Source of the DNA: a virus | DNA: 37,798 nucleotides | Strand: one strand, 5' to 3' | Virus genome (UHGV): UHGV-1315295 | Shown: positions 1-37,798 of the stretch, piece after piece | How the letters are laid out: each line of letters opens with the position of its first letter | Numbering within the stretch: the first letter of the stretch is position 1 | Position numbers and translations under genes: made by a program | Notes under the pieces: model-generated | Database searches by the model: none | Told to the model about the DNA's origin: nothing | The model's input: only the letters and a program-made list of their open reading frames with translations

Positions 1-175
1 TAAAGCAGAGCAAATTGAAATAGTAAATTACATCAATAATCAAGTAGAAGTGACTGAGTCATCTATTGATCTGATTAAAAATAAAATAGAAAAACTAAAA
101 GAATACAAAACCACCCTGATCAATAGCGCCGTGACAGGAAAAATAAAAATCACCCCAGAAATGGTTGAGCAATAG
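1..175 (+). CDS. hsdS: Type I restriction-modification specificity subunit HsdS, C-terminal fragment (5' end outside window)
   Basis: Frame starting at nt 2 reads ...IDLIKNKIEKLKEYKTTLINSAVTGKIKITPEMVEQ then TAG at 173-175; resembles the conserved C-terminal region of HsdS; sits directly upstream of hsdR on the same strand. Confidence 0.55.
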   Translation, partial: KAEQIEIVNYINNQVEVTESSIDLIKNKIEKLKEYKTTLINSAVTGKIKITPEMVEQ

Positions 176-184
176 GACGCGAAT

Positions 185-1348
185 ATGTTCACGGTAAATC
201 ATCAAACCAACAGGATTAGTCCTGTTAGGACAAAGAAGTTCAGTGAGTTGGGCTTTACTGAGCGCAAGCATCTTCAGGAGTGGTTGGCACACGAACCTTC
301 CGCACTCGGTGAAGAGTTGTTGATTATTCAAAAAGAGTTCGATGGCTTTGATGACACCCGTGAACGCTTAGATTTACTGGCACTGGATAAAGATGGCAAC
401 TTGGTCATTATTGAAAACAATCTGGACGACAGTGGCCGCGATGTGGTGTGGCAGGCGCTTAAATATGCCTCCTACTGCGCAAGTTTAACCAAAGCGCAAA
501 TCGTTGAAATTTACCAGCAGTACTTAGACCGCTATGAGCCTGTAACAGGAGAGGTTGACTTGTTTAATACCCCTGCAAGTGCCTCTGCTAGAATATGTGA
601 GTTTTTGGATGCGCCCGATCTCGATGAGTTAAAGCTCAACCTGGGTAACAGCCAGCGCATTATGTTAGTTGCGGCAAACTTTCGCAAAGAAGTGACCAGC
701 ACCGCGCTGTGGTTATTGGGTCAAGGCATTAGCATTGCCTGCTTCAAAATCACGCCTTATTCACTGGGTGAACAGCTACTGATTAATATTGACCAGATCA
801 TTCCAACGCCAGAAGCGAAAGAGTTGATGATCGGCATTAATGCCAAGGAAGCGGAAGAAAAAACCACCGAAGTGGTACTAAAAAACCGCCATACCGTGCG
901 TCGCGAGTACTGGGAGCGTGCCTTAGAGGCGTTTCAGAAAAGCTCTTGCCAACTCTATAACAACATTAGCCCAAGCAAAGATCATTGGTTATCAGCAGGC
1001 TCAGGGCTAAGTGGATGTCCGTATAACCTGATATTTCTGCAAAAAGAGCTTCGAGTAGAGCTTTGGATCAGCCGTGGGGTTACCGAAGAGAATAAATACC
1101 TTTTTGATTTGTTGAGTCAGTCCAAACAAGACATTGAGCATACTTTTGGTGCAGAACTTGAGTGGATGAGGCTGGATGAGAAGAAATCTTGCCGTATCCA
1201 GTTTTCGACCAAAGCTGACGGGTTTAACAAAGAGACTTGGCCCCAAGCGGTTGCGTGGCACTTAGAGCAGATGACAAAGTTAGAAAAAGCCTTAAAAGGA
1301 CCGCTGCAAAAAGCGGCTGAGGCAATGAAACAGAAGAATTTTGATTAA
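185..1348 (+). CDS. Hypothetical 387-aa protein embedded between hsdS and hsdR; N-terminal restriction-endonuclease-like (PD-(D/E)xK-type) motif, C-terminal region unknown
   Basis: ORF track; AGGA 7 nt upstream of ATG 185; motif ELLIIQKEFDGFDDTRERLDLLALDKDGNLVIIENN followed by VVWQALKYASYCA resembles NucS-type nuclease cores but with E-N-N where E-x-K is expected; no Walker A so not PrrC-like. Confidence 0.5.
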   Translation: MFTVNHQTNRISPVRTKKFSELGFTERKHLQEWLAHEPSALGEELLIIQKEFDGFDDTRERLDLLALDKDGNLVIIENNLDDSGRDVVWQALKYASYCASLTKAQIVEIYQQYLDRYEPVTGEVDLFNTPASASARICEFLDAPDLDELKLNLGNSQRIMLVAANFRKEVTSTALWLLGQGISIACFKITPYSLGEQLLINIDQIIPTPEAKELMIGINAKEAEEKTTEVVLKNRHTVRREYWERALEAFQKSSCQLYNNISPSKDHWLSAGSGLSGCPYNLIFLQKELRVELWISRGVTEENKYLFDLLSQSKQDIEHTFGAELEWMRLDEKKSCRIQFSTKADGFNKETWPQAVAWHLEQMTKLEKALKGPLQKAAEAMKQKNFD

Positions 1349-1362
1349 GGGAACTTACAATT

Positions 1363-4300
1363 ATGGTCAGTCAAACCAATGAACAAGCATTAGAGTCGGC
1401 CATTGAGAAATGTCTGGCTGGGATCAGTACTGAAGAGCTCAAAGAGGGGCTGAGTCAGCAGTCACTGGGTGCTGGATACTTCATTGGTGCTGCTAGTGAC
1501 TTTAATATGCAATATGCCATTGATGAACGTTTTTTCTGGCAATTTCTGCAAAAGACACAAGAAGTAGAGTTGGCCAAACTGCAAAAGAACAACCCCTCAG
1601 ATTGGCAACGTAAGTTACTCGAACGATTTGACCGACTGATTAAGAAGCATGGCATTCTTCATTTACTTAAGAAAGGGCTAAGCGTAGACGATGCTCATTT
1701 CAATTTGCTCTATCCAGCCCCTTTGGCAAGTAGTAGTGAGAAGGTAAAGCAAAACTTTGCAGATAACGTGTTTAGTTGTACTCGCCAAGTGCGCTATTCC
1801 ATGGTAAATCCCCTACAAGAAATCGACATGGTATTGTTTATCAACGGAATACCCTTGATAACGCTGGAGTTGAAGAACGCATGGACCGGGCAAACAGCAC
1901 GTTATCACGGCCAAAAGCAGTATCGAGATGATCGGGATGCAACTCAGCCATTGCTGACCTTTGGCCGCTGCCTAGTGCATATGGCGGTCGATACCGACGA
2001 AGTGTATATGACCACCAAGTTATCAGGTAGCAGTACATTCTTCTTGCCGTTCAATAAAGGTCACAATCTTGGACAAGGCAACCCGCCGAATCCATCTGGC
2101 CATAAAACGGCATACCTATGGCAAGAAGTATTCACTAAAGACAGCTTGGCGAATATTATTCAGCATTTTGTGCGTCTGGATGGGTCAAGCAAAGATCCAT
2201 TACCCAAGCGAACCCTGTTCTTTCCTCGATACCATCAATTGGATGTGGTGAGAAAATTAGTAGACCATGCCGCCCAGCACGGTGTCGGTCAGACTTACTT
2301 AATTCAACACTCAGCCGGTTCAGGTAAGTCTAACTCGATTACCTGGGCAGCTTATCAGCTAATTGAAACCTATCCTGCTTCGTCTGATGTGGCAGGCGGA
2401 AAAAGCTTGGAGCAGCCGTTGTTTGACTCTGTGATTGTGGTCACCGATAGACGCCTATTGGACAAGCAGCTGCGGGATAACATTAAAGAGTTTTCTGAAG
2501 TAAAGAACATTATTGCCCCAGCGAATAAGTCTTCTGAGCTTAAGCAGGCGCTGGAGAATGGCAAAAAGATTATTATAACGACGATTCAGAAATTCCCGTT
2601 CATTATTGATGGTATCGCCGATCTTAGTGACAAGCGCTTTGCAGTGATCATCGATGAAGCACACAGCTCACAGTCTGGTTCGGCGCATGACAATATGAAC
2701 CGAGCGATGGGCAAGTCTGAAGTCGAAGAGGCAGAAGATGCTCAGGATAAAATCCTTCAGGCGATGAGATCGCGTAAGATGCGCGGGAATGCGTCGTACC
2801 TGGCATTTACAGCGACACCAAAAAACAGCACTTTGGAGAAATTTGGTCAACGCCAAGAAGATGGCTCTTACAAGCCGTTTCACTTGTATTCGATGAAACA
2901 AGCCATTGAAGAAGGCTTCATCTTGGATGTGCTGGCAAATTATACGACGTACAAAAGTTATTATGAGATTGAGAAATCAATTGCTGATAACCCTGAGTTT
3001 GATACCAAAAAGGCGCAGAAAAAACTCAGAGCTTATGTAGAACGAAGCCAGCAAACAATTGATATCAAGGCAGAGATTATGCTGGAGCATTTTGTTCCGC
3101 ATGTCGTGAATACGAAAAAGCTCAAAGGTAAAGGTAAAGGAATGGTGGTCACTCAAAATATTGAGGCGGCCATTCGATACTACAAAGCGATAAGGCGAAT
3201 ACTTGAGGAGCAAGGAAACCCGTTTAAAGTTGCCATTGCTTTCTCAGGAACCAAAGAAGTTGATGGTATTGAATATACCGAAGCAGATATTAATGGTTTT
3301 GCCGAGTCAGATACCAAAGATATGTTTGATACCGATGAGTATCGACTTTTAGTGGTTGCTAACAAGTATCTGACTGGGTTTGACCAGCCTAAGCTTTGCG
3401 CCATGTATGTAGATAAGAAGCTCGCCAGTGTCTTGTGTGTTCAGGCGCTATCTAGGCTCAATCGCAGTGCACCTAAGCTAGGGAAGAAAACAGAAGACTT
3501 GTTTATCCTGGATTTTTTCAACTCGGTTGAAGATATTCAATCAGCATTCGATCCTTTCTATACAGCAACGTCATTGTCCCAAGCTACAGATATAAACGTA
3601 CTGCACGAGTTGAAAGATGAAATGGACGATGTCGGTGTGTACGAGTGGTATGAAGTTGAAGACTTTGTGACGCGTTATTTCAAGAATGAAGACGCCCAAA
3701 CACTCAGTCCAATCATTGATATTGCCGCAGCGCGGTTTGACCATGAACTAGATCTTGAAGCTGAAGCTAAAGTGGACTTTAAGATTAAAGCCAAACAGTT
3801 CGTTAAAATCTATGGGCAGATGGCTTCTATCATGCCTTATGAAATGGTCAGCTGGGAAAAACTGTTTTGGTTCCTGAAGTTTTTAATACCGAAATTGAAA
3901 GTGGAAGATCCCGATGCTAATGCTATTGATGAGCTTCTCGATTCTGTCGATCTGAGTTCATACGGTTTGCAACGTGTGAAGCTTAACCACAGCATTAAAC
4001 TTAGTGACCAAGAAGCGGAGCTTGATCCTCAAAATCCGAACCCACGTGGGGTGCATGGCGGTGAAAAAGAAACTGACCCGCTGGATGAAATCATTCGCAC
4101 ATTTAATGAGCGATGGTTCCAGGGCTGGAGTGCCACACCTGAAGAGCAAAAGGTTAAGTTCGTGAACATCGCTGAAAGTATCCGCAATCACCCTGACTTC
4201 GAATCGAAATACAAAAACAACCCAGATCCCCATAATCGAAATTTGGCCTTCGAAAAAATGCTCAAGGAAATCATGCTGCAACGCCGTAAAGATGAACTTG

Positions 4301-4380
4301 AGCTCTACAAGTTGTTCGCAGGAGATTCAGCATTTAAAGCCTCGTGGACGCAAAGTATGCAACGAATGGTGGGTAGGTAG
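1363..4380 (+). CDS. hsdR: Type I restriction enzyme R subunit (HsdR), DEAH-box helicase/nuclease
   Basis: 1005 aa; N-terminal nuclease motif [18 protein letters not shown]; Walker A GSGKSNS; DEAH box IIDEAHSS; size and order typical of HsdR. Confidence 0.9.
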
Positions 4381-4394
4381 AAAGGAGTGATGGT

Positions 4395-5080
<686 letters not shown>

Positions 5081-5260
5081 CCACTTCATCTACACTCGCG
5101 GCATTGGAAGCAAAGATATGGTCGTCTGGCACCTGATGCACATTGATAAGGCTATCAACCACACGCTGGAGAAGTTCTTTCCACCAGCCTGAACACAATG
5201 ATTGTGCGCCTTATAGCGCCCATTAAGATAGATAAGTACTTACCAATAAGGAGAAAACAC

Positions 5261-5536
5261 ATGAAGACTTTGGTTCGCATTTCATCTAGTACCGACTATG
5301 ACGTTTACCCGTTGTTCATGATCAAGTGCGACGGGCTGAACGATGAAGAAATTCAAGCGGCAATTGAACGCAATCTAGTTGAATACACAGGAATGGATGC
5401 GGATTCTATTTATATCGATGATGACGGTGTTTGTTGGCACAACGGTAGCTGCTGGTACGTCGACGACACAATGCTGGTAAGCGATGAAGACGCGGCCCAT
5501 CTTGAGCGCATTTTGGGTATCAGCACTTTTGAGTGA
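5261..5536 (+). CDS. Hypothetical small acidic protein (91 aa)
   Basis: ATG 5261 preceded by AGGAG; ORF track frame; start context AGGAGAAAACACATG shared with other genes in the window. Confidence 0.45.
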   Translation: MKTLVRISSSTDYDVYPLFMIKCDGLNDEEIQAAIERNLVEYTGMDADSIYIDDDGVCWHNGSCWYVDDTMLVSDEDAAHLERILGISTFE

Positions 5537-5751
5537 TATTTACAGCAAAAATATATAAGTTAGCATTTACCTATCATTAAAATTTTATTAGATATCACGT
5601 TACTTATTACCTCGATAGCCTTTGTGCTCGACTGCATCTTCACAGGGGCAATCCGTAAAGCGCTGGCGCCTGTTAATGATGTGATGATCAATGCGCTGGC
5701 CGTAGTACTGGTCTTCGACTCAGCATTAGGCGTTTTCAAAGGAGTCGTGGC

Positions 5752-6087
5752 ATGAAGAAAACAGCCCTGGTACTGGCGCTGCTCACTCTCCCCGTCTTTG
5801 CGGACACACATGTCTATGAGTGCGAAATGTTTGTGGTCGAAGCGAAAAACGGCCTGATCCGCAACGTCGTCAAAGCTAATTACGGCGCGATGGTTGTGGA
5901 CCGCGGCGAACAGTTTTATGTGGTACGCGATAATCGTGTCCTGTCTTCCCCGTTTCTCACTAAACGTAACGGCGAACTATCTGGCGTAGGTAAAGATAGG
6001 TTCGTTTACAACAAATCGGGTGATGTATACGGCGTTCACGCGAAGAACGACAGCTACCTTTTCGATGACTGCAAGGAGATTAGTTGA
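5752..6087 (+). CDS. Hypothetical secreted protein (predicted N-terminal signal peptide)
   Basis: MKKTALVLALLTLPVFA-DTH: charged N-terminus, hydrophobic core and A-x-A-like cleavage region; GGAG RBS. Confidence 0.5.
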   Translation: MKKTALVLALLTLPVFADTHVYECEMFVVEAKNGLIRNVVKANYGAMVVDRGEQFYVVRDNRVLSSPFLTKRNGELSGVGKDRFVYNKSGDVYGVHAKNDSYLFDDCKEIS

Positions 6088-6299
6088 TGGCGGTTACACT
6101 GACAGGTCTGGAAATCGAAAAAACAAGCGGCTACTGGCGTGCCAAAGGGTTCAAGCAGTCCGGCGTACTGGAACGACTGGAACGTGAAGATGGGTATATT
6201 GTTCACCAGCGACGTGAATGGCGCATGTACGATCCGGAAACAGGTAAGCTCGCAACGAAGGCCGGGACACTCTGGGGTCTGCTGAAGAAAATCCACTGA
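6084..6299 (+). CDS. Hypothetical protein (71 aa)
   Basis: ORF track; start overlaps the upstream stop, suggesting translational coupling with 5752-6087. Confidence 0.4.
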   Translation: MMAVTLTGLEIEKTSGYWRAKGFKQSGVLERLEREDGYIVHQRREWRMYDPETGKLATKAGTLWGLLKKIH

Positions 6300-6308
6300 T
6301 AACACTAT

Positions 6309-6946
6309 CCACTGCGGTGAGTAGCCAGCTCACCGCGTGTGAATCCGGCTCATAACCACTGTAGCGAGTAGAACACCCTTCAGGTATGCACCCCAACCAC
6401 TGTAGTGAGTAGAACACCATTCGGGTATGCACCCCAACCACTGTAGTGAGCAACCCCCCTGCCACGATATCAACTATCCACTGTAGTGAGTAAATTGGTG
6501 ATTATCGGGGTCGCTATACACTGTAGTGAGTAAACAGGCGTTCACTGACTACAAACAACCACTATAGAGAGTGATGGAATGCTCCCTCCAGCGGATATCC
6601 ACTATGGAGAGTAAATCTTCGCTGTTTTAAACGGATATCCACTCACTACAGTGGATAGAGGTCAAGTCAGCCAATTCTGCTCTTCACAGTGGATAGTCAA
6701 CAATGAGGAGAGCGACGATAACCGCTGTAGAGAGTAGACTTAACAGAGATACCCAGTGACCGCTAACCTCTCAGCCCTTGTTTTATCTATGTTTGCAACC
6801 ACTAACATTTACTTCGCGATTTGTGCGCACTGCCTACAGTGGTTATTCTTCGGTTTCTTTTACTCACTACAGTGGATATTGCATTTCCGATAAACAAAAA
6901 GGCTCACTACAGTAGATAGTGAGCCTTTTTACTCTCTACAGTGGTT
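6309..6946. repeat. Iteron array downstream of repA (incA-like copy-control locus): about 15 copies of CCACTGTAGTGAGTA-type repeat in both orientations
   Basis: Copies at 6309-6323, 6356-6370, 6397-6411, 6438-6452, 6478-6492, 6518-6532, 6559-6573, 6599-6613, 6722-6736 (forward) and 6641-6654, 6682-6696, 6834-6846, 6861-6878, 6903-6918, 6931-6946 (reverse); includes a 41-bp tandem duplication 6356-6396/6397-6437. Confidence 0.8.
6896..6930. terminator. Bidirectional hairpin terminator at the repA 3' end, incorporating an iteron
   Basis: AAAAA-AGGCTCACTA-cagtag-TAGTGAGCCT-TTTTT: 10-bp perfect stem with A-run and T-run on either side. Confidence 0.5.
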
Positions 6947-6949
6947 GGG

Positions 6950-8005
6950 CTATTTGCGAGCCTTTGCCTTGCGCAGCTCTTCGAGAATCGCCAGTTCTTC
7001 CTTGCTCAACATGACCATTTCCCCGTCTTTTTCTTCAGGGGCAACATCGATAATGTCCTCCGGATCATCACCTGGCAAGATATCTTCTGGCTCTTCAGGC
7101 GTAGCCATAGATGGCGGCAGTGCCGAACGTAACTTCGGCCGTCTATAGTGGATGACGAAGTAGACCGAGCTGCCGCGTTTCACTTCAGTGTAATCGAGAT
7201 AGCCGATCTCTCGCAGCTGCTCCATCGCCTTCCTGACTGTCGCATTCTGGGTAATGGTGCGGCTGGTTAAGTTAAGTCTGGCGCGTAAGCGAGCCAATGA
7301 GATTGGCGCCGGGTCTGGTGGCAAACTTTCAATGAAGGTGTAGAGCGCCTGCGCGGATTCTTTTCTGGAGAGTTCGTTGATGGCCCGAAGTTGCAAAAGC
7401 ACCTTTTTGTCGAACTGGTAAAGTTCGAAAATCTTAGGATCGGCCTTCAGTTCGACCGTGTCATTCTTGGTACTGTACTTTGCCGTCTGCACAAGGTGCG
7501 TAACGTAATACTCTTCAGAGCCTTTGCTGCGGAATGAGATGGTGTTTGTGGCGATACGACTTAGAGAGCTGTCCAGGCGCTTACGTAACTTCGCGGACGA
7601 TCTGGCTGTTGGTATGCCACAAAGTCTGACGAACTCGACGAACGGCAACGTGACGGTGTCACCAACAACCTTGTGCTTGGCGAACGCGTGGATGATGCCC
7701 ACCCATGTTTTGAAATCGTTATCCATATCAAGACGAAGACCAGCAATCCTTATATCCTCGTACCCTTCGGCTTTGGCCAGAGACAGCTGTTTGAGTTCAG
7801 CGGAGGCGTCCATAGAGACCATTTGCCCCTTTCTACCCCTGGATGTCGATTTCAGCGTCGGAACGAAGAGACCAAGACGCATCAGAGCAACAGGTTGAAC
7901 TGTGTTGTTGGTGTTAGGAACTAACGTAACAACTTCGCCGGTCTTTTTGTCTGTTTCGGAAAATGCTTCGCTTATCGCAATGTTTTTATTGTCGTTTACG
8001 CTCAT
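6950..8005 (-). CDS. repA: Replication initiator RepA (P1/IncY-type iteron-binding initiator)
   Basis: 351 aa; blocks [64 protein letters not shown] match my recollection of P1 RepA; flanked on both sides by iterons. Confidence 0.8.
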
Positions 8006-8048
8006 TCCAAATGTCTCTTTTTATTCGACGGCTTGGGTGCCTTTACTG

Positions 8049-8168
8049 ATTACAGTGGATAGTAGCACCCATCACAGTGGTTATCCTACCGCCTACAGCG
8101 GTTTTTCTACTCTCCATAGTGGTTGATTTACTCTCTATAGTGGTTGTTATTCTCACTATAGTGGATAT
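8049..8168. repeat. Iteron cluster 1 upstream of repA (origin/incC-like), 6 copies
   Basis: ACAGTGGATAG, CACAGTGGTTAT, CTACAGCGGTTTT, CTCCATAGTGGTTG, CTCTATAGTGGTTG, CACTATAGTGGATA; same family as the downstream iterons. Confidence 0.75.
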
Positions 8169-8214
8169 CGATAACCTCTAAAGCCATGTGGCACAACGGT
8201 TTGCAGGGGCCGGG

Positions 8215-8273
8215 GATCTCTTTGGGTCTTTGTGGTTCTCTTTGGTTCTAACAGGGATCTGAATTACTGGATC
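8215..8273. promoter_or_regulatory. GATC cluster 1 (3 Dam sites) adjacent to iteron cluster 1
   Basis: GATC at 8215, 8256, 8270 within GGGATCTC / GGGATCTG / GGATCGAG heptamer-like units. Confidence 0.4.
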
Positions 8274-8446
8274 GAGCCTGTGTATAAAAATCAGATAATT
8301 ACAAAATCAGGCATCACTCCCCTTCTGGGGATAATGTGTGATCGAAATAAACACGCCGCAACGCAAAATTTACAATATTTCCAAGAATATCAGCCATCTG
8401 CCGCAGAAAAACAGGCTCGGAGTTATCCAGTTAAAACATTGTCTCC

Positions 8447-8551
8447 TACTCACTACAGTGGATACCGACTACTCTCCAGAGAGGTTGTTTTGCTCTTCAT
8501 AGCGGTTATTATGCTCTCTACAGTGGTTATTTTGCTCCCTATAGTGGATAG
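8447..8551. repeat. Iteron cluster 2 (5 copies), a second origin-like module
   Basis: TACTCACTACAGTGGATA, CTCTTCATAGCGGTTAT, CTCTCTACAGTGGTTAT, CTCCCTATAGTGGATAG plus one degenerate copy. Confidence 0.7.
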
Positions 8552-8590
8552 TAACCCCTTCTCAAGCCAGTAACCGCAAGCGCTGGAGAC

Positions 8591-8648
8591 GATCGGGGAT
8601 CTCTTTTGATCTTCTGTAGGATCTCTCTGGGGATCTAAATATTGGATC
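8591..8648. promoter_or_regulatory. GATC cluster 2: six GATC sites in 58 bp
   Basis: GATC at 8591, 8598, 8608, 8620, 8632, 8645; the flank resembles the 8205-8280 segment (duplicated module). Confidence 0.5.
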
Positions 8649-8747
8649 GGACCTGTGAATAAAGTGAATAAGTAAACAGGCATTTGCAAACTCCGGTGCG
8701 CCTTATCCGTTATCGTTGCCCCGGACAAAATTATTTGAACAAGAATT

Positions 8748-9392
8748 ATGGATCTTAAACGCACGCGCTGGGTTCGCCGTCTTGAAGATGGCTCCTACAC
8801 CATTGAATCAAACACTAGTCTGAACAAACTGAAGTTGCTCTGCGACCTTTGCGGCATTGCTTCGAAATGCCCGATTAACGAAACCCGGCTTAAACTCCAC
8901 GACGCCGGTGCGCATTTCCACCTAAACAGCTGCATACGTTACGTGCCACTACTAGCATTTCGTAAACCGATCATCGGATTGGATGCTCCCTACTTCAACA
9001 CACTGCGCTCTGGTGTCACTTGGCGAGATCGTGTCGAACCTGGCAAACTCGTTTGTCTGGTTGAAGCTGATACCGGAAATATCATCCGGTTCGGGAGAGT
9101 TGATAAGGTCTACTCAGGCCCGGTGGATGAAATGCTGCGGAAACACAGCCGATTTAACCATCTCTGCATGGGCGGAGAGAAGATTGAGAAGGTTGGCGAA
9201 GTAATTCGCAAATCTTACGGACACTTTCTGAATGATAACAGCCTTCTGACAGCCATTTACATTCGCCATGTCGATCGGGAGTTCGACACGGAGTATCACA
9301 GTGTTGAAGAGTTGAATCTTGTAGACCCTCGTCCAAAAGCTGGGGTAATAGACATCAGCAGAGCGCGTCAGAAGCCCTCAGAGACGTTTTAA
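8748..9392 (+). CDS. Hypothetical protein (214 aa)
   Basis: ORF track; first gene after the origin-like region. Confidence 0.5.
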   Translation: MDLKRTRWVRRLEDGSYTIESNTSLNKLKLLCDLCGIASKCPINETRLKLHDAGAHFHLNSCIRYVPLLAFRKPIIGLDAPYFNTLRSGVTWRDRVEPGKLVCLVEADTGNIIRFGRVDKVYSGPVDEMLRKHSRFNHLCMGGEKIEKVGEVIRKSYGHFLNDNSLLTAIYIRHVDREFDTEYHSVEELNLVDPRPKAGVIDISRARQKPSETF

Positions 9393-9788
9393 AGGCAAAC
9401 TCATGCTTTTTACCGGGCATAAAATATGGTGTCTTAGAAAGACACTGAGAGCTTTAGGGATTAATGCATGAGTGAATTTTATTCAAGAGCAGAAACTGTG
9501 GCCGACGGATGCGTTTGAAGACGACGCACGCAAACGCCGTAGATGTCATCTCACAACTTCACCGTCCGTTCTCCTTTTTCATTTCTTGTCATCAGTAAAT
9601 GACTGCTCTCATAAAATTGCTTGTGACGTTTAGAAATCGTTGCTGCCCTATCTGATAGGTATTTACTTACTTATTTTTTTGTCATTATCATGTGCCTTTA
9701 TATTCTTTTGTGTTCCGTGTTGTCTGGGTTGTATGCCTCTTATGCACGCTTAGAATTTGTATCAAAATAACCACAAAGGAAAAGACAC

Positions 9789-10874
9789 ATGACATTGCCA
9801 TACGGGGTAATATCAGATCCCCATTATCATCGTTGGGATGCTTTTGCGACAACAAACGCTGACGGGCTTAACTCTCGGCTGGAGATCCAACTGGACGCTA
9901 CGAAGGAGGCGGCCAAAGCGATGAAAGCTGCTGGCTGTAAGCACATGCTGGTAGCTGGTGATACCTTCCATGTTCGCGGTGCTATATCACCTTCCGTTCT
10001 GCATTTCGTGACCGAAACTTACGAGTGGATCATCAAAGAGTTGGGTCTCAAGGTGGTAATGCTGGCTGGCAACCACGACCTCGAAACCAACAATTCCGTA
10101 TACAGCGCCAATGCAGCAGCCTCTCTGCGCTCAATCGGTGTGGAAATCGTCTGCGGCAAACGTCCTCATTCCATCAAAATGGGCGACGTAACCGTCCATC
10201 TGATTAGCTGGCGTAATAACCACGCAGAACTTATCAGCGATCTCAAAACGCTGCGTTCCGGGCTGGATGGTGACAACCATGATGTTGTTGTACATACCTC
10301 AATCAACAAAGCGATCCCCACCATGCCCGATGTCGGCATCGACGCACAGGAACTGAAAGATATCGGCTTCCGTTTATTGTTGTCCGGGCACTACCACAAC
10401 CACAAAGAAGTGCTGCCTGGAGTGGTAAGTATCGGGGCGCTGACACACCAGAATTGGGGGGATGTTGGTTCACTGGCCGGCTTCATGATCGTCAAACCGG
10501 ACGGCTCATTCACTCACCACGAAACCTCGGCACCTAAATTCGTGAACCTTGAGGACGATGTAGATGACGATCAGATTCGCGGCAACTACGTGCGCTTCCG
10601 TGCCGTTGTTGAGAGCGATGAAGAAGGCATCAAACTTCAGAACGTCCTGAAAACAATGGGCGCGAAGGGTGTCGTCTGCAACTTCATTCGCAAGGCATCG
10701 ATGATGGAAGGCGCTGCCAGTACTGCGGAAACCAGCAAAATTGACAGCCTGGGCGAGTCCGTTGCGGCGTACTGCAAGATCGTTCACGACACTGACGGTG
10801 GCTTCGACCTGAGCAAGCTGGACATACTGTGTCAGGAGATCTTGACCGAAGCAGAGAGTGCGGAGGCTGTGTGA
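9789..10874 (+). CDS. sbcD: SbcD/Mre11-family metallophosphoesterase nuclease
   Basis: Motifs DPHYH, GDTFH, GNHD, GHYH typical of calcineurin-like phosphoesterase nucleases; immediately upstream of an SbcC/Rad50-like ATPase. Confidence 0.75.
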   Translation: MTLPYGVISDPHYHRWDAFATTNADGLNSRLEIQLDATKEAAKAMKAAGCKHMLVAGDTFHVRGAISPSVLHFVTETYEWIIKELGLKVVMLAGNHDLETNNSVYSANAAASLRSIGVEIVCGKRPHSIKMGDVTVHLISWRNNHAELISDLKTLRSGLDGDNHDVVVHTSINKAIPTMPDVGIDAQELKDIGFRLLLSGHYHNHKEVLPGVVSIGALTHQNWGDVGSLAGFMIVKPDGSFTHHETSAPKFVNLEDDVDDDQIRGNYVRFRAVVESDEEGIKLQNVLKTMGAKGVVCNFIRKASMMEGAASTAETSKIDSLGESVAAYCKIVHDTDGGFDLSKLDILCQEILTEAESAEAV

Positions 10875-10915
10875 GGCAACGTTATTATGGGAGCTTTCGA
10901 GAGTTTGCCATCGTG

Positions 10916-11107
10916 ATGAAAAAACTTCAAAAAGGCCAGACGGTTATGTTTCACAAGCCATACCCTTCAGGAGGAAATCCCGTAGCGTTTTATCTTGGAA
11001 GGCTAACCAGAAAAGGCTTATTGAATCGCAGATCCTTCCCCGCGCATACGGAGTTCAGATTGAAAGATGGTCAAAAGTTAACACACGATATCAGAGGTGT
11101 TATATGA
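10916..11107 (+). CDS. Possible small protein (63 aa) in the sbcD-sbcC gap, stop overlapping the sbcC start
   Basis: ATG 10916 in frame with track ORF 10829-11107; TGA 11105-11107 overlaps ATG 11104; weak RBS. Confidence 0.25.
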   Translation: MKKLQKGQTVMFHKPYPSGGNPVAFYLGRLTRKGLLNRRSFPAHTEFRLKDGQKLTHDIRGVI

Positions 11108-13020
11108 AGTTTTTAAAGCTCCAGGTTGAAAATTTTATGGCAATCGCCAGCGCAGAAGTCGAGTTAGACCAGCGTGGACTGGTGCTGATCCAGGGTGTGA
11201 ACAGTGGCGATACGTCTGCTGCCAGCAATGGCGCCGGGAAATCCACTCTGATGAATAGCTTAATGTGGTGTCTGTATGGTGAGACTGCACATGGCGTCAA
11301 AGGCGATGATGTGCTGTCGACGGGCCATGAGAAGAACTGCCGTGTGATGGTTACAGTTGAAGACGAAGGTAAGAAATACGCGATCATTCGCCATCGTAAA
11401 CACAAAGAGTTCAAGAACCGACTAATCGTCCGTGGTGAAGACGGTGATATGACCAAAGGCAAGGACACGCTGACACAGACGTTCGTAGAACGTCTGATTG
11501 GGGCATCGAAAGAGGTGTTCATGGCGTCCATCTACGCCAGTCAGGAAGCGATGCCAGATCTGCCCGGTATGTCCGACAAGAGCCTCAAAACCATCGTTGA
11601 AGAAGCTGCTGGCGTCGACCGATTGACGCGAGCCTATGCCATTGCCCGCGAGCGTGCTAATGCAGCTGCCGCACGTATGGACGTTACCAAATCCAAAATG
11701 GACGCCTGTCTCACGCTTATCGAGACTGCACAGTCAGAGATTGAGGCGGCCAAAGCGTCCTCTGAAAGCTGGGAGCGCGATCGCGGCGAGCGTCTGGACA
11801 AGGCCCGAGCCGATTTGGCTGGCGCGGAGGTAACACTGTCTGAAGTCGAGATGGAAATTCGCTCGCTGCCGGAACAGATCCGTGATACGGAAAACGCGAT
11901 TGCTGGCGAACGCAGCAAGCTGGCCTCCAAAGAAGAGCATGACGCCAAACTGCTGAAGGTGCGCAGTGCTATTACTGAGATCCACTCAAGCATCCGTACT
12001 TCAGAAGCGGCACAGAACGAGTCGATAAACCGTGCTCGCTCGTTTAAAACCAAAGCTGAAGAGGTCAGCACAAAGATCGGGGCACCCTGCATTACGTGCG
12101 GAAAGCCCTACTGCGAAGAAGATTTATCCACGGTGAAGGAGAGCTTCATTGAACAAGCGCGCAATGAGATCGGCCTTGCGCAGACATCAGCAGCGGCAGT
12201 GGCTCAACACAAGGCTCGTCTTGAGAAAGCGCTCGGTATCGAGTCTGCACTGGTCGCAGCCACACCCGACGTCTCAGAAATCATCTCCACAATAGAACGC
12301 CTGACCAATGAGCTAAGTGCGCTGCGTCATCGCGAACGTGAAGTTGTGGCCGTCGAAGCGATGGTTGCGCGGGCGCGTACTGAAGTGAATCGCATCATGG
12401 CGGAAGCAAACCCATTTCTGGCCGTTATTAAGCGCCATGAAGACAACCTGGCTGCCAATAAATCTAATCATGCAGTACTTAAAAATGAGTTAAAGAGCAT
12501 TCAGGAACAGGCTCTGTTGCTGGAGAAGGCCCGCCAGGTTTACTCCCCAGCAGGCGTGCGTTCACACATCCTGACCTCCGTTACGCCTTTCCTGAACATC
12601 AGGACTGCGGAGTATCTCAACACGCTGTCGGACGGCAATATCGTTGCCGAATGGTCGACAATGGAGACAACGAAGAAAGGTGAGTATCGCGACAAATTCA
12701 ATATCAGCGTAATCAAAACAGGCTCCAGCAAATCCTTCCAGACTTTGTCTGGTGGTGAGAAGCGTAAGGTACGTATTGCGTGCTCTCTGGCTTTGCAGGA
12801 TCTGGTTGCCAGTCGCGCCAGTAAGAATATCGAGCTATTTATCGGTGATGAAATTGACGACGCGCTCGACACAGCCGGTCTGGAGCGTCTCATGGGGATT
12901 CTGGAAGCCAAAGCGCGTGAACGTGGCACAGTGATGATCATCTCCCACAAAGAGATGAAATCGTGGTTCCGGGAAATTATCACTGTCGAAGTTAAAGAGG
13001 GGCGCAGCTATGTCGTTTAA
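11104..13020 (+). CDS. sbcC: SbcC/Rad50-family ATPase with zinc-hook CxxC
   Basis: Start MKFLKLQVENF with GAGGTG RBS; Walker A GAGKST; CITCGKPYC hook near 12086-12112; ABC signature LSGGEKRK; Walker B LFIGDEIDD. The track start 10858 gives an implausible N-terminal extension. Confidence 0.75.
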   Translation: MKFLKLQVENFMAIASAEVELDQRGLVLIQGVNSGDTSAASNGAGKSTLMNSLMWCLYGETAHGVKGDDVLSTGHEKNCRVMVTVEDEGKKYAIIRHRKHKEFKNRLIVRGEDGDMTKGKDTLTQTFVERLIGASKEVFMASIYASQEAMPDLPGMSDKSLKTIVEEAAGVDRLTRAYAIARERANAAAARMDVTKSKMDACLTLIETAQSEIEAAKASSESWERDRGERLDKARADLAGAEVTLSEVEMEIRSLPEQIRDTENAIAGERSKLASKEEHDAKLLKVRSAITEIHSSIRTSEAAQNESINRARSFKTKAEEVSTKIGAPCITCGKPYCEEDLSTVKESFIEQARNEIGLAQTSAAAVAQHKARLEKALGIESALVAATPDVSEIISTIERLTNELSALRHREREVVAVEAMVARARTEVNRIMAEANPFLAVIKRHEDNLAANKSNHAVLKNELKSIQEQALLLEKARQVYSPAGVRSHILTSVTPFLNIRTAEYLNTLSDGNIVAEWSTMETTKKGEYRDKFNISVIKTGSSKSFQTLSGGEKRKVRIACSLALQDLVASRASKNIELFIGDEIDDALDTAGLERLMGILEAKARERGTVMIISHKEMKSWFREIITVEVKEGRSYVV

Positions 13021-13756
13021 CTTGAGCCGCACGCAGTTTTTGCAGATGTTTGCCGTGATGCAGTCTATAAAGCTGATAAACAACCATACAGCAAAAGTAA
13101 CTCCGCCTGCACTTTTGTGGAAAAACGTAAACATCAGCGACGACCAGTTCTCGGTATTAACTAATCTATTGTCATCGACTCCTTTGATGCCGAGCTTGGC
13201 TAATCTGCCGTCAGGAAGCACTGCGCCGATCCTTATTAATCCATTTACGGAAGGTGGATATCTCCCACATTCTGGGCCGGGGTTCGTTGTGATTCCTGAA
13301 ACCGGAACGCTGAACATCCAAGAAAATGCACTCTTCAATGCAATGGAGACGCACATCAGCACCGCATTCACTAATCTAATTCGACACGCTAACGCACGCG
13401 CGGATCACGTTGCAATGCCGGGTGCTGCCTTCGCCAGCTTCTCTGTTGACTATGACCGGCACGCGCCAATTTCAAAGCGGGCGAAACTCTGCTTTTACGA
13501 GGAGGGATGTGAAGTAGCGATTATTGAAGTTCTCCTCCCCCACGTATTCAACGCGAATGAAAAGGCTGCGTGCCAACTTATTGACATCATGCGGCATTTC
13601 ATCGGCCAGAGCATGATCGATGCAGACATTGCTGCAGGCGTTCTGATCAACGATAGCATTCACGTTGTTAGCGACATTCCGAAGCCGCCAACTCGCGAGC
13701 CGGAGAAGACACTTGAACAGAAACTAATGGAATGCCCAACCTGGGCTACGTGGTAA
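13010..13756 (+). CDS. Hypothetical protein (248 aa)
   Basis: ORF track; GAGGGG RBS; start overlaps the sbcC stop. Confidence 0.5.
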   Translation: MSFNLSRTQFLQMFAVMQSIKLINNHTAKVTPPALLWKNVNISDDQFSVLTNLLSSTPLMPSLANLPSGSTAPILINPFTEGGYLPHSGPGFVVIPETGTLNIQENALFNAMETHISTAFTNLIRHANARADHVAMPGAAFASFSVDYDRHAPISKRAKLCFYEEGCEVAIIEVLLPHVFNANEKAACQLIDIMRHFIGQSMIDADIAAGVLINDSIHVVSDIPKPPTREPEKTLEQKLMECPTWATW

Positions 13757-13767
13757 GGAGACCAAAA

Positions 13768-14508
13768 GTGAGAGGAAGAGCGACAAAATTAAGAAAAGAT
13801 GCGAAACCTATCAATCCCGACGATTTCGACGGAAATTTCATTAGAGAGTTGGAGCCAATATTTGATTCAAGGGGGCGTAAACGCCGAATTGTTGAGCTTG
13901 AATGCTTTATCTGCGGTCATCGATTCTCTGCAAACCTTGAGAACGCGAAGCGAGTCAGACAGAAGACCTGCTCAAACAAATGTGCCGGAATATATCGCCA
14001 GAACGCAGAATATAAAGTCATGGAAAACCCTCTGTACTGGACTTGGGCAAGTATGAAGGCGCGTTGTAACAATCCAAATCGGGCAAGATACGAAAAGTAT
14101 GGAGGACGGGGAATATCTTACGCCATCGGGTTCGAGGATTTTGATAATTTTTACAGGTATGTTTCCGTACTTGAGGGCTATCCGTTTTCCGATACGGAGA
14201 GAGTTGTAGAGGGGGTTACGCTTGATCGCATCGACTCCAGCAAGGGATATGAACCAGGGAATCTGAGGTGGGCTGACAAGCACGTCCAGAGTGCAAATAA
14301 ACAAGGGAAAGTGGATGGTAGTACGTCGAAGTTTACTGGCGTTCATTACTGCAAAACGAACAAGGTTTGGGTTGCTAGAGTTGTGTGGAAAGGAGAGTGT
14401 GTCTTCTTGTATCAATGTCACGATGAATTGGAGGCTTACTTAGCGCGTAAGCGATTTATCGAAGAGCACAATCTACCGCATTTTGTTGAAATGGAGGTCA
14501 CAGAGTGA
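13768..14508 (+). CDS. HNH homing endonuclease with AP2-like C-terminal DNA-binding domain
   Basis: HNH-type block VTLDRIDSSKGYEPGNLRWADKHVQSANK; C-terminal GVHYCKTNKVWVARVVWKGE resembles AP2 domains of phage HNH endonucleases; GTG 13768 has a consensus AAGGAG 7 nt upstream (track start 13732 is an alternative). Confidence 0.55.
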   Translation: MRGRATKLRKDAKPINPDDFDGNFIRELEPIFDSRGRKRRIVELECFICGHRFSANLENAKRVRQKTCSNKCAGIYRQNAEYKVMENPLYWTWASMKARCNNPNRARYEKYGGRGISYAIGFEDFDNFYRYVSVLEGYPFSDTERVVEGVTLDRIDSSKGYEPGNLRWADKHVQSANKQGKVDGSTSKFTGVHYCKTNKVWVARVVWKGECVFLYQCHDELEAYLARKRFIEEHNLPHFVEMEVTE

Positions 14509-15074
14509 AAAAAGTAATCAAAGTTGCAGGTCTCGATCCATCTCTGTCAAATTTTGGCGTTGCCATCGGAGAAATAGAACTGGATTCAGGTGCATTGCAG
14601 GTCAATAAGTTGCATCTCATTGAGACGAAAGCTGGTGATACGAAAAAGCAAGTTCGCGTTAACAGTGACGATATGCGGCGGTTGAACGAGATTTGGCGTG
14701 GTATTAAGCCACTGATTGACCAAGTTCATTTAGTGTTCTGTGAACTGCCAGTAGGCAGTCAATCTGCTAGAGCGATGGTTTCTTATGGTGGTTGTCTTGG
14801 CGTACTGGCGTGTGTGGATAAGCCACTGATACAGGTCACGCCAAACGAGATTAAGTACTATGTCGGGAATAAGCTGACTACGTCGAAAGAAGAGATCATT
14901 CAGTGGGCTACGCAGAAGCAGCCAAACGCCCCGTGGTTGCGCCGGAAGCAATCGGGCAAGGAAGTGCTGGTGAATAAAAACGAGCACCTTGCGGACGCTG
15001 TCGCATCGATTTACACCGGTATGCAAACTGATCAATTCCGTCAGGTTCGCGATGTTCTTGCTGGAATTTTATAA
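14505..15074 (+). CDS. RuvC-like Holliday junction resolvase (putative)
   Basis: N-terminal GLDPSLSNFGVAIG and C-terminal EHLADAVA resemble the RuvC/YqgF-fold acidic catalytic motifs; start overlaps the HNH stop. Confidence 0.45.
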   Translation: MKKVIKVAGLDPSLSNFGVAIGEIELDSGALQVNKLHLIETKAGDTKKQVRVNSDDMRRLNEIWRGIKPLIDQVHLVFCELPVGSQSARAMVSYGGCLGVLACVDKPLIQVTPNEIKYYVGNKLTTSKEEIIQWATQKQPNAPWLRRKQSGKEVLVNKNEHLADAVASIYTGMQTDQFRQVRDVLAGIL

Positions 15075-15112
15075 GTTGATAATTGATAGGTAAGTGCTTA
15101 TCTATTACCATG

Positions 15113-15138
15113 AGGCCACTATATATAGTGGTCTTTTT
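15113..15138 (+). terminator. Rho-independent terminator
   Basis: AGGCCACTAT-atat-ATAGTGGTCT hairpin followed by TTTTT. Confidence 0.55.
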
Positions 15139-15339
15139 AATTGGGCTACACATAATAAGCATCGTAAAACGTAACGCCCACCGAGCCGCTGCCAGCTGCA
15201 TGAAGCGCTGACAAAGTTCGCTGTCGATTGCACTGGCCCGAGCCAGTTCGAATACCTCTAAGCCGAGTTTAACCACTTTGTGGCCTGGCGCTGCTGGGTC
15301 AAAATTGGCGTATCAAAAGAAGTCTAAAGGAAAGAAAAC

Positions 15340-16218
15340 ATGAAATTTACGAAACTGACCGATCATCTGAAACTTGCCGCAGACAAACTCGTGGGGTTTA
15401 AACCAGAGCCTTACGAGTTGAATCCCGGTTTCGGCAAGACAACGGAAAGCATCTACCTGATGGTTGACCAGTTCCACACACTGTTTCAGCACCCACGCCG
15501 TGCCATTCCAGATCCGGCATTACTGCGTCTGCGTGCCAAGCTGATCCACGAAGAAGCAGTTACCGAGGGCATCCCGGCAGCCAAAAATGGGGATATGACG
15601 GCACTGCTGGACGCGATGGCTGACTTCCTTTACGTGGGCGTCGGCACAATGGTGGCCATCAAAGGCGGCATCTCGACGGGCATGAGTTACTACACCCAAG
15701 AGCAGAGTGTTGATCGCTTCATCCACACCATCATGGTTCCGGGCAACACGGTCTTTGACGATATGGCTATCCCGTTTGAAGAAGCAAAAGAAGCTGCATT
15801 AATGCTGAATGCGCTGGCTGACAAACTTGAAGCGAAGCCGATAAGCGATTCCGAATTGGTGCAGGAGCTGCGCCGCGTGATGAACAAAATCTACGTTGCC
15901 TGCATGATGACCTACCGTCTGGCTGATTTTCTCGGAATCGATATTGTTGAGCTGGTGGCAGAAATCCACCGTTCCAACATGACCAAGCTGTGGCCGGCTG
16001 ACGCCGAAGAGCGTCGTGTGGCGGTAGAGAATTGCAAATATGACAAGGAAGACCTGGGCTTCCGCCATGCTGAAGGGACTGACATGATGATCGGTTTCAG
16101 GGTTTCTGATGGCAAGATCCTCAAATCTCCCACCTACAGCGATGTGGATCTGACTTGCTTTGTTGAGAAGGCGAAGTCCTCATCTCTTTACGAGATGGTA
16201 AAAAATAATTGTAAGTGA
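15340..16218 (+). CDS. MazG-like nucleoside triphosphate pyrophosphohydrolase (putative)
   Basis: HEEAVTEG...LLDAMADFLYVGVG resembles the MazG/HisE EExxE...D motif; a second related half follows; nucleotide-metabolism context. Confidence 0.4.
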   Translation: MKFTKLTDHLKLAADKLVGFKPEPYELNPGFGKTTESIYLMVDQFHTLFQHPRRAIPDPALLRLRAKLIHEEAVTEGIPAAKNGDMTALLDAMADFLYVGVGTMVAIKGGISTGMSYYTQEQSVDRFIHTIMVPGNTVFDDMAIPFEEAKEAALMLNALADKLEAKPISDSELVQELRRVMNKIYVACMMTYRLADFLGIDIVELVAEIHRSNMTKLWPADAEERRVAVENCKYDKEDLGFRHAEGTDMMIGFRVSDGKILKSPTYSDVDLTCFVEKAKSSSLYEMVKNNCK

Positions 16219-16280
16219 GTACTTATCATTATATATTGCCTTGGCGTGTTTTATTGTCCAAGTTCTTAATTGCTCATTGC

Positions 16281-16310
16281 AATGGTGGCCGAAGAGCCAC
16301 CATTTTTTTT
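16281..16310 (+). terminator. Rho-independent terminator
   Basis: AATGGTGGC-cgaagag-GCCACCATT followed by TTTTTTTT. Confidence 0.65.
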
Positions 16311-16385
16311 ACTCCCCTCCTAGCCTTACACACTTCTGACAGATAAACTTGTATAAAATAATAGGTATGTAATTACTTATCTTGT

Positions 16386-17501
16386 GTGAGGTTGATTTTG
16401 TCTATCCTACTGAATCGAGACTTTACGAACGGTCAGTTTGCCAGTGGTTCGTATGCCAAAGTGGTTGAAACGGTGCTCAACACTGGCGTTCACGCGGGTG
16501 ATCGCACCGGAACCGGCACAAAAAGTGTTTCATATGTCCCTTCCTACTACATGCTGACGGGCGGATCTGTTCCACTTATCTCCGGAAAAGCCGTCAATCT
16601 GAAGCCGTTACTGGTTGAGCTGGAGTGGTATCTCAAAGGAACAGGCAACATCCAGTTCCTGAAAGACAATGGCGTCAAAATCTGGGATGTCTGGGCCGAT
16701 GAAAATGGCGATTTAGGCCCGGTCTATGGCAAGCAATGGCGTCGGTGGGAAGACACTCGCATCGTGAGCCATAGCGAGTATCTGCGCAAAATCGACACGT
16801 TCCGTGAGCGCGGGTACAAGGTCGAGGGGTATCTGGGCGTAAGTGAAGATCGCGTTGTGTTGTCCCGTGAAATTGACCAGCTACAGCGTATCGTTGACAC
16901 GCTTCGCACCAACCCTACAGATCGTCGCATCCTGCTGAATGCCTGGAATGTTGGCGAACTGGAAGATATGAAGCTGCCGCCATGCCATTTCGTGTTTTCA
17001 CTGTGGAGTCGCGAGCTGGACTTTGAGACCCGACTGACTATGGCCACCGACATTGGCATACAGCACAACCGCCACGGCCACGAGTCCATTTACACCCAGA
17101 TGCTGTGTCTTCTGGAAAGAGATGGCGGCATTACTGAGAACATGCTGGACGAGCTGGGCATCCCGAAACGCATTCTGAACTCATGCCTGGTTCAACGCAG
17201 TGTCGATACCTTTGTTGGTATGCCGTTCAACATCGCCGGTTACGGCATTCTCACCCACTTCCTCGCGAAGATCACCGGCCACATGGCTGGCGCATTCGTG
17301 CATTTTGGCTTTGACGTTCATCTCTACGACAACCACATGGAAGGCGTTGAGGAACTGATGAAGCGCGAGCCGCCCAAAGAGTCCGACCCGGTTGTCATCT
17401 TCCCGCATGAATGGGCCGAACTGGACGACTTCAAATGGGAAGGTGTGCAGGTGTGCGGCTACAGCCCTCTTCCGTGGATCAAGGTTCCAGTGGCGGTGTG
17501 A
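16386..17501 (+). CDS. thyA: Thymidylate synthase (ThyA) with internal insertions
   Basis: DRTGTGT, IWDVWADENGDLGPVYGKQWR, LPPCH, GMPFNIAGYGILTH and C-terminal IKVPVAV blocks; 371 aa, longer than bacterial ThyA; true start uncertain (GTG 16386 or TTG 16398). Confidence 0.85.
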   Translation: MRLILSILLNRDFTNGQFASGSYAKVVETVLNTGVHAGDRTGTGTKSVSYVPSYYMLTGGSVPLISGKAVNLKPLLVELEWYLKGTGNIQFLKDNGVKIWDVWADENGDLGPVYGKQWRRWEDTRIVSHSEYLRKIDTFRERGYKVEGYLGVSEDRVVLSREIDQLQRIVDTLRTNPTDRRILLNAWNVGELEDMKLPPCHFVFSLWSRELDFETRLTMATDIGIQHNRHGHESIYTQMLCLLERDGGITENMLDELGIPKRILNSCLVQRSVDTFVGMPFNIAGYGILTHFLAKITGHMAGAFVHFGFDVHLYDNHMEGVEELMKREPPKESDPVVIFPHEWAELDDFKWEGVQVCGYSPLPWIKVPVAV

Positions 17502-17503
17502 TA

Positions 17504-17916
17504 TGGCCAGAGGGATGTATGTGTTGTGTGAAATTGAAGGTGTGCTGGCGAGAGCCAGCCATCGCAAAGCAGTGCCTGATGCGGATGCAGGCGCTCTTAT
17601 TGCCGGTGATGAACTCATCTTTCCCACCAGCCGCATGTTGCGTGGTTTTGCTCGCTCCGGTGCTGAAGTGGTGCTTATCAGTAGTCGTCCGGAAGCGCTC
17701 GAAGGCCCAACCAAGCGCTGGCTGAAGGACTTCGGCATTGATTATGACTGGCTCCACCTGGTTCCGCGCGGTGTCAGTTTTGAAACCCATATCAAGCGCA
17801 CGCTGGCAGAGCACAAAGGCGACTTACTTATCGCCGCACTGGTTCATGATCCGCGTCTGCGTTCTGCGCTGGCAGATTCTCACCAGCGACCAACCATCTA
17901 TGAGGTAAGCCAATGA
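17504..17916 (+). CDS. HAD-like hydrolase, putative nucleotidase, with non-canonical first motif
   Basis: YVLCEIEGVL (ExExGVL in place of DxDxT), VVLISSRPE, K...GDLLIAALVHD resemble HAD motifs I-IV; ATG 3 nt after the thyA stop. Confidence 0.35.
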
Positions 17917-18389
17917 AGATGATTGCAGCTGTCGGCCGCAACTATGAAATCGGCATTGGCAACGAACTTCCCTGGCGTTGCCCGACCGATCTGAAACTGT
18001 TCAAACAACTCACCAAAAACGCCACTGTCGTGATGGGACGTAAGACGATGGAAAGTCTTAAACGCCCGCTGCCAGAGCGCCATAACCTCGTTTTGACGCG
18101 CTCTCGTGGCTATATCCCCAATGGTTTCTACCCCGCTGGCATCGATGACGTTTTAAAACTACCAGATCCGGTCTGGGTGATTGGTGGCGGACAGATTTAC
18201 TCGCTCTTTATGCCACACGTTGAAGAGATCTGGCTGTCGCATATTGGCGTGGATGTGTCGGGCGCGGATGCGTTCTTCCCGGCGCCAATGATGCGTTCTT
18301 TAGGGTTCGTACCAGTAGAAACGGCTTATACCCAACGTGCAAATGAGGATGAGCCTGGCTTTTTGCAGATCGTATACAGAAGGTCGTAA
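17913..18389 (+). CDS. folA: Dihydrofolate reductase
   Basis: MKMIAAVGRNYEIGIGNELPWR...VVMGRKTMESLKRPLPERHNLVLTR...VIGGGQIY matches the DHFR fold signature; ATGA overlap with the upstream gene. Confidence 0.85.
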   Translation: MKMIAAVGRNYEIGIGNELPWRCPTDLKLFKQLTKNATVVMGRKTMESLKRPLPERHNLVLTRSRGYIPNGFYPAGIDDVLKLPDPVWVIGGGQIYSLFMPHVEEIWLSHIGVDVSGADAFFPAPMMRSLGFVPVETAYTQRANEDEPGFLQIVYRRS

Positions 18390-19060
18390 TGGATTACCGG
18401 ATTGGAATCACTGGCGCACAGGGCAGTGGGAAAACAACCCTGGCAAGGTACATCGATGCGCACTATGGCATTCCGTATGTGGATGCTGGTGTAGGCAAGC
18501 TGATGAGCAGTCTGGGGGTGAAGGTTGGCGAGCGTTTGCCCCTTTACGAGCGTCTTCAGGTTCAGATGGAGATTGCCAGACACATCGAGATGATCACCCG
18601 CGGCGTTGAAGGTTTTGTCATCGACCGCACGCCAGCCGATGTCATGGCTTATACGCTTGACCTGGTCGGCCAGACCAACGAAGACCGCTGCATCGAGCTG
18701 GCTCTCGACATTGAGCAGTTTTGCCACAAAGCGGCCATTTCCAACTTTAATGCTATAGCGGGTCTTCGCCCGGGCGTTGAGCTTTCCAGCAAAGATCTCG
18801 CGCGTCCCCAGCGAGGATCGCTTGACCGTCTCTATGTTGCTCGCATCGATGCACTTATGTGTGGCGAGCTGACGAAAATTAGCGCCCTTCCCCATACCGG
18901 CGATTTGCAGGTTTTCATTATCTCTGAAAAGTGCCGCACGGTTGAGGCGCGAGCCAGATCGGTATTGCGTGTGCTGGAAAGAGCCACTGAAAACATCGAG
19001 AGCCGTATAACAGGACGAGTGACCTTCCACAGAATGTTGTTCCCCTGTTGGGCAGTGTGA
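18389..19060 (+). CDS. P-loop NTPase, putative nucleoside/nucleotide kinase
   Basis: Walker A ITGAQGSGKTTLA at the N-terminus; TAATG overlap with folA; nucleotide-metabolism operon context. Confidence 0.5.
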   Translation: MDYRIGITGAQGSGKTTLARYIDAHYGIPYVDAGVGKLMSSLGVKVGERLPLYERLQVQMEIARHIEMITRGVEGFVIDRTPADVMAYTLDLVGQTNEDRCIELALDIEQFCHKAAISNFNAIAGLRPGVELSSKDLARPQRGSLDRLYVARIDALMCGELTKISALPHTGDLQVFIISEKCRTVEARARSVLRVLERATENIESRITGRVTFHRMLFPCWAV

Positions 19061-19096
19061 CAATAAGACACGCGAAATGAATTGAGGAAAAACAGA

Positions 19097-19516
19097 ATGA
19101 TAGATGAACTTCCCCTGTCGGATGAATTAGATCGCAAAGCGATTGAAGCACTGATCCGTATTGCTGACGAACAATCCCGTTCCTTAATGAGTGAACGTGA
19201 AGCACGTCTGGCTATCCGAGCAGTGTTTGAGTCCGTTCAAGGTCTTGTTGGGGAAGAGGTTGGTGAAGCCATTAATGCGGCGATGTCGCAATTCAATGGC
19301 GGCACCAAGCGCTCTCTGTTTCCTATGCATCTCAAACTCTTGGGCGGTACGGTTTTGTATGTGTCCGTTTGCCTGGAGACTAACCAAATCCAGCTCCTCA
19401 ACACGTCAACGGGCGAATGGCGTGAGCCGGTCGTCTGCGAAAGCGGCGAGGACGCACTAAAAAAGGCTGCTCAGTTTGTGCGTGGCGCACTGCTGAAAGG
19501 CGCGAAGAAGCTGTAA
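19097..19516 (+). CDS. Hypothetical protein (139 aa)
   Basis: ATG 19097 with GAGGA RBS 8 nt upstream, in frame with the track ORF. Confidence 0.45.
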   Translation: MIDELPLSDELDRKAIEALIRIADEQSRSLMSEREARLAIRAVFESVQGLVGEEVGEAINAAMSQFNGGTKRSLFPMHLKLLGGTVLYVSVCLETNQIQLLNTSTGEWREPVVCESGEDALKKAAQFVRGALLKGAKKL

Positions 19517-19525
19517 GGAGTACCA

Positions 19526-20080
19526 ATGACCACGATTATCGGTGGCGTCGATATTGAGTCCACGGGGCTGGACTTCACATCCGGCCACAAAATTATCGAA
19601 ATCGCGATATCTCGTTATGAACTGGAAACCCAGAAGCGCATTGACAGCCTTGAGATGCGCTTCAACCCGCGTCGTAGCATCGATCCGAAGGCGCAGGCTG
19701 TACATGGTATCTCTCTGGAAGAACTGGCTGCTGAACCGCTGTTGGCTGATCACGCAGGTAAGATTGCTGCATATATGGGGGCATGTAGCGCGTTAGTCGC
19801 CCATAACGGGGAGGCTTTTGACCTTCCGTTCATTCGCCACGAGTTCGGAAGCTATGGAGTGAAATTGCCAGAAATCCCTCTGGTTGACACTCTATTTTCC
19901 CTGTGGGCTACCGAGGATGGGAAGCGCCCACGCCTGGAAGAGCTGGCATTCTCACTTGGGTTCACTTACGACCGTGAGAAAGCCCACAGTGCTCTCTACG
20001 ATACTGATCTGATGATGCAGTGTTTCTTCAAAGCCCGAGAGAAATACGGCTTCTTCAAACTCCCATTCGAAAGCGCCTGA
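19526..20080 (+). CDS. DnaQ-like 3'-5' exonuclease (DEDDh family)
   Basis: Exo I GVDIESTGL, Exo II AHNGEAFDLPF, Exo III HSALYDTD. Confidence 0.75.
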   Translation: MTTIIGGVDIESTGLDFTSGHKIIEIAISRYELETQKRIDSLEMRFNPRRSIDPKAQAVHGISLEELAAEPLLADHAGKIAAYMGACSALVAHNGEAFDLPFIRHEFGSYGVKLPEIPLVDTLFSLWATEDGKRPRLEELAFSLGFTYDREKAHSALYDTDLMMQCFFKAREKYGFFKLPFESA

Positions 20081-20208
20081 TGGCGCTTTTTCTTTGCCTC
20101 CAGTTCCTTTAACTGCCTGTAGTTATGACTTTTCTGCCTGATAGGTTTTGCCAGAATAAGCTCAACCAAAACGCGGAAATGCACCAACGAAAACATAAGG
20201 AGTTAAAA

Positions 20209-21081
20209 ATGAGCGCAGTTTCAAACATTGTTAAAAACGATGACCTGGATGAATTGACTGCAATGCTGCAATCTCTCGAAGAACCGGTTCAGAAAGCTGC
20301 GAAAATGAGCGGTGTCGACGAGATCGACGATCTTCTTTCTGGTCTGGATGATGCAATCGCAAAACCAGTCGAGGCGGTAGCAGATGAAGTCATGAATGTC
20401 AGCTCTACCGGCGATCTGAGTGGCGTTCTGGAAGAGCTTGAGATTGCACACGAATCGGTGAAGGTCGAGGAGCCAGAGCGTGGCCCTATTGCGGAGATAG
20501 TGGACGAGCCAACACCTGAACTTGATGCTCGAAGCGCTGAGACCACCGATATAGCTCCAACGCTTTTACCTTCAGTGGAGTCTGGGCCTAAACCTGAAGA
20601 AGAGCAGCCAAAACACCAGAAGGCACAATCAAAGCGTGCGCCGACCAAACCTCGCTTCACGCTGGAGGGTAAGGATGAATCGTTCTATGTGACAGCCGGT
20701 CTGGATAGTGAGCGCTTTACTGCCGCATTTGAAGGCGCGCCGGTCAAAGCGAAAGACAAAATCTTAAACCTCCTGAACTGGTTTAGTGGTGGCCCGGAAA
20801 TCAGCGTCTACACGGTAATCGCAATGCGCCATATTCTTGATACGAACACGGCGACCAGCAATAGCATTAAACTGGCGCTAATGAGCTACCCGGAGAAACC
20901 ATATCCACTTAACACGGCTTCGACTCAGGCTGGCCAGATGATGGCTGTGTTTCCGGCCACAGGCATTGCCACCAGAGAAGGTGGAAATCTAACGCTTAAT
21001 AAAGAGTCGCCGATCGTCAAAAAATTCATAGCGGAGTATTCCATTGAACAATGTTCCTCTGCACGATCTAAAGCACCCTGA
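20209..21081 (+). CDS. Hypothetical protein with strongly acidic N-terminal half
   Basis: ATG 20209 with AAGGAG RBS; N-terminal ~170 aa rich in D/E. Confidence 0.5.
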   Translation: MSAVSNIVKNDDLDELTAMLQSLEEPVQKAAKMSGVDEIDDLLSGLDDAIAKPVEAVADEVMNVSSTGDLSGVLEELEIAHESVKVEEPERGPIAEIVDEPTPELDARSAETTDIAPTLLPSVESGPKPEEEQPKHQKAQSKRAPTKPRFTLEGKDESFYVTAGLDSERFTAAFEGAPVKAKDKILNLLNWFSGGPEISVYTVIAMRHILDTNTATSNSIKLALMSYPEKPYPLNTASTQAGQMMAVFPATGIATREGGNLTLNKESPIVKKFIAEYSIEQCSSARSKAP

Positions 21082-21127
21082 GAGCTTTAGGACGCTGGGT
21101 AAGCTAATTGCATACCCAGCATCGATA

Positions 21128-21180
21128 AAACGCGCCAGAGAGCTTCCCGTTTGCGAATCTGGCGCGTTCTTCTTTGTTTG
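21128..21180 (+). terminator. Hairpin terminator-like element with large loop
   Basis: AACGCGCCAGA ... TCTGGCGCGTT (11-bp perfect stem, 19-nt loop) followed by a T-rich tract. Confidence 0.35.
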
Positions 21181-21204
21181 CTATCCGTTGGATTAAATGA
21201 AAAA

Positions 21205-21224
21205 ATAGGTAAGTATTTACCTAT
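21205..21224. promoter_or_regulatory. Palindrome ATAGGTAAGTATTTACCTAT (family 1) 12 nt upstream of the Dam-like gene start
   Basis: Near-perfect 20-bp palindrome; one of about 10 family members. Confidence 0.4.
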
Positions 21225-21236
21225 CAGAGTAAAGTA

Positions 21237-21830
21237 ATGATCGCAGCCGAAAAAATCAAAAAGCGAGAGCGTGATGCCTCTCTTCGCGACCTTTGGCGAA
21301 CACCGCAGTGGTTGTTTGTCGCCATCCAACGTTACATAGGCGTAAAGTTCGATGTGGACGTCGCCTGCAACAAAGATAATGCTCTCCTGCTGAACTTTAT
21401 CGGTGTTGAGCGTGATGCGCTCAAGTGCAGTTGGGGAGAACCTGGCACTGTGGCGTTCCTTAACCCGCCCTACTCCAAAATCACCCCCTGGATAGACGCA
21501 GCCATTCGCGAGCAGGCGCGTGGAGTGACGACGGTCATGCTGATACCACAATCCCTCGATACGCAGTGGTACGAGCGTGCGGCTGAATGCGCCAACGAAA
21601 CCGTCATCTTGTCTGGCGGCCGCGTGGCGTTCGTTGAGCCGGATGTTGAACTTGGGCTGGTGGAGGTGAACATCAACCCTGGTGGCAGCATGTTGCTTAT
21701 CTTCCGTGGCTACTGTCAGGAAGCTGGGCACACCATCAGCAAGATACCGCTGGCGGTGATGAAAAAGCTGGGTGGTTATGACCCTGCCAATGTTGTCAGG
21801 AAGAAGAGACCACGTAAAAAGGCAGCGTAA
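21237..21830 (+). CDS. Phage-type N6-adenine DNA methyltransferase (Dam-like)
   Basis: LWRTPQWLF...VDVACNKDNA...AFLNPPYS (NPPY catalytic motif); layout typical of phage Dam-type methyltransferases. Confidence 0.75.
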   Translation: MIAAEKIKKRERDASLRDLWRTPQWLFVAIQRYIGVKFDVDVACNKDNALLLNFIGVERDALKCSWGEPGTVAFLNPPYSKITPWIDAAIREQARGVTTVMLIPQSLDTQWYERAAECANETVILSGGRVAFVEPDVELGLVEVNINPGGSMLLIFRGYCQEAGHTISKIPLAVMKKLGGYDPANVVRKKRPRKKAA

Positions 21831-22032
21831 ACACCAGTCTGGGAGTTAGTTTGAGAACCTGCTTCCGTATATATAAATAACTAAGTACTAATTATTAATA
21901 TATACAGACGCAGGCTTTTTAAGACGTGATTTCCAAACAACTCCCAGACCGTTTTACACCTCCAGAACCCACTGGAGTCCCTCTCCAGACGCTCTAGAAT
22001 CGATTTTATGAACCACAGTAAGGAAAACTATC

Positions 22033-22263
22033 ATGGTATACCCGACGAACGTCGTAGCGCTCGTTGAGAGCGATTTTCTGGCCACAGTGCGCGACATGAT
22101 GAAAGATCGCGATAAGGCTTTCAGTCTCTACGAATGGTCGCTCAAATGTCTTCATTCAGGCGAGCACAAAGAGCTGGTGGAGCAGCTGTTAGGGGAACTC
22201 ATCAATGAGGTGTTTGCCCTGAACGTCCAGCTTCATGGGCGAGAAATTAATCAATCAATATAA
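22033..22263 (+). CDS. Hypothetical small protein (76 aa)
   Basis: ATG 22033 with AAGGA RBS. Confidence 0.45.
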   Translation: MVYPTNVVALVESDFLATVRDMMKDRDKAFSLYEWSLKCLHSGEHKELVEQLLGELINEVFALNVQLHGREINQSI

Positions 22264-22280
22264 TAGGTAAGTACTTACCA

Positions 22281-22309
22281 TTCAAAACGCCACTAACCAG
22301 TGATACAAT
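22281..22309 (+). promoter_or_regulatory. Candidate sigma70 promoter with extended -10: TTCAAA - 17 bp - TGaTACAAT
   Basis: -35 TTCAAA 22281-22286, TG 22301-22302, -10 TACAAT 22304-22309; reads into a 540-bp region with no credible ORF. Confidence 0.45.
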
Positions 22310-22856
22310 CTATCCGCTTCCGGATACTTTCGGCAGCTCGACCTGATGGGTGGGGGATAGCGTCACTGGCGTCAGGTTTAAAAAAGCTCACTACCAGCGT
22401 AGAACCGGCACCGTTTAGGGGTTGGGGAAGGGGGAACCAAAGTGGGCAGAGAGAAGGGTCACTTTATGATTGTCGAGTCTGGAGTGTTTCGAGAGGTTGA
22501 ATCCAGTACTCCCCTTCATAAAGTGTGGGAAGATCTCGGTTCTGGGGTGCTGTCATCCATAACTTCCCAAGCCTAAGCTGGCAGTAGACTTAGGTCATAA
22601 CTTTTCAGGTTATGAAACGACCAGGTTGGTGAGGAAATTTTGTACTCACCTCCCTGGGAGAGTATTACCTGAAAAGACAACCTCTCACTTCGTTCGAGGT
22701 GAACTTCACTCACTTCGTTCGTTCAGTTCAGGTTTTATTAAAACCTGTTCTGGGAAGTAATTTTTCTTTTCTAAAAAATTTTTAATATTTACACGCACGC
22801 GTGCGCACACGCGCGAGGGAAAAAAAATCGTCGCGGCGCACGATTCTGGAGCCAAA

Positions 22857-23465
22857 ATGACGACCAAGAACCCAGTCCGGCAACGCACTGGCTGCCGCAC
22901 GAAGTCTAAAGCCAGATGCCAAACCCACCAGCATTCCCGTACCAATTTCAACACACCCGTAGTCGAGTTCAATCCCCAGCTCAAAACCGTAAAAGTATTC
23001 AGTGATGGCTCCTGCCTCAAAAATCCGGGCGGGCCGGGCGGTTACGGCATCGTTCTCCAGTATCGAGGCGAAGAGCGCGAGCTTTCTGAGGGCTTCCACA
23101 GCACGACCAACAATCGGATGGAGATGATGGGCGCCCTGATTGCGCTGGAGCGTCTGAAGTACCCCTGCAACGTGATCCTGCATTCCGACAGCCAGTATCT
23201 TAAAAACGGCATGACGCTCTGGATGAAAGGCTGGAAGCGTAACGGATGGATCACGTCTGAGAAGAAGCCAGTCAAAAACGTGGATCTCTGGAAACGTCTC
23301 GACGCGGCCGCCAGTCGTCATAATGTCCGCTGGAAGTGGGTTAAAGGCCATGCAGGTCATCGCGAGAACGAAATGTGTGACCGTCTGGCGAAGATCGCCG
23401 CCTATTCCGCAGCTGATATGCCTCACAAGCATGATATTGGGTTTTTGTCACAAAAAGATAAGTAA
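22857..23465 (+). CDS. rnhA: Ribonuclease HI with a ~45-aa basic N-terminal extension
   Basis: [20 protein letters not shown]...[16 protein letters not shown]...HSDSQY...[20 protein letters not shown] matches RNase HI throughout; GGAG RBS before ATG 22857. Confidence 0.8.
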
Positions 23466-23607
23466 GTATTTACCTACTATAATAAATCAGGTATCTTATA
23501 AATCGTCAGGATGACGAAGTACCGGTTAGGTACGGTTCCAGGATGGAACGCCAAAAGGCGGCTGGCCAAGCCAGCCGCAACTCTTTCTGACACTGAATGG
23601 AATCCAC

Positions 23608-24108
23608 ATGGCCCGTCAAACGTCTTTCACTTCTTTCAATAAACGTCCCCGTTCAATTCGCCAGGTGCTGACCGAGCTGTTTAGTGGTCGTGTTTCCGCA
23701 CGCCTTGCGGAACTGGAAGAACGAGTGTTTGAACTGGAGAAGCGCATTAATGCGCAAGCTACCGCCATAGCTAATCTGGGCACGACAGTAGGCATGGAGA
23801 AGGTGCGTAATAGCGTCGCTTCTCGTGTGTTGCGTGAAACCCGGACACACAAGGACAGTTCTCATGGAAAATTTTCAACGAAATCGACTGAAGCCAATGG
23901 CCTACGGAGTGATTTTGGCAACTCTGGCAGCGATTACCGTACCAGCCGGTCAGAGCCTTTTGATGCCGGGCACAGCTACTTCCACTGCCACCACAGCCTT
24001 GCAGATGACACCCCTGCCCGAACGACCTCCTGTCTCTCTGGATGGGATGCTGATGGACACGATTCCAGCTCGACCTGCGACTCCGGATCTTCCTTCTGCT
24101 GTGACTGA
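23608..24108 (+). CDS. Hypothetical protein; N-terminal coiled-coil-like part plausible, C-terminal S/C/H-rich part questionable
   Basis: ORF track; overlaps an alternative-frame ORF over 23865-24108. Confidence 0.3.
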   Translation: MARQTSFTSFNKRPRSIRQVLTELFSGRVSARLAELEERVFELEKRINAQATAIANLGTTVGMEKVRNSVASRVLRETRTHKDSSHGKFSTKSTEANGLRSDFGNSGSDYRTSRSEPFDAGHSYFHCHHSLADDTPARTTSCLSGWDADGHDSSSTCDSGSSFCCD

Positions 24109-24121
24109 GGCTATTGTATGA
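23865..24121 (+). CDS. Hypothetical Pro/Thr-rich protein with N-terminal hydrophobic segment (frame overlapping 23608-24108)
   Basis: ATG 23865 with AAGGA RBS 9 nt upstream; stop overlaps ATG 24118 (ATGA). Confidence 0.3.
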
Positions 24122-24306
24122 AATGGAACTTCCAGAAATTCACCTTGATGATTGTTGGCTTTACCGTTTTTTTGTTTAGCGGCTGGATCATGAATCTGGT
24201 GAAACTTGTGAACGATGGCGATCTCCAGTCTCATGCCGGAGTGACACTTGCGCGTGTCGTGGGCATTTTCGTTGTTCCGGTAGGCGGCATCCTCGGGTTC
24301 TTTTGA
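24118..24306 (+). CDS. Small membrane protein (62 aa, two hydrophobic segments)
   Basis: ORF track; hydrophobic stretches LMIVGFTVFLFSGWIM and VVGIFVVPVGGILGFF. Confidence 0.4.
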   Translation: MKWNFQKFTLMIVGFTVFLFSGWIMNLVKLVNDGDLQSHAGVTLARVVGIFVVPVGGILGFF

Positions 24307-24374
24307 TGCTGAATGCTTTTCTGCATTGTTAAAACAAATTGTTTAGACAAATGATTAATGAGAGTTAACAACAA

Positions 24375-24396
24375 GGGCCGCTGACGGCCCTTTTGT
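24375..24396 (+). terminator. Hairpin with U-tract (terminator or attenuator) 17 nt upstream of the Rha-family gene
   Basis: GGGCCG-ctga-CGGCCC followed by TTTTGT. Confidence 0.5.
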
Positions 24397-24412
24397 ACTG
24401 AATGGAAAACGT

Positions 24413-25228
24413 ATGTTTGAGGTAACTGCACACGCTCCCAGCACCACAGGCTTACATGCCAGGCCATCGATGACCAGTCAGGAGATCGCCGAAATGGTCG
24501 GCAGTCGCCATGACAGCGTAAAACGCACCATTGAAAGACTCGCTAAATCCGGCGTTATTACTTTTCCACCAATGGTGGAAAAGCCCACTGCCGGGCGTCC
24601 GGCTACGTTTTACTTGTTCGAAGCCGAACAGGGTAAGCGCGACAGTATCGTTGTCGTGGCACAGCTTTCTCCTGAATTTACCGCACGTCTTGTTGATCGG
24701 TGGAGAGAGCTTGAATCCATGTTTGCCTACCACGGAACGCCTGCTATTCCGCGTACCTATAAAGAAGCGCTGGTTCATTTGCTGCGCCAGGTTGAGGAAA
24801 ACGAGCGTCTGGAGAGTGAGAACGAGGCGTTGGGCGTAGCACTATCCAACGCAAAGCCAAAAGCCATTCTCATGGACACCATTTGCGGCACTGCTGATGA
24901 ACTTTATGGGTTGAATGAAGCCGGTCGCATTCTCGGCACGTCCGGGGCTGTTCTGGGGGCGCTGATGGATTCGCTGGGTGATGTGTATGTTAAGCGCAAA
25001 TACACCACAGTTAGTCGCCAGTTTCTCAAGATCTTCATTGACCGTGGATATGGCAAAAATGTTGTCATCGGAAACGGTCGCAACCAGGCCAAGTTCACCT
25101 TTAAAGGGCTTTGCTTTGCAGCTGTGAAACTAATTGCAGCCGGGTTGATTGCCTCCAGCGCCATTGAATATGAGCCGTGTCGTGAGCATGTCGAACGTGC
25201 AATGAAGGAATCCAAACGTCTTCATTGA
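24413..25228 (+). CDS. Rha-family phage regulatory protein (putative antirepressor)
   Basis: N-terminal MTSQEIAEMVGSRHDSVKRTIERLAKSG resembles the Rha domain; alternative start ATG 24470. Confidence 0.65.
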   Translation: MFEVTAHAPSTTGLHARPSMTSQEIAEMVGSRHDSVKRTIERLAKSGVITFPPMVEKPTAGRPATFYLFEAEQGKRDSIVVVAQLSPEFTARLVDRWRELESMFAYHGTPAIPRTYKEALVHLLRQVEENERLESENEALGVALSNAKPKAILMDTICGTADELYGLNEAGRILGTSGAVLGALMDSLGDVYVKRKYTTVSRQFLKIFIDRGYGKNVVIGNGRNQAKFTFKGLCFAAVKLIAAGLIASSAIEYEPCREHVERAMKESKRLH

Positions 25229-25336
25229 CCGTCAGTATGGACGTCCACCTTTATGTAGCGTTTGGCCACCTTTTCAGTCACGTCACAATAACACAATTGA
25301 GAAAACAACTTGTTTAAAAGCATAAGGAAAAAACAC

Positions 25337-25909
25337 ATGTGCGAAAAATGCAAAAAAACTAATGCCAAAGTTGAAAGCGTGATTAAAAAAGTTGGTGCGG
25401 CCGAACTGGTTGAGATCATGGGTCTTGTGGTTGGTCACGAAGACGACGCCTCCCCTATTGACCGCCTTTTCAGCGTTCTCAAGTTCTCAAGCATGATTGA
25501 TGATCCGATTGAAATTGTGATGCTGGCGCGTCATTTCGGCGAAGCGTATCTGGAAGAGAAAGAACGCGCCGACAAACTTCAGGCAACTCTGGAAATGGTA
25601 AGCAAGCCGAAGTGCTCACCGGATTCAGTCAAGGCAGATGAAACCAACGCCAGCAAAGATCGTGAAATCGCCGGGTTGAAGTCTTCTCTGGCGATGTTGC
25701 TGGCCGCCTTCAAACTGATGTCTTCCCAGGCTGGATTCAAAATGCCTGAGCTGAACAGCGACGATCCGATGGCCGTTCGCCAGCTGCTGGGGGCAATGGC
25801 CGACCAGCTTGACGACACCAAGAGCCGTCTTGAAGACATGATGCGCGAGCTGACCCACCGCCACAACCTGAACAAACAGCCGTACAAAACGCAGCACGTA
25901 CACCTCTAA
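25337..25909 (+). CDS. Hypothetical protein (190 aa)
   Basis: ATG 25337 with AAGGAAAAAACACATG context. Confidence 0.5.
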   Translation: MCEKCKKTNAKVESVIKKVGAAELVEIMGLVVGHEDDASPIDRLFSVLKFSSMIDDPIEIVMLARHFGEAYLEEKERADKLQATLEMVSKPKCSPDSVKADETNASKDREIAGLKSSLAMLLAAFKLMSSQAGFKMPELNSDDPMAVRQLLGAMADQLDDTKSRLEDMMRELTHRHNLNKQPYKTQHVHL

Positions 25910-25926
25910 TCTCTCACCTGCGTACA

Positions 25927-25947
25927 GGGGACGAAAGCCCCCTTTTT
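25927..25947 (+). terminator. Rho-independent terminator
   Basis: GGGG-acgaaag-CCCCC followed by TTTTT. Confidence 0.5.
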
Positions 25948-26022
25948 ACGTCTTAAATCAGCTGCAACGCCTGTGAATGCTGCTTTTACGCCTTTTTAGC
26001 TTTGAGAAAATAACACCAATAA

Positions 26023-26039
26023 GAAAACAATTTGTTTAA
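26023..26039. promoter_or_regulatory. Palindrome GAAAACAATTTGTTTAA (family 2) 10 nt upstream of ATG 26050
   Basis: Inverted repeat AAACAA/TTGTTT; one of 13 copies. Confidence 0.4.
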
Positions 26040-26049
26040 TGGTGCAATC

Positions 26050-27735
26050 ATGAATACAGCCCTTTCCATCATTGACGCTTTCACCCCAAACACTGATATC
26101 GACTACCGGCAGGAAATGAACGTCATTCACGAAATAGTGGTCGAGTGCGAGAAAGAGATCGCATTCATGCATCAGGTTCACGACTTCGTTTATGGCGACG
26201 AACGCCACAGCATGATTAACCGCTTGCTGCGGCTCAATCACCGGCCGGACGACGAGCGCACACGCTTTAACAGAACCTGGCTGGACAAAGTCGACCTGGA
26301 ATGGGTGAAACAAAATATCTGGGCCGAGTACTGGAAGAAGGTCACGGATATGACCAACGTTCTGCTGATCATGCCAGCATCCCGCCGCGACGAGTGGCGT
26401 GAACAGTTTATCGAGGGCAAGCAGGAAACGATCAAGACTGACAGAACTGGCTATCAGATGAAGGTTAAAGAGTTCGTTGGTGTACCTGAGTTCAAAGCAG
26501 AAACGGTCATACCAACGATGCTTAATTTGCTGAATGACAGGCACAAATATCTCTCTGAGCGCGTGTATGGCTTGTTTAAGGCGTTGAGTCCTGCTCACAA
26601 GACCAATAAAACGAACGGCTTCAGCGAACGTCTGATCATCGCCGACTGCATTTCCGATTTCTGGCGGGACAGCGTCAGCGTTAACTACCGGAAAGAGGAT
26701 TACATAGACGACCTGCGCGTCATGTTGCATTTCTTTGCACACAAAGAATTTATCACCATCAACCGCACGGCCGAGATGCTGTCAGCTGCGTATCGAGCAA
26801 ATGACTGCCAGACCGGCGACTGGATGAATGTCGACGGAAATCTGATGCGTGTGAAGATGTTTAAGAACGGCAACGTTCACTTTGAAATACATCCTGACGT
26901 AGCCTGGAAGCTGAATGAGGTGCTGGCTTACAGTATGCCCGCTGCAATTCCGGCTCCATGTCGTACTGCGCCCAAAACACGGGCACCAAAACAGTTCGGG
27001 TTAATCCAGAAGACGATCTCCGAGCCGGTGCGTACTGCGCTTCGCGACGGGCGATCTGGCAATGACAAACGCGTATGGTACTTCTCTGATTCCGGTCTCC
27101 AGAAGTCACAGGTGGAAGAGCTGGAGCGTACACTGAGCTTTATTGGCGGCGTGCAGGAGAACAAGCACTGGCAGTTCCCGTATGAGATCGGCCATACGCT
27201 CAATACGATTGTGGCCACCGGCTTAATACCGGATACAAAATCACACCAGTTCTACCCTACTCCGCGTTTGATAGCGGAGTACGTTGCCAGAGCCATCGAG
27301 CTGAAGCCAGGTGAGAAGCTGCTGGAGCCTGAAGCCGGGCGCGGAGATCTGCTGGCCTGCATCGACGCCAATCCGGAAGACGTTACCTGCATAGAAGTCG
27401 CACCTCTCTTCGCTGATATCCTGCTTGGCAAGGGGTACACAAATACGGTCTGCTGCGACTTCATGAAGTGGTCTGAGGACAACGCAGGTTATCAGTTCGA
27501 CAAAATCGTCATGAACCCGCCCTACTCTCTTGGCCGTCACAGAGAGCATACGCTGGCCGCGCTGGAGCATCTTAAAGTCGGCGGGCGACTGGTGGCTGTA
27601 CTGCCGGGTGATGCGCCAGTTCTGAACTGGATGTCGCTGGATAATTACGTTTATGCCAAAGGGAAGTCGTTTACTGACGAGTTTGAAGACACCGGGATTA
27701 CTGTCAGCGTATACGTTTTTAAACGCGTTAAATGA
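26050..27735 (+). CDS. DNA methyltransferase fusion protein: ~380-aa N-terminal domain of unknown function plus C-terminal N6-adenine methyltransferase domain
   Basis: C-terminal QFYPTPRLIAEYVA (motif X-like), LEPEAGRGDLL (AdoMet motif I-like), IVMNPPYS (motif IV); N-terminal 380 aa has no motif I recognise. Confidence 0.65.
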   Translation: MNTALSIIDAFTPNTDIDYRQEMNVIHEIVVECEKEIAFMHQVHDFVYGDERHSMINRLLRLNHRPDDERTRFNRTWLDKVDLEWVKQNIWAEYWKKVTDMTNVLLIMPASRRDEWREQFIEGKQETIKTDRTGYQMKVKEFVGVPEFKAETVIPTMLNLLNDRHKYLSERVYGLFKALSPAHKTNKTNGFSERLIIADCISDFWRDSVSVNYRKEDYIDDLRVMLHFFAHKEFITINRTAEMLSAAYRANDCQTGDWMNVDGNLMRVKMFKNGNVHFEIHPDVAWKLNEVLAYSMPAAIPAPCRTAPKTRAPKQFGLIQKTISEPVRTALRDGRSGNDKRVWYFSDSGLQKSQVEELERTLSFIGGVQENKHWQFPYEIGHTLNTIVATGLIPDTKSHQFYPTPRLIAEYVARAIELKPGEKLLEPEAGRGDLLACIDANPEDVTCIEVAPLFADILLGKGYTNTVCCDFMKWSEDNAGYQFDKIVMNPPYSLGRHREHTLAALEHLKVGGRLVAVLPGDAPVLNWMSLDNYVYAKGKSFTDEFEDTGITVSVYVFKRVK

Positions 27736-27755
27736 TAGGTAAGTACTTACCTAAT
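27735..27755. promoter_or_regulatory. Palindrome TAGGTAAGTACTTACCTA (family 1) overlapping the methyltransferase-fusion stop codon
   Basis: Perfect 18-bp palindrome. Confidence 0.4.
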
Positions 27756-27797
27756 TTATGTAAGAATATAGTGACTATATGATAAGAGAAAAAACAC

Positions 27798-28487
27798 ATG
27801 AGCAATCTTCCGTTAGAGCGTTTTAACGTCAAAAGCCATGCCGACTTTCCTTTCAAATTTGTAATGAGAGGTTATGCAGAGGAAGCAGTAGGCCAGATCA
27901 TCATTGACAAAGGCATTGTTAAGTTTGAAGGGGATTATGATGAATCCGCGAAAACATTCATAGACTTCGTTGCTAAACGTTGGAGCGAGCAATGGAGAGA
28001 CCTGGAAAAACGTGCTCGTGAATTTGATGCATTCATGTCTGCAATTGATACAGAAAAAACGGCTCTGGCTGCGGGTACTCCGTTAGATTTGGAGTCTCTG
28101 TTTAAAGGTGAAATGGCCTCTACGATGTTCGCAACCATGTTTGCCGGTGAGTTTGTTCGTAGCGGGGCCAGAAACTACCTGGAGCTGGGGTACGACGTTC
28201 CTGAAATGGGTGAGTTTACCGTCACCATTCAACGCAAAGAAGGTAAGACTCCTGGCGAACGTATCGCTGAACTTGAGGCCGTTGTGGATCAGCGTAACGG
28301 CGAGTGCGTCCGTTTGATTAATGAACGTGATGCGCTGCGCGAAGAGCAGCTAAACAAAGGCTCGAACACACGCGCGGCCGCAGACATCTACTTCCAGTTG
28401 GTTGAGGAATGCCAGATCCCGCCAGGTGGCTCTTTGGTCGAGTTCGTTCGCGAATTGCAGGAGAAAGCAGAGAGGTGCGCGGCATGA
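27798..28487 (+). CDS. Hypothetical protein (229 aa)
   Basis: ATG 27798 with GAGAAAAAACACATG context. Confidence 0.5.
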   Translation: MSNLPLERFNVKSHADFPFKFVMRGYAEEAVGQIIIDKGIVKFEGDYDESAKTFIDFVAKRWSEQWRDLEKRAREFDAFMSAIDTEKTALAAGTPLDLESLFKGEMASTMFATMFAGEFVRSGARNYLELGYDVPEMGEFTVTIQRKEGKTPGERIAELEAVVDQRNGECVRLINERDALREEQLNKGSNTRAAADIYFQLVEECQIPPGGSLVEFVRELQEKAERCAA

Positions 28488-28723
28488 ATGATCTGCTTGT
28501 CGAGCGAGTCTCCGCTTTTGTTAAGTCCCCGCTGAATAATCCCCTCACCCGCGGTGAGCAGATGGAACTGGCAAGGTGGTTTCTGCGTATCCATGAGCAG
28601 ATGGAAGTTTTTAAACAGTTGCCGGATCTGCCCATTACAGACGGCCAAATTCAGTGTGCCACTTCAGTACGGTCGACGATGACAACGACGCAAACCTGCT
28701 TTTCGTCAAATCCGAAATCATAA
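28484..28723 (+). CDS. Hypothetical small protein (79 aa); possibly the 5' part of a frameshifted gene
   Basis: ATGA overlap with the upstream stop; C-terminal residues look like out-of-frame read-through. Confidence 0.3.
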   Translation: MNDLLVERVSAFVKSPLNNPLTRGEQMELARWFLRIHEQMEVFKQLPDLPITDGQIQCATSVRSTMTTTQTCFSSNPKS

Positions 28724-28769
28724 AGTTGCGCAGGGAGAGAGAGAAATCGACGCAGAGCAGGCCCGCAAT

Positions 28770-28985
28770 ATGTGGGACGAGGCAGAAAACGCTGATGACG
28801 TAAAAGAAAGTTGCTGCTGTTTCGGTGTCGGTAACGAACTGCTGAGTCTGTTTGGTGACGATCCGTGGTATGCCGGTTGGCCAACGGTGCCAAACCCCAG
28901 ATACCAATACCTGGAACGTATTATGTACGCGGTACGTGATGGGCTGAAAGAGCTTCACAATCAGATGAGAGAAGCAATCGGTTAA
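28770..28985 (+). CDS. Hypothetical small protein (71 aa); possibly the 3' part of a frameshifted gene
   Basis: ORF track; its frame is open from 28683 without an ATG. Confidence 0.3.
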   Translation: MWDEAENADDVKESCCCFGVGNELLSLFGDDPWYAGWPTVPNPRYQYLERIMYAVRDGLKELHNQMREAIG

Positions 28986-29023
28986 GTGCTATAGTCAGGC
29001 GCTTTTATATTTATGGAGTGAAT

Positions 29024-29722
29024 ATGAAAAATATCCTACTGGCATCATTGTTGGTGGCATCGCCGGCTGTATTTGCAGCCAGCTTTGACTGCCAAAAGGC
29101 TTCGGCAGAAATCGAACACAAAATCTGCGATAACGAACGCCTGTCAAAATTAGACGAACAACTTAGCTCTACCTATTCCAACGCACTCAAAGCAAACCCG
29201 GGGGACGCAGACGCCTTAAAGACGGTTCAGCGTCAATGGGTAAGTATGCGTGGAAAACTCACTGGTGATAAGGCTCTGGAGCTGGCTTATCTAATCCAAA
29301 TTAATGGCCTCAAGAGTTTGGATGGTTCGGCCAGCACTGCGGTGGTCAATGAGACACCAAAGCCTGTGCAGAAACAGCCTGAAGTTCAGGAAAAGACAAG
29401 CAAGGCAGACACAAAGCAGGCTGAGAGCGGTAAAAAGCTAACTCTGGAGTCATTCCGAGCTAAGTATATTGAAGTTGACGGTGAATACTACAGCACGACA
29501 TCCCTTCCCAGAGGGAGTTCGTTCTTGTTCACCTGCGCAAGTCGTATCGCAGATGACCAGGTGAATATTTGGAAGAAGGTGGCAGCCAAAGAGGGCAAGA
29601 TCGATCTCTTCTTTGAACTTGAGAATCGAATACATACCGCAATGCTGAATGCCAATTTTCAGAAGCTAAATAGTGATTTAACTAAAACAGGCATTTGCGA
29701 TCTGATTACTGCTGTTCCGTAA
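29024..29722 (+). CDS. Secreted protein with LprI/DUF1311-like N-terminal domain
   Basis: Signal peptide MKNILLASLLVASPAVFA; FDCQKASAEIEHKICDNERLSKLDEQLSSTY resembles the DUF1311 (lysozyme-inhibitor LprI-like) signature. Confidence 0.55.
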   Translation: MKNILLASLLVASPAVFAASFDCQKASAEIEHKICDNERLSKLDEQLSSTYSNALKANPGDADALKTVQRQWVSMRGKLTGDKALELAYLIQINGLKSLDGSASTAVVNETPKPVQKQPEVQEKTSKADTKQAESGKKLTLESFRAKYIEVDGEYYSTTSLPRGSSFLFTCASRIADDQVNIWKKVAAKEGKIDLFFELENRIHTAMLNANFQKLNSDLTKTGICDLITAVP

Positions 29723-30167
29723 GCCAGATAAGGCCACTATTTGTGGCCTTAAACAATTTGTTTAATTAGTGGTGTAATTATTGGAATCCCAGGCGAACTA
29801 AATCCATTGGGCAGAACAGATCTTCCACACCTTCGATAGACACGCAGTCAGAGCGGCGTAATTGTTCTTCTGATTTGCCTTCCCCACTGATTTCTCTGAT
29901 TACTCCCGTTGCGCCATTCATTGCCACCATGACATGGCTGCCGATAGTGATAGCATTACGGTTTCGATCATACGTCTTTATCGTTTTCTCCTTTCACATG
30001 GGGCAAATCAGGTTTCAAAAATTGCCGTTTTCCATGTATATGCGATTTGCAAAATATCAATTTCCTAAACAAATTGTTTTCACCAGCTAGTTATTACACA
30101 CAGGCGAAGTTGACCGCGCTTCATATAAATATCACTGTTTATACATACAGTGTATAAGAGGAAAAAA

Positions 30168-30434
30168 ATGGGCGGAAAAGACTCAAGCTATCAGATCGTT
30201 TACAGAGGTGAGACGCTCGAAAACTTTAAACCGGGGCAGTATGTCTTCTTTCAACGAGCGAAGGAGTATGGCGGCGGATATTGGTTGGGCAGGACTCATG
30301 AAGATGGGTTCGAGTTTTTGCTGGAGGAGCCAACCTCGCTGGGAAGAGGTTTTGAGTTTCTGATAACTCACTCGAGCGTGGAGGCCAGATTTATGGAGTT
30401 CGTCGACGATGCGGACGACTTCAAACTCACCTAA
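30168..30434 (+). CDS. Hypothetical small protein (88 aa)
   Basis: ATG 30168 in frame with the track ORF; purine-rich RBS. Confidence 0.45.
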   Translation: MGGKDSSYQIVYRGETLENFKPGQYVFFQRAKEYGGGYWLGRTHEDGFEFLLEEPTSLGRGFEFLITHSSVEARFMEFVDDADDFKLT

Positions 30435-30519
30435 TCATCCCTTAAACATCTTGTTTTCTGCCTTTTGTTATTTGAGATAATAACAACAATTAGAAAACAA
30501 GTTGTTTAAGGAATCATCC

Positions 30520-30756
30520 ATGTTTGGAACCGCAAAAGAGCTTATCGAAAAGCTGGAGAACTACCCAGAAGACGAGCCGCTGCTGATGGTTGTGTGGCAT
30601 AAGGAAGACGTAGGCGAAGTACGCCCAGACCTTACTGACTATCAGTGCGCCCAGGTCTTGCGCAGAATCAAAGAGTGTCATGATGCCAATATCGGCGTGA
30701 ATTGGGACGTTATCTCTGACACGGCCGACATCCTGTTTCCGAAGGAGAAGGCATGA
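30520..30756 (+). CDS. Hypothetical small acidic protein (78 aa)
   Basis: ATG 30520 with AAGGA RBS immediately after the palindrome at 30493-30509. Confidence 0.45.
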   Translation: MFGTAKELIEKLENYPEDEPLLMVVWHKEDVGEVRPDLTDYQCAQVLRRIKECHDANIGVNWDVISDTADILFPKEKA

Positions 30757-31073
30757 TGCTGATATTGAAAGAATCCTATAAGACCGCAGTGATCAGCACC
30801 GCCCATGTCACGGCCAAAGACTCCGAGCTGCTGCCTGTCGTGTGCTTTGACCCGTTGACCGATCGCGGGTTGAATTGGGTACATGGTACACAGTACGGCT
30901 GGATTGTTCGTGCTGGAATGCGAGGGAATGACTGGAAAGAAGAGCTGCGTGAGTATGGCATTTCCGAAGAGACGATCTCCAACATACAGACCATAGTGGA
31001 TGCCGGGTATGATTCGGTACAATTTGACTGTGATGCGGAGCTGGTGGATGGGATGCCAGCATGGGATTGGTAG
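30753..31073 (+). CDS. Hypothetical protein (106 aa)
   Basis: ATGA overlap with the upstream gene. Confidence 0.45.
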   Translation: MMLILKESYKTAVISTAHVTAKDSELLPVVCFDPLTDRGLNWVHGTQYGWIVRAGMRGNDWKEELREYGISEETISNIQTIVDAGYDSVQFDCDAELVDGMPAWDW

Positions 31074-31088
31074 ATATAGCTACTAGCA

Positions 31089-31715
31089 ATGGCGGGAATA
31101 ATTACCTGGAAAGTTGATATCATATACCCGCTTGTATTTCAAAATGGAATGGATGTAATGGAAATCGATACTTTAGAAAAAAAATCAGTTAAAAACCTCT
31201 ACGCGTGGCTTATAGCAATACTGCCGTTTGTTGTCAGCGTCCCCCCTGCTGAGTACGACAATTACGTTATGGTGATTTCGCTCGTCATTGGGCTTGGACT
31301 GCTGGTCGCCGATCGCATGAATTTGACTGAGGCAGGCTATGAGCCACCATCATTCTTATGTGGGTTCTTTATCCCCCCTGTGTATCTCTGGAAACGAGCG
31401 ACGGTTCTTGGAAGTAACCGACTGCTGTTTATCGTATGGATTGTTGCCTTTGCTGCATCATTTTTCGTGTATAGCTTCAACACAGATTCAGCGCTTGAAG
31501 AAGCTGCTTGTCCTATAGTTACCACTATTCTGAAAGAAAATAACGGTTCAGAAGCATCTAAATGCATGAAGGTAACAATTCAGGACAAAGTGACGGACAA
31601 GTTCTACAAAGCCACGGCTACACTGGATAACGGTAATGACATTAACATCACTATCGAAATTATCGGTGACGAGAATTTCTACGTTCGCGTGCCTAATTAC
31701 TACCTAAACGACTAA
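31089..31715 (+). CDS. Hypothetical membrane protein (2-3 predicted TM segments)
   Basis: Hydrophobic segments LYAWLIAILPFVVSV, VMVISLVIGLGLLV, LLFIVWIVAFAASFFVY; start ambiguous (31089, 31149 or 31158). Confidence 0.45.
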   Translation: MAGIITWKVDIIYPLVFQNGMDVMEIDTLEKKSVKNLYAWLIAILPFVVSVPPAEYDNYVMVISLVIGLGLLVADRMNLTEAGYEPPSFLCGFFIPPVYLWKRATVLGSNRLLFIVWIVAFAASFFVYSFNTDSALEEAACPIVTTILKENNGSEASKCMKVTIQDKVTDKFYKATATLDNGNDINITIEIIGDENFYVRVPNYYLND

Positions 31716-32111
31716 CGGCTGCAACTCGTTGACATTGGCGGTCACAAATTGAGGATTTCTATAAGAGTCCGTTGATCGCCACTTCCCCCACCTCTCCAAC
31801 CTACCCCAGCCCAGGCGTGACAAGACATTTAAGCCAATTACAACCATAAGAAAACAAATAAATAACACGTCAACGAAAAGTCAACGCTTTCCCCTGATTT
31901 GGTCTAAAAAGTTGACGTTTTCGCAAGCCATCTCTTATACCCAAAATCCTGCGCACCAGAATCCATCTCCCTGCGACCAAAACGTCAAAAACGACTCGTG
32001 ATATCACTCAAAAACAGAAGCGCTCAGAAGCGCTCCCGTTGCGTTATATTGGGTATCTAAACAAGTTGTTTTCAGGCATAAGAAAACAAGTTAACCACCC
32101 CCACAGGAAAC

Positions 32112-32380
32112 CCAGAGACGCCATTACCCAATACACGGAGAAGAACAGCCAGAACGAAACCCCGGACAAACCCAGACAAGAACAGGAGCCGTCACAATCT
32201 CGTTTACCCACCATTACCCCGAAAGAGAGCGCAAATTCCTGAATAGCAGGGAACGCCATTACTTCATATGCGGAGAACAACTAAAGCGCCCTACTGCCAT
32301 TACCCACACTTTCATCATTTCACGTAAACGAAGAGAAAAGCGCACCTGCCATTACTCCATACACGGAGAAGAACAATCAC
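32112..32380. repeat. Four direct repeats of a ~25-bp unit GCCATTACyy.ATAyrCGGAGAAGAACA in a T-poor noncoding tract
   Basis: Copies start near 32112, 32253, 32290, 32344. Confidence 0.5.
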
Positions 32381-32670
32381 CAAAACGACGAGAACAACCC
32401 AGACGAAAACACAGAGAAGAACCACCTCAAGAAGAACGAAACCACATACGCCGGTAGAGAGTACAAACCACCCATTTCACCCACAGGAATAGTCGCCGTA
32501 TTGAGCGTTATCAGAGAGAAGGTTTATGCCCACATAAGAGAGAAAATTCGTGGGAGGTATAAGTGGGAAGGGAAGGAGGGGTATCGCTACTTTTTCCGCA
32601 TAAATTCAAGCCATAGTTTTCGTCCCCCGTAACGTCCCTTTCCACCCCTTCGGTCAGCCTTCGGGCCATC

Positions 32671-32850
32671 CAGGGAAAAGGCCATGTCCCTTTTCAGAAA
32701 CGGGAGCGTCGCCGCAGGGAAAAGGCTGGAGGTTTTCAGGGAAACGGTGGGAATCCCGCTATACGAACCGGGAAAAGGCTGGCTGCCGGTCGGGAAACGG
32801 GTACATCCCGGTACAGAGTGAGGGACGACTGCGAGAGCGGTGCGGGAAAT
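32671..32850. repeat. Six direct copies of C(A/C)GGGAAA(A/C)GG-type motif in GC-rich noncoding DNA
   Basis: Copies at 32671, 32715, 32737, 32768, 32791, 32843; related copies in other intergenic regions. Confidence 0.5.
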
Positions 32851-33185
32851 CTTCGGGAGTGCGCCTTGCTCTTCGCTCGCCTGAAAATCGCGAGGGAGTG
32901 TCGTTCCCTCTCGTGCAGCTGCTGAACTCCATTCTGCCAGACCATCCTCGGGTCTCAAGCGATTTCAGTAGGTTTTCGGGGAGAAGAAAATTCTGCCCAC
33001 CAGCCCTGCGGCGCGCGTAGAGCAGAATATCGTAAATACTGGTTCCCGTGTCGTTCCCGGATACTCACTACCCAGCCTGGCTTTCCCGACATAAAATCCT
33101 TTTTCGCCTTTGTCTTATTGCGATAATAACACCAACAAGTAAACAACATGTTTAGACGTTATATAAACGAAGTGAGGATGAAGAG

Positions 33186-33404
33186 ATGATTAAGATGCCT
33201 GTGACGGTTGAGGTGTGGGGCGTGGATTCCCTGGCTGAGTGTCTGAATGCAGTAGGGCCGGAGTTGTACCGCAAGTTGTGGTCGTTCGTCCCGGCAGAAG
33301 GGGAATCGCCCAAAGGGAAGGATATCTGGCACCTGCTGAGTGAAGATGAAAAGCGGGAGCTGGTGGGCGCGGTACACAGCGAGTTCCCGGACGACGAAGA
33401 TTAA
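33186..33404 (+). CDS. Hypothetical small acidic protein (72 aa)
   Basis: ATG 33186 with GAGGATGAAGAG RBS region. Confidence 0.45.
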   Translation: MIKMPVTVEVWGVDSLAECLNAVGPELYRKLWSFVPAEGESPKGKDIWHLLSEDEKRELVGAVHSEFPDDED

Positions 33405-33408
33405 GAGT

Positions 33409-33434
33409 GAGGCCACCAGCACGGTGGCTTTTGT
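33409..33434 (+). terminator. Rho-independent terminator
   Basis: GAGGCCACC-agcac-GGTGGCT followed by TTTTGT. Confidence 0.55.
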
Positions 33435-33516
33435 CGCTATTAACCTCCGGGGCAGCGCAGCACCGTAACGATATACTTTGTGGCCGTTTTCTTACTGGTA
33501 TTGTTTACGCAATTCA

Positions 33517-33533
33517 GAAAACAACATGTTTAA
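33517..33533. promoter_or_regulatory. Palindrome GAAAACAACATGTTTAA (family 2) overlapping the RBS of gene 33544
   Basis: Embedded in conserved block TTTACGCAATTCAGAAAACAACATGTTTAAGG. Confidence 0.4.
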
Positions 33534-33543
33534 GGATTGCTTT

Positions 33544-33873
33544 ATGTTTGCAAATATCGACATCAACCAAATCAAGAAAATGACTCAAAAAGAGTTTGAC
33601 CAGTTTTATGAGTTAGAAGGTTGGTCTTCCACGCTGATCAATTCGCGCTGGGTGCTTGAGCTGATGACTCGTGATGATGCTCCTGCTTTGATTATTTGCG
33701 ACATGGGTGAAGATGCTGACTTTATGGATATGAGCGAATTTTGTGTGGACACATACAACCGCAGCCAGAAGTACTACTTCACATGCGATAGCGAGAATGA
33801 CGTGATTTCTAAGCTCTATCTTCACCTTGTCCAGCATTGGGACGTGCAGGAATTCCTTGAGTTATTCGCGTAA
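33544..33873 (+). CDS. Hypothetical small acidic protein (109 aa)
   Basis: ATG 33544 with AAGGA RBS. Confidence 0.45.
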   Translation: MFANIDINQIKKMTQKEFDQFYELEGWSSTLINSRWVLELMTRDDAPALIICDMGEDADFMDMSEFCVDTYNRSQKYYFTCDSENDVISKLYLHLVQHWDVQEFLELFA

Positions 33874-34007
33874 GCCCAACCAAAGCCAGCACCGCCTGCT
33901 GGCTTAACTTCTCTGTAGCCGCAGGGAAGAACCACCTTTAGATAATTCATGTGCCTGAGCAATATGCTTTGTAGCCGTTTTTACACTGGTATTATTTACG
34001 CCATTGA

Positions 34008-34024
34008 GAAAACAATTTGTTTAC
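34008..34024. promoter_or_regulatory. Palindrome GAAAACAATTTGTTTAC (family 2) upstream of gene 34034
   Basis: Embedded in TTTACGCCATTGAGAAAACAATTTGTTTACGG, ~80% identical to 33481-33540. Confidence 0.4.
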
Positions 34025-34033
34025 GGAGTGGTG

Positions 34034-34345
34034 ATGAATACTTCATTGGTGCTGAGTCTTGCTGAAGGCCAGGAGAGAAAAGAAAAACCAACCTTAATGG
34101 GGCATCTCACATTGCTGGATATCGTAGCGAATGGGACTTCTATCCGTCTGTTTCGTGAAAAAGCCATTACCTTCGACGCGGGCAATTTTACGCGCTATGT
34201 GATGGTAGTTCGTCGCGAGCGTGGAAGAGGGTGGATGTCGGTCCAGAAAATGTGGCCAGAGGACCAGCTTGAACTGGCGCTGATGGAAGCCAACCGTGTC
34301 GCCCAACAAGAGATCCAACGAGCGTCTGTTCAGGCGGTAGCTTAA
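34034..34345 (+). CDS. Hypothetical protein (103 aa)
   Basis: ATG 34034, GGAGTGGTG RBS. Confidence 0.45.
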   Translation: MNTSLVLSLAEGQERKEKPTLMGHLTLLDIVANGTSIRLFREKAITFDAGNFTRYVMVVRRERGRGWMSVQKMWPEDQLELALMEANRVAQQEIQRASVQAVA

Positions 34346-34379
34346 ACATGTGCAAGCAGTAGTTAGTCGAATGTACGAC

Positions 34380-34407
34380 AGCCCCGCCAATCCTTCGGGG
34401 CTTTTTT
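34380..34407 (+). terminator. Rho-independent terminator
   Basis: AGCCCCG-ccaatcctt-CGGGGCT followed by TTTTTTG. Confidence 0.65.
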
Positions 34408-34466
34408 GTATTGTAAGTACTTACTTATGATAATAAAATTAAAAATTAAACACTAAGGAGAGTGAA

Positions 34467-34862
34467 ATGACCGTTAAACGCGAAAATCTGACCCTGGATA
34501 TGTATTATGCATCAGAGACGGAAAATGGAGACAAAGTTGCAAAAATTACAATTGTGCTACGCGATAATACCTCCGGCGAAGAAGTTCACACCAGTACCTT
34601 AACTCGCACCGGCGAGGCCACAAAGGGGAAATATTCGGTGCGTTACCAAAGCATCAGTAATGCTTCTGACCCTTTACTGATAAAACTGGAAACTCATTTC
34701 CGTGGCGCGGATCAGACGTTGTTTGAAAATTTGATGAAAAAGGTCGATGCGGTTTATACATCGAGTTTAAATACCAATAGTACCTGGATGGGACAACACG
34801 GTCTGCGAATAATCTCCGGCGAAAAGATCGACACCATTGTCCCTGAAAGCGTATTCGCTTAA
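34467..34862 (+). CDS. Hypothetical protein (131 aa)
   Basis: ATG 34467 with AAGGAGAG RBS. Confidence 0.5.
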   Translation: MTVKRENLTLDMYYASETENGDKVAKITIVLRDNTSGEEVHTSTLTRTGEATKGKYSVRYQSISNASDPLLIKLETHFRGADQTLFENLMKKVDAVYTSSLNTNSTWMGQHGLRIISGEKIDTIVPESVFA

Positions 34863-34871
34863 TCCTCTTTG

Positions 34872-34899
34872 AATGGCGCGTACCCCGCGCCATTTTCTT
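34872..34899 (+). terminator. Rho-independent terminator
   Basis: AATGGCGCG-taccc-CGCGCCATT followed by TTCTT. Confidence 0.5.
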
Positions 34900-34979
34900 A
34901 TGCCCGATAACAATTTGTTTTCTGCCTTATCTGATTTGTGAAAATGATTTCACTGAAGCAACTTAATAAGGAAACCATC

Positions 34980-35354
34980 ATGGGGCTTGATATCTACATC
35001 GAGACGCAGCCAAAAAACGATCTGAATAACGAGGCATCCAGAAAGCAGGTTGCTTACTTCCGTAAGTTCAATGCGCTCGTTGGGTGGATGGAGCGCAACG
35101 TAGGTGAAGTCGAAAATTGTGAGCTTTTAGAATTAACGATGAATGACATTTGTTTTCTGAAGGCTCATTTGATGCACATAAACGAAAGTAATTGCGAAGA
35201 GTACTTGCCTACCCAGGAAGGTTTTTTCTTCGGCAGTCAGGAGTACGATGAAGGTTACTGGCATGACGTGGGGGAGTTGAAAGAGATTGTGGAAGATCTG
35301 ATTAAGAACCACGACTTTCACAATAATAGACTGACCTTCTGCGCCTGGTGGTAA
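34980..35354 (+). CDS. Hypothetical acidic protein (124 aa)
   Basis: ATG 34980 with AAGGA RBS. Confidence 0.45.
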   Translation: MGLDIYIETQPKNDLNNEASRKQVAYFRKFNALVGWMERNVGEVENCELLELTMNDICFLKAHLMHINESNCEEYLPTQEGFFFGSQEYDEGYWHDVGELKEIVEDLIKNHDFHNNRLTFCAWW

Positions 35355-35356
35355 AT

Positions 35357-35500
35357 ATGGGCGATTTCAAGAAACGCCTGAAGGAGAGAGCCGAGATGGT
35401 CAGAAAGCGAAACGCCTCTTCTGTCATAAGATACGCAAGGCAGTTTAGTCGCAACAACAAATCAGTTGAGGAAAAGATCCTTAGCGTAATCGGGCGATAA
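35357..35500 (+). CDS. Possible small basic protein (47 aa)
   Basis: ATG 35357, GGTGG 6 nt upstream; below the ORF-track length cutoff. Confidence 0.25.
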   Translation: MGDFKKRLKERAEMVRKRNASSVIRYARQFSRNNKSVEEKILSVIGR

Positions 35501-35704
35501 TTATTAAGGCCACCAGCATTGGTGGCCTTAAATGACCATCCTGTTTCCCGCAGGCTAAAAACACCAACCTCTTACCTCCAGGCAACCGACAAACCCACCT
35601 GTTCCCGTCCGGCTACCGCAACTTTCCACTTTGACGCCTTATTCGTACAACGATAATTAACACCAACAAGAAAACAATTTGTTATTTACGATAAGGAATT
35701 AATC

Positions 35705-36187
35705 ATGAATTTTATCGCTACTGTAAACGCACCCGCACATGGCAATATCGCTGTAACGTTCTCTGATATTGAAAAACGAGTACTTGGTGCATGGCGCGAC
35801 AATGAGACGGTAGAACTGTCAGCACAAGAAAAATGCATTATTGCACGCGACATCATTTGCAATCGTCGTTACTCACGGGTAATTGAGAAAGCGTATGTCG
35901 CAAATTCTGGCTTCGGAACATTTGTCTTCCCGGTACGCTCCGGGCGATTCTGCCAGTCCAAGCTGATTGAGTTCGCTACGCAGATTTCTGTCTGGATTAA
36001 AACTCAATCGTCGTTCAAATTTTCCGACGATGAAGCAGTATCGCAGGGGATGCGGATCGCCAACAATGCAATAAAATGCAAAAACATTACGTATGCCGCT
36101 GGCGTTGACACATGGAAACTGTTTTGCGCTAACTTTATGCTGAATGTATACGCAAGCAACCGCATCCACATCCTTGATGGCGTGTAA
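35705..36187 (+). CDS. Hypothetical protein (160 aa)
   Basis: ATG 35705 with AAGGA RBS. Confidence 0.5.
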   Translation: MNFIATVNAPAHGNIAVTFSDIEKRVLGAWRDNETVELSAQEKCIIARDIICNRRYSRVIEKAYVANSGFGTFVFPVRSGRFCQSKLIEFATQISVWIKTQSSFKFSDDEAVSQGMRIANNAIKCKNITYAAGVDTWKLFCANFMLNVYASNRIHILDGV

Positions 36188-36190
36188 CTG

Positions 36191-36219
36191 AGAAGAGGGC
36201 CAGAAACGGCCCTTTCTCT
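36191..36219 (+). terminator. Hairpin terminator
   Basis: GAGGGCC-agaaac-GGCCCT followed by TTCTCTA. Confidence 0.45.
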
Positions 36220-36783
36220 ATAGCCACCAGCTGCCGCAGGGAAATTTTCAGAAACGGCGAGGAACGCATTCATGAGCCGACGGGAAACGGCCAAGATTTT
36301 TTCGGGAAACGGCGGGGGTCGCCTTTATGTAGAAAACTGAGCGGGAGAAACCCGGAATCGCGCCAGAAATTGCGTAGCGGCGCTGGGGTAGCGCTGGTGG
36401 GGGTTTCAGCCCCTGGGCCATCCAGATAGCTTTCGCTATGTGATTATGTGAATCCGTGGGTAAATCACTGTAAGCGCGTACACGTTGCCCAACGTGGCAA
36501 TCATATGCGAGCGGATACAAAACAACACAAAGAGCCGATCCGCGCCGACAAATAAACGCGGATCACATAGCAAGACTAAAAGCCAATGATTAACCATACT
36601 CTATAGCGCAATATAACGCGTTTTAAGCGCGTTAATGTGTTAAGTAATGGGTATAGTACTAACAAGGATATAAAAGCGCGTCTATGGCGTTATTTTGGTG
36701 CTTATTTTTATGTTGTTGAAGCGAGTTAAAGACAATAAAAAACGCGCCAATGATGGCGCGTTATGGTGGGAGTATTGGAAACG

Positions 36784-36818
36784 AAAAAAGCGCCCATAGT
36801 GGGCGCTCGATTTTATTT
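36784..36818. terminator. Bidirectional hairpin terminator
   Basis: AAAAA-AGCGCCCA-tag-TGGGCGCT-CGATTTTATTT: A-run and T-run on opposite sides; ends the minus-strand gene 36813-37043. Confidence 0.5.
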
Positions 36819-37043
36819 GTGTAAACTAATTTTGAATCCCATTTCTACAAACGCTTTTAACATTAAAAATATATCAGCGTCATTCACGTCTGCTTTTTTT
36901 CGCTCCTGGTCGTTCAATAAGTCAATTTTGCGCGTTGTTTCATTTATAAACTCGACTGCGCGCCCAGCGTACCCCGCGATCCCAGCGATGCGATTAACAA
37001 AATAATCATTGCGCACGTTAACGCCAGCAATAAGAACAAACAT
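36813..37043 (-). CDS. Hypothetical small protein (76 aa)
   Basis: Minus-strand ATG with AAGGAG RBS; flanked by hairpins at 36789-36807 and 37064-37080. Confidence 0.45.
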   Translation of the reverse strand: MFVLIAGVNVRNDYFVNRIAGIAGYAGRAVEFINETTRKIDLLNDQERKKADVNDADIFLMLKAFVEMGFKISLHK

Positions 37044-37093
37044 GATTAAGCTCCTTAAAACTAGCGCCCACTATGGGCGCTATATCCATCTAA

Positions 37094-37744
37094 TTACGCT
37101 TTGAAAGCATCAGCAAGATAGTTATAAAAATCATTTTTAACGAAGCGATATTGCTGTGATCCGTTTTTCGCTGCACCCATTCCTTTGATTTTTTCGACCA
37201 GTCCCAGACGTTCGCAAAGATTGATAAGCTGGTTGGCTTGAGTGTATCCAGCGTCTAATTTTATTTCGTTGGCTTTTTTCGCTTCATTCATTAAATCGAA
37301 AACAGCGCCATTAGTGAACGTGTCGATCTCGTCGTTAATCATATCGATTAACGCGAATACACGAGATCCGGACATATCAGCGACGGAATAAACGCATTTG
37401 CCAGATTTAATTGATTTAACCAGATAAACCAATTTTTCGAGTGAATAGCTATTTGTCATAGCTTCGCGGAAAAACACTTCTGGCGCTTGTTTGCTTGCTT
37501 TAATCGCGTAGTAAAAGACACCAGCTAATTTCTCATCATTAACAGCGTTTAAAACGTTGTTGGTGAAGTATGCTAGTTTGGTAGACGCTGCAAGCATGTT
37601 GGCTTTATCCGCTTTTGTGTGTGTACCATTCTGATAATGATTGTTATAAGTCTGAGTAGCGTTGTTGGCTGCAACTTGCAATTCATTAGCGATAACTACA
37701 GCAGCGTCGATGATGGATTTTTTAGAAATGGTAACGTTAGACAT
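37094..37744 (-). CDS. Hypothetical protein (216 aa), AT-rich codon usage
   Basis: Minus-strand ATG with AAGGATT RBS; composition differs from the + strand genes. Confidence 0.55.
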   Translation of the reverse strand: MSNVTISKKSIIDAAVVIANELQVAANNATQTYNNHYQNGTHTKADKANMLAASTKLAYFTNNVLNAVNDEKLAGVFYYAIKASKQAPEVFFREAMTNSYSLEKLVYLVKSIKSGKCVYSVADMSGSRVFALIDMINDEIDTFTNGAVFDLMNEAKKANEIKLDAGYTQANQLINLCERLGLVEKIKGMGAAKNGSQQYRFVKNDFYNYLADAFKA

Positions 37745-37798
37745 GATGTTAATCCTTATGTAATATTGATAACTTAATTTTTTATTTATTTATCGTTA

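What the first reader, a model, noticed from the sequence alone, without database searches (positions are those of the whole stretch)
185..1348. Uncharacterised gene embedded inside a type I R-M operon (hsdS - X - hsdR)
A 387-aa ORF sits between hsdS and hsdR on the same strand, with 10-15 nt gaps on each side, so it is almost certainly co-transcribed with the restriction genes. This is the position occupied by PrrC-type abortive-infection modules in other type I loci, but this protein has no Walker A motif. Instead its N-terminus carries a restriction-endonuclease-like core (DLLALDKDGNLVIIENN) in which the expected E-x-K lysine is replaced by N-N. The C-terminal ~250 aa match nothing I recognise. 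It is a candidate defence accessory protein or R-M regulator.
Basis: partly seen in the sequence, partly recalled or inferred. Interest (0 to 1): 0.62.

Follow-up and report, generated by a model that had tools for sequence, protein, structure and literature searches.

The report
Nuclease defence gene inside restriction operon
The gene between hsdS and hsdR belongs to a widespread, already catalogued family of candidate anti-phage nucleases (NucS-like nuclease plus DUF4268 domain), and this copy alone carries a point mutation in the catalytic lysine that probably disables it.

Summary
The 387-aa ORF (185-1348, +) is real. It sits 9 nt after hsdS and 14 nt before hsdR, on an SSU5-like E. coli phage-plasmid assembled from a metagenome.

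It is not an orphan:
- It matches PADLOC candidate defence family PDC-S11 over its full length (E=4e-182).
- Residues 238-372 are Pfam DUF4268 (E=1e-39).
- RefSeq already annotates 97-99% identical copies in E. coli, Vibrio, Morganella, Salmonella and others.

The family motif is canonical: D63, E77-x-K79, Q90xxxY94. Every homolog checked has Lys.

Of 75 species loci, 35 have the gene embedded in hsdM/S...hsdR and 30 have no hsd gene nearby, so it is an autonomous module.

The likeliest mechanism is a stand-alone, type IV-like (modification-dependent) DNA endonuclease that complements the type I system. This rests on analogy to the published DUF4268 nuclease MdgA (catalytic E77), whose sequence I could not obtain. 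This allele is probably catalytically dead.

Low-to-moderate interest; known kind.

The parts
2..175 (+). 3' end of hsdS (specificity subunit of the type I R-M system); stop codon TAG at 173-175
   Evidence: A gene is called at 2-175 on the same contig. Syntenic relatives annotate 'restriction endonuclease subunit S' directly upstream.
185..1348 (+). Gene X: 387-aa PDC-S11 / DUF4268-family protein (NucS-like PD-(D/E)xK nuclease domain plus DUF4268 domain)
   Evidence: ORF. PADLOC PDLC04913 E=3.6e-182 over residues 1-383. Pfam DUF4268. AlphaFold model with pLDDT 93.1.
185..805 (+). N-terminal PD-(D/E)xK nuclease domain (aa 1-207), NucS/EndoMS-like, with a poorly conserved helical insert at aa ~101-156
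371..466 (+). Catalytic motif block: D63 (371-373), E77 (413-415), position 79 (419-421), Q90 (452-454), Y94 (464-466)
   Evidence: D63, Q90 and Y94 are invariant. E77 is 98-99% conserved. K79 is present in 100% of the other sequences. The family profile aligns to P. abyssi NucS residues 159-192.
419..421 (+). Codon AAT (Asn79) where every homolog has Lys (AAG in pM160133_p3). This is a private G-to-T change at nt 421 in the catalytic lysine of the E-x-K motif.
   Evidence: No 100% match over 372-471 in 58 E. coli records or 35 plasmids. The exact protein is found only on metagenome contigs of two ENA assemblies.
809..937 (+). Long connecting helix (aa 209-251) between the two domains
   Evidence: DSSP on the model gives helix H209-251.
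896..1300 (+). DUF4268 domain (aa 238-372), with an alpha/beta fold resembling T3SS chaperones, YbjN and DUF1054
1363..4380 (+). hsdR, type I restriction subunit R (1005 aa)
   Evidence: TIGR00348 hsdR E=2e-62. Pfam HSDR_N, ResIII, SWI2_SNF2 and T1R_D3-like. PADLOC REase_I.
4395..5080 (+). IS3/IS911-family transposase remnant (two broken ORFs) that marks the right edge of the R-M cassette inserted in the SSU5-like backbone
   Evidence: ORFs. Annotated as a partial IS911 transposase in pM160133_p3. The SSU5 match starts at about window 5088, and SSU5 lacks the cassette.

Best explanation
Gene X belongs to the PDC-S11 / DUF4268 family. Proteins of this family have one chain with two domains. The N-terminal domain is a NucS-type PD-(D/E)xK Mg-dependent DNA nuclease with catalytic residues D63, E77, K79 and a QxxxY motif. 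A long helix joins it to a C-terminal DUF4268 domain.

X is co-transcribed with hsdM-hsdS-hsdR, but it is an autonomous module rather than a subunit of the type I enzyme.

The most likely mechanism is a type IV-like, modification-dependent endonuclease that cuts phage DNA carrying hypermodified bases. Such DNA escapes the methylation-sensitive type I system, so the two defences would be complementary. In this reading DUF4268 is the substrate-recognition or regulatory domain.

In this particular copy the catalytic lysine is changed to asparagine (K79N) by a private point mutation. The encoded protein is therefore most likely catalytically dead or strongly impaired.

What is shown: family membership, fold, motif, operon position, autonomy of the module, and privacy of K79N.

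What is inferred: modification dependence, the role of DUF4268, and loss of activity from K79N.
For: Family and fold:
- PADLOC PDC-S11 E=3.6e-182 over the full length; Pfam DUF4268 at 136 bits.
- AlphaFold pLDDT 93.1.
- The family profile aligns its residues 62-95 to NucS 159-192, which places D63, E77, K79, Q90 and Y94 on the NucS catalytic motif.
- These residues are invariant or nearly so in 46-100 diverse members.

Autonomy:
- Of 75 loci from different species, 35 have X between hsdM/S and hsdR, 10 have other hsd arrangements and 30 have no hsd gene within 4 genes.
- Neighbours outside hsd operons are mobile-element and defence genes.
- Genes co-embedded with X include GmrSD-like type IV enzymes in 6 cases, plus Fic, RhuM, NERD and Abi_2.

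Mechanism by analogy:
- MdgA and MdgB are DUF4268-containing nucleases. Each alone protects E. coli from T4 but not from unmodified T4-GT7.
- Purified MdgA degrades T4 DNA, and E77A abolishes this (PMC12366544).
- In 77 of 121 family representatives the catalytic Glu is exactly residue 77.
- DUF4268 is also fused to GmrSD type IV enzymes (PMC4619093).

K79N:
-.
- Over window 321-4400 there are only 2 nt differences from pM160133_p3, and both are nonsynonymous.
- The lineage is otherwise under strong purifying selection, with dN/dS 0.03-0.14.
Against: - The MdgA sequence could not be obtained because supplements are not held. Homology of X to MdgA is therefore circumstantial: shared DUF4268, a nuclease domain, and E77 numbering.
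- The MdgA authors say it lacked homology to known defences, although their scan included PADLOC v2.0 profiles.
- No modified-base reader fold (SRA, PUA, EVE, YTH) was found. The DUF4268 domain resembles T3SS chaperones and YbjN, which are not known DNA binders.
- Some PD-(D/E)xK enzymes tolerate or relocate the Lys, so K79N may leave residual activity.
- K79N comes from two ENA assemblies that may derive from one sample. A population variant or sequencing error cannot be excluded.
- The 80 loci surveyed are the closest relatives (53-99% identity), so the embedding frequency may not hold for the whole family.
Confidence: 0.6

Rival explanations
1. X is a PrrC-like guard. It is held inactive by the type I R-M complex and released as a non-specific nuclease (abortive infection) when a phage anti-restriction protein such as Ocr or Stp inhibits the Hsd enzyme.
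For: The position is the same as prrC, embedded and co-oriented with 9-14 nt gaps. 35 of 75 homologous loci are embedded in hsd operons. Embedding as a backup defence is a documented logic (Payne 2024).
Against: - 30 of 75 loci have no hsd gene nearby.
- There is no ATPase or Walker A sensor module.
- DUF4268 is also fused to GmrSD enzymes unrelated to Hsd.
- DUF4268 nucleases MdgA and MdgB work alone in a heterologous host.
Confidence: 0.12
2. X is a structure- or end-sensing nuclease rather than a modification reader. It would cut free DNA ends, flaps or replication intermediates of invading DNA (as Shedu does) or mismatches (as NucS does), and DUF4268 would act in oligomerisation or autoinhibition.
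Against: - X lacks the NucS N-terminal DNA-binding domain, and its NCBIfam NucS score is 19.5 against a cut-off of 216.
- Its context is defence genes and mobile elements, not repair genes.
- The only experimental data on DUF4268 nucleases show dependence on modification.
Confidence: 0.15
3. X is a non-catalytic regulator or accessory subunit of the type I R-M system, for example controlling restriction alleviation or expression. The Asn79 form would be the functional state.
For: Tight operon coupling. This copy lacks the catalytic Lys.
Against: - K79 and the other catalytic residues are invariant in every homolog examined, so the family is enzymatic.
- There is no HTH or other DNA-binding regulator domain.
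- Many homologs occur without hsd genes.
- N79 is private to one metagenomic lineage.
Confidence: 0.03
4. The K79N change has no biological meaning. It is a sequencing or consensus error, or a recent neutral or slightly deleterious mutation in one metagenomic population, and the gene is otherwise an ordinary functional PDC-S11 copy.
For: The exact protein occurs only on contigs of two ENA assemblies that may come from the same project. Other copies also decay: the gene is a frameshifted pseudogene in pB379_2, and three or four related plasmids have no annotated CDS.
Against: - The same base was recovered by two independent assemblies.
- Only 2 substitutions separate window 321-4400 from pM160133_p3, and one of them hits one of five catalytic codons. 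By my estimate this has roughly 0.5-1% probability under random placement. The estimate is post hoc.
Confidence: 0.3

Closest known systems
PADLOC PDC-S11 (phage defence candidate, single gene; Payne et al. 2024, bioRxiv 10.1101/2024.01.29.577857)
   Same: Full-length HMM match, PDLC04913 E=3.6e-182, plus seven other PDC-S11 sub-models.
   Different: PDC-S11 is an untested candidate with no published mechanism. This copy carries K79N in the catalytic motif, unlike every other member examined.
MdgA / MdgB, DUF4268-containing modification-dependent nucleases (Cell Host Microbe 2025, PMC12366544)
   Same: Both have a DUF4268 domain plus a nuclease domain. They act as single-gene defences. The catalytic Glu of MdgA is numbered E77, which is also the catalytic Glu in X and in 64% of family representatives.
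   Different: MdgA came from a metagenomic insert, and no type I context is reported for it. X has Asn at the catalytic Lys position.
NucS / EndoMS (P. abyssi 2vld, T. kodakarensis 5gke)
   Different: X lacks the NucS N-terminal DNA-binding and dimerisation domain and has no clamp-binding tail. It scores 19.5 bits against the NCBIfam cut-off of 216. It carries DUF4268 instead, and its context is defence and mobile elements rather than repair.
PrrC / RloC anticodon nucleases embedded in type I R-M (EcoprrI)
   Same: Same genomic logic: an extra gene between hsd genes, co-oriented and co-transcribed.
   Different: X has no ABC-ATPase or Walker A motif and no anticodon-nuclease domain. Its fold is that of a DNA nuclease. 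40% of homologs lie outside hsd operons, whereas PrrC is almost exclusively embedded.
Type I-embedded type IV systems (TgvAB of V. cholerae VPI-2; BrxU / HEC-05 / HEC-06 GmrSD-like enzymes embedded in BREX or Hma)
   Same: A modification-dependent nuclease nested in a methylation-based system would give complementary coverage. GmrSD-like genes sit next to X in 6 of the embedded loci. DUF4268 is a known C-terminal fusion partner of GmrSD.
   Different: X has no DUF262 or DUF1524 (His-Me) domains. Its nuclease is PD-(D/E)xK.

Membership tests
PADLOC PDC-S11 | Full-length match to a PDC-S11 profile HMM | tested here: met
   PDLC04913 E=3.6e-182, residues 1-383 on profile positions 1-373 of 375. 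Seven further PDC-S11 models score E=4e-66 to 3e-30.
Pfam DUF4268 (PF14088) | Score above the gathering threshold (27 bits) | tested here: met
   136 bits, E=1.2e-39, residues 238-372 on profile positions 1-138 of 140.
PD-(D/E)xK nuclease superfamily (NucS/RecB-like branch) | Alpha-beta-beta-beta-alpha-beta core fold | tested here: met
PD-(D/E)xK nuclease superfamily (NucS/RecB-like branch) | Intact catalytic D ... (D/E)-x-K triad | tested here: not met
   D63 and E77 are present, but position 79 is Asn in this copy (AAT, 419-421). The family has Lys in all other members examined.
NucS / EndoMS orthologs | Score above the NCBIfam equivalog cut-off, and presence of the N-terminal DNA-binding domain | tested here: not met
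   NF003270 scores 19.5 bits against a cut-off of 216, and NF002876 scores 15.2 against 252. Only the catalytic-domain region aligns, residues 15-101. The PDB profile hit is limited to residues 62-95.
PrrC / RloC | ABC-type ATPase (Walker A) N-domain plus anticodon-nuclease C-domain | tested here: not met
   No Walker A motif. No ATPase or PrrC match in Pfam, NCBIfam or PADLOC.
GmrSD-type type IV restriction enzymes | DUF262 (GmrS) and DUF1524 (GmrD, His-Me) domains | tested here: not met
   Pfam finds only DUF4268 in X.
Type IV (modification-dependent) restriction enzymes, functional class | Cleavage requires modified bases in the substrate DNA | not testable with these tools
   Inferred only by analogy to MdgA and MdgB and from the DUF4268-GmrSD association.
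MdgA family (PMC12366544) | Sequence homology to MdgA, with a DUF4268 domain and catalytic E77 | tested here: inconclusive
   DUF4268 is present and the catalytic Glu is residue 77. The MdgA sequence is not held, so no alignment was possible.
Type I R-M operon (embedded gene) | Lies between hsd genes on the same strand with no intervening transcription signals | tested here: met
   hsdS 3' end at 2-175, X at 185-1348, hsdR at 1363-4380. hsdM lies upstream in relatives. No + strand promoter or terminator hits between the genes.

The most novel reading that the evidence does not exclude
The K79N allele is not noise but a selected loss-of-function. On this reading the active nuclease became self-toxic in this host or phage-plasmid, for example because resident DNA acquired a modification it recognises. 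The type I operon would then carry a naturally disarmed type IV partner. In addition, DUF4268 would be a previously unrecognised modified-DNA reader built on a T3SS-chaperone/YbjN-like fold.
Probability: 0.12. Interest if true: 0.6.

Novelty: new member of a known kind. Interest (0 to 1): 0.3.

Why it matters
- It illustrates the hsdS-hsdR gap as a slot for additional, complementary defence genes. Here a type IV-like nuclease is paired with a type I R-M system on a phage-plasmid that moves between Enterobacteriaceae, Vibrio and marine Gammaproteobacteria.
- It gives PDC-S11, until now an untested candidate, a concrete structural and mechanistic hypothesis: a NucS-type active site with D63/E77/K79/Q90/Y94, plus DUF4268.
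- It provides a natural active-site mutant, K79N, that could serve as a ready-made negative control.
- It does not open a new class of system.

Tried and rejected
- A direct comparison with MdgA was impossible. No supplementary files are held for PMC12366544 or PMC11888456, and the main text gives no sequence or accession. A literature search for 'MdgA' returned only unrelated uses of the term.
- The 2026 preprint on H-NS silencing, which mentions PDC-S11 six times, could not be opened.
- A second word-indexed homolog search with a diverse profile (A1) returned the same 97-99% identical subfamily and added no diversity.
A 15-sequence alignment worked but biased the 80 loci towards close relatives.
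- A single-sequence PDB search gave nothing meaningful. Only the family profile reached NucS.
- I rejected NucS orthology, PrrC-like membership and GmrSD membership (see membership tests).
- I considered that this plasmid's own DNA methyltransferases (the SSU5_088- and SSU5_095-like genes) make the nuclease self-toxic. I rejected this as a sufficient explanation for K79N, because sister plasmids of the same backbone type carry intact Lys79 copies. I did not check that those sister plasmids carry the same methyltransferase genes.

Full report
**Observation.** The window has a 387-aa ATG-initiated ORF at 185-1348 on the + strand. The upstream reading frame ends with TAG at 173-175. By synteny with annotated relatives it is the 3' end of hsdS. 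The downstream ORF at 1363-4380 is a 1005-aa HsdR: TIGR00348 E=2e-62, with Pfam HSDR_N, ResIII/SWI2_SNF2 and T1R_D3-like domains. The intergenic gaps are 9 and 14 nt. An AGGA lies 7 nt before the ATG. The consensus scan finds no + strand promoter-like or terminator-like site between the three genes. The peptide DLLALDKDGNLVIIENN is at residues 63-79, and there is no Walker A motif.

**Where the window comes from.** From about position 5088 onward the window is 93% identical to Salmonella phage SSU5 and 98-99% identical to ~110-kb E. coli plasmids of the SSU5 phage-plasmid type. SSU5 itself lacks the R-M genes. In the E. coli plasmids the cassette hsdM(807 aa)-hsdS-X-hsdR replaces part of an SPFH/lipoprotein gene and is bounded by an IS911 remnant, at window 4395-5080. 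The same cassette also occurs in E. coli chromosomal islands flanked by IS elements. In all, 61 of 5426 complete E. coli genomes and 37 PLSDB plasmids carry it. The window itself is a metagenome contig, ENA ERZ28598088, sample SAMEA3951697.

**What the protein is.**
- Pfam assigns residues 238-372 to DUF4268: 136 bits against a threshold of 27.
- PADLOC-DB matches the whole protein to PDC-S11, with PDLC04913 at E=3.6e-182.
- NCBIfam gives only a weak sub-threshold match of residues 15-101 to the catalytic domain of NucS.
- RefSeq annotates the gene as 'DUF4268 domain-containing protein'.
- PDC-S11 is one of 145 untested 'phage defence candidates' defined by Payne et al. (2024) through guilt-by-embedding in type I R-M, BREX and DISARM systems.
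- The family is large. There are 5371 clusters (50% identity level) at E<=1e-3 and 451 at E<=1e-30, mostly 355-400 aa with the same architecture.
- Copies 97-99% identical to X occur in Vibrio, Morganella, Proteus, Salmonella, Marinomonas, Alteromonas, Shewanella and others. This points to recent horizontal spread.
- dN/dS against these close copies is 0.03-0.14, so the gene is under strong purifying selection.

**Structure.** An AlphaFold2 model built with 46 diverse family members is confident: mean pLDDT 93.1, pTM 0.69.
- Residues 1-207 form an alpha/beta nuclease domain, with a poorly conserved helical insert at about 101-156.
- A long helix (209-251) leads into the DUF4268 alpha/beta domain.
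- Foldseek agrees, with NucS and EndoMS at E=1.5e-4 to 4e-4.
- A family profile aligns residues 62-95 to NucS 159-192, 'VDVMGVDKDGNIVVLELKRRKADLHAVSQMKRYV'. This equates D63, E77, K79, Q90 and Y94 with NucS D160, E174, K176, Q187 and Y191. From my own knowledge of the NucS literature, the first three are its catalytic residues.

**The E-N-N motif is a private mutation.**
- Among 99 diverse full-length representatives, position 79 is Lys in all. D63, Q90 and Y94 are invariant, and E77 is present in 98-99%.
- All 120 closest homologs have ...VIIENKLDD. So do all viral and genomic loci checked.
- Against plasmid pM160133_p3 (NZ_CP022167.1), the codon differs by one base: window 421 is T (AAT, Asn) and the plasmid has G (AAG, Lys).
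- None of the 58 E. coli records or 35 plasmids that match is 100% identical across 372-471; the best hits are 99.0%. For pM160133_p3 that one mismatch is nt 421; the other 99.0% hits were not aligned.
- The exact N79 protein is found only on metagenome contigs of two ENA assemblies, ERZ28598088 and ERZ926841/ERR1398139.
- Over window 321-4400 there are just two differences from pM160133_p3, and both are nonsynonymous: K79N in X and D853N in HsdR.
- By my estimate, a random substitution in this 4080-nt stretch hits one of the five catalytic codons nonsynonymously with a probability of about 0.3%. Two substitutions give roughly 0.6%. This is a post hoc figure. It hints at selection for inactivation but does not prove it.
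- Other copies are also decaying. The gene is a frameshifted pseudogene in pB379_2, and three or four related plasmids lack an annotated CDS.
- In PD-(D/E)xK enzymes the Lys is normally essential for catalysis (general knowledge). The N79 protein is therefore probably inactive. This is an inference.

**Is it a subunit of the type I system or an autonomous module?** I fetched 80 loci from different species (53-99% identity). I called genes crudely and labelled HsdM, HsdS and HsdR homologs with iterated HMMs seeded from pM160133_p3. X was recovered in 75 loci:

| Arrangement | Loci |
|---|---|
| hsdM/S upstream and hsdR downstream on the same strand | 35 |
| hsdM/S upstream only | 5 |
| hsdR downstream only | 1 |
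| hsd genes nearby in another arrangement | 4 |
| no hsd gene within four genes | 30 |

- Neighbours in the non-embedded loci are heterogeneous: TraI_2, SLFN/AlbA_2, NERD, RhuM, Fic, Abi_2, EH_Signature, ResIII and ordinary housekeeping genes.
- When embedded, X often shares the hsdS-hsdR gap with other cargo: GmrSD_N in six cases, plus GmrSD_C, Fic, RhuM, NERD, Abi_2 and SLFN.
- X is thus strongly enriched in type I operons but not dependent on them. This is the pattern of an independent defence gene using a common embedding slot, unlike PrrC, which is almost exclusively embedded.

**Mechanism.** The only experimental data I found on DUF4268 nucleases are for MdgA and MdgB (Cell Host Microbe 2025, PMC12366544).
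- Each gene alone protects E. coli against T4 but not against T4-GT7, which has unmodified cytosine. MdgA also protects against Mu.
- Purified MdgA degrades T4 DNA much better than GT7 DNA, and E77A abolishes both activity and defence.
- The authors propose DUF4268 as a substrate-recognition module and note its association with type IV enzymes. DUF4268 is a known fusion partner of GmrSD.
- In X the catalytic Glu is residue 77, and this is the exact numbering in 77 of 121 family representatives. MdgA is therefore probably a member of this family.
- I could not obtain its sequence, so this link remains circumstantial.

On this basis the best explanation is a type IV-like, modification-dependent endonuclease that covers phages whose hypermodified DNA evades the type I enzyme. 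The DUF4268 domain is more variable than the nuclease core: mean column identity is 0.38 against 0.67. That fits a specificity or regulatory role for it.

The rivals are:
- a PrrC-like guard of the Hsd complex;
- a Shedu- or NucS-like sensor of DNA ends or structures;
- a non-catalytic regulator;
- for the allele, a meaningless polymorphism or error.

They are weighed in the structured fields.

**Comparison and verdict.**
- X is a member of PDC-S11 and DUF4268; both tests were met.
- It has the NucS-type PD-(D/E)xK fold, but this copy fails the intact-triad criterion.
- It is not a NucS ortholog, not PrrC/RloC and not GmrSD; defining features were tested and not met.
- It probably works like the type I-embedded or BREX-embedded type IV systems (TgvAB, BrxU, HEC-05/06) and like MdgA.
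- Nothing here is categorically new. The gene is widely deposited and already listed as a defence candidate.
- This analysis adds three things. It makes an explicit structural assignment of the PDC-S11 N-domain to the NucS branch, with its catalytic residues. It quantifies embedding against stand-alone occurrence. It recognises that the odd E-N-N motif is a private K79N lesion, which makes this copy a likely dead allele rather than a divergent active site.

Noticed in passing
window 6305-6960 and 8042-8553 (flanking repA, 6950-8005, minus strand): About 20 iteron-like 19-21 nt repeats (core CTCACTACAGTGGATA) in both orientations on both sides of the repA gene. This is the replication origin of the SSU5-like phage-plasmid.
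   Followed up: partly
window 4395-5080: An IS3/IS911-family transposase remnant split into two ORFs (4395-4841 and 4838-5080) marks the right boundary of the R-M cassette. SSU5 lacks the cassette, and related E. coli plasmids have a truncated SPFH gene at the left boundary.
   Followed up: partly
window 3919 (hsdR codon 853): HsdR carries a D853N difference (A versus G) relative to pM160133_p3. Together with K79N it is one of only two nucleotide differences over window 321-4400, and both are nonsynonymous. Whether other copies share D853N was not checked.
   Followed up: no
window 205-320: 13 nucleotide differences from pM160133_p3 are clustered in the first 140 nt of gene X, followed by 1030 nt that are identical apart from nt 421. 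This looks like a recombination tract between alleles of the cassette.
   Followed up: no
L011 2046-4466 (hsdM of pM160133_p3, just upstream of the window): The HsdM of this cassette is 807 aa, unusually long. HsdM_N (10-149) and N6_Mtase (177-487) account for the first ~490 aa, which leaves about 320 C-terminal residues with no Pfam assignment.
   Followed up: no
L023, L040, L044, L024, L067, L072 (between X and hsdR): In several species the hsdS-hsdR gap holds X together with GmrSD-like genes, including two-gene pairs of about 457 and 657-666 aa in L023 and L040, or with Fic, RhuM, NERD or Abi_2 genes. The gap therefore acts as a multi-cargo defence hotspot.
   Followed up: partly
L001 8185-9347 (pB379_2) and plasmids NZ_CP058829.1, NZ_MG516909.1, NZ_CP067400.1: Other copies of gene X are pseudogenes or lack an annotated CDS: frameshifted in pB379_2, and tblastn coverage stops at residue 376 in three plasmids. 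This indicates independent decay of the gene in some E. coli and Shigella plasmids.
   Followed up: partly
window 185-1348, residues 220-371: The DUF4268 part also matches a phage protein family of unknown function, phrog_27742 (E=3e-17). A weaker N-domain match to PADLOC PDC-S18 (E=4.5e-5) suggests that a second candidate family shares the nuclease domain.
   Followed up: no

Follow-up and report, generated by a model that had tools for sequence, protein, structure and literature searches.

The question raised by this locus is why a short palindrome recurs at its gene junctions and what factor, if any, it serves. The stretch of DNA analyzed (the window, 37,798 nucleotides) is identified from its sequence as an E. 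coli SSU5-type phage-plasmid, and its 99% identity to E. coli plasmids points to E. coli as the host. SlmA, an antagonist of FtsZ, is an E. coli protein that stops cell division across its DNA. The palindromes are, on balance, probably an array of binding sites for the host SlmA (SlmA-binding sites, SBS) that would load this FtsZ antagonist onto phage-plasmid DNA. If this is true, a phage-plasmid with about 26 copies of the site probably borrows a division-control protein of its host.

Enrichment and position of the palindromes

A first-pass annotation of the window had listed ten main and two weaker copies of the palindrome. The family is real: 11 of the 12 listed copies were verified, against 0 expected by chance, and the 11 verified 18-mers comprise the ten main copies together with the weaker copy near 5560. 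The other weak copy, at 21879-21895, scored less than 6 bits and was removed; it forms the apex of another inverted repeat (21858-21914), whose arms are 26 nt long. Copy number was well above expectation in shuffles of the window. TAGGTAAGTACTTACCTA with at most 3 mismatches was matched 8 times (0.00 expected, 100 dinucleotide shuffles), and the 14-mer core was matched 11 times (0.82 expected). A symmetrised weight matrix returned 10 sites at a threshold of 14 bits and 11 at a threshold of 10 bits, where Markov shuffles would give about 0.03-0.17. The true length of the palindrome is about 22-24 bp, with wwRA-TARGTAAGT to the left of the center and ACTTACYTA-TYww to the right. The sites are listed below by window coordinates, without strand.

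5229..5246, SBS-like palindrome TAGATAAGTACTTACCAA, core ATAAGTACTTAC with 1 mismatch to GTRAGYRCTYAC; 14 nt upstream of the ATG at 5261; SSU5 orthologue at 57747
5556..5573, weaker SBS-like site TAAGTTAGCATTTACCTA; half-sites GTTAGC and GTAAAT are those of the verified chromosomal SBS12 and SBS17; orthologues in SSU5, Cyrano, and pJN2-26
9656..9673, SBS-like site TAGGTATTTACTTACTTA, one half-site perfect, T-run after; within a 397-bp spacer upstream of an sbcD-like gene
15087..15104, SBS-like site TAGGTAAGTGCTTATCTA, begins 12 nt past the RuvC-like stop
16212..16229, SBS-like site TAAGTGAGTACTTATCAT, left half GTAAGTGAGT exactly the E. coli SBS consensus; contains the TGA stop of the upstream gene
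16362..16379, SBS-like site TAGGTATGTAATTACTTA, 18 nt upstream of the thyX start, on the far side of a terminator (16281-16304) from the preceding site
21206..21223, SBS-like site TAGGTAAGTATTTACCTA, right half ATTTAC as in SBS17; 13 nt upstream of the methyltransferase ATG at 21237
22264..22281, perfect-core site GTAAGTACTTAC, begins immediately past a TAA stop
23459..23476, SBS-like site TAAGTAAGTATTTACCTA, holds the stop codon of the RNase H gene; 18/18 identity in SSU5 and pJN2-26
27736..27753, perfect 18-mer TAGGTAAGTACTTACCTA, begins immediately past the TGA of the DUF4942 methylase gene
34410..34427, perfect-core site (ATTGTAAGTACTTACTTA), just 3' of an intrinsic-terminator-like hairpin; 39 nt upstream of the ATG at 34467
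36470..36481, possible extra SBS core GTAAGCGCGTAC, 1 mismatch, no TAA/TTA flanks; membership uncertain

The earlier description of the copies as lying in spacers, overlapping stop codons, or standing near starts and terminators holds. A stop codon lies within or abuts the motif at 16212, 22264, 23459, and 27736, and for the sites at 5229, 16362, and 21206 the next start is 13-18 nt beyond the end of the motif. Hairpins resembling terminators lie 3' of sites, with coordinates 15112-15135 (after the site at 15087), 16281-16304, and 23558-23578, and one lies 5' of the site at 34410.

Conservation in related phage-plasmids

A search of related phage-plasmids, as had been proposed, found the motif in intergenic positions at orthologous gene junctions. 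In four relatives (103-113 kb each) every genome carries 21-26 strong sites where about 0.05 would be expected, and five perfect cores occur in a 113-kb plasmid where chance would give about 0.1 by our own estimate. The proposal that the copies define one regulon or element at 5.2-34.4 kb was too narrow, since the sites span the whole phage backbone of about 105-113 kb, structural genes included. About 90% of the sites are intergenic (91%, p = 4e-48), and they hug the edges of spacers at a median of 14 nt past the stop, or 11-18 nt before the start when the stop is distant. SSU5, Cyrano, and pJN2-26 retain 10 or 11 of the 11 window sites at orthologous junctions. In the two distant genomes the motif is 86-91% identical, versus 48-58% in the flanks, and the same core stands at orthologous junctions in a distant relative contig with only 30-55% protein identity. 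The palindrome sites are conserved under selection.

It is extremely improbable that the motif is a selfish or structural repeat with no binding factor, whether REP/MITE-like, a recombination hotspot, or a PeSL-like shuffling cassette. The copies are indeed multiple, palindromic, and intergenic, and T4-type phages carry repeated promoter/stem-loop cassettes, but conservation is limited to just 18-24 bp with flanks that share nothing between copies, and column by column it follows a protein-recognition pattern. The sites also keep orthologous positions across divergent genomes instead of shifting location, and recently acquired cargo (type I restriction-modification genes and a fimbrial operon) is free of them.

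DNA site or RNA hairpin

Both a dimeric DNA-binding-protein site and an RNA-processing hairpin had been suggested for the palindrome. Compensatory variation between the arms is absent: Watson-Crick pairing is as frequent as independent arms would give (for pair 3/16, 26 observed versus 24.8 expected, and 13 A.C mismatches), and mismatches of the A.C type are common. The hairpins have predicted energies between 0 and -7.3 kcal/mol, and two window sites, 5229 and 23459, do not fold at all in RNA prediction. Independent arm variation together with weak or absent RNA hairpins therefore indicates a symmetric protein site on double-stranded DNA rather than an RNA element; the palindromes act as double-stranded DNA, and the first of the two suggestions is the one supported.

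An RNA role, either as a hairpin for termination, stabilisation, or processing or as the target of an FljA-like RNA-binding protein, is very unlikely, even though the sites are transcribed junctions, some have T-runs after them (9656), some copies fold with z-scores of about -4, and the family has kept a full-length homologue of FljA (PF03614, E = 1e-80). Most of the AT-rich stems have no U-tract, and both arms are conserved as mutual reverse complements, which a single-strand binder would not need.

Match to the SlmA-binding site

The SBS rule GTGAGTACTCAC was defined by Tonthat et al. (PMC3020112), with G, T, A, and G critical at positions 1, 2, 4, and 5, any purine accepted at position 3 (G to A, Kd about 60 nM versus about 50 nM), and any pyrimidine at position 6. 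The phage core GTAAGTACTTAC fits the experimentally defined rule GTRAGYRCTYAC as a position-3 variant. Relative to the SBS ChIP consensus (AAGTAAGTGAGCGCTCACTTACGT, quoted in PMC4423959; also written TAAGTGAGCGCTCACTTA), the phage 18-mer is identical at 14 of 18 positions, TAAG/CTTA flanks included, and the remaining four differ by an R/R or Y/Y change, each where tolerance has been shown. With at most 1 mismatch, GTRAGYRCTYAC was matched 9 times in the window (0.81 expected); of the 67 strong sites, 44 agree with the SBS at 7 or more of its 8 critical positions, and in 59 one or both half-sites are perfect. Judged by sequence, the phage sites match the specificity rules of SlmA, and the first-pass option of a nucleoid-associated factor gains support from this match to the site of a nucleoid-occlusion protein. 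Perfect cores were looked for in the first 50 kb of P1 and none were found.

Compared with the E. coli chromosomal SBS (Cho et al. 2011; Tonthat et al. 2011), the phage sites share the 12-bp palindromic core GTRAGYRCTYAC within a palindrome of about 20 bp, the TAAG/CTTA flanks, and half-site variants (ATTTAC and GTTAGC occur in the verified SBS17 and SBS12). They differ in density, about 1 per 4 kb of backbone versus 24-52 per 4.6 Mb (about 1 per 90-190 kb), and the putative phage sites are AT-rich. Against SlmA, A stands at core position 3 in 60 of 67 phage sites, and G never does in three reference genomes; the phage center is T.A, whereas the chromosomal consensus prefers G at position 3 and a C.G center; and the nominally critical A4 and G5 are kept in only about 80% of phage half-sites.

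The six-frame ORFs of four genomes contained no homologue of SlmA or TetR (best E about 2), and an element without its own SlmA can use such sites only through the host protein. The SlmA recognition helix is reported to be conserved in Salmonella and Klebsiella (PMC3020112). From the published specificity, SlmA would be expected to occupy the sites in vivo.

Phage-encoded regulators

The palindromes could instead be operators of a dimeric regulator encoded by the phage, their likeness to SlmA sites being coincidence or mimicry, but this is unlikely. The regulator might be a global prophage silencer, on the model of the mycobacteriophage L5 stoperators, the conserved phiC31 inverted repeats, or the P1 C1 operators, or else a P1 Lpa-like activator. 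The genome-wide, intergenic, stop-overlapping pattern resembles that of L5 stoperators, phiC31 inverted repeats, P1 C1 operators, and T1/Stevie 22-bp repeats, all of which are dozens of copies of a short motif in small intergenic gaps, often at stops. The phage sites exceed a minimal SBS in having A systematically at core position 3 and an outer TA that is strongly conserved, and the backbone encodes candidate proteins (the uncharacterised small proteins phrog_900 and phrog_4054, two ParB_N proteins, and the FljA-like protein). However, every difference from the SBS falls at an experimentally tolerant position, and a chance match would be on the order of 1e-4 or below by a rough estimate of our own. 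A TetR-like protein is not encoded, and the HTH candidates are not universal: the window lacks a homologue of SSU5_116, and SSU5 lacks the repressor that lies beside the integrase in Cyrano. Repressors encoded by the phages themselves bind the L5, phiC31, and P1 C1 motifs, and the sequences of repressor-bound repeats diverge along with immunity specificity. The present core is unchanged at 30-55% protein identity, as would be expected of a conserved host factor more than of an immunity repressor, which evolves fast. Stoperators, C1 operators, and T1 repeats are also asymmetric and orientation-dependent, whereas the present sites are palindromic.

P1 late promoters, activated by Lpa and consisting of a 9-bp inverted repeat at -22 plus a -10 box, are similar in being multi-copy inverted repeats beside a -10-like hexamer on a phage-plasmid. 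Their repeat lies a fixed 4 nt from the -10, and they serve late operons only, whereas the hexamer accompanies about half of the present sites, on both strands, without fixed spacing, and early genes are preceded by sites as well as late ones. A conventional regulon under a phage regulator was not the best reading, given the backbone-wide spread, the skipped cargo, and the lack of fixed geometry.

Division control or transcription

About 500 SlmA dimers are present versus 24-52 SBS per nucleoid, and cells with both SlmA and a multicopy plasmid bearing two SBS suffer a lethal block of division, exerted by dispersed complexes on the plasmids (PMC3573117). On the reading of the palindromes as an SBS array, spacer edges would accommodate a palindrome of 18-20 bp that is AT-rich and full of stop codons, and the phage-plasmid DNA would become a surface that inhibits the Z-ring. 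In the plasmid state, at about 5 copies (about 5.5 in Cyrano), roughly 130-140 sites would rival or exceed those of the chromosome, and septation over unsegregated plasmid copies would be disfavoured. Once replication is lytic, dispersed SlmA-SBS complexes would number in the thousands and would impose a global division block, as with the synthetic multicopy SBS plasmid. Division control as the benefit of the sites is a further step, and one that we infer throughout. In the literature searched, no paper linking SlmA to SSU5-type phage-plasmids was found.

Of 24 SBS on the E. coli chromosome, only 2 are intergenic (PMC5519180), versus about 90% of the phage sites, a bias that hints at a transcription-linked role or merely at coding constraints. 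The main rival is that SlmA does bind the sites but serves the phage-plasmid chiefly in transcription, as a repressor, roadblock, or insulator borrowed from the host for its gene junctions, which we consider possible but fairly unlikely. In one version, the sites would be occupied at plasmid copy number and titrated free on amplification, giving a copy-number-sensing release of lytic genes; if each site takes 2 dimers, about 26 sites at about 5 copies would need about 290 of the roughly 500 dimers, so the numbers make titration plausible. A promoter becomes SlmA-repressible when an SBS is put between its -35 and -10 (Psbs::lacZ; PMC3573117), and V. cholerae SlmA directly activates the chb promoter (PMC5519180). 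The 91% intergenic, spacer-edge placement also suits such a role, a -10-like TAtcAT stands at each end of the motif in about half of the sites, -10-like hexamers abut or overlap the motif in about 40-50%, and several promoter-like matches of a consensus scan overlap or abut sites. Against this, a fixed geometry to promoters (-35, -10), ribosome-binding sites, or terminators was looked for at the sites and none was found, and the -10-like hexamers are symmetric on both strands, i.e. they belong to the palindrome itself. Several sites separate co-oriented genes and have a ribosome-binding site directly after them, or stand before a terminator; an SBS upstream of a promoter had no effect on lacZ (PMC3573117), and a response of SlmA to any signal is not known.

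Comparison with known division systems

The pUC-2xSBS plasmid (Cho & Bernhardt 2013, PMC3573117) is the direct precedent for the effect proposed during phage-plasmid amplification, in that its plasmid-borne SBS load SlmA and inhibit Z-ring assembly cell-wide. It is artificial and high-copy with two sites, and its lethality needs functional SlmA from an inducible construct, whereas the phage-plasmid array is natural and low-copy with about 26 putative sites and is amplified solely in lytic growth. The proposed outcome, a block of host FtsZ during phage development, is also that of P1 Icd, lambda Kil, and T7 Gp0.4, and P1, which encodes the division inhibitor Icd, is likewise a phage-plasmid. 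Those inhibitors are proteins, whereas the effector proposed here would be DNA sites co-opting a host protein. The secondary replicon of V. cholerae (the plasmid-derived Chr2) is said, in work of Galli et al. from 2016, to carry SBS that help license division. Intergenic SBS-bound SlmA can also regulate transcription in that species (chb promoter, PMC5519180). The V. cholerae sites differ from the present array in lying on megabase chromosomes with an SBS-free terminus, in not being viral, and in numbering 79 putative sites genome-wide, 25% of them intergenic.

Recurrence of the palindrome

The first-pass annotation had proposed that an 18-20 bp palindrome recurs at gene junctions along the window, and the counts bear this out: eight matches to the 18-mer with at most three mismatches were obtained where none was expected, and 11 matches to its 14-mer core against 0.82 expected. 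Scoring with a symmetrised weight matrix yielded the 11 sites listed below.

Palindromic sites in the window, by start position
5229: palindromic site
5556: palindromic site
9656: palindromic site
15087: palindromic site
16212: palindromic site
16362: palindromic site
21206: palindromic site
22264: palindromic site
23459: palindromic site
27736: palindromic site
34410: palindromic site

The earlier remarks on position were also correct, in that sites overlap stop codons, lie 13-18 nt ahead of some start codons and have terminator-like hairpins nearby. One of the weaker copies, placed at 21879-21895, had to be removed from the family because it forms the apex of a different inverted repeat (21858-21914). 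This separate structure (window 21837-21949) separates the methyltransferase gene from the ORF that follows, and its 26-nt arms (21858-21883 and 21889-21914, 85% complementary) are nested in a pair of 18-nt arms. AT-rich palindromes of the same appearance, also with weak scores, occur in Escherichia phage Cyrano at ~31180 and ~78100.

Identity of the element and its cargo

Positions 5088-37798 of the window are 87-93% identical to Salmonella phage SSU5, and E. coli IncFIB plasmids of 106-114 kb (e.g., the complete plasmid NZ_CP010244) share 99% identity with the window. By these sequence identities the window is assigned to an SSU5/pHCM2-type phage-plasmid of E. coli, of which it represents the replication, nucleotide-metabolism and accessory-gene section of the backbone. 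The inserted cargo at 185-5088 contains no site resembling a SlmA-binding site (SBS), and the two largest site-free gaps of NZ_CP010244 are also cargo, namely type I restriction-modification genes and a yeh fimbrial operon with a toxin-antitoxin pair.

Inserted cargo and a neighboring gene
185-4380: genes for a DUF4268 protein and a type I restriction R subunit, insertion relative to SSU5
4461-5088: IS911-like fragment, insertion relative to SSU5
SSU5 96897-97343, Cyrano 100780-101301, pJN2-26 31722-32252, minus strand: FljA homologue, just past the 3' end of the window

Unlike SSU5, the window lacks nrdA and nrdB (region of 13732-14508 and 15087-15340). A 258-aa ORF at 13732-14508, before a RuvC-like gene, has no Pfam match, and a MazG-like gene (15087-15340 region) lies downstream of the RuvC-like gene, directly behind a palindromic site and a terminator. 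Right after site 5556, at 5574-5578, the homologue of SSU5_066 has ATT in place of the ATG start present in SSU5 and Cyrano (tcATGaaa), so that either an unusual start codon is used or the gene may have lost its function. For the methyltransferase gene SSU5_088, RefSeq places the start (position 77659 of the SSU5 genome) at a GTG within the palindrome; the corresponding triplet of the window is GTA (21213-21237 region), the ORF there starts with the ATG at 21237, and the RefSeq start is probably mis-annotated. Every SSU5-type genome examined has, conserved on its minus strand, a full-length homologue (PF03614, E = 1e-80) of the Salmonella phase-1 flagellin repressor FljA, and it also gave a weak Hfq-like match.

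Conservation in related genomes

With the weight matrix, 24 strong sites were found in the complete genome of SSU5, 21 in that of Cyrano and 22 in that of Klebsiella phage pJN2-26, compared with about 0.05 in shuffled sequences; NZ_CP010244 has 26. The sites are distributed genome-wide, including the terminase/portal junction, the region after the major capsid gene and the region ahead of the lysis genes, and 61 of the 67 in the three phage genomes are intergenic even though these genomes are 87-88% coding (binomial p = 4e-48). For 10 or 11 of the 11 window sites, each relative has an orthologue at the same junction. Motif identity in Cyrano and pJN2-26 is 86-91%, as against 48-58% for the 30-nt flanks, and the same core, TTAAGTAAGTACTTACTTAA, stands at orthologous junctions of an IMG/VR contig of 103 kb with structural proteins only 30-55% identical to those of SSU5. 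The family of repeats is genuine and under strong selection. No site was found in the first 50 kb of phage P1, and a scan of nucleotide contigs with the 18-mer returned, among the matches listed, scattered single copies in unrelated MAGs and one Kluyvera contig.

Anatomy of the site

Alignment of the sites revealed a palindrome of ~22-24 bp, wwRA-TARGTAAGT|ACTTACYTA-TYww, with no information outside it and no asymmetric flank. It is placed at the edges of spacers, at a median of 14 nt past the upstream stop codon and 44 nt ahead of the next start; where the upstream stop is 121-165 nt away, the next start follows within 11-18 nt. At every arm pair, Watson-Crick combinations occurred at the frequency expected for independently varying arms (for pair 3/16, 26 observed versus 24.8 expected, alongside 13 A.C and 10 G.T combinations). 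Predicted RNA hairpins were weak, ranging from 0 to -7.3 kcal/mol, with no fold at sites 5229 and 23459, and a T-run was present at few sites only. Because the arms vary independently and fold weakly, they are conserved for sequence and not for pairing, each arm toward its own sequence, the pattern that marks recognition of duplex DNA by a protein with two-fold symmetry. An RNA hairpin, whether an intrinsic terminator or a processing element, was rejected on the lack of covariation, the weak folding energies and the mostly absent U-tract.

Comparison with the SlmA-binding site

The core GTAAGTACTTAC, which resembles the binding site of SlmA, the nucleoid-occlusion protein and FtsZ antagonist of the E. 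coli host, was compared with the published specificity. Tonthat et al. (PMC3020112) arrived at GTGAGTACTCAC and tested mutations at every symmetric position; G1, T2, A4 and G5 were required, any purine was accepted at position 3 and any pyrimidine at position 6, and the SBS core rule is therefore GTRAGYRCTYAC. The phage core is the A3 variant of their consensus, and in their measurements the symmetric position-3 G-to-A variant had a Kd of ~60 nM versus ~50 nM. Under GTRAGYRCTYAC, three window cores are perfect and six have one mismatch, against 0.81 expected, and among the 67 strong sites at least seven of the eight critical positions are retained in 44 and a perfect half-site in 59. At core position 3 the phage sites carry A in place of G almost without exception, and A4 and G5 are kept in only ~80% of half-sites.

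Cabré et al. (PMC4423959) quote the ChIP consensus of Cho et al., AAGTAAGTGAGCGCTCACTTACGT, whose central 18-mer is TAAGTGAGCGCTCACTTA; the extended SBS consensus spans ~20 bp, GTAAGTGAGCGCTCACTTAC, with TAAG...CTTA flanks. Compared with the central 18-mer, the phage 18-mer TAAGTAAGTACTTACTTA agrees at 14 of 18 positions, the TAAG/CTTA flanks included, and the four mismatches fall exactly where substitutions are tolerated, at positions 3 and 6 and at their mirror positions. The phage consensus TARGTAAGTACTTACYTA likewise agrees with the extended consensus at 14/18, and its flanking positions T1, A2, T17 and A18 hold 1.35-1.58 bits each. The half-sites ATTTAC and GTTAGC of window sites 21206, 23459 and 5556 also occur in the verified SBS17 (…GTGACCATTTACTTAC…) and SBS12 (…GTGAACGCTAAC…).

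The host is in agreement as well, the plasmids 99% identical to the window being from E. coli and the specificity data being those of E. coli SlmA. The SlmA sequence, verified against PDB 3NXC, and TetR were used as phmmer queries, and no SlmA or TetR homologue was detected in any six-frame ORF of the four element genomes. Placement differs between the two sets: chromosomal SBS are mostly intragenic and away from promoters, only 2 of 24 in E. coli being intergenic (PMC5519180), whereas the phage sites lie overwhelmingly between genes. Intragenic placement is a property of the known SBS set and not of SlmA recognition, and the intergenic bias of the phage sites is partly forced, since on either strand two of the three frames through the AT-rich palindrome contain stop codons. 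It is likely that SlmA binds the sites, and an array of host SlmA-binding sites on the phage-plasmid backbone is the reading that accounts best for the repeat family; the sites would then be a known kind of site in a new setting. Of the other regulators compared (NarL, RcsAB, TrpR, AcrR, SlyA, LexA and others), presumably none fits the motif as SlmA does.

A further sequence, GTGACCGCTAAC at window 6756-6767, is located in the intergenic stretch ahead of repA and combines the left half of SBS17 with the right half of SBS12. It is without TAA/TTA flanks, scores poorly with the phage matrix, and might bind SlmA with low affinity close to the replication gene.

Promoter and operator models

Matrices for -10 and -35 elements were scored at all offsets around 61 sites. 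The only -10-like peaks were the ends of the palindrome itself, where TAtcAT at positions 17-22 (~53% of sites) and its mirror image scored alike on the two strands; no -35 signal was detected at any offset, and a consensus promoter scan gave no overall enrichment at the sites. Several junctions have a Shine-Dalgarno sequence or a terminator directly after the motif, and sites also stand ahead of replication and nucleotide-metabolism genes. The sites share no single transcriptional geometry. Late promoters of the P1 Lpa type, in which the centre of an inverted repeat lies at -22 with constant spacing to the -10 hexamer and which serve late operons only, were rejected, since the hexamer here lacks a fixed spacing, is found in about half of the sites on both strands, and early genes are included. 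The stoperators of mycobacteriophage L5, bound by the phage immunity repressor, are asymmetric and oriented one way relative to transcription, whereas the present motif is symmetric, with symmetric flanks and without divergence; membership in the stoperator or C1-operator class was rejected, and the resemblance was retained as a functional comparison.

Pfam and PHROG scans of candidate regulators returned the FljA-like protein (PF03614), two ParB_N proteins and small proteins of unknown function. No candidate repressor common to all members was found, and no scanned candidate had a matching specificity; SlmA/TetR homologues are also lacking, and a phage-encoded binder was set aside. That some other phage regulator occupies the sites instead of SlmA is unlikely.

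Possible role in division control

SlmA antagonises FtsZ only when bound to DNA. On an SBS it forms a dimer of dimers (PMC5519180), and E. coli has ~500 SlmA dimers and 24-52 SBS per nucleoid (PMC3573117). When functional SlmA is present, cells with a multicopy plasmid that carries two SBS are killed by a block of division, brought about by SlmA-SBS complexes spread through the cell (PMC3573117). At the copy number of Cyrano (~5.5), ~26 sites would amount to ~140 sites per chromosome equivalent, more than the chromosome's own, and with two dimers per site over half of the SlmA pool could be engaged. From this site load, the demand on SlmA and the multicopy precedent, two effects are proposed: in the plasmid state the element would extend nucleoid occlusion to itself, and during lytic amplification it would impose a global block of division.

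Binding by SlmA with division control as the main benefit is the combined explanation that we favor, and we consider it somewhat more likely than not. More tentatively, the array of ~25 SBS in the SSU5/pHCM2/Cyrano family could constitute a DNA-encoded hijack of nucleoid occlusion, with the element as a mobile 'nucleoid' that couples septation to segregation in lysogeny, shuts down division in lytic amplification without a phage-encoded inhibitor and possibly senses copy number; P1, also a phage-plasmid, instead inhibits division by a protein, Icd. As a copy-number sensor, the same array would have bound SlmA silence the junctions until it was titrated out.

Bound SlmA might, alternatively, act mainly on transcription. 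The phage sites are 91% intergenic and lie at gene edges, unlike the mostly intragenic chromosomal SBS, an SBS within a promoter confers repression by SlmA (PMC3573117), and in V. cholerae the chb promoter is activated by SlmA (PMC5519180). The gene-edge bias is in part a consequence of the stop codons in the palindrome but leaves room for such a use. A mainly transcriptional role is judged unlikely.

If division control through SlmA is the correct reading, a natural mobile element with SBS at 25-50x chromosomal density would be new. To our knowledge, the SBS described so far are all thinly scattered chromosomal sites, whose function is to prevent the division ring from forming over DNA that has yet to segregate, and we know of no other phage or plasmid that exploits nucleoid occlusion via cis-acting DNA and not a protein inhibitor. 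Phage-plasmids of this kind are very common in E. coli, Salmonella and Klebsiella and often carry resistance genes; the mechanism would suggest how they secure inheritance or raise phage yield. At ~5 copies per chromosome, SBS of the element would outnumber those of the chromosome and could tie up much of the pool of ~500 SlmA dimers, and division control in carrier strains may therefore be measurably altered. Neither the motif string nor a link of SlmA to SSU5, pHCM2 or phage-plasmids was found in the literature searched, which left most subscription journals outside it and so falls short of proving novelty; one paper that mentions promoters together with SSU5/pHCM2 dealt with a different element.

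Canonical sites in other viral contigs

The canonical G-type SBS 18-mer, TAAGTGAGYRCTCACTTA, was found in seven viral loci on IMG/VR contigs unrelated to SSU5. In four or five of the seven, another copy, perfect or nearly so, is found at a distance of 0.2-1.7 kb, the copies flanking small genes, and palindromes resembling the SlmA site may be used by other phages too.

Follow-up and report, generated by a model that had tools for sequence, protein, structure and literature searches.

A predicted iteron-based copy-control array downstream of repA in the replicon of an SSU5-type phage-plasmid

Results

Genes and repeats at the locus

The replicon described here lies in a 37.8-kb stretch of viral DNA (37,798 nucleotides, the whole of the sequence analysed), which is referred to below as the window. 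A non-coding gap of 650 bp (6300–6949) separates a gene for a 71-aa protein on the plus strand (stop at 6299) from the stop codon of repA at 6950, and this gap is occupied by an array of short repeats. The motif CCACTGTAGTGAGTA, searched with up to three mismatches, gave 21 matches in the window against 0.59 expected, and none of 100 shuffled sequences reached 21. All of the matches fell within 6309–6944 or 8044–8547, with 14 of them inside 6309–6946 and the other seven just upstream of repA. The sites of this motif then served to construct a 24-nt weight matrix for an iteron scan, which revealed 15 strong sites (20–34 bits) and one weak site (16 bits) within 6304–6949, in agreement with the approximately 15 copies of the original prediction. 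The iteron consensus spans about 19–21 bp and reads (A/T)(A/T)CCACT(G/A)TAGnGAGTA. The features of the gap and of the adjoining initiator gene are as follows:

6304–6949: whole downstream array, 15 strong and 1 weak RepA-type iterons (motif search and weight matrix)
6304, 6351, 6392, 6433, 6473, 6513, 6554, 6594 and 6717, plus strand: strong iterons (weight matrix)
6636, 6674, 6824, 6857, 6897 and 6926, minus strand: strong iterons (weight matrix)
6304–6617, plus strand: distal block of 8 iterons, opposite in direction to the origin iterons; it is in this block that the number of repeats varies
6313–6337, plus strand: distal hairpin, holding the 3' half of the distal-most iteron and lying directly after the 71-aa gene
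6351–6432, plus strand: two tandem 41-bp units (iteron and spacer), identical at 38 of 41 positions
6576–6599, minus strand: weak P1-like iteron of 16 bits, GATATCCGCTGGAGGGAGC
6636–6740: central mixed block with iterons at 6636 (minus), 6674 (minus) and 6717 (plus) (weight matrix)
6741–6823: conserved iteron-free segment of 83 bp; the flanking iterons are 107 bp apart, start to start
6824–6949, minus strand: proximal block of 4 iterons, oriented like the origin iterons
6896–6930: terminator-like hairpin, A5-stem-loop-stem-T5, enclosing the iteron at 6897–6920
6950–8005, minus strand: repA; its 351-aa product, which carries the annotation RepA in relatives, belongs to the RepFIB/P1 RepA group of Rep3-family initiators

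The array was expected to start right after repA, and it does: the first iteron (6926–6949) abuts the stop codon (6950–6952), and the four iterons of the proximal block lie 0, 29, 69 and 102 nt from that stop. The orientations had been counted as eight forward and seven reverse; the scan instead gave nine sites on the plus strand and six on the minus strand (seven with the weak site at 6576). Read from the distal end to the repA end, the orientation string is '+++++++-+--+----', and the origin sites are all '-'. The spacing, earlier described as irregular, is so only in the repA-proximal half, whereas in the distal block the iterons follow one another regularly, at 47, 41, 41, 40, 40, 41 and 40 bp, or about four helical turns.

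The array contains no GATC sites (2.7 expected at the density of the window) and no DnaA boxes, matches to which were found in the window only at 8279, 8326 and 8654. It is therefore probably not itself an origin. Its G+C content (39–57% in 100-bp windows) is no lower than that of the flanks, which indicates the absence of an AT-rich unwinding region. The original prediction presupposed that the repeats are not part of a coding sequence, and this assumption withstood the analysis: the four overlapping ORFs of the gap (104, 47, 45 and 45 aa) have no Pfam matches, no CDS is annotated inside the array in 10 of the 11 records (pHCM2 alone has one, a 46-aa 'hypothetical protein'), and the 41-bp indels between relatives break any reading frame.

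The hairpin next to repA (6896–6930) has a folding energy of −23.3 kcal/mol (z = −4.4), which none of 200 shuffled sequences equalled. As it carries an A5 and a T5 arm, it reads as a terminator in both directions. The predicted embedding of one iteron in a bidirectional terminator thus appears correct, given the strong hairpin, the T-runs on both strands and the iteron within it, and the element is probably the terminator of repA. It is a conserved element, in which CP044180 shows a single compensatory change in the stem and pMT a single mismatch. A reading of the array as a structured RNA was rejected, because an Rfam scan of 5500–9000 returned only a sub-threshold Thr_leader on the terminator hairpin (24 bits vs 55 for gathering; E = 0.18). 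The distal hairpin (6313–6337) folds at −21.2 kcal/mol (z = −3.3); its columns are invariant in the family, and it has no T-run. At each end of the array, the GTGAG half of the iteron thus forms the basis of an inverted repeat, and these two hairpins could be transcription insulators or binding sites for RepA dimers.

Two further elements are located inside the array. The weak iteron at 6576 matches the P1 iteron consensus at 14 of 19 positions, the best match in the window; its core is conserved in the family, and it stands head to head with the iteron at 6594, with which it has a GATATC centre in common. In the iteron-free segment (6741–6823), two sites that resemble half an iteron, GACCGCTAAC and AACCACTAAC, lie about 42 bp from each other, and 57% of the columns of this segment are invariant vs 42% in the other spacers. 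Part of the segment (6761–6781) resembles sequence found beside both origin iteron clusters (cf. 8169–8189).

Origin-like modules upstream of repA

The same iteron occurs upstream of repA in two clusters, six sites at 8040–8169 and five at 8443–8552, all on the minus strand and with a spacing of 21–23 bp. A single weight matrix finds both the downstream and the upstream iterons, and their consensus sequences are nearly identical. Each cluster belongs to a module with the composition of an origin:

8040–8287, minus strand: origin-like module 1, with 6 iterons at a spacing of 21–22 bp, 3 GATC sites (8215–8270) and the DnaA box TTATACACA (8279–8287)
8443–8662, minus strand: origin-like module 2, with 5 iterons, 6 GATC sites in 55 bp (8591–8645) and the DnaA box TTATTCACA (8654–8662)

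Both DnaA boxes match TTATNCACA, and each module also carries a GGCTTnAGA motif. The GATC cluster is denser in module 2, and a promoter-like site for repA lies inside the iterons of module 1. The two modules form a tandem duplication (8036–8723, minus strand) with a period of 383 bp and a column identity of 78%, and both are conserved in SSU5, pMT, pHCM2 and Cyrano. Since the motif of the downstream array is also present in these clusters, beside GATC clusters and DnaA boxes, it can be regarded as the origin motif of the initiator.

RepA and the neighbouring genes

The RepA of the window is 64% identical to the RepFIB initiator of the F plasmid (E = 2e-144) and 49% identical to P1 RepA over 267 aa (E = 1e-92). 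P1 RepA and RepFIB Rep are themselves 48% identical, so that the three proteins constitute one family. In Pfam, Rep3_N was found above the cut-off and Rep3_C just under it (20.7 bits vs 21.1), and no NCBIfam model matched the window RepA, P1 RepA or the F RepFIB Rep. The protein has no sequence similarity to RepE of RepFIA, and a search by sequence among solved structures returned none for RepA. Its C-terminus (6950–7120) is an acidic, proline-rich extension of about 55 aa that is absent from P1 RepA (286 aa) and aligns only partly with the tail of the F RepFIB Rep. Within the repA coding sequence there is a weak iteron-like site of 13 bits (7133–7156, minus strand), which occupies the same position in SSU5.

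No parAB genes are present within about 2–3 kb on either side of the array in the window or in the annotated relatives. Farther from repA, a gene for the R subunit of a type I restriction enzyme (1363–4380, 1005 aa), found also in CP010244 but not in the other relatives, is followed by fragmented ORFs resembling an IS3-family transposase (4395–4841 and 4838–5080). The R subunit and the transposase fragments (1363–5080) represent accessory cargo just upstream of the replicon.

Distribution and conservation of the replicon

A 2.5-kb region of the replicon matches 340 plasmid records of PLSDB, from Escherichia, Enterobacter, Yersinia, Salmonella, Citrobacter and others; these plasmids are almost all non-mobilizable and have a size of about 95–120 kb. 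Records 99.9% identical to the window exist (H29; H74, H75). MOB-suite types plasmids of this family as IncFIB, a label derived from sequence-based typing. In complete E. coli genomes, the replicon was present in 80 of 5,426 and was always plasmid-borne. Among phages, the same region matches SSU5 of Salmonella (89%) and Cyrano of Escherichia (pLF82, 82%). Relatives include Y. pestis pMT and S. Typhi pHCM2, and the replicon is thereby identified as the one for plasmid maintenance in SSU5-type phage-plasmids. In SSU5, pHCM2, pMT1/pFra and pLF82 (Cyrano), the locus is orthologous, with a DNA identity of 72–90% and an identical architecture.

The weight-matrix search originally proposed for the window and related replicons recovered the array in all 11 replicons compared, with its architecture conserved in each. 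The four iterons nearest to repA and the iteron-free 83 bp have the same positions and orientations in 11 of 11, and the next one plus-strand and two minus-strand sites are likewise kept in all 11, with a shift of about 20 bp and a gap in the alignment in the Cyrano group. None of the database records examined has iterons marked. Among open-access papers that name pHCM2 and pMT1 alongside repA, none mentions iterons of SSU5, pHCM2 or pMT1. A 2026 preprint on copy-number mutants of a phage-plasmid was considered and set aside, as it concerns an unrelated CopA/CopT (IncFII-type) replicon.

Variation in the number of 41-bp units

The original prediction included a perfect 41-bp tandem duplication inside the array. 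The duplication is real, but the two copies (6356–6396 and 6397–6437) differ at 3 of 41 positions; TRF reported a repeat at 6354–6450 with 2.4 copies (94%), and another repeat detection gave 93%. The iteron of the extra, second unit is a hybrid, with a 5' part like that of its downstream neighbour and a 3' part like that of its upstream neighbour, as expected of a product of unequal crossing-over inside iterons. The extra unit is missing in CP010244 and SSU5 and present in two identical copies in CP081792, and one 40-bp unit has been lost in like manner in CP141793. The replicons compared differ accordingly in the number of plus-strand sites in the distal block and in the total of strong sites:

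pHCM2 and Cyrano: 5 distal plus-strand sites, 12 strong sites
pMT and CP141793: 6 distal plus-strand sites, 13 strong sites
SSU5 and CP010244: 7 distal plus-strand sites; 14 strong sites in SSU5
the window: 8 distal plus-strand sites, 15 strong sites
CP081792: 9 distal plus-strand sites, 16 strong sites

A query of 751 nt spans 670, 710, 751 or 792–793 bp in those E. coli plasmids that share over 98% identity with the window, which corresponds to 13, 14, 15 or 16 iterons. The notion of a recent iteron expansion is thus supported insofar as the number of ~41-bp units is polymorphic among plasmids with an identity above 98%; the window's own copy, however, is not brand new, because of its three mismatches.

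Comparison with RepFIB and P1

The nearest characterised relative is RepFIB, ahead of P1. In RepFIB (F/P307/pO157), the iterons downstream of rep are those designated E–K (the EFGHIJ block). The array of F RepFIB abuts the rep stop and, as in the window, its most proximal site is oriented like the origin sites and the rest are inverted; the upstream iterons of RepFIB also have the 21–23-bp spacing seen here. The F iterons (aAtATAAaCTGTaGTcAGtAaA) have the 3' half CTGTAGTnAGTAAA in common with the window motif, and the two consensus sequences agree at about 17 of 21 positions by eye, with the F iterons scoring 10–17 bits on the matrix of the window family. In the 5' half, by contrast, the difference is consistent: F has TATAAG/A and the window replicon TATCCA or TAACCA, so that specificity and incompatibility probably differ from those of F RepFIB. 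The F array is also smaller, with about 6–7 downstream sites in some 270 bp vs 15–16 in 650 bp, and a cursory look at F detected neither a second upstream origin-like module nor a distal block phased at about 41 bp. F is a conjugative plasmid, whereas the host of the window replicon is a phage-plasmid. Experiments on RepFIB have shown that the determinant of control and displacement is the downstream block, which drives out a resident plasmid on its own, whereas the upstream block does not; the authors proposed Rep-mediated handcuffing of the downstream with the upstream iterons (PMC11983097). Binding of the repeats by the initiator, a rise in copy number on their deletion and incompatibility of the cloned array have been demonstrated for RepFIB in that work and are annotated for P1.

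The comparison with P1 incA suggested in the original prediction was carried out, and the position and the pattern of orientation agree. P1 incA comprises nine iterons in 285 bp from the repA stop; three, next to repA, share the direction of the origin iterons, and the six farther away run the opposite way, compared with four proximal minus-strand and eight distal plus-strand sites in the window. Its spacing is mostly 30–31 bp (three turns) vs about 41 bp (four turns) here, both being whole helical turns. The order DnaA box, GATC cluster, origin iterons (incC) overlapping PrepA, repA and control iterons is common to P1 and the window. According to the P1 record, oriR consists of a DnaA box, five Dam sites and five incC iterons overlapping PrepA, a composition like that of each of our modules, but P1 has one origin module and the window replicon two. 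The iterons themselves agree at about 9–11 of 19 positions in register. P1 has parAB after incA, whereas in the window small genes of unknown function converge on the array; both hosts are phage-plasmids. The homology of RepA, the position at the repA stop, the orientation pattern and the common origin motif together uphold the prediction of a P1-type, incA-like locus. The array departs from its relatives in having about twice as many sites, a distal block phased at four turns, hairpins that embed iterons at both ends, and two origin modules.

Discussion

Proposed function of the array

Our analysis indicates that the array is, very probably, the locus through which copy number is negatively controlled and incompatibility exerted in an iteron-regulated theta replicon of RepFIB/P1 type, carried by a phage-plasmid of the SSU5/pHCM2/pMT1/pLF82 type. 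RepA binding, titration, handcuffing, the effect on copy number and the activity of the terminator are what we infer from homology and from the anatomy of the locus. RepA expressed from the adjoining gene would bind each of the ~19–21-bp iterons. The 15–16 downstream sites would not initiate replication, since they come without a DnaA box, a GATC cluster or 21-bp phasing; they would soak up RepA instead. Contacts between RepA molecules would, in addition, pair the array with the origin iterons, in cis by looping across the ~1.1-kb repA and in trans between plasmid copies. A review attributes the same two roles, titration and handcuffing, to iterons downstream of rep (PMC12361487), and we propose that their combination blocks initiation as the copy number rises. 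The phasing at about 41 bp would set the sites of the distal block on one face of the helix, and recombination between neighbouring iterons would add or remove units of about 41 bp, giving alleles of 12–16 sites. The hairpin terminator within the array would end the transcription of repA and probably also stop transcripts arriving from the other side.

The array could instead be a passive sink, titrating RepA without any pairing with the origin, in which case control would be exerted solely via the concentration of free initiator. The 15–16 sites right beside the gene that encodes RepA would suit such a role, and titration is one of the two classical models for downstream iterons (PMC12361487). 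However, repA is probably autoregulated, because the promoter-like site lies within the origin-proximal iterons, as PrepA does in P1. Autoregulation buffers pure titration, a problem known in the P1 literature as the 'autoregulation-sequestration paradox'. Moreover, the RepFIB data favour a direct interaction between downstream and upstream iterons (PMC11983097), and the distal block, with its helical phasing and its conserved inverted orientation, points to a higher-order complex of defined form. Titration as the sole mechanism therefore seems unlikely to us.

Another explanation would be that the repeats form a decaying or neutral minisatellite, derived from duplicated origin iterons, which grows and shrinks through slippage or recombination without much of a function. 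The polymorphism of the repeat number in near-identical plasmids would fit this explanation, as would the degeneracy of several sites (16–21 bits). The conservation of the array nevertheless speaks against it. In a comparison that took in the window, SSU5, pMT, pHCM2, CP044180 and Cyrano, 78% of the columns were invariant in the iteron cores vs 42% in the spacers, with lineages down to 72–73% identity over the array. Furthermore, the eight sites nearest to repA keep their position and orientation from E. coli to Yersinia pestis (apart from the ~20-bp shift in the Cyrano group), and the homologous P1 and RepFIB arrays are functional. We consider a neutral origin of the pattern very improbable.

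Least probable of all, and barely to be credited, is a role of the repeats in some other DNA transaction, as a centromere for partition, as a barrier to replication forks or as a second origin, be it alternative or lytic: the hairpins at both ends of the repeat cluster, the conserved non-iteron core and the need of phage-plasmids for a separate lytic replication mode might point that way, but the motif is identical to that of the origin clusters flanking the repA promoter, no parAB adjoins the array, either here or in the relatives with annotation, and the array is devoid of DnaA boxes, GATC sites and an AT-rich unwinding region. The specific case of a parS-type centromere was rejected, given the lack of adjacent parAB and the identity of the motif with the origin iteron.

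The reading as a copy-control and incompatibility locus involves no new principle; it is the incA/RepFIB design extended to a larger, phased and polymorphic array. Its 15–16 sites are about double the number in incA (9) or in the RepFIB block (~6–7). The array also holds the conserved non-iteron segment at 6741–6823 and the hairpins at its ends, which go beyond what the model needs, and it may therefore have functions additional to those of incA.

Implications

The array is the predicted copy-control and incompatibility determinant of a family that includes the Yersinia pestis virulence plasmid pMT1/pFra, Salmonella Typhi pHCM2 and the SSU5/pLF82 phage-plasmids, and some plasmids of the SSU5/pMT1/pHCM2/pLF82 family carry resistance genes. 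The locations of the iterons may be of use for annotation, as the records examined leave them unmarked, and for the design of curing or displacement cassettes, in which the downstream iterons alone were the effective part in RepFIB (PMC11983097). Experiments might be rewarding on two points only, the natural polymorphism of 12–16 sites and the duplication of the origin module.

As regards the first of these, we tentatively suggest that the unit of about 41 bp, iteron plus spacer, might be a natural variable-number tandem repeat that tunes the copy number of the phage-plasmid, although we hold this to be the less probable side of the question. Unequal recombination of neighbouring iterons would generate alleles with 12–16 control sites and, if the suggestion is true, each allele would set its own copy number and, through it, the gene dosage, the stability and perhaps how lysogeny is balanced against lysis. 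The array with its hairpin caps and the pair of tandem origin modules would then make up a control complex larger than that of P1 or RepFIB.

Differences in array length among related plasmids can be read as gain or loss of iterons instead of assembly error. Variation of another kind affects the C-run after the iteron of the third 41-bp unit (window 6449–6458; L001 3241–3252; L002 3160–3168), which differs among near-identical plasmids. The window has CAACCCCCC, CP081792 has CCCCCCCCCC and CP010244 has CAAACCCTC, a difference that may reflect real homopolymer instability or sequencing error. Finally, several E. coli plasmids (H98–H102) match the array only from about position 6354 of the window onwards and in two or three separate places, which suggests a rearrangement, or the breakpoint of an insertion, where the array ends distally.

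Follow-up and report, generated by a model that had tools for sequence, protein, structure and literature searches.

The repA region

The window, that is, the whole stretch of 37,798 nucleotides that was analysed, contains a gene for a replication initiator of the P1 type, which is embedded in the following arrangement:

5198-5536, 5752-6087 and 6084-6299, + strand: three small conserved open reading frames beyond the iteron array, without a match in Pfam or NCBIfam
6303-6949, no strand: incA-like control array downstream of repA, with 16 iterons, nine on the - strand and seven on the + strand (repeat search, families D1, D2 and D4, and core scan)
6950-8005, - strand: repA, 351 aa, iteron-binding Rep_3 initiator of the P1/RepFIB family (open reading frame, Pfam and homology)
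8035-8170, no strand: incC-like iterons of the origin, upstream of repA and separated from its start by ~30 bp (repeat search and core scan)
8211-8291, no strand: proximal origin module, with GATC at 8215, 8256 and 8270 and a DnaA box (sequence reading and motif scan)
8438-8553, no strand: distal origin iterons, a second set and a diverged direct repeat of the proximal module (repeat families D3 and D8, spacing 383 bp)
8591-8662, no strand: distal origin module, with six GATC within 58 bp (8591-8648) and a DnaA box (motif scan)
8748-9392, + strand: conserved gene for 214 aa beside the origin, phrog_2105 (unknown function), with a predicted ASCH/PUA-like core

The identity of the RepA protein is 46-48% to RepA of P1 (E values of 2e-71 to 2e-75), 47.5% to that of P7, 93% to that of SSU5 and 91% to that of Cyrano, and PHROGs assigns it to phrog_775 (1.6e-146). 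The Pfam family Rep3_N was matched above the cut-off (2.4e-11), and the match to Rep3_C was marginal (4.9e-4; 20.7 bits versus a cut-off of 21.1 bits). A scan of the whole window for the iteron core CTCACTACAGTGGATA, allowing up to four mismatches, placed 23 of the 24 matches around repA (16 in 6306-6947, four in 8046-8167 and three in 8449-8550), and the other ~35 kb contained one match at chance level. The two tandem origin modules occupy 8035-8662, between repA and the gene at 8748-9392, and both contain a perfect DnaA box (TTWTNCACA) on the - strand, namely TTATACACA at 8279-8287 and TTATTCACA at 8654-8662; the average GATC density of the window is 4.2 per kb. Judged by the initiator, the placement of the iterons and the DnaA box/GATC combinations, 6303-8662 has the anatomy of an iteron replicon of the P1/RepFIB family, for which autonomous replication is predicted. 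By homology to P1, replication would start when RepA binds the iterons of the origin, whose copy number would be restricted through titration and handcuffing by the array downstream of repA.

The three small genes beyond the array belong to phrog_2209, phrog_2077 and phrog_804, respectively, all of which are listed as "unknown function" in PHROGs, and SSU5 and pMT1 carry the same genes at the corresponding place. This agrees with the preliminary description, in which the genes at 5752-6299 had been characterized as small + strand genes devoid of a recognizable function. The gene on the other side, at 8748-9392, had been called an unrelated hypothetical; it is indeed not a partition gene and has no match in Pfam or NCBIfam, but it is not featureless. 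The AlphaFold model of its product (pLDDT 54.6 overall, 60-84 in the core) was compared with the PDB using Foldseek, and the best 16 matches were all of the ASCH type (EF3133, PH0355, YqfB, ZmASCH; E values of 1.6e-4 to 6e-2), while the Cyrano homologue is annotated as an ASCH domain protein. Thus, the core (~residues 68-175) is predicted to have an ASCH/PUA-like fold, and the product is not expected to be a partition protein.

Synteny and high identity to replicons of ~100-115 kb with siphovirus structural genes identify the window as part of a phage-plasmid of the SSU5/pHCM2 type; the SSU5 supergroup of phage-plasmids has been defined previously (PMC7969092). The closest records, found with megablast in plasmid and E. 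coli complete-genome collections, are ~110-kb SSU5-like phage-plasmids of E. coli that are 98-99.5% identical to the window, and relatives are typed as IncFIB by MOB-suite. At the DNA level, 5500-9500 is 99.5% identical to NZ_CP010244.1 and 89.6% identical to phage SSU5, and 13000-37798 is 98.9% identical to CP099103.1. Because none of these matches is identical to the window, statements on the rest of its replicon rest on synteny.

Partition genes in the window and in complete relatives

The preliminary description had noted a P1-type repA without adjacent parAB genes, and this was borne out by four kinds of search that were negative in the 37.8 kb. With P1 ParA and ParB as tblastn queries, the best E value in the window was 2.9. 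A phmmer search (--max) of all 472 six-frame open reading frames of the window of at least 40 aa with P1 ParA, P1 ParB, the small ParA of SSU5-type elements, its partner, a ParB_N protein and an ABC ATPase (for the latter four, see below) yielded noise only. A deviant Walker A motif (KGGxxK[ST]) was not found in any frame of the window, and Pfam or PHROGs searches of ~50 open reading frames of the window retrieved no CbiA/AAA_31/ParA, ParB_N, ParM, TubZ or toxin-antitoxin family. The window also contains no parS like that of P1 or pMT1 and no cluster of box A and box B. The same tblastn queries matched pMT1 ParA with 9e-155 and pMT1 ParB with 2e-71, and a RepA control matched the window with 2e-75; the searches were therefore sensitive enough to establish the absence of parAB. 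ParA, ParB, ParM and a parS-like element are thus confirmed to be absent from the whole 37.8 kb, and the features that define type Ia partition (P1/P7 ParABS, F SopABC), namely a large ParA of ~400 aa with an N-terminal regulatory domain, a ParB with helix-turn-helix and dimerisation domains, and a parS in which box A and box B motifs surround an IHF site, are not recognizable in the window at the sequence level.

Two genes of the window were evaluated as ParA candidates and rejected. The 223-aa "AAA family ATPase" encoded at 18389-19060 is nucleotide-kinase-like (AAA_28/AAA_17) and has a classical rather than a deviant Walker A motif; the SbcC-like ATPase encoded at 10858-13020 was rejected likewise.

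P1-type ParA and ParB were also not found by tblastn in the complete NZ_CP010244.1 or in bases 1-100000 of SSU5, and the annotation of CP099103.1 contains none. NZ_CP010244.1 and CP099103.1 encode a small ParA and a 117-aa partner at a distance of 43-45 kb from repA and ~35 kb or more from either end of the window, and in SSU5 and Cyrano the pair is located 29-31 kb from repA. This module adjoins lysis genes. A second group, consisting of two ParB_N genes and an ABC-type ATPase, immediately precedes the terminase genes in relatives, 3-4 kb outside the right end of the window. The positions in the sequences of relatives (L002, L003) are:

L002:23828-24493, on a relative's replicon: small ParA, 221 aa, a ParF-like Walker ATPase
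L003:6584-7282 and 5916-6584, - strand: two tandem ParB_N genes, followed by a 212-aa ABC-type ATPase

The small ATPase is a member of the ParA family. It matches the NCBIfam family ParA_partition (NF041546) with 3.7e-34 over positions 1-202 of 203, at 118 bits and thus below the curated equivalog cut-off of 180, and it belongs to phrog_164 ("ParA-like partition protein", 9e-53). Pfam matches are AAA_31, MipZ, CbiA and ParA, the Walker A motif is deviant (GGTKGGPGKST), and the best relative of solved structure is ParF of TP228 (4dzz, 5u1g; E value of 5e-12, residues 3-200 versus 2-190). Public annotation already labels the SSU5-type small ATPase as ParA. Its small size, its deviant Walker A motif and the lack of an N-terminal DNA-binding domain would place it in type Ib.

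The partner gene starts 5 bp downstream of the small parA, and its family is confined to SSU5-like elements (32 clusters). Residues 1-47 of the partner are predicted to be disordered and are basic, with a conserved MGDLAKR peptide. The AlphaFold model of the monomer, which by itself could not build a ribbon-helix-helix sheet, is mediocre (pLDDT 66.7), the match to the ribbon-helix-helix family aCcr1 is weak (21 bits versus a curated cut-off of 60), and searches with Foldseek against the PDB, phmmer and PDB profiles revealed no similarity in sequence or fold to ParG or to solved ribbon-helix-helix proteins. In the Cyrano record, ParA and partner are CYRAN_28 and CYRAN_29, respectively, and the latter is 95% identical to the partner. 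The searchable literature yielded no experimental work on the SSU5-type ParA module.

Immediately upstream of the remote parA lies a ~100-bp non-coding block with the palindrome AAACAAGTTGTTT, and its conservation exceeds that of the genes. A 74-bp core of this region is 95-99% identical in relatives with coding sequences that are 80-94% identical; the homology ends ~112 bp upstream of parA, and the flanking genes differ. The block is thus a candidate operator/centromere. A simple sigma-70 scan detected no consensus promoter for the remote parA, and a centromere-type repeat array was not found around the gene, where the repeat search revealed just short two-copy matches and terminator-like hairpins.

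The preliminary description had also concluded that partition functions must lie elsewhere on the replicon or be replaced, and this holds in every complete relative examined, with the small ParA module far from repA. A parAB operon within a few kb outside the window was not found in the relatives, where the ParB_N genes and the ABC-type ATPase are not accompanied by a ParA-type ATPase.

Alternative sources of stable inheritance

Taken together, the window derives from a phage-plasmid of the SSU5/pHCM2 type, a family in which the P1/RepFIB iteron replicon has no par operon physically attached, and it is probable that partition is provided by a remote module of type Ib-like composition. Active partition would most likely be supplied in trans by this module, 31-45 kb from repA, with the 221-aa ParF-like ATPase and the 117-aa partner as putative centromere-binding adaptor. 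Synteny in the relatives suggests that the module is present on the replicon of the window itself, where it would work as a partition system with a putative centromere. Elsewhere on the replicon, relatives encode toxin-antitoxin pairs (Phd/Doc and DUF1778/GNAT) and a tyrosine recombinase, which may add post-segregational killing and multimer resolution, respectively.

The latter functions could be thought to suffice by themselves, with a copy number of about five and a ParA-like gene that serves phage development or interference with the host. The copy number of Cyrano is indeed ~5.5 per cell (PMC9928086), some ParA-like genes of virulent phages are thought not to act in partition (Pfeifer et al., PMC7969092), and the missing centromere repeats would fit as well. 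Nevertheless, such an element without active partition is improbable. With ~5-11 copies in a dividing cell, the plasmid would by our own estimate be lost through random segregation at roughly 1e-3 per generation. The full-length ParF-type ATPase with its intact deviant Walker A motif and tightly linked partner has been kept at 80-98% identity in 466 plasmid records with different RepA types; the small ParA is 84-93% identical between elements with RepA proteins that are just ~50% identical. None of the 466 records is from Yersinia, to which 63 of the 338 records with the window-type repA belong, and pMT1, the one lineage that has lost the module, carries a replacement parABS. In addition, lysogens express the partner gene: in a lysogenic culture of E. 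coli LF82, transcription of CYRAN_29 was 9-fold above the median of the prophage (PMC9928086). There is equally little reason to expect the partition system in the ParB_N pair and the ABC-type ATPase past the right end, a location that would nearly refute the preliminary description. The ParB_N proteins match ParB_N (7.7e-9) and TIGR00180 (2e-12), PHROGs names them "ParB-like partition protein", as does the annotation of SSU5_125, the set is conserved in SSU5, pMT1, NZ_CP010244.1 and CP099103.1, and a surveillance study has employed parB as a marker gene for SSU5 (10.1101/2025.09.12.675607). However, the match is limited to the N-terminal ParB/Srx domain (~residues 20-95), the remainder is acidic, no helix-turn-helix or dimerisation domain was detected in these proteins, and the PHROG matches also cover ParB-like nucleases and methyltransferase fusions. 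The genes head an operon that runs into terminase and portal genes, which looks like a context of packaging or late genes, and in the relatives no ParA-type ATPase is encoded beside them. The presence of both this set and a complete P7-type parABS in pMT1 suggests that the set is insufficient for partition. Judged from their sequences and context, these genes do not appear to be a parAB operon.

A variant of the remote-module explanation concerns the cis-acting sites. The 13-bp palindrome AAACAA-N-TTGTTT occurs 13 times in the window (24332-35684), compared with 0.1-0.9 sites expected, and all sites are promoter-proximal; SSU5 has about 20 copies, and copies upstream of the remote parA (L002:24529 and SSU5 30449) lie within the ultra-conserved block. 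The palindrome might be the site of the 117-aa partner, which would then combine the roles of global regulator and centromere-binding protein. If so, the SSU5 family would have a type Ib ATPase that operates with an adaptor of a new family, the adaptor also regulating genes globally from dispersed centromere/operator sites, and the window, despite its lack of par genes, would still hold cis-acting sites for partition. The predicted DNA-reading segment of the partner (KSRTMS.EDE) is invariant across homologues with just 50% overall identity, and the transcription of the parA-partner operon in lysogens implies that its palindrome is not a tight operator of a lysogeny repressor. Precedents exist in KorB-OB of RK2, omega of pSM19035 and SopB-sopC of N15, dual regulators and centromere-binding proteins with dispersed sites. 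The palindrome is likewise dispersed over promoter-proximal positions of the element, including the par promoter region, but a ParB-HTH protein of the KorB type is absent from the SSU5-like element. The sopC sites of N15 have been described as scattered (PMC11652158). Nevertheless, this role of the palindrome is rather unlikely. Both the fold of the partner and its binding to the palindrome are putative, and palindromes precede many early and late operons (the terS-like gene, the dnaB-like operon and the cobT-like gene), as would be expected for a phage master regulator such as C1 of P1, which has scattered operators. Furthermore, pMT1 keeps six of the sites in spite of the missing partner gene. 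It should be noted that these sites are not decisive as a test of the binder, since pMT1 is very young in evolutionary terms. A master phage regulator seems at least as likely to bind the palindrome as the ParA partner. The remote module as the source of partition is thus retained as the preferred explanation. Since resistance genes are carried by SSU5-type elements, which are widespread among clinical Enterobacteriaceae, the mechanism of a ParF-like module with an ORFan partner would be worth testing.

Comparison with known systems

In type Ib partition of TP228, the small gene directly after the ATPase gene encodes ParG. Type Ib partners in general bind a centromere of repeated sites next to the genes, usually as ribbon-helix-helix proteins, and activate ParA through a flexible N-terminal tail. 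The remote ATPase can be aligned with ParF over its full length (221 versus 206 aa) and both have a deviant Walker A motif, while the remote partner is likewise encoded directly after the ATPase and has a flexible basic N-terminus. A counterpart of the tetramer-box repeat array parH was not found beside the remote module, which lies outside the window.

The closest known systems are SSU5 of Salmonella, pHCM2 of S. Typhi, Cyrano/pLF82 and related E. coli plasmids, with the replicon type IncFIB(pHCM2). Their repA region has the same gene order as the window, that is, small open reading frames, iteron array, repA, double origin, 645-bp gene and SbcCD-like genes. The differences are confined to accessory content; the window has a type I restriction-modification hsdR, an IS3 remnant and an HNH endonuclease insertion, all of which vary among the relatives.

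The maintenance region of P1 has the order oriR - repA - incA - parA - parB - parS. The window shares with it a homologous RepA, DnaA box(es), a GATC cluster, iterons with a spacing of 19-21 bp that overlap the repA promoter region, and a second iteron array just downstream of repA. In contrast to P1, parA, parB and parS are found neither after the downstream array nor anywhere else in the window or in the complete NZ_CP010244.1. The window also differs in its two tandem copies of the origin module, in an array downstream of repA with 16 iterons in both orientations instead of nine, and in a RepA of 351 rather than 286 aa. The expectation of the preliminary description that par genes should follow incA was drawn from P1 alone and does not apply to this group, because pMT1, SSU5 and all IncFIB(pHCM2)-type relatives share the par-less repA neighbourhood. 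This neighbourhood is the norm of the family and already on record, and it is the standard layout of a phage-plasmid family (SSU5, pHCM2, pMT1) that is very common in enterobacteria.

The plasmid pMT1 of Y. pestis shares repA and its par-less surroundings with the window, and the ParB_N and ABC genes on the terminase side with the relatives, but the small ParA and the partner are missing from it. A P1/P7-family parABS of this plasmid was reportedly described by Youngren et al. 2000 (J Bacteriol 182:3924). Its type Ia ParA (401 aa, 57% identity to P1) and ParB (323 aa, 45% identity to P1) are encoded in an accessory region that lies ~20 kb from repA and has an IS100 copy on one side. The parS/ParB pair of pMT1 is a working centromere pair that has been used as a fluorescent tag (PMC6667618). 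Thus, replication and partition modules are unlinked and evolve independently in the SSU5/pHCM2/pMT1 family, and, with the ParF-like module unlinked from repA and a P7-type replacement in pMT1, the absence of par genes beside a P1-type repA is no anomaly.

The repA replicon and its surroundings

The repA gene is P1-type, as the preliminary description had claimed. Its product has a Rep3_N domain (2.4e-11 in Pfam) and a marginal Rep3_C match (4.9e-4, slightly below the Pfam cut-off), and it is 46-48% identical to the RepA proteins of P1 and P7 (E 2e-71 to 2e-75), 93% to that of phage SSU5 and 91% to that of phage Cyrano. Along the repA strand, the distal origin module is followed by the proximal module, repA and a 650-bp iteron array.

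8748-9392: ORF beyond the origin, 214 aa
8438-8662: distal origin module; DnaA box TTATTCACA at 8654-8662, six GATC in 58 bp, iterons at 8438-8553
8035-8291: proximal origin module; DnaA box TTATACACA at 8279-8287, three GATC, iterons at 8035-8170
6950-8005, minus strand: repA, ORF of 351 aa
6303-6949: incA-like array of 16 iterons in both orientations (9 + 7)
5198-5536, 5752-6087 and 6084-6299, plus strand: three small ORFs beyond the iteron array

The DnaA box is perfect in each origin module, and when the whole window was scanned for the iteron core CTCACTACAGTGGATA with up to 4 mismatches, 23 of the 24 matches fell within the array and the two origin iteron blocks. The two modules form a diverged tandem pair with a spacing of 383 bp. 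The distance from repA to the next gene, about 745 bp, is equal in SSU5 and pMT1, and thus the tandem duplication of the origin is likely kept across the family. Compared with the P1 annotation, the plan of oriR/incC, repA and incA is shared, whereas the window differs in the tandem duplication of the origin, in a larger control array (16 iterons in both orientations versus nine co-oriented ones in P1) and in a longer RepA (351 versus 286 aa, with additional residues at both ends).

The small ORFs match only PHROGs of unknown function and nothing in Pfam or NCBIfam, in keeping with their earlier description as genes of unknown function. The gene at 8748-9392 has no relation to partition; the model of its product (18 homologues), which has a low overall pLDDT of 54.6 (60-84 in the core), gives ASCH-type folds throughout its top 16 Foldseek PDB matches (EF3133, PH0355, YqfB, ZmASCH), in agreement with the label in the Cyrano record, 'ASCH RNA-binding domain containing protein'.

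The relatives of the window are members of the SSU5 supergroup of phage-plasmids, which takes in pHCM2 and pMT1 (PMC7969092), and they combine siphovirus head, tail, terminase and lysis genes with plasmid functions. The segment 5500-9500 matches 493 plasmid records. Its identity is 89.6% to Salmonella phage SSU5, measured along the whole segment, and 99.5% to NZ_CP010244.1, an IncFIB-typed, non-mobilizable E. coli plasmid of 113,250 bp. The window aligns nearly end to end with this plasmid, starting at about 31,400 of the record and running across the record origin as far as about 105,460. The top match to 13000-37798 is CP099103.1 (98.9% identity), and no record in the plasmid and complete E. 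coli genome collections is identical to the window.

A variable defence slot lies left of the small ORFs (185-4380; L014:3213-12241 in a stretch of CP099103.1), holding type I restriction-modification genes (hsdR and a DUF4268 gene) in the window and NZ_CP010244.1, and SNF2, DUF4391, methyltransferase and helicase genes in CP099103.1. Two neighbouring ORFs with integrase-core domains (4395-5080; rve, rve_3) separate hsdR from the conserved small ORFs and look like an IS3-family transposase remnant; the equivalent stretch of NZ_CP010244.1 is unannotated. An HNH endonuclease ORF (13732-14508; phrog_374, 1.8e-34) lies between the phrog_2117 gene and that of a RuvC-like resolvase, at a point where about 420 bp (13768-14185) have no counterpart in NZ_CP010244.1; it is likely to be a homing endonuclease that inserted there.

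Partition genes in the window and beyond its right end

The window is devoid of partition genes and sites. ParA and ParB queries from the annotated P1 locus gave a best E of 2.9 against it in tblastn, in a run that recovered the window's RepA at 2e-75; the same queries detect the pMT1 proteins at 9e-155 and 2e-71. Six partition-related queries returned only noise in phmmer (--max) against the 472 ORFs of 40 aa or longer in the six frames, and the deviant Walker A motif is absent from every reading frame. Among about 50 window ORFs, Pfam or PHROGs scans revealed no ParA/CbiA/AAA_31, ParB_N, ParM/StbA, TubZ or toxin-antitoxin family. The P-loop proteins are two: that at 18389-19060 is nucleotide-kinase-like (AAA_28), and that at 10858-13020 is an SbcC-like ATPase. 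A parS-like sequence of P1 or pMT1 type, or a box A/box B cluster, was likewise not found in the window. These searches confirm the observation that no parAB adjoins repA.

The preliminary description had named a parAB operon within a few kb of the window as evidence against it. What the relatives carry there is a tandem pair of ParB_N-domain genes with the gene of an ABC-type ATPase of 212 aa, starting about 4.2 kb past the right end in NZ_CP010244.1 and about 3.2 kb past it in CP099103.1, and a ParA-type ATPase does not accompany them. Although one of the ParB_N genes is labelled 'ParB-like partition protein' in SSU5, it is very improbable that this set is the partition system: the match is confined to the N-terminal ParB/Srx domain, nucleases and methyltransferase fusions are among the PHROG relatives, the genes stand first in an operon leading into terminase genes, and pMT1 has retained the set alongside a full parABS.

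In NZ_CP010244.1 (L003:5281-7282) and pMT1 (L007:30072-32073), a conserved operon that continues into the terminase genes comprises the two ParB_N-only genes, the ABC-type ATPase gene and three small genes.

A remote ParF-like ATPase and its partner

The interpretation that partition functions lie elsewhere on the replicon is supported by the relatives, from which the par location of the window is read. A full-replicon search for ParA and ParB, as had been proposed, was run on the whole record of NZ_CP010244.1 and found no P1-type protein (tblastn). The record carries a small ParA, which with its partner gene sits beside lysis genes and a DUF1778/GNAT toxin-antitoxin pair; the left end of the window is about 37 kb away and the right end 36 kb.

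Positions of rep and par genes in relatives of the window
NZ_CP010244.1: small parA 68,827-69,492 (221-aa ATPase); partner gene (117 aa) starting 5 bp 3' of it
CP099103.1: repA 1-1056; ParA 44,694-45,359
SSU5: RepA 59,428-60,492; ParA-like SSU5_033 30,497-31,162
Cyrano: RepA ~60,636-61,688; ParA 29,307-29,975

The small ParA has a deviant Walker A motif (GGTKGGPGKST) and Pfam matches to AAA_31, MipZ, CbiA and ParA; it matches NCBIfam ParA_partition end to end (3.7e-34), yet under the curated cut-off. Its nearest solved relative is ParF of TP228 (4dzz, 5u1g; E 5e-12, full length), it matches phrog_164 ('ParA-like partition protein'), and GenBank/RefSeq label it ParA family or ParA-like partition protein. 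Public records thus already contain a remote ParA annotation, and repA without adjacent par is the known, normal layout of SSU5/pHCM2/pMT1-type phage-plasmids. Some potential for novelty lies only in the uncharacterised ParF-like ATPase, the ORFan partner and a dispersed palindrome, which are mostly outside both the repA finding and the window.

The partner family is limited to SSU5-like elements (32 clusters). An invariant N-terminus (MGDLAKR) is followed by a variable linker, an invariant segment (P.R.P..PQGRPTRGK..I.SRTMS.EDE) and an invariant RSDVIRAAI helix; the AlphaFold model has residues 1-47 disordered and then four helices. A ribbon-helix-helix fold is plausible because of a sub-threshold match to aCcr1.

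Cyrano, present at about 5.5 copies per cell in E. coli LF82 (PMC9928086), encodes a protein 95% identical to the partner, CYRAN_29 (L015:4169-4528), directly 3' of its ParA gene, CYRAN_28. In a lysogenic LF82 culture, CYRAN_29 was transcribed 9-fold over the prophage median (PMC9928086), which shows the parA-partner operon to be active in the plasmid state. The same study annotated CYRAN_29 as 'RelE/ParE putative toxin' and counted it as a moron (PMC9928086), which, given its identity to the partner and the lack of any ParE/RelE family match, is probably a misannotation.

When the region upstream of small parA was aligned for six relatives, a 74-bp core was 95-99% identical even where the coding sequence was only 80-90% identical (K. 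pneumoniae 72/74 versus 80.4%; Cronobacter 71/74 versus 89.8%). The homology stops about 112 bp 5' of small parA, the flanking genes vary, only unrelated hairpins lie 3' of the partner gene, and no repeat array was seen in the region. The candidate operator or centromere is this block. Across E. coli, Salmonella, Enterobacter, Cronobacter and Klebsiella elements, the non-coding block (L002:24494-24610 in NZ_CP010244.1, outside the window) is more conserved than the parA-partner coding sequence (80-94%).

Part of this block is the palindrome AAACAAGTTGTTT. Allowing up to 1 mismatch in its arms, the 13-bp pattern AAACAA-N-TTGTTT has 13 copies in the window versus 0.1-0.9 expected, always within 24,332-35,684 (at 24332, 25303, 26025, 29751, 30067, 30444, 30495, 32059, 33141, 33519, 34010, 34908 and 35672), and all 13 copies are intergenic or 20-90 bp 5' of plus-strand ORFs. 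SSU5 has about 20 sites, among them pairs 5' of a terS-like gene and single ones 5' of dnaB-like and cobT-like operons; six are kept in pMT1, and the P1 rep-par region has none. The palindrome is probably a genome-wide operator, and by analogy with P1 C1 it could serve a master regulator; that it is the putative binding site of the ParA partner, with a dual role like that of KorB, omega or N15 SopB, is less likely.

Rep and par modules within the family

Megablast found the parA-partner module in 466 plasmid records (Escherichia 241, Enterobacter 90, Salmonella 47, Klebsiella 43, and others), none of them Yersinia; the window's repA was found in 338 records, 63 of them Yersinia. The phages PhiR41_1 and CMS-2020a and several Klebsiella phages share ParA at 84-93% identity despite a RepA only 48-50% identical; rep and par modules thus assort independently.

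Around repA, pMT1 of Y. pestis CO92 matches the window: it carries the 645-bp gene and the origin as well as the iteron array and small ORFs, and its repA is also without adjacent par. Unlike the SSU5-type relatives, it lacks the small ParA and partner. Its P1/P7-type ParA and ParB (57% and 45% identical to those of P1; 67,988-70,161) are encoded at a distance of about 20 kb from repA. The accessory region that holds them also contains a toxin-antitoxin pair, resolvase and phospholipase D genes and caf1, and is flanked on one side by an IS100 copy. The partition module thus differs within one replicon family (L008:17988-20161 in pMT1 versus L002:23469-24493 in NZ_CP010244.1). The original description of the pMT1 parS/ParB pair is reportedly that of Youngren et al. 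2000. The pair is a working centromere system that is used routinely (PMC6667618). The simplest reading is that the small ParA module and the pMT1 parABS would be functionally interchangeable in this family.

Follow-up and report, generated by a model that had tools for sequence, protein, structure and literature searches.

The origin region located upstream of repA in the phage-plasmid analysed here contains two diverged paralogous copies of one unit resembling the oriR of P1. The region occupies positions 8006–8747 of a stretch of 37,798 nucleotides (the window) and, together with repA and a further iteron array at 6305–6948, it represents, judging from the sequence, the plasmid-maintenance replicon of the element, an iteron replicon of the P1/RepFIB class in a phage-plasmid of the SSU5/pHCM2/pMT1 type. 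We propose that the module distant from repA (distal, module 2) is the Dam/SeqA-coupled origin, and that the module adjacent to repA (proximal, module 1) is its diverged paralogue, acting as the repA operator and as an auxiliary RepA/DnaA site. We give this assignment an even chance of being correct.

Element and Gene Context

The window belongs to an SSU5-like phage-plasmid. Its segment 7900–8800 is 99.8% identical to E. coli plasmids (e.g., NZ_CP010244) and around 90% identical to Salmonella phage SSU5, S. enterica plasmids of ~106 kb, which we take to be of the pHCM2 type, and Y. pestis pMT1-type plasmids. Phage Cyrano shows 77% identity to the origin region. The genes referred to below are as follows.

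6950–8005, minus strand: repA, Rep_3-family initiator, 351 aa (Pfam Rep3_N + Rep3_C)
8748–9392, plus strand: divergent 214-aa ORF bounding the origin region (no Pfam match; membership in the replicon not implied)
21237–21830, plus strand: element-encoded Dam-family adenine methyltransferase (PF05869, E = 1.5e-36)

Since repA is encoded on the minus strand, region 8006–8747 constitutes a divergent intergenic region between repA and the 214-aa ORF. RepA matches Rep3_N (PF01051, E = 2.4e-11) and Rep3_C (PF21205, E = 4.9e-4, slightly under the curated cut-off with 20.7 vs 21.1 bits), and shares 93% of its amino acids with SSU5 RepA, 70% with RepB of a Pantoea plasmid, 59% with pKPN3 RepB and 46% with P1 RepA. 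It is the only rep gene seen near the origin repeats, and the relatives of the element are maintained as plasmids. The Dam-like methyltransferase, already recognized in the preliminary description of this DNA, could methylate the GATC sites of the origin.

The 214-aa ORF gave no Pfam match at E ≤ 0.01; its homologue is hypothetical in the SSU5 record and an ASCH-domain protein in the Cyrano record. This conserved ORF stays beside the origin across differing repA types. Directly past it lie the genes for an SbcD-like metallophosphoesterase (9789–10874) and an SbcC/Rad50-like ATPase (10858–13020). ORFs 8232–8573 (plus) and 8453–8764 (minus) within the origin region were discarded, with no annotation there in any related record, and the Rfam search yielded no known RNA in the intergenic region. 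The lone Rfam match, Thr_leader at 6869–6933 inside the downstream iterons (24 bits vs a 55-bit threshold, E = 0.14), almost certainly arose by chance.

Anatomy of the Origin Region

The elements of the replicon are listed below in the order of their coordinates.

6305–6948, strand not assigned: incA-like control array downstream of repA, ~16–17 iterons with ~40-bp spacing (matrix scans)
8039–8168, plus strand: proximal iteron array (module 1), 6 iterons, 21–22 bp phasing (matrix scan)
8155–8182, minus strand: sigma-70-like promoter candidate facing repA, TTTAGA-16-TATAGT (consensus match only)
8211–8275, plus strand: module 1 core, phased GATC-type repeats, GATC at 8215, 8256 and 8270 plus three degraded units
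8279–8287, minus strand: module 1 DnaA box TTATACACA, fitting TTATNCACA, at a position homologous to the module 2 box
8326–8334: weaker DnaA-type box TTATCCCCA of module 1
8336–8441, strand not assigned: inter-module spacer, neutral-rate except for an invariant AGTTATCCA
8442–8551, plus strand: distal iteron array (module 2), 5 iterons, 21–23 bp phasing (matrix scan)
8590–8650, plus strand: module 2 core, six GATC in 58 bp, GATCTnTT-type repeats
8654–8671, minus strand: module 2 tandem DnaA boxes TGTGAATAA + AGTGAATAA, aligning with the annotated DnaA site of P1

The iterons of both upstream arrays share a single orientation and a consensus of approximately TTTACTCTCTAYAGTGGWTAT, with scores of 19–30 bits. 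About 4 iteron matches at ≥8 bits are expected in a shuffled window, and the real matches nearly all cluster around repA; the same scan recovers the annotated 5 + 9 iterons of P1. The two upstream clusters had been placed at 8049–8168 and 8447–8551 before, in good agreement with the arrays found here, of which the proximal one begins 34 bp from the repA start codon. The downstream array was absent from that account. It is composed of two opposed blocks, mostly inverted iterons at 6305–6618 and mostly direct ones at 6635–6948, and the mechanical ORF overlapping it (6151–6465, minus strand) is probably spurious. A lone iteron-like match (17.6 bits) lies inside the repA coding sequence at 7132–7155 on the plus strand.

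The GATC clusters reported after each array, three sites at 8215–8273 and six at 8591–8648, were confirmed. The sites of module 2 start at 8591, 8598, 8608, 8620, 8632 and 8645 (spacing 7/10/12/12/13), and no other part of the window is as dense in GATC. In 1000 Markov-1 simulations of the window, a group of six within 60 bp was never encountered (P < 0.001), and five occurred in 0.4% of them. The core of module 2 is presumed to be the Dam-methylated unwinding and SeqA-binding region. Three GATC within 60 bp are expected by chance ~2.3 times per window, so the proximal cluster, not significant alone, gains meaning only from its homology with the distal cluster. Its degraded units read GGGTCT (8224–8229), GGTTCT (8234–8239) and GGTTCT (8244–8249).

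DnaA sites had previously been described as partial matches only. This holds for the two sequences then considered, TTATCCAGT (8423–8431) and TTATCCGTT (8703–8711), but better boxes are present at 8279–8287 and 8654–8662, that is, at homologous positions of the two modules. The latter reads TTATTCACA on the minus strand, fits TTATNCACA and is directly adjoined by the second box at 8663–8671; both sit in the least stable 40-mer of module 2. At the position of the module 1 box, Cyrano carries a perfect TTATCCACA. The two modules end in equally unstable AT-rich stretches, ~2 SD less stable than the window average. TTATCCAGT is contained in the invariant AGTTATCCA of the spacer, ~11 bp left of the distal iterons, and is unchanged in five relatives; TTATCCGTT is without conservation.

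The promoter candidate at 8155–8182 is the only one facing repA. It overlaps the outermost proximal iteron, its match is weak and its -35 element is weakly conserved. An imperfect palindrome of two inverted iteron 3' halves (AGTGGATATC / GATAACCTCT) at 8156–8183, where the proximal array has its outer end, overlaps this promoter-like site. The dimeric Rep proteins of F and pPS10 bind inverted-repeat operators, which this palindrome resembles; a RepE-type operator at this position was set aside, however, as the palindrome is without conservation in Pantoea.

Two Diverged Copies of a P1-Like Unit

Alignment of 8074–8314 with 8455–8683 gave 180 identities in 253 positions (71%) over ~245 bp, with a score of 114 against 18.5 ± 2.1 for shuffled sequences, which bears out the resemblance of the two GATC segments noticed earlier. 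The distal core (8558–8681) aligned with the oriR core of P1 at 93 of 131 positions (71%; score 61 vs 18 ± 2.4 for shuffles). Between the two origins, GATC units and DnaA boxes correspond one to one, the fifth unit of P1 being degraded (GGACCT), and the tandem DnaA boxes are homologous column for column to the annotated 18-bp DnaA site of P1. For the proximal core, the alignment with P1 was marginal (29 vs a shuffle maximum of 28). With the relatedness of the initiators, the alignment of the distal module makes P1 oriR an apt comparison, as had been suggested.

Distribution among Relatives

The double module is shared by every close relative, Y. pestis pMT1, S. Typhi pHCM2-type plasmids and phage SSU5 among them, and by phage Cyrano, and 270 of 279 plasmid matches cover at least 80% of the origin-region query, double module included. 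SSU5, pMT1 and Cyrano carry both modules with identical GATC positions, and two modules are also found in a 170-kb plasmid of Pantoea agglomerans (RepA 70% identical). A species-level survey by RepA alignment, with one genome per species, recovered 80 loci, 78 of which were classified. Arrays were called by per-locus de novo iteron matrices, which reproduce the annotated 5 + 9 iterons of P1; they replaced a fixed-consensus matcher that was too strict and missed the window's own second array. Two upstream arrays were present in 42 of the 78 loci, spread across Enterobacterales in genera including Pantoea, Rahnella and Erwinia, and one array in 32. The preliminary description regarded the tandem duplication as unusual. 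The two modules are real, but they are neither rare nor specific to this element, and the double module is, to judge by its distribution, an old and conserved trait of the whole plasmid family rather than a recent oddity.

The two modules differ consistently. In the two-array loci, the distal array is followed by 4–7 GATC (mostly 5–6; at least five in 41 of 42) and the proximal one by 0–5 (mostly 3–4). The distal count exceeds the proximal one in 41 of the 42 loci, which are not phylogenetically independent, and is never lower; both cores hold at least three GATC in 34. Of the 42 loci, 29 carry a TTATNCACA box on the right side of the distal array, 10 carry one on the right side of the proximal array and 24 carry one just left of the distal array. 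The TTATCCAGT of the window occupies this last position, where Pantoea, Rahnella and Buttiauxella carry a perfect TTATGCACA or TTATCCACA. Each of the 11 lineages inspected shows a degraded second GATC unit in the proximal core, altered by substitutions that vary between lineages; the first and the last two units are kept and the third is often degraded. Six lineages (L013, L017, L031, L049, L069 and L026) have lost the proximal core while keeping the proximal iterons. Loss of the distal core was observed in none of the 42 two-array lineages. The Xenorhabdus loci L060, L061 and L063 are intermediate in architecture, with two iteron arrays of which just the distal one is followed by a complete GATC core.

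A single origin set, ascribed to P1 in the preliminary description, was indeed found there, and likewise in pKPN3 and in SSU5-like sibling phage-plasmids with a different RepA (48–50% identical) and the iteron ACCGCTGACAGCATA. Single-module relatives with a distal-like core of 5–7 GATC comprise P1, PhiR41_1, Klebsiella phage-plasmids, pKPN3 and Pantoea LPP-1-like loci. The pKPN3 locus (L005, 2345–3095) shows an intermediate architecture, with a complete proximal module and ~3 coreless distal iterons. In the sibling phage-plasmids (L004, 3001–3136; L003, 3001–3158), similarity to the window restarts exactly at the distal GATC core (~8590–8747) and continues into the 214-aa ORF, a pattern suggestive of an exchange of repA + iteron cassettes through recombination inside a shared origin core.

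The tree of 80-bp cores sets the module 1 cores of the window, Cyrano, Y. pestis, Rahnella and one Erwiniaceae locus apart from the module 2 and single-module cores. Modules 1 and 2 of Buttiauxella and Cedecea group together, which could reflect gene conversion or independent duplication. As proof of a single ancient duplication, the tree appears only partly informative.

Selection on the Modules

The window was compared with Cyrano, taking four-fold degenerate sites as the baseline (63% identity in repA, 46% in the neighbouring ORF). The spacer, with 58%, is at the neutral level. The proximal iterons are 86% identical (86–89% overall), the distal iterons 83% (83–85% overall) and the distal core 74% (74–78% overall). 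The proximal core segment 8211–8290 reaches 86% between the window and Cyrano and 94% between pMT1 and Cyrano, and is the most conserved non-coding segment. Purifying selection acts on both modules (74–94% against a baseline of 46–63%) and not on the spacer, which implies that each module has a function of some kind. The view of the proximal module as a simple decaying pseudo-origin was rejected in view of the conservation of its core, unsurpassed among the non-coding segments. The repeats of unwinding elements are recognized by Rep proteins on one strand and in a sequence-specific manner (PMC4081077), and the constraint on the proximal core would fit such recognition of the repeat units or a regulatory role.

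These data also bear on the idea that the arrangement is confined to this element, having arisen by a recent tandem duplication without functional effect or by an error of assembly. Slippage can produce tandem direct repeats, and no other support was found. The copies are only 71% identical, the same arrangement is present in the independent records of pMT1, SSU5 and Cyrano and in 270 plasmids, it extends to 42 species-level lineages with RepA identity down to ~68%, and the spacer has diverged to the neutral level whereas the copies have not. A recent duplication, expected as near-identical copies in one element or a shallow clade, is ruled out by this identity, breadth and neutral spacer, and the reading as a whole is hardly credible.

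Roles of the Two Modules

In the arrangement that we favour, iteron-bound RepA and DnaA would open the GATC-repeat region of the distal copy (8442–8671). Opening is favoured when the 13-mers are methylated and is blocked by SeqA (PMC5043065). Dam methylation would promote distal opening, and once the origin has fired, SeqA would sequester the site in its hemimethylated state. RepA bound to the proximal copy (8039–8287) would autoregulate repA, since repA transcription must start in or cross this copy. The proximal array would add 6 sites for RepA titration and handcuffing, and the GATC-poor but constrained proximal core with its DnaA box probably still binds RepA and DnaA in an auxiliary or regulatory capacity.

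The distal module is most likely the origin because it keeps every canonical feature, including the unit-by-unit match to P1 oriR and the tandem DnaA boxes. The cores of single-module relatives, GATC-rich like the distal one, point in the same direction, as does the retention of the distal core in those lineages that have lost a core. The proximity of the proximal array to the repA ATG (34 bp) and the overlapping promoter candidate argue, by analogy with P1 PrepA, likewise situated inside iterons, for an operator there. Several observations count against this assignment. The proximal core (86–94%) is more conserved than the distal one (74–78%), beyond what a simple operator would predict; the complete core of pKPN3 is the repA-proximal one, so position alone is not decisive; the AT-rich stretches at the ends of the two modules are equally unstable; the P1 origin works despite a degraded GATC unit; the promoter match is weak; and the count of 41 in 42 comes from loci without phylogenetic independence.

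It is possible, if on the whole unlikely, that both modules are active origins, redundant or condition-specific, the distal one tightly controlled by Dam/SeqA to fire once per cycle, and the proximal one less methylation-dependent and less sequestered. The proximal origin could then serve as a backup in hosts or states of differing methylation, or as a second firing mode. Each module has retained its iterons and repeat units as well as a DnaA box and an AT-rich end of low stability. Purifying selection is evident in both, the proximal core being the most constrained segment, and both cores hold at least three GATC in 34 of 42 lineages. Degradation of the same units (the second, often the third) in every sampled lineage looks maintained rather than like free decay. 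Moreover, the P1 origin works with one of its six GATC units degraded (GGACCT), so partial loss of GATC is no proof of inactivity. On the other hand, the proximal core has been wholly lost in six lineages and the distal in none, and its alignment to P1 oriR is marginal. Pantoea LPP-1-like (one module) and LPP-2-like (two modules) plasmids are each reported to be present at about one copy per chromosome (PMC12612815; the module counts come from the LPP-1-like and LPP-2-like loci surveyed here), and the second module therefore does not obviously raise the copy number.

A sharper version, in which two functional origins split one job, strikes us as rather doubtful. The distal origin would be licensed by Dam/SeqA once per cell cycle and the proximal one would fire nearly independently of methylation, its central GATC units having been lost through selection and its iterons, repeat units and DnaA box retained. 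If true, such split origins would form a built-in two-mode initiation switch across pMT1, pHCM2, SSU5 and the Pantoea LPP-2-type plasmids.

The reverse assignment is improbable. Here the proximal module would be the working origin and the distal one an accessory, which might act as a sink for SeqA/RepA, as a partner in handcuffing or in the regulation of the neighbouring rightward gene. The module 1 position is indeed taken by the functional or complete module in P1, pKPN3 and Pantoea LPP-1-like replicons, with iterons ~40–130 bp and GATC ~180–265 bp from repA, and no segment is better conserved than the proximal core; however, the full GATC set, the tandem DnaA boxes and the alignability to P1 oriR belong to the distal module, and where a single core remains, it is the distal one.

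Novelty and Significance

The kind of replicon is well known, and its two-module architecture is apparently an undescribed variant. The literature searched (SSU5, pMT1 and pHCM2 with iterons or origin) holds no description of the tandem double-origin architecture, its breadth or its asymmetry; the original pMT1 and pHCM2 papers fall outside this search and may mention the repeats. A 2026 preprint on phage-plasmid copy number was put aside, the replicon studied there being of an unrelated CopA/IncFII type.

The replicon described here maintains the Y. pestis virulence plasmid pMT1, S. Typhi pHCM2, the SSU5-type phage-plasmids spread in clinical Enterobacteriaceae, and domesticated Pantoea plasmids. 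The models of iteron-plasmid control (P1, F, RepFIB) assume one origin array and one control array. A conserved second unit with consistent loss of methylation sites offers a natural experiment on how initiation, autoregulation and Dam/SeqA sequestration are partitioned among DNA sites. It also bears on replicon typing, on the prediction of incompatibility and on the design of plasmid-curing cassettes; for FIB replicons, the choice of the iteron block matters (PMC11983097).

Comparison with Known Systems

The replicon combines the features of the P1/RepFIB class, i.e., a Rep_3 initiator with WH1 and WH2 domains, phased upstream iterons, a downstream array and a GATC opening region with DnaA boxes, and departs from its canonical single-origin architecture by having two units, where P1, PhiR41_1 and LPP-1-like loci showed one under the same analysis. 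The curated record of P1 lists, outward from repA, five 21-bp-phased incC iterons with PrepA inside them, a 40-bp spacer, five Dam sites and an 18-bp double DnaA site, with nine incA iterons on the far side of repA. The window has the same order outward from repA (21-bp-phased iterons, ~40-bp spacer, Dam-site repeats and two abutting DnaA boxes), also a second iteron array beyond repA, and both are phage-plasmids with their own Dam-family methyltransferase. In contrast to the one origin unit (5 iterons) and nine incA iterons of P1, the window contains two units (6 + 5) and ~16–17 downstream iterons, and the unit best matching P1 oriR is the one farther from repA. The iteron sequences are unrelated (CCAGCACACAT in the window vs CTAYAGTGGWT in P1). 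The notion that everything is doubled relative to P1 (28 vs 14 iterons) was dismissed, as downstream iterons range from 5 to 16 in one- and two-module replicons.

The RepFIB/IncFIB replicons (F, P307, pO157 and the IncFIB(K) pKPN3) encode initiators of the same RepA/RepB family, and PLSDB replicon typing places pMT1 and its relatives in IncFIB. More than 2000 IncFIB-type plasmids, pKPN3 among them, have an origin core ~80% identical to the distal GATC core. In FIB replicons, rep is flanked by upstream origin iterons and by downstream control iterons acting through handcuffing, with one upstream iteron block (BCDD'D'') (PMC11983097), whereas the window has two. In pKPN3, unlike the window, a single GATC core lies beside the proximal iterons and is accompanied by ~3 extra distal iterons without a core.

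The closest likeness is offered by the RepFIB-like plasmids of Pantoea (LPP-2-type), Rahnella, Erwinia, Buttiauxella and Cedecea, which have the same double module with the same asymmetry, RepA proteins 68–77% identical and the same iteron core. Unlike the window element, they are not phage-plasmids; their proximal core usually contains four GATC instead of three, and they are missing the extra 10-bp degraded unit found in the proximal core of the SSU5/pMT1 clade.

R6K (alpha, beta and gamma) also has several initiation sites served by one initiator, its distant origins requiring the gamma iterons through looping. More than one potential initiation site per initiator is common to both systems, but the R6K origins are not tandem paralogues, whereas each unit of the window has its own iterons, repeats and DnaA box. 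With E. coli oriC, the window shares GATCTnTT-type repeats next to the initiator sites and clustered GATC suited to SeqA (PMC4081077; PMC5043065). The oriC has three 13-mers, while the window has six units spaced at about one helical turn, in a plasmid origin that would depend on RepA plus DnaA.

Follow-up and report, generated by a model that had tools for sequence, protein, structure and literature searches.

The DNA between positions 9,789 and 15,074 of the 37,798-nt window, by which we mean the whole stretch analysed here, is best read as a conserved operon for DNA-end processing and junction resolution of an SSU5-type phage-plasmid, carrying an inserted endonuclease gene upstream of ruvC. 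We give this reading a probability of roughly 70%. The window belongs to the SSU5-like IncFIB phage-plasmids of E. coli/E. fergusonii, with 99.8% identity to pRHB41-C15_2 and 91% overall nucleotide identity to SSU5. Clinical isolates often carry elements of this type, which evolve as mosaics; examples are S. Typhi pHCM2, Y. pestis plasmid records, and many plasmids of E. coli, Klebsiella and Enterobacter. The locus would be a clean natural example of a selfish endonuclease gene reshaping a phage-plasmid: the gene captures the translation start of its neighbour, drags along half of an essential-looking resolvase gene, passes from an E. coli-type to an S. Typhi pHCM2-type backbone and then decays. 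It also offers a defined empty and a defined filled site for HNH-like/AP2 proteins that lack the His and bear a Tyr, as putative DNA cutters.

The DNA-end-processing and resolvase operon

The six ORFs of the module were all confirmed at their coordinates on the plus strand, and the whole module is read in one direction with start and stop codons overlapping or close together. SSU5 (SSU5_073-077), pHCM2, Y. pestis plasmid records and Cyrano (CYRAN_65-68) share with the window the order and orientation sbcD, 63-aa gene, sbcC, 248-aa orphan and ruvC-like gene, in line with the preliminary description, which had proposed a comparison with SSU5-like, T5-like and T4-like genomes. Their blocks differ from the window in having no HNH gene, with 9-12 nt from the orphan stop to the ruvC start, and in having nrdAB after ruvC, which is absent from the window. 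Two overlapping sigma-70-like promoter matches lie upstream of sbcD (9662..9706, plus strand), weak and only suggestive by position, and a terminator-like hairpin with a 10-bp stem and a T-rich tail, a consensus match only, lies 38 nt past the ruvC stop (15112..15135, plus strand). The match counts of the promoter/terminator scan were not above shuffle expectation, and an Rfam scan of 8500-16500 returned no RNA family.

The first gene (9789..10874, 361 aa) encodes an SbcD/Mre11-like metallophosphoesterase nuclease subunit, with matches to Pfam Metallophos PF00149 (38.7 bits, cut-off 21.5) and to phrog_100 'SbcD-like' (E 4.6e-96). Mre11/SbcD proteins are recognised by the calcineurin-like metallophosphoesterase motifs I-V (DxH, GD, GNHD/E, H, GHxH), which we found, with DPH10, GDTFH57, GNHD94 and GHYH200. 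The protein shares 98% amino-acid identity with its SSU5 counterpart and 88% with that of Cyrano, and it scores below the NCBIfam curated cut-offs (TIGR00619, 12.6 bits vs 77.65; PRK10966, 12.3 vs 450); judged by these scores, it is a distant, phage-type SbcD. Its partner, an SbcC/Rad50-like ABC-type ATPase of 638 aa counted from an internal ATG (11104..13020, plus strand, 96% amino-acid identity to SSU5), exceeds the cut-offs of AAA_23 (61.3 bits) and SMC_N (49.2 bits) and matches phrog_77 (E 3e-164) and the PDB Rad50 3qf7 (E 1.4e-10). The match to NCBIfam Rad50 (E 4e-26) is nevertheless under the equivalog cut-offs. The features expected of Rad50/SbcC were observed, namely a split ABC-type ATPase head (NGAGKST, LSGGE at 548 and LFIGDE at 578) and a central CxxC zinc hook (CITC, 329-332) in what would be a coiled coil. 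The pair had rightly been called Mre11/Rad50-type.

A small basic gene of 63 aa lies between the two (10916..11107, plus strand), within a longer GTG ORF (10829-11107). It is the homologue of SSU5_074 and matches phrog_37951 (E 3.9e-33); its start is uncertain, with GTG 10829, 10868 and 10913 as alternatives. Its stop (11105-11107) overlaps the sbcC ATG (11104) by 4 nt (ATGA), its frame is kept in SSU5, pHCM2 and Cyrano with stops in the other frames, and comparison with SSU5 gives pN 0.19 against pS 0.70. These patterns argue that the ORF, previously put forward as a possible gene translationally coupled to sbcC, is indeed a real, selected gene coupled in this way. An exhaustive search of 1.84 billion proteins returned only 7 representatives; three long proteins among them are probably spurious, at least one being a repeat protein and none having an informative Pfam assignment. 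Direct Pfam, NCBIfam and PDB sequence searches with the 63-aa protein gave nothing or sub-threshold matches, and the gene is absent from a distant SSU5-like contig (L008). The DNA around it (10830-11230) is a mosaic patch in which the window resembles Cyrano and not SSU5, with no nuclease gene in the patch.

The 248-aa orphan (13010..13756, plus strand), a lineage-restricted protein to which no function is assigned, overlaps the end of sbcC by 11 nt and shares 94% amino-acid identity with its SSU5 counterpart. It had been described as uncharacterised, which fits our searches: no relatives were detected outside SSU5-type elements, no fold match was obtained, and direct Pfam, NCBIfam and PDB sequence searches gave nothing or sub-threshold matches. 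The protein, whose gene is translationally coupled to sbcC, is a possible new accessory factor for phage SbcCD.

The last gene (14505..15074, plus strand, 189 aa) encodes a RuvC-like Holliday-junction resolvase, as first proposed; it matches phrog_159 (E 1.7e-53). It has no Pfam PF02075 match, and its match to NCBIfam RuvC PRK00039 (E 0.0032, 17.3 bits) is under the cut-off of 163, while its sole PDB profile matches are to RuvC (E 0.07-0.8). Its homologues P0229 and P0272 carry PF02075, and 'RuvC family protein' is among the RefSeq names of homologues. The catalytic acidic tetrad that marks RuvC (Asp, Glu, His/Asp, Asp) is found in RuvC order: none of D11, E80, H161 and D164 varies among 25 homologues with identities as low as 44%, and they align with the GIDPG and HxADA motifs of RuvC in 7w8d and 4ld0.

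The inserted gene and its traces in ruvC

A free-standing HNH-like/AP2 gene of homing-endonuclease type (13768..14508, plus strand, 246 aa from a GTG, or 258 aa from ATG 13732) separates the orphan from ruvC. The GTG at 13768 is most likely its start, because an AGGAG Shine-Dalgarno (13756..13760, plus strand) lies 7 nt upstream, homologues start there, and the equivalent codon of the S. Typhi plasmid pTy004_01 is an ATG that is its annotated start. The alternative ATG 13732 was rejected; the same in-frame ATG occurs upstream of ruvC in SSU5, which has no HNH gene, and is therefore incidental. With the start at 13768, the 248-aa gene would probably not overlap the HNH gene, so that of the two overlaps earlier described for the orphan, the one with sbcC stands and the other is probably a start-codon artefact. 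An alignment of the junction in five elements indicates that the AGGAG serving the HNH gene here serves ruvC in relatives devoid of it; the inserted gene thus occupies the ribosome-binding site and the start position of ruvC in SSU5 and other HNH-less relatives. At its 3' end, the gene contains a GGAGG Shine-Dalgarno for ruvC (14493..14497, plus strand, read from the sequence), and its TGA stop (14506-14508) overlaps the ruvC GTG (14505) as GTGA. As the HNH 3' end provides both a new Shine-Dalgarno and a stop/start overlap, ruvC expression would be kept.

The preliminary description had placed the HNH gene as an insertion between module genes, and the distribution of the junction confirms this view. 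In HNH-less relatives (SSU5, pHCM2, Cyrano and 220 plasmid records), nothing interrupts the junction of the 248-aa gene with ruvC. Of 479 related plasmid records, 41 contain HNH DNA: the gene is full in 31, has a deletion of 418 bp in 7 and of ~570 bp in 2, and is truncated in 1. Among 5426 complete E. coli genomes, 27 contain it, 19 of them in full. Within part of the lineage that carries it, the gene is being lost through deletions, and both deletion alleles keep the GGAGG of ruvC. A homologue with 61% identity occupies the same slot, adjoining ruvC, on the distant contig L008, and closer homologues occur in N4-like phages, in unrelated contexts and without ruvC nearby. Such patchy occupation of a single site that stays empty in close relatives is what is expected of a homing gene.

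The neighbouring resolvase gene is chimeric, with a foreign 5' part and a resident 3' part. Its identity to the SSU5 protein is 62% over aa 1-98 and 99% over aa 99-189; codons 1-98 have pS 0.885 and pN 0.276, whereas codons 99-189 have pS 0.159 and pN 0.005. At the nucleotide level, the 5' third of ruvC in the SSU5, pHCM2, Y. pestis and Cyrano elements is only 53-69% identical to that of the window. The foreign segment is synonymously saturated; along with the HNH insertion, the first ~295 nt of ruvC were replaced, a change missed in the preliminary description. The donor lineage of this cassette was not found: a tblastn search of RuvC aa 1-98 against plasmids gave nothing between 65% and 90% identity, and L008 is no closer than SSU5. 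The window-type 5' allele of ruvC is present in 40 records, and all 40 also hold HNH DNA. This constant linkage to one RuvC N-terminal variant could also be explained if the HNH-like protein were a domesticated part of the module, partner of the RuvC-like protein or of SbcCD, the chimeric ruvC reflecting co-adaptation. The GTGA coupling of the two genes, the adjoining homologue and ruvC in L008 and the HK97 HNH protein that works with terminase (discussed in PMC10448857) speak for such a partnership. We consider it quite improbable, since most relatives (220 records, SSU5, Cyrano) have no HNH gene, 10 of the 41 carriers have deleted or truncated it yet kept ruvC and its Shine-Dalgarno, and the closer homologues in N4-like phages have no ruvC nearby.

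Movement of the gene was traced in pTy004_01, in which a tract of ~1.05-1.17 kb lies inside an otherwise pHCM2-like backbone (97-100% pHCM2-like in nearly all 200-nt windows outside the tract). Its informative sites are pHCM2-like to 13647, window-like from 13663 to 14796 and pHCM2-like again from 14813, although site 13663 does not discriminate, SSU5 having C at that position too. The tract includes 121 window-like sites and one private site (14593), and its breakpoints fall within 13648-13767 on the left and between 14797 and 14812 on the right. It thus covers the HNH gene and the first 292 nt of ruvC (13768..14796, plus strand). As read from these sites, the tract is the footprint of homing with co-conversion, that is, of one event of horizontal movement into the cognate site together with the flank. 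Ordinary homologous exchange between SSU5-like elements sharing a cell, with the HNH gene as a passenger, could equally produce a single cross-backbone transfer, the only one seen, and other mosaic patches of the operon, such as 10830-11230, are nuclease-free. That it alone made the pTy004_01 tract and the chimeric ruvC nevertheless seems highly improbable. The tract is minimal, its right edge coinciding with the first restored homology and its left edge lying within 120 nt of the gene; nuclease genes at the boundaries of exchange are a published pattern for phage homing endonuclease genes (PMC10448857); and such recombination would not account for the exact takeover of the ruvC start.

A nuclease-like protein and its proposed mode of spread

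The HNH-like protein matches phrog_374 'HNH endonuclease' (E 1.8e-34) and other PHROGs, and has 7168 homologues at E<=0.001. The Pfam HNH_3, AP2 and RuvC models gave no direct match to the module proteins, and the assignments therefore need profiles or structure. Direct Pfam, NCBIfam and PDB sequence searches with this protein gave nothing or sub-threshold matches; among the 120 homologues listed, many carry Pfam AP2 and none HNH_3. In an AF2 model (pLDDT 86), three parts can be distinguished. An N-terminal Cys-containing β-strand domain (~aa 24-72, 13837..13983, plus strand; C46-x2-C49 ... C68-x3-C72) has β-strands at 24-56, invariant C46, C49 and C68, and weak profile matches to Elf1 zinc ribbons (E 0.0065), and may be a zinc ribbon. 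It is followed by a putative ββα core resembling His-Me-finger nucleases (aa 150-178, 14215..14301, plus strand; D153-R154, Y161, N165, N177) and by a C-terminal AP2 DNA-binding domain (aa 187-233, 14326..14466, plus strand), identified by profile and structure. Foldseek of the model returned the AP2 domain only, and the core profile alone gave chance-level matches in PDB (ribosomal uL3, E 0.07; I-HmuI, E 0.6). Thus the AP2-like domain of the preliminary description is confirmed, whereas its HNH endonuclease is not a canonical one.

In place of the canonical general-base His, an invariant Arg (D153-R154) is found in 30 aligned family members, which also have an invariant Y161 in the ββα loop. 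Among nuclease folds, PacI matches best, with no match at the sequence level. PacI, of His-Me finger group 20, is a precedent for Tyr in place of His (PMC5714182); it is a chain of 142 residues in the solved structure, without AP2, and Y161 is the candidate equivalent of its Tyr. Catalysis may therefore follow the PacI pattern, with the loop Tyr replacing the missing His.

Since the Arg replaces the catalytic His in all 30 members and Pfam finds no HNH match, the protein might instead be no nuclease at all, and act as a sequence-specific DNA-binding cargo (a silencer or anti-defence factor, CasPR-like) whose patchiness results from ordinary gain and loss. Its N-terminal Cys-rich and AP2 domains recall the CapR+AP2 architecture of the zinc-finger CasPR proteins, shown to work through DNA binding alone (preprint 10.64898/2026.02.23.707548), and two His-Me groups having neither His nor Tyr are presumed inactive (PMC5714182). 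Compared by description, both proteins have AP2, with CxCxC...CxC in CasPR and CxxC...CxxxC in the window protein, which has its ββα module between the Cys-rich and AP2 domains; CasPR silencers have no nuclease domain. However, the ββα core retains the invariant Asp, the loop Tyr and the Asn, as for a PacI-type active site. Exact capture of the neighbour's start, a synonymously saturated flank and decay where fixed trace the life history of a selfish endonuclease rather than of useful cargo, and the slot is also filled in L008. We thus regard a non-nuclease role as unlikely.

The preferred reading, an inserted endonuclease gene, suggests the following course. HNH-plus and HNH-minus elements would meet in one cell, where the HNH-like protein would bind DNA via its AP2 and Cys-rich domains and cut or nick the HNH-less allele at the junction of the 248-aa gene and ruvC, nearby, or within the 5' segment of ruvC. 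The HNH-plus copy would then serve as repair template, bringing in the gene together with the divergent ruvC flank, until homology resumes near 14800. The divergent segment would make the carrier immune to its own enzyme, and the 53-69% identity of the carrier ruvC 5' part is consistent with such immunity. A bolder proposal, possible but doubtful, is that the Asp-Arg/loop-Tyr ββα domain, checked in 30 of the 7168 homologues, defines a large phage homing-endonuclease family with a PacI-like Tyr mechanism, of which this member may target either the start of a phage ruvC gene or its region for the catalytic Asp, driving replacement of half the resolvase between phage-plasmids of different enterobacterial genera.

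Relation to known systems

The locus is a known kind of system with a new member. The DNA-break-processing module is an ordinary one, for which phage Cyrano already has the annotation SbcCD/RuvC. T4 gp46/gp47, T5 D13/D12 and E. coli SbcCD likewise place a nuclease subunit and a zinc-hook SMC-like ATPase side by side; their sequences are distant, the NCBIfam SbcD, SbcC and Rad50 scores being far under the equivalog cut-offs, and the window differs in having the nuclease first, the 63-aa gene intercalated and the 248-aa orphan coupled downstream. By analogy with this Mre11/Rad50 family, the pair would be expected to process ends for recombination, and T4 gp46/47 suggest a role in recombination-dependent replication.

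By architecture and description, the HNH-like protein fits the IPA-HNH class, atypical HNH+AP2 proteins of ICP1-like phages (Barth, Dunham & Seed 2023, PMC10448857), as it has an atypical HNH-like domain missed by Pfam HNH_3 and then a C-terminal AP2. Genes of this class and the window gene are free-standing in phage operons beside conserved DNA-metabolism genes and lie at a boundary of genetic exchange, with inactivated copies included. The window protein differs by its extra N-terminal Cys-rich domain and by its host, a phage-plasmid and not a lytic phage. The class was founded on ICP1 gp59, gp115-116 and gp209, to which the protein is likened here by description; tblastn gave matches in 83 Vibrio phage records. 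I-HmuI (1U3E, HNH_3) is matched weakly by profile over the ββα motif (E 0.025). It has Asp-His where the window has Asp-Arg, is intron-encoded, and carries NUMOD/HTH modules rather than AP2. The spacing of its sequence, which we take to be (D)(H/R)xD...N-L-R-W...N, is presumably common to both proteins.

Finally, a parallel in mode of spread is with the free-standing endonucleases of T4 type, SegF, SegG and MobE, which perform intronless homing from genes located between conserved genes. In their carriers the neighbour gene has diverged and is immune, and flanking markers are co-converted. The window tract, known from sequence alone, likewise combines a gene between conserved genes, a diverged neighbour and a co-converted flank, whereas SegF, SegG and MobE are GIY-YIG or canonical HNH enzymes with mapped cleavage sites. 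Compared with these T4-type cases, the divergent flank of the window is unusually large, with ~38% amino-acid change over 98 codons.

Operon context and conserved proteins

The operon region matched SSU5-like IncFIB phage-plasmids by megablast. E. fergusonii pRHB41-C15_2 was closest, its match extending over the full 5.9 kb at 99.8%; numerous E. coli plasmids gave 99.3-99.6%. With Salmonella phage SSU5 the match, at 91% identity, was split into two segments that together span 78% of the query. Among plasmids, 479 records (Escherichia, Enterobacter, Yersinia, Salmonella, Citrobacter and others) have related sequence. A Rep3-type initiator is encoded upstream of the operon (6950-8005, minus strand). 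Also upstream lie genes for a DUF4268 protein (185-1348) and for a type I restriction R-subunit-like helicase-nuclease (HSDR_N, SWI2_SNF2, ResIII; 1363-4380), which look like phage-plasmid defence cargo. A 214-aa protein (8748-9392; phrog_2105, no Pfam match) is conserved just upstream of sbcD, and in Escherichia phage Cyrano the counterpart bears the annotation ASCH RNA-binding-domain protein. In pNT1F34 (contig L003, 1-416), a TnpB gene is found immediately upstream of sbcD.

The six reading frames of the preliminary description were all recovered at its coordinates, on the + strand. They are the sbcD-like gene (9789-10874, 361 aa), a small ORF (10916-11107, 63 aa) sitting inside a longer GTG-initiated ORF (10829-11107), the sbcC-like gene (11104-13020, 638 aa from an internal ATG of ORF 10858-13020), a 248-aa gene (13010-13756), the HNH gene as called (13732-14508, 258 aa) and the ruvC-like gene (14505-15074, 189 aa). 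The coupling proposed for the small ORF and sbcC holds, the stop of the former and the ATG of the latter overlapping (ATGA), and the ruvC GTG overlaps the HNH stop (GTGA). Sigma-70-like matches (9662-9706) precede the block and a terminator-like hairpin (15112-15135) follows it; neither kind of match is commoner in the region than in shuffled sequence. An Rfam scan of the operon region returned no RNA family.

The SbcD-like call was borne out by the Pfam Metallophos threshold and by phrog_100 'SbcD-like' (E 4.6e-96), and the protein has the full set of phosphoesterase motifs. Because it scores far under the NCBI curated SbcD cut-offs, we regard it as a distant, phage-type member. The SbcC-like protein passed AAA_23 and SMC_N and matched phrog_77 (E 3e-164) and Rad50 structures (E 1.4e-10); it carries a CITC hook exactly mid-protein as well as LSGGE and Walker B motifs. 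The RuvC-like protein gave no match in Pfam, and its assignment is supported by phrog_159 (E 1.7e-53) and weakly by NCBIfam RuvC (E 0.0032). Some of its homologues bear PF02075 or the name RuvC, and D11, E80, H161 and D164 are invariant in 25 homologues. In a PDB profile search its only matches were RuvC proteins, weak and aligned at the motifs of these four residues.

The 63-aa ORF is a genuine gene: SSU5 (annotated as SSU5_074), the S. Typhi plasmid pHCM2 and Cyrano all preserve the open frame, with stops in the other frames, and pS and pN against SSU5 are 0.70 and 0.19. Its distribution is very narrow, with 7 representatives among 1.84 billion proteins, three of them long proteins that are probably spurious. 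It is missing from the distant SSU5-like contig L008 (Logan SRR5997683), where sbcD and sbcC overlap directly (2300-5298). The gene lies in a mosaic patch (10830-11230) that also comprises the sbcD end and the first ~40 sbcC codons; the patch is 67-77% identical to SSU5 and close to Cyrano, with flanks 90-95% SSU5-like, and pS of the small ORF is 0.18 against Cyrano.

Downstream of ruvC, nrdA and nrdB follow directly in SSU5, pHCM2, Cyrano and L008. Neither gave a match across the whole window. Its homology to pHCM2 breaks off at 15195 and is restored, with 96% identity, from 15219, which amounts to a clean loss of some 3.5 kb. Genes for a MazG/PRA-PH-like nucleotide pyrophosphohydrolase (15340-16218) and thymidylate synthase (16386-17501) come after the operon; in L008 the two come after nrdAB.

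The HNH gene at the ruvC start

Comparison of junctions indicates that the HNH gene was inserted into the operon. The uninterrupted junction sought in relatives without the gene was found: in SSU5, pHCM2 and Cyrano, ruvC lies 9-12 nt past the 248-aa gene, and a 699-bp junction-spanning probe detected the same arrangement in 220 plasmid records (Enterobacter, Y. pestis, Salmonella, Citrobacter and others). HNH DNA is present in only 41 plasmid records (40 Escherichia, 1 Salmonella). Of these copies, 31 are full-length, 7 share one 418-bp deletion at the 5' end, 2 have lost ~570 bp internally and 1 is truncated. Among complete E. coli genomes, 27 of 5426 have the gene, plasmid-borne every time and intact in 19 cases. 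The 418-bp deletion allele (contig L002, 4757-5088) is equivalent to the loss of about 13768-14185 of the window, and the ~570-bp allele (L003, 4646-4825) to that of about 13875-14444; the endpoints of the latter share GCGTAA microhomology. That the HNH protein is a domesticated partner of RuvC or SbcCD is very improbable, given that most relatives lack the gene and that it decays.

In the junction alignment, the HNH start codon (GTG 13768 in the window, ATG in the S. Typhi plasmid pTy004_01) occupies the position of the SSU5 ruvC ATG, and the AGGAG preceding it is the same AGGAG that precedes the SSU5 ruvC ATG. The HNH 3' end supplies a new GGAGG (14493-14497) for ruvC, and both deletion alleles keep this end with the Shine-Dalgarno. 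A start at ATG 13732 was rejected: since HNH homologues start at the residue encoded at 13768 and HNH-less SSU5 has the same in-frame ATG upstream of its ruvC, the 258-aa call is probably an artefact, as is the overlap with the 248-aa gene. Of the overlaps claimed for the latter on both sides, that with the sbcC end stands (11 nt). In L008 the slot of the 248-aa gene encodes a protein without detectable homology to it.

A chimeric ruvC and a transferred tract

The window and SSU5 are 88-100% identical over most of the block; within the first ~300 nt of ruvC the identity drops to 53-69%, and beyond them it recovers to 94-97%. Residues 1-98 of the RuvC-like protein are 62% identical to SSU5 and residues 99-189 are 99% identical; the first part of the gene is synonymously saturated (pS 0.885) whereas the second is not (pS 0.159). 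The catalytic Asp and Glu are retained in the diverged N-terminal part. Forty plasmid records have the window-type ruvC 5' allele, and every one of them also contains HNH DNA. In the related plasmid NZ_CP101235.1, an IS3-family transposase is inserted in or beside this ruvC.

Plasmid pTy004_01 has the HNH gene, but outside the tract almost every 200-nt segment matches pHCM2 at 97-100% identity. At sites distinguishing the window from pHCM2, it is pHCM2-like through 13647, window-like from the insertion to 14796 (121 window-like sites and one private site) and pHCM2-like again from 14813. A tract of ~1.05-1.17 kb has thus moved to a different backbone. It takes in the whole HNH gene together with 292-308 nt of ruvC and is 99% identical to the window copy. 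These comparisons show that the gene is inserted at one fixed position and has captured the start site of ruvC, that it is strictly linked to a diverged ruvC 5' segment, that a minimal tract has crossed between backbones once, and that the gene is decaying through at least two independent deletions.

In the likely mechanism, the HNH protein would cut or nick an allele that lacks the gene, close to the junction or within the first part of ruvC. Repair from the carrier copy would then convert the site and its flank as far as the return of homology at about 14800, and the diverged ruvC flank would make the carrier immune. Plain homologous recombination, with the HNH gene a passenger in the single pTy004_01 event, would be in keeping with the mosaic patch at 10830-11230, which has no nuclease gene; we consider it very improbable. 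As for the origin of the cassette, a search among plasmid records found no donor, with nothing between 65% and 90% identity to the RuvC N-terminus. The much more distant L008 has a 61%-identical HNH homologue in the same slot, its SbcCD being 57% identical, and N4-like phages have HNH relatives at 42-48% identity in unrelated contexts. That N-terminus is no closer to one than to another of SSU5, Cyrano and L008 (57-62%).

The HNH protein and its published relatives

The AlphaFold2 model of the HNH protein (pLDDT 86) has four parts. A β-strand domain with Cys residues is followed by a helical region, in which the motif YGGRGI is invariant; the other two are a strand-strand-helix unit (151-178) and a domain of three strands plus a helix (192-233). 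Its assignment as a nuclease is on weaker ground. Pfam HNH_3 gave no match even at E 10, and in profile searches I-HmuI scored E 0.025, or E 0.6 when only the HNH-like core was used. The motif reads L-D153-R154-I-D ... Y161 ... G-N165-L-R-W ... Q174-x-x-N177, in which D153, R154, Y161 and N165 are invariant in 30 family members. In an alignment to I-HmuI, the Arg probably takes the position of the general-base His, and the offsets agree with the core-alone profile search. A PacI-like active site is nevertheless plausible since the loop Tyr is invariant: PacI has no such His, its place being taken by a tyrosine of the inter-strand loop, and His-Me groups without both His and Tyr are probably inactive (PMC5714182). 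The missing His would also suit a zinc-finger+AP2 protein that binds DNA without catalysis, such binding having been demonstrated for zinc-finger+AP2 CasPRs (preprint 10.64898/2026.02.23.707548), but this is unlikely in view of the conserved Asp/Tyr/Asn residues and the distribution of the gene, which is of the selfish-element type.

The operon is already known, SbcD-like, SbcC-like and RuvC resolvase proteins being annotated in Cyrano. Within the library searched, we found no paper tying SSU5-type phage-plasmids to homing endonucleases. What is new is modest: the documented filled, empty and decayed polymorphism, the chimeric resolvase gene, the movement out of an E. coli-type and into an S. 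Typhi pHCM2-type backbone, and the Asp-Arg/loop-Tyr signature. The endonuclease itself fits a published class, the 'IPA-HNH' HEGs, in which an atypical HNH missed by Pfam HNH_3 is combined with a C-terminal AP2 (Barth et al., PMC10448857). The census of this class counted 431 HEGs in 240 phage genomes, and nuclease genes were found at genetic-exchange boundaries (PMC10448857). The HNH gene of the window has the same architecture, an atypical HNH-like region followed by a C-terminal AP2.

Follow-up and report, generated by a model that had tools for sequence, protein, structure and literature searches.

A conserved gene block with a probable role in deoxythymidylate supply in an SSU5/pHCM2-type phage-plasmid

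Gene content and transcription units of the block

The window analysed here, a viral DNA stretch of 37,798 nucleotides (UHGV-1315295), carries five consecutive genes on its + strand between positions 15340 and 19060. They encode a MazG-like all-alpha NTP pyrophosphohydrolase of the DR2231 type (15340..16218, 292 aa), a long phage-type thymidylate synthase, ThyA (16386..17501), a protein with the HAD fold of PNKP-type 3'-phosphatases and a degenerate active site (17503..17916, 137 aa), the trimethoprim-insensitive dihydrofolate reductase DfrA51 (17913..18389, 158 aa), and a P-loop kinase-fold protein of the AAA_28 family (18389..19060, 223 aa). An ORF check found all five genes to be real and located where a preliminary description had placed them, apart from a slip of one nucleotide: that description set the ATG of the HAD-like gene at 17504, 3 nt beyond the thyA stop, whereas the junction reads TGA-T-ATG, which puts the ATG at 17503 and leaves a 1-nt spacer. 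The other two junctions are present as described, with a 4-nt overlap (ATGA) between the HAD-like and DHFR genes at 17913 and a 1-nt overlap (TAATG) between the DHFR and P-loop genes at 18389. The three junctions from thyA to the P-loop gene therefore range from -4 to +1 nt.

With 97.9% nucleotide identity to Salmonella phage SSU5 and 99.7% to the E. coli plasmid pTB212, the window is, by sequence comparison, an SSU5/pHCM2-type phage-plasmid. SSU5 (genes SSU5_080-086) and the IncFIB(pHCM2)-type phage-plasmids have the identical gene set in the same order, and SSU5 shares the terminator and palindromic sites described below. The window differs from SSU5 in the deletion of nrdA-nrdB, which precede the module in SSU5, from upstream of the MazG-like gene; in an extra HNH endonuclease gene inserted at 13732-14508; and in a substitution of the usual stop codon of the P-loop gene (TGA to AGA at 19031-19033), lengthening the protein by 9 aa. 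The block occurs on 707 plasmids in PLSDB, 231 of the 5426 complete E. coli genomes carry it, and RefSeq annotation already covers its genes, the dfrA51 label included. It is thus an ordinary, previously annotated set of thymidine-nucleotide supply genes of SSU5/pHCM2-type phage-plasmids, and its sole unexplored detail is the small phosphatase-like (HAD-like) protein without catalytic aspartates.

The five genes had been proposed to form one translationally coupled operon. This holds for thyA and the HAD-like, DHFR and P-loop genes, which are packed with overlaps, but the MazG-like gene is uncoupled from them: a gap of 167 nt separates it from thyA, so that the run is interrupted by both a long gap and a terminator. 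The intrinsic terminator (16281..16312, + strand) has a G+C-rich stem of 9 bp with a loop of 6 nt, followed by T8 (U8 in the transcript), and a folding energy of -15.7 kcal/mol (z = -3.7), and a hairpin with a T-run occupies the same position in four related loci (L001, L002, L004 and L006) despite differing sequences. The MazG-like gene is thus predicted to end a separate unit at this conserved terminator, and the packed, overlapping unit to start at thyA. This second unit probably continues through two further genes to 20080. The first encodes a conserved protein of unknown function (phrog_5373; 19082..19516, + strand); in every related locus it comes after the kinase gene, and it is probably part of the same transcription unit. 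The second, with which the conserved run ends, encodes a DnaQ/RNase T-type 3'-5' exonuclease (19526..20080, + strand). Relatives with only 25-40% identity in the HAD-like protein retain the order nrdAB-MazG-thyA-HAD-DHFR-AAA_28-hyp-RNaseT, and the same tight spacing (-13 to +12 nt) is seen in homologous modules with protein identities of only 25-57%.

A 20-bp palindromic motif, ATAGGTAAGTGCTTATCTAT, lies upstream of the MazG-like gene (15086..15105) and has about 11 intergenic copies in the window; the same site is found upstream of nrdA in SSU5. Another copy, ATAGGTATGTAATTACTTAT (16361..16380), stands 6-18 nt upstream of the thyA start, and related palindromic motifs are found upstream of thyA in three other loci (L001, L006 and L012). 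The copy at 16361..16380 is a candidate operator or promoter-associated site, and the thyA unit would probably be read from a promoter beside this palindrome, which recurs before many genes of the element. A promoter at such a recurring site would imply expression together with phage DNA replication rather than constitutive expression, and the thyA unit may be silent in the plasmid state.

The nucleotide-metabolism enzymes

Assignment of the MazG-like protein draws on a Pfam PRA-PH match of 37.4 bits (cut-off 21.3; 3.6e-9; PF01503 clan), which places it in the family, and on a match to phrog_671 at 8e-46; the match to DR2231 in the PDB is weak (E=1e-3) and aligned in two pieces. The metal-binding motifs EEx(2-3)E (EEA(V)TE) and DxxD (DAMAD) are conserved among its relatives, and its metal-binding helices and C-terminal HRSNxxK segment align with those of Deinococcus DR2231, which has dUTPase activity. 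The window protein is twice as long as DR2231 and has both an N-terminal extension and an internal insertion, ~70 aa long, that separates the core helices. Its probable activity is that of a dUTP/dNTP pyrophosphatase giving dUMP.

ThyA comprises 371 aa if translated from GTG at 16386, or 367 aa from the RefSeq start, TTG at 16398. It scores 264.5 bits against Pfam Thymidylat_synt (PF00303; cut-off 24.3; 1.1e-78) and 219.9 against the equivalog TIGR03284 (cut-off 108.35), and it matches ThyA in the PDB at 4.9e-64, aligning to the E. coli enzyme in three blocks. The E. coli residues R21, E58, W80/W83, Y94, R126-R127, C146-H147, R166, D169, N177, H207 and Y209 are all conserved, as are the catalytic Cys of the PCH motif and the C-terminal closure segment. 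The residue at position 177 is Asn, specifying dUMP, and not Asp. ThyA thus retains its full set of catalytic residues and is predicted to make dTMP and dihydrofolate. The preliminary description had attributed its unusual length to insertions, and alignment to E. coli ThyA bears this out: besides as many as 19 extra residues at the N-terminus, depending on the start codon, there is one insertion of ~38 aa (residues ~123-160; 16752..16865, + strand) at E. coli positions 103-107 and another of ~56 aa (residues ~209-264; 17010..17177, + strand) in the turn at E. coli positions 155-160. Five related loci conserve both insertions, which rules out a frame artefact, and other phage ThyAs have them too.

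The reductase is a named protein. It matches Pfam DHFR_1 at 121.4 bits and NCBIfam NF047324 at 357.6 bits (cut-off 322), and 156 of its 158 residues are identical to those of SSU5 DfrA51, the dfrA51 reference, the two substitutions being K82R and S116P. By sequence it is the trimethoprim-insensitive DfrA51 rather than an anonymous folA-like gene product, an identity absent from the preliminary description. A6, I13, D26 and S48, reported as mattering for trimethoprim resistance by DfrA51 (PMC12217456), are all present.

The P-loop protein has AAA_28 (38.7 bits) as its sole Pfam match. No thymidylate-kinase match was found in Pfam or NCBIfam and no deoxynucleoside kinase (dNK) match in Pfam, and the protein matches phrog_2107 ('thymidylate kinase') at 8e-10. 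The best Foldseek matches of its model are vaccinia thymidylate kinase (TMPK), Drosophila dNK and Giardia dAK, at TM-scores of only 0.55-0.60. The Walker A motif GAQGSGKT, the DRTP after strand 3, and the LID arginines R139 and R142 vary little or not at all. The model thus places the protein nearest to the thymidylate/deoxynucleoside kinase fold, and its substrate is suggested by family and fold.

A HAD-fold protein without the catalytic aspartates

The product of 17503..17916 matches phrog_5387 at 2e-87 and the Capnocytophaga Pnkp1 structure 4xrp at 6.6e-5, and its score against Pfam HAD_PNKP (PF25109), 18.4 bits, is under the gathering cut-off of 27.6. An AF2 model (pLDDT 88.4) with Foldseek confirms a HAD Rossmannoid fold, the same as in the PNKP phosphatase domains, at TM-scores of 0.82 to 4xrp and 0.81 to T4 Pnkp (5uj0). 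The non-canonical first motif pointed out in the preliminary description is upheld by alignments with relatives: VLCEIEGVL in the window stands against ICDIDGTL in relatives and is alignable with VICDLDGTL of PNKP. The Asp nucleophile of motif I, DxDx(T/V), is therefore missing and E-I-E-G-V found instead, and the acidic pair of motif IV (DD or DxxxD) is replaced by H-D. Compared with the PNKP domains, the window protein has Glu for both motif I aspartates, has lost motif IV and lacks a fused kinase domain. S60 (motif II) and K98 (motif III) are present and mostly conserved.

Across the family, 125 more distant relatives have DxD in motif I, and 24 SSU5-clade sequences have E. Glu at the nucleophile position is invariant in the close clade, and A, T and G occupy it in P0042, P0043 and P0047; in the three members without an acidic motif I, motif II is E or D. 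The motif IV position is variable within the clade (RT, CS, AS, TT), in contrast to DR or DD in canonical relatives. While these catalytic residues vary, a clade-specific PTSRMLRGFxRSG helix and the position of the gene are strictly conserved. The ancestor of the protein was probably a small phosphatase of the PNKP type encoded by a phage, and the Asp nucleophile and motif IV have since been lost in its clade. Most likely it no longer acts as an aspartyl-phosphate phosphatase, and it is probably not a canonical phosphatase; of the two options raised at the outset, divergent or inactive, it is divergent at the catalytic motif, and inactivity is the better supported. It is presumably kept for some function other than the canonical one, for instance nucleotide binding, protein partnering or altered chemistry. 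The invariant Glu, together with the acidic motif II in members lacking it, could also indicate an altered but active site rather than a dead one.

Proposed function and alternative readings

We consider it very probable that the region is a conserved deoxythymidylate-supply module of an SSU5/pHCM2-type phage-plasmid. In the pathway that we propose, the DR2231-type pyrophosphohydrolase would convert dUTP to dUMP and PPi, which would also exclude uracil from phage DNA; ThyA would methylate dUMP to dTMP, yielding dihydrofolate; DfrA51 would reduce dihydrofolate to tetrahydrofolate; and the TMPK/dNK-fold P-loop protein would phosphorylate dTMP, or a deoxynucleoside, onward. For the MazG-like protein, ThyA, the HAD-like protein and the kinase, substrates are predicted from family or fold. 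The earlier proposal that the element makes its own dTMP pool is retained as a nucleotide-metabolism module aimed at dTMP/dTTP supply, but it is weaker here than for SSU5, because nrdA-nrdB are deleted in the window and the module would depend on host deoxyribonucleotide supply. ThyA and DHFR also occur together in other phage thyA-folA tandems (PMC7725336) and in T4 td-frd, boosting dTMP synthesis while the phage replicates, and ThyA there likewise has surface insertions relative to the host enzyme. Unlike in those tandems, a degenerate HAD-fold protein lies between thyA and the DHFR gene of the window and a kinase-fold protein follows, and the ThyA insertions (~38 and ~56 aa) are much larger.

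The presence of dfrA51 raises the question of whether the block is mainly antibiotic-resistance cargo, kept for trimethoprim protection of the host with incidental neighbours. NCBI classes dfrA51 as a resistance gene, and SSU5 DfrA51, 99% identical to the window protein, binds trimethoprim about 9-fold more weakly than E. coli DHFR and, on over-expression, raises the MIC from 2-4 to 256-512 mg/L (PMC12217456). However, a Salmonella isolate with only dfrA51 was susceptible, at 0.25 mg/L (PMC13532270), and no resistance resulted from the DHFR of an E. coli plasmid of the SSU5 clade (PMC7725336), two observations that point to a dfrA51 silent in its native setting; no mobile element flanks dfrA51 (PMC12217456). 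The gene is also preceded by a terminator and a copy of the recurring palindrome, in the company of phage replication genes. Of four distant relatives examined, three have DHFR in its usual place after the thyA-HAD pair, and exposure of these to a synthetic drug is improbable; the fourth, L008, lacks DHFR. We regard a primary role as resistance cargo as unlikely.

Two other readings would reassign the enzymes themselves. That the HAD-like and P-loop proteins are a split polynucleotide kinase-phosphatase healing RNA or DNA ends, and not nucleotide-pool enzymes, is suggested by the nearest sequence and structure relatives of the HAD-like protein, the phosphatase domains of Pnkp1 and T4 Pnkp, by the L008 locus, where a HAD gene with canonical DxD directly abuts the AAA_28 gene, and by some phage records that name these genes polynucleotide kinase. 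We consider it very unlikely, given that the window clade no longer has the phosphatase nucleophile or motif IV, that the P-loop model matches TMPK, dNK and AK while T4 Pnk and Pnkp1, both in the library, are absent from the top 50, that no ligase lies nearby, and that thyA and DHFR flank the pair in all relatives except one. A modified-thymidine module as in hmU phages, with the ThyA homologue as a dUMP hydroxymethylase, the MazG-like protein as a dTTPase/dUTPase, the HAD-like protein as a dTMPase and the P-loop protein as an hmdUMP kinase, strikes us as extremely improbable. In its favour is the gene set, which resembles the enzyme set of SPO1-type and thymidine-hypermodifying phages. ThyA scores above the thymidylate-synthase equivalog cut-off of TIGR03284, and E. 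coli ThyA has nearly the same folate and C-terminal segments (IWDxWADENGDLGPVYG, IKVPVAV); DHFR, translationally coupled two genes downstream of thyA, would have no purpose unless dihydrofolate is formed; the protein cast as a dTMPase lacks the catalytic Asp; and no downstream hypermodification genes were seen.

Within the deoxythymidylate-supply module, the place of the HAD-like protein invites a more speculative reading. Because its PTSRMLRGFxRSG helix and gene position are conserved while its catalytic residues vary, it might be not a decayed gene but a re-tooled part of the thymidylate cycle, either a non-catalytic adaptor or nucleotide sensor linking ThyA to DHFR, or an enzyme with a moved carboxylate; we hold this to be doubtful. 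A role tied to the ThyA insertions is disfavoured, because other phages with a long ThyA have no adjacent HAD-like gene. The plant vegetative storage protein (4fyp) and the LNS2 domain of Nir2 (9jtz), both among its structural matches, are what we take to be precedents for a HAD fold kept as a binding module after phosphatase chemistry was weakened or lost, although they show no specific sequence relationship with the HAD-like protein and their ligands (storage function, phosphatidic acid) are unrelated to nucleotide metabolism. The adaptor form would parallel, with three separate proteins, the DHFR-TS fusion of protozoa and plants. The moved-carboxylate form, if true, would mean that the acidic residue shifted in some members from the Glu of motif I to an Asp or Glu in motif II, with a chemistry that bypasses aspartyl-phosphate.

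Gene order and transcription units

Five open reading frames occupy the + strand between 15340 and 19060, as the preliminary description had proposed, and profile searches assign four of the five. These are, in order, a 292-aa MazG-like protein (15340-16218; PRA-PH/MazG-like, 37.4 bits against a cut-off of 21.3), ThyA (from GTG at 16386 or TTG at 16398 to 17501; Thymidylat_synt, 264.5 bits), a 137-aa HAD-like protein (17503-17916; HAD_PNKP, 18.4 bits, below the cut-off, with membership of PHROG 5387, a function-unassigned entry), a 158-aa dihydrofolate reductase (DHFR, dfrA51; 17913-18389; DHFR_1, 121.4 bits) and a 223-aa P-loop protein (18389-19060; AAA_28, 38.7 bits). The overlaps ATGA at 17913 and TAATG at 18389 stand as first described, whereas the HAD-like start, previously placed at 17504, moves by one base to 17503, where the junction reads TGA-T-ATG. 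Between thyA and the P-loop gene, the three intergenic spacings are -4 to +1 nt in the window; relatives show -13 to +12 nt.

The further proposal that all five genes form a single coupled operon does not hold, since a 167-nt gap with a terminator splits the MazG-like gene from thyA. The gap contains a 9-bp G+C-rich hairpin followed by eight T (folding energy -15.7 kcal/mol, z = -3.7), and a hairpin with a T-run is found at the matching position in four related loci despite their differing sequence; conservation of position while the sequence diverges argues for a functional terminator. Given this gap and the tight junctions downstream, the tight unit starts at thyA, and the MazG-like gene is a member of the preceding transcription unit. 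Beyond the P-loop gene, an unassigned protein gene and then a DnaQ-like exonuclease gene follow at distances of 21 and 9 nt, and no convincing terminator was found downstream of the thyA unit before 20080. The unit thus runs from thyA at least as far as the kinase gene, with 20080 as its probable end.

A 20-bp palindrome with the consensus ATAGGTAAGTACTTACCTAT recurs at about 11 sites in the window, nearly all of them intergenic (5228-5247, 5555-5574, 9655-9674, 15086-15105, 16211-16230, 16361-16380, 21205-21224, 22263-22282, 23458-23477, 27735-27754 and 34409-34428). The pattern GATAAGTANNNTACTTATC, whose register was off, had no matches in the window, and the family was found with a corrected pattern (20 matches against 0.6 expected) and by consensus scoring (12 raw matches against 1.4 in shuffles). 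In many cases a + strand start codon follows the palindrome at a distance of 6-45 nt. One copy precedes the MazG-like gene and another sits just upstream of thyA, and the sites are also conserved in Salmonella phage SSU5 and the E. coli plasmid pTB212. In arrangement, the palindromes resemble a dispersed operator or promoter-associated set; if they are operators, the thymidylate unit would be co-regulated with other replication genes. Descriptions of such a palindrome or operator for SSU5/pHCM2 were not found in a partial literature library. Directly after the palindrome at 15086, and likewise upstream of the MazG-like gene, another terminator-like hairpin followed by a T-run is located at 15112-15135 (+).

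Enzymes of the module and the degenerate HAD-fold protein

The alignment of ThyA with its E. coli counterpart falls into three blocks (query 22-122, 161-207 and 265-371), separated by two insertions, one of about 38 aa (E. coli positions 103-107) and one of about 56 aa (positions 155-160). Both insertions are kept in five related loci, at identities down to 49%, so they are real and not the frame artefacts that had been named as a possible refutation. All catalytic and substrate residues are retained, including the dUMP-selecting Asn, and the protein exceeds the TIGR03284 equivalog cut-off; on these residues and scores, we take it to be a functional thymidylate synthase belonging to a long, phage-type subfamily. 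The MazG-like protein retains the acidic metal-binding motifs and gives a weak DR2231 match in two pieces flanking an insertion of about 70 aa, and we infer a dUTP-to-dUMP role that fits the pathway. The P-loop protein carries an invariant Walker A, a DRTP motif and LID arginines. Its model (pLDDT 82.8) has vaccinia thymidylate kinase and deoxynucleoside kinases as top structural matches (TM 0.55-0.60), with no polynucleotide kinase among them. The most economical reading, held with moderate confidence, is that it is a predicted dTMP or deoxynucleoside kinase.

For the HAD-like protein, structure prediction recovered a phosphatase-type fold (AlphaFold pLDDT 88.4), and since the model matches the phosphatases of Pnkp1 and T4 Pnkp with TM 0.81-0.82, the predicted HAD fold is not in doubt. 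The closest solved relative is the Pnkp1 phosphatase domain, in which VICDLDGTL aligns with VLCEIEGVL. Profile searching across 1.8 billion representatives gathered 172 relatives, and a motif census of the sequences from this and one further search bears out the divergent first motif noted earlier: CEIEG stands against the canonical DxD, which occurs together with a DR/DD motif IV in 125 relatives. Glu occupies the nucleophile position in 24 sequences of the SSU5 clade, within which motif IV is variable; a PTSRMLRGFxRSG segment is strictly conserved and a C-terminal HPH-(K/R)P motif is shared. From these motifs we conclude that the SSU5-clade proteins appear to have abandoned the aspartyl-phosphate mechanism, yet remain under selection. 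Three homologues (P0042, P0043 and P0047, from loci L002, L004 and L010) have Ala, Thr and Gly at the nucleophile position; in place of the motif II Ser of other members, they carry Glu or Asp. The carboxylate may have moved within the former HAD active site; alternatively, the motif II change could be a single shared ancestral event. The protein may serve in ligand binding, protein partnering or new chemistry. The gene is directly 3' of thyA in all five relatives examined and is followed by DHFR in four. In the fifth, the distant relative L008 (3005-6052), the order is MazG-thyA-HAD-AAA_28: the AAA_28 gene comes next, the HAD-like protein has a canonical DxD and there is no DHFR gene. This layout suggests that DHFR insertion and HAD degeneration were later events in the lineage.

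A split polynucleotide kinase-phosphatase was also considered, prompted by the Pnkp-type fold and by the HAD/AAA_28 adjacency in L008; we down-weight this idea given the loss of the catalytic Asp and the resemblance of the kinase model to thymidylate and deoxynucleoside kinases rather than to Pnk. Nor do the ThyA insertions make a convincing docking site for the HAD-like protein: looser versions of both occur at the same sites in 322-354-aa ThyAs of other phage-like contigs (37-43% identity), where no HAD-like gene neighbours thyA. A hypermodified-thymidine pathway was rejected on three grounds, namely the ThyA score above the thymidylate synthase equivalog cut-off, its retained folate and C-terminal segments, and its coupling to a working DHFR. 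A defence-system reading fared no better, as a PADLOC scan of six proteins returned weak P-loop noise only. The module is an ordinary nucleotide block of a phage-plasmid, annotated before, and amounts to routine phage nucleotide metabolism apart from dfrA51 and the degenerate HAD-fold protein. The latter, a description of which was not found in a partial literature library, is a genuine but modest curiosity: a small candidate pseudo-enzyme, well defined and backed by clean comparative data.

DfrA51 and trimethoprim susceptibility

The practical weight of the module rests on its DHFR, which scores 357.6 bits against the NCBIfam model DfrA51 (cut-off 322) and is identical to the SSU5 protein at 156 of 158 residues. 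The preliminary description, largely right as a whole, missed this identity; its other corrections concern the five-gene operon and the absence of nrdAB. Wang et al. named the SSU5 enzyme DfrA51 and reported that over-expressing it took the trimethoprim MIC from 2-4 up to 256-512 mg/L, with a Kd of 6.4 µM versus 0.73 µM for E. coli DHFR (PMC12217456). The residues mutated in that work, A6, I13, D26 and S48, are all found in the window DHFR. Two other observations point away from resistance: in the work of Sanchez-Osuna et al., a DHFR from an SSU5-clade E. coli plasmid (AFS59762) failed to confer it (PMC7725336), and a Salmonella isolate with dfrA51 alone had an MIC of 0.25 mg/L (PMC13532270).

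The translational linkage of dfrA51 to thyA via the HAD-like gene, the conserved terminator and the recurring palindrome upstream suggest that it is a replication-phase phage gene rather than an expressed resistance determinant. Co-regulation through the palindromes would fit its silence in native carriers. About 4% of complete E. coli genomes now receive a resistance call for dfrA51, yet native carriers can be fully susceptible. If the replication-phase reading is true, it would explain this genotype-phenotype discordance, and it argues for care in how dfrA51 is scored in surveillance.

The carrier element and its differences from SSU5

The window is 97.9% identical to SSU5 and 99.7% identical to pTB212, which carries an IncFIB replicon. 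The module stretch matches 707 PLSDB plasmids. Of 5426 complete E. coli genomes, 231 contain it, nearly always on a plasmid. RefSeq already annotates its genes; the E. coli records name the DHFR dfrA51, and some of them give the small open reading frame as 'HAD family hydrolase'. A Rep3-type initiator, an SbcCD-like pair, Dam, a Rha-type regulator and a type I restriction R-like protein elsewhere in the window fit a phage-plasmid.

Whereas SSU5 and distant relatives carry nrdA and nrdB between the RuvC-like and MazG-like genes, both are deleted from the window at 15075-15339, where about 3.3 kb is missing and short end remnants alone align; pTB212, the nearest plasmid, shares the deletion. The kinase stop codon, TGA in SSU5 and pTB212, is AGA in the window (19031-19033), which adds nine residues (RMLFPCWAV) that are absent from every homologue and modelled with pLDDT below 50. 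Relative to SSU5, the window gains an HNH endonuclease frame (13732-14508, +; 258 aa; phrog_374, 1.8e-34). The inserted frame separates two conserved genes, overlaps each of them and probably encodes a homing endonuclease. The RuvC-like gene beside it is 84% identical to SSU5, compared with 95-97% elsewhere. Near the start of the window, a DUF4268 protein (185-1348, +) precedes a 1005-aa protein (1363-4380, +) with the type I restriction R-subunit domains HSDR_N, SWI2_SNF2/ResIII and T1R_D3-like, and the two genes may be a phage-plasmid locus for restriction or defence.
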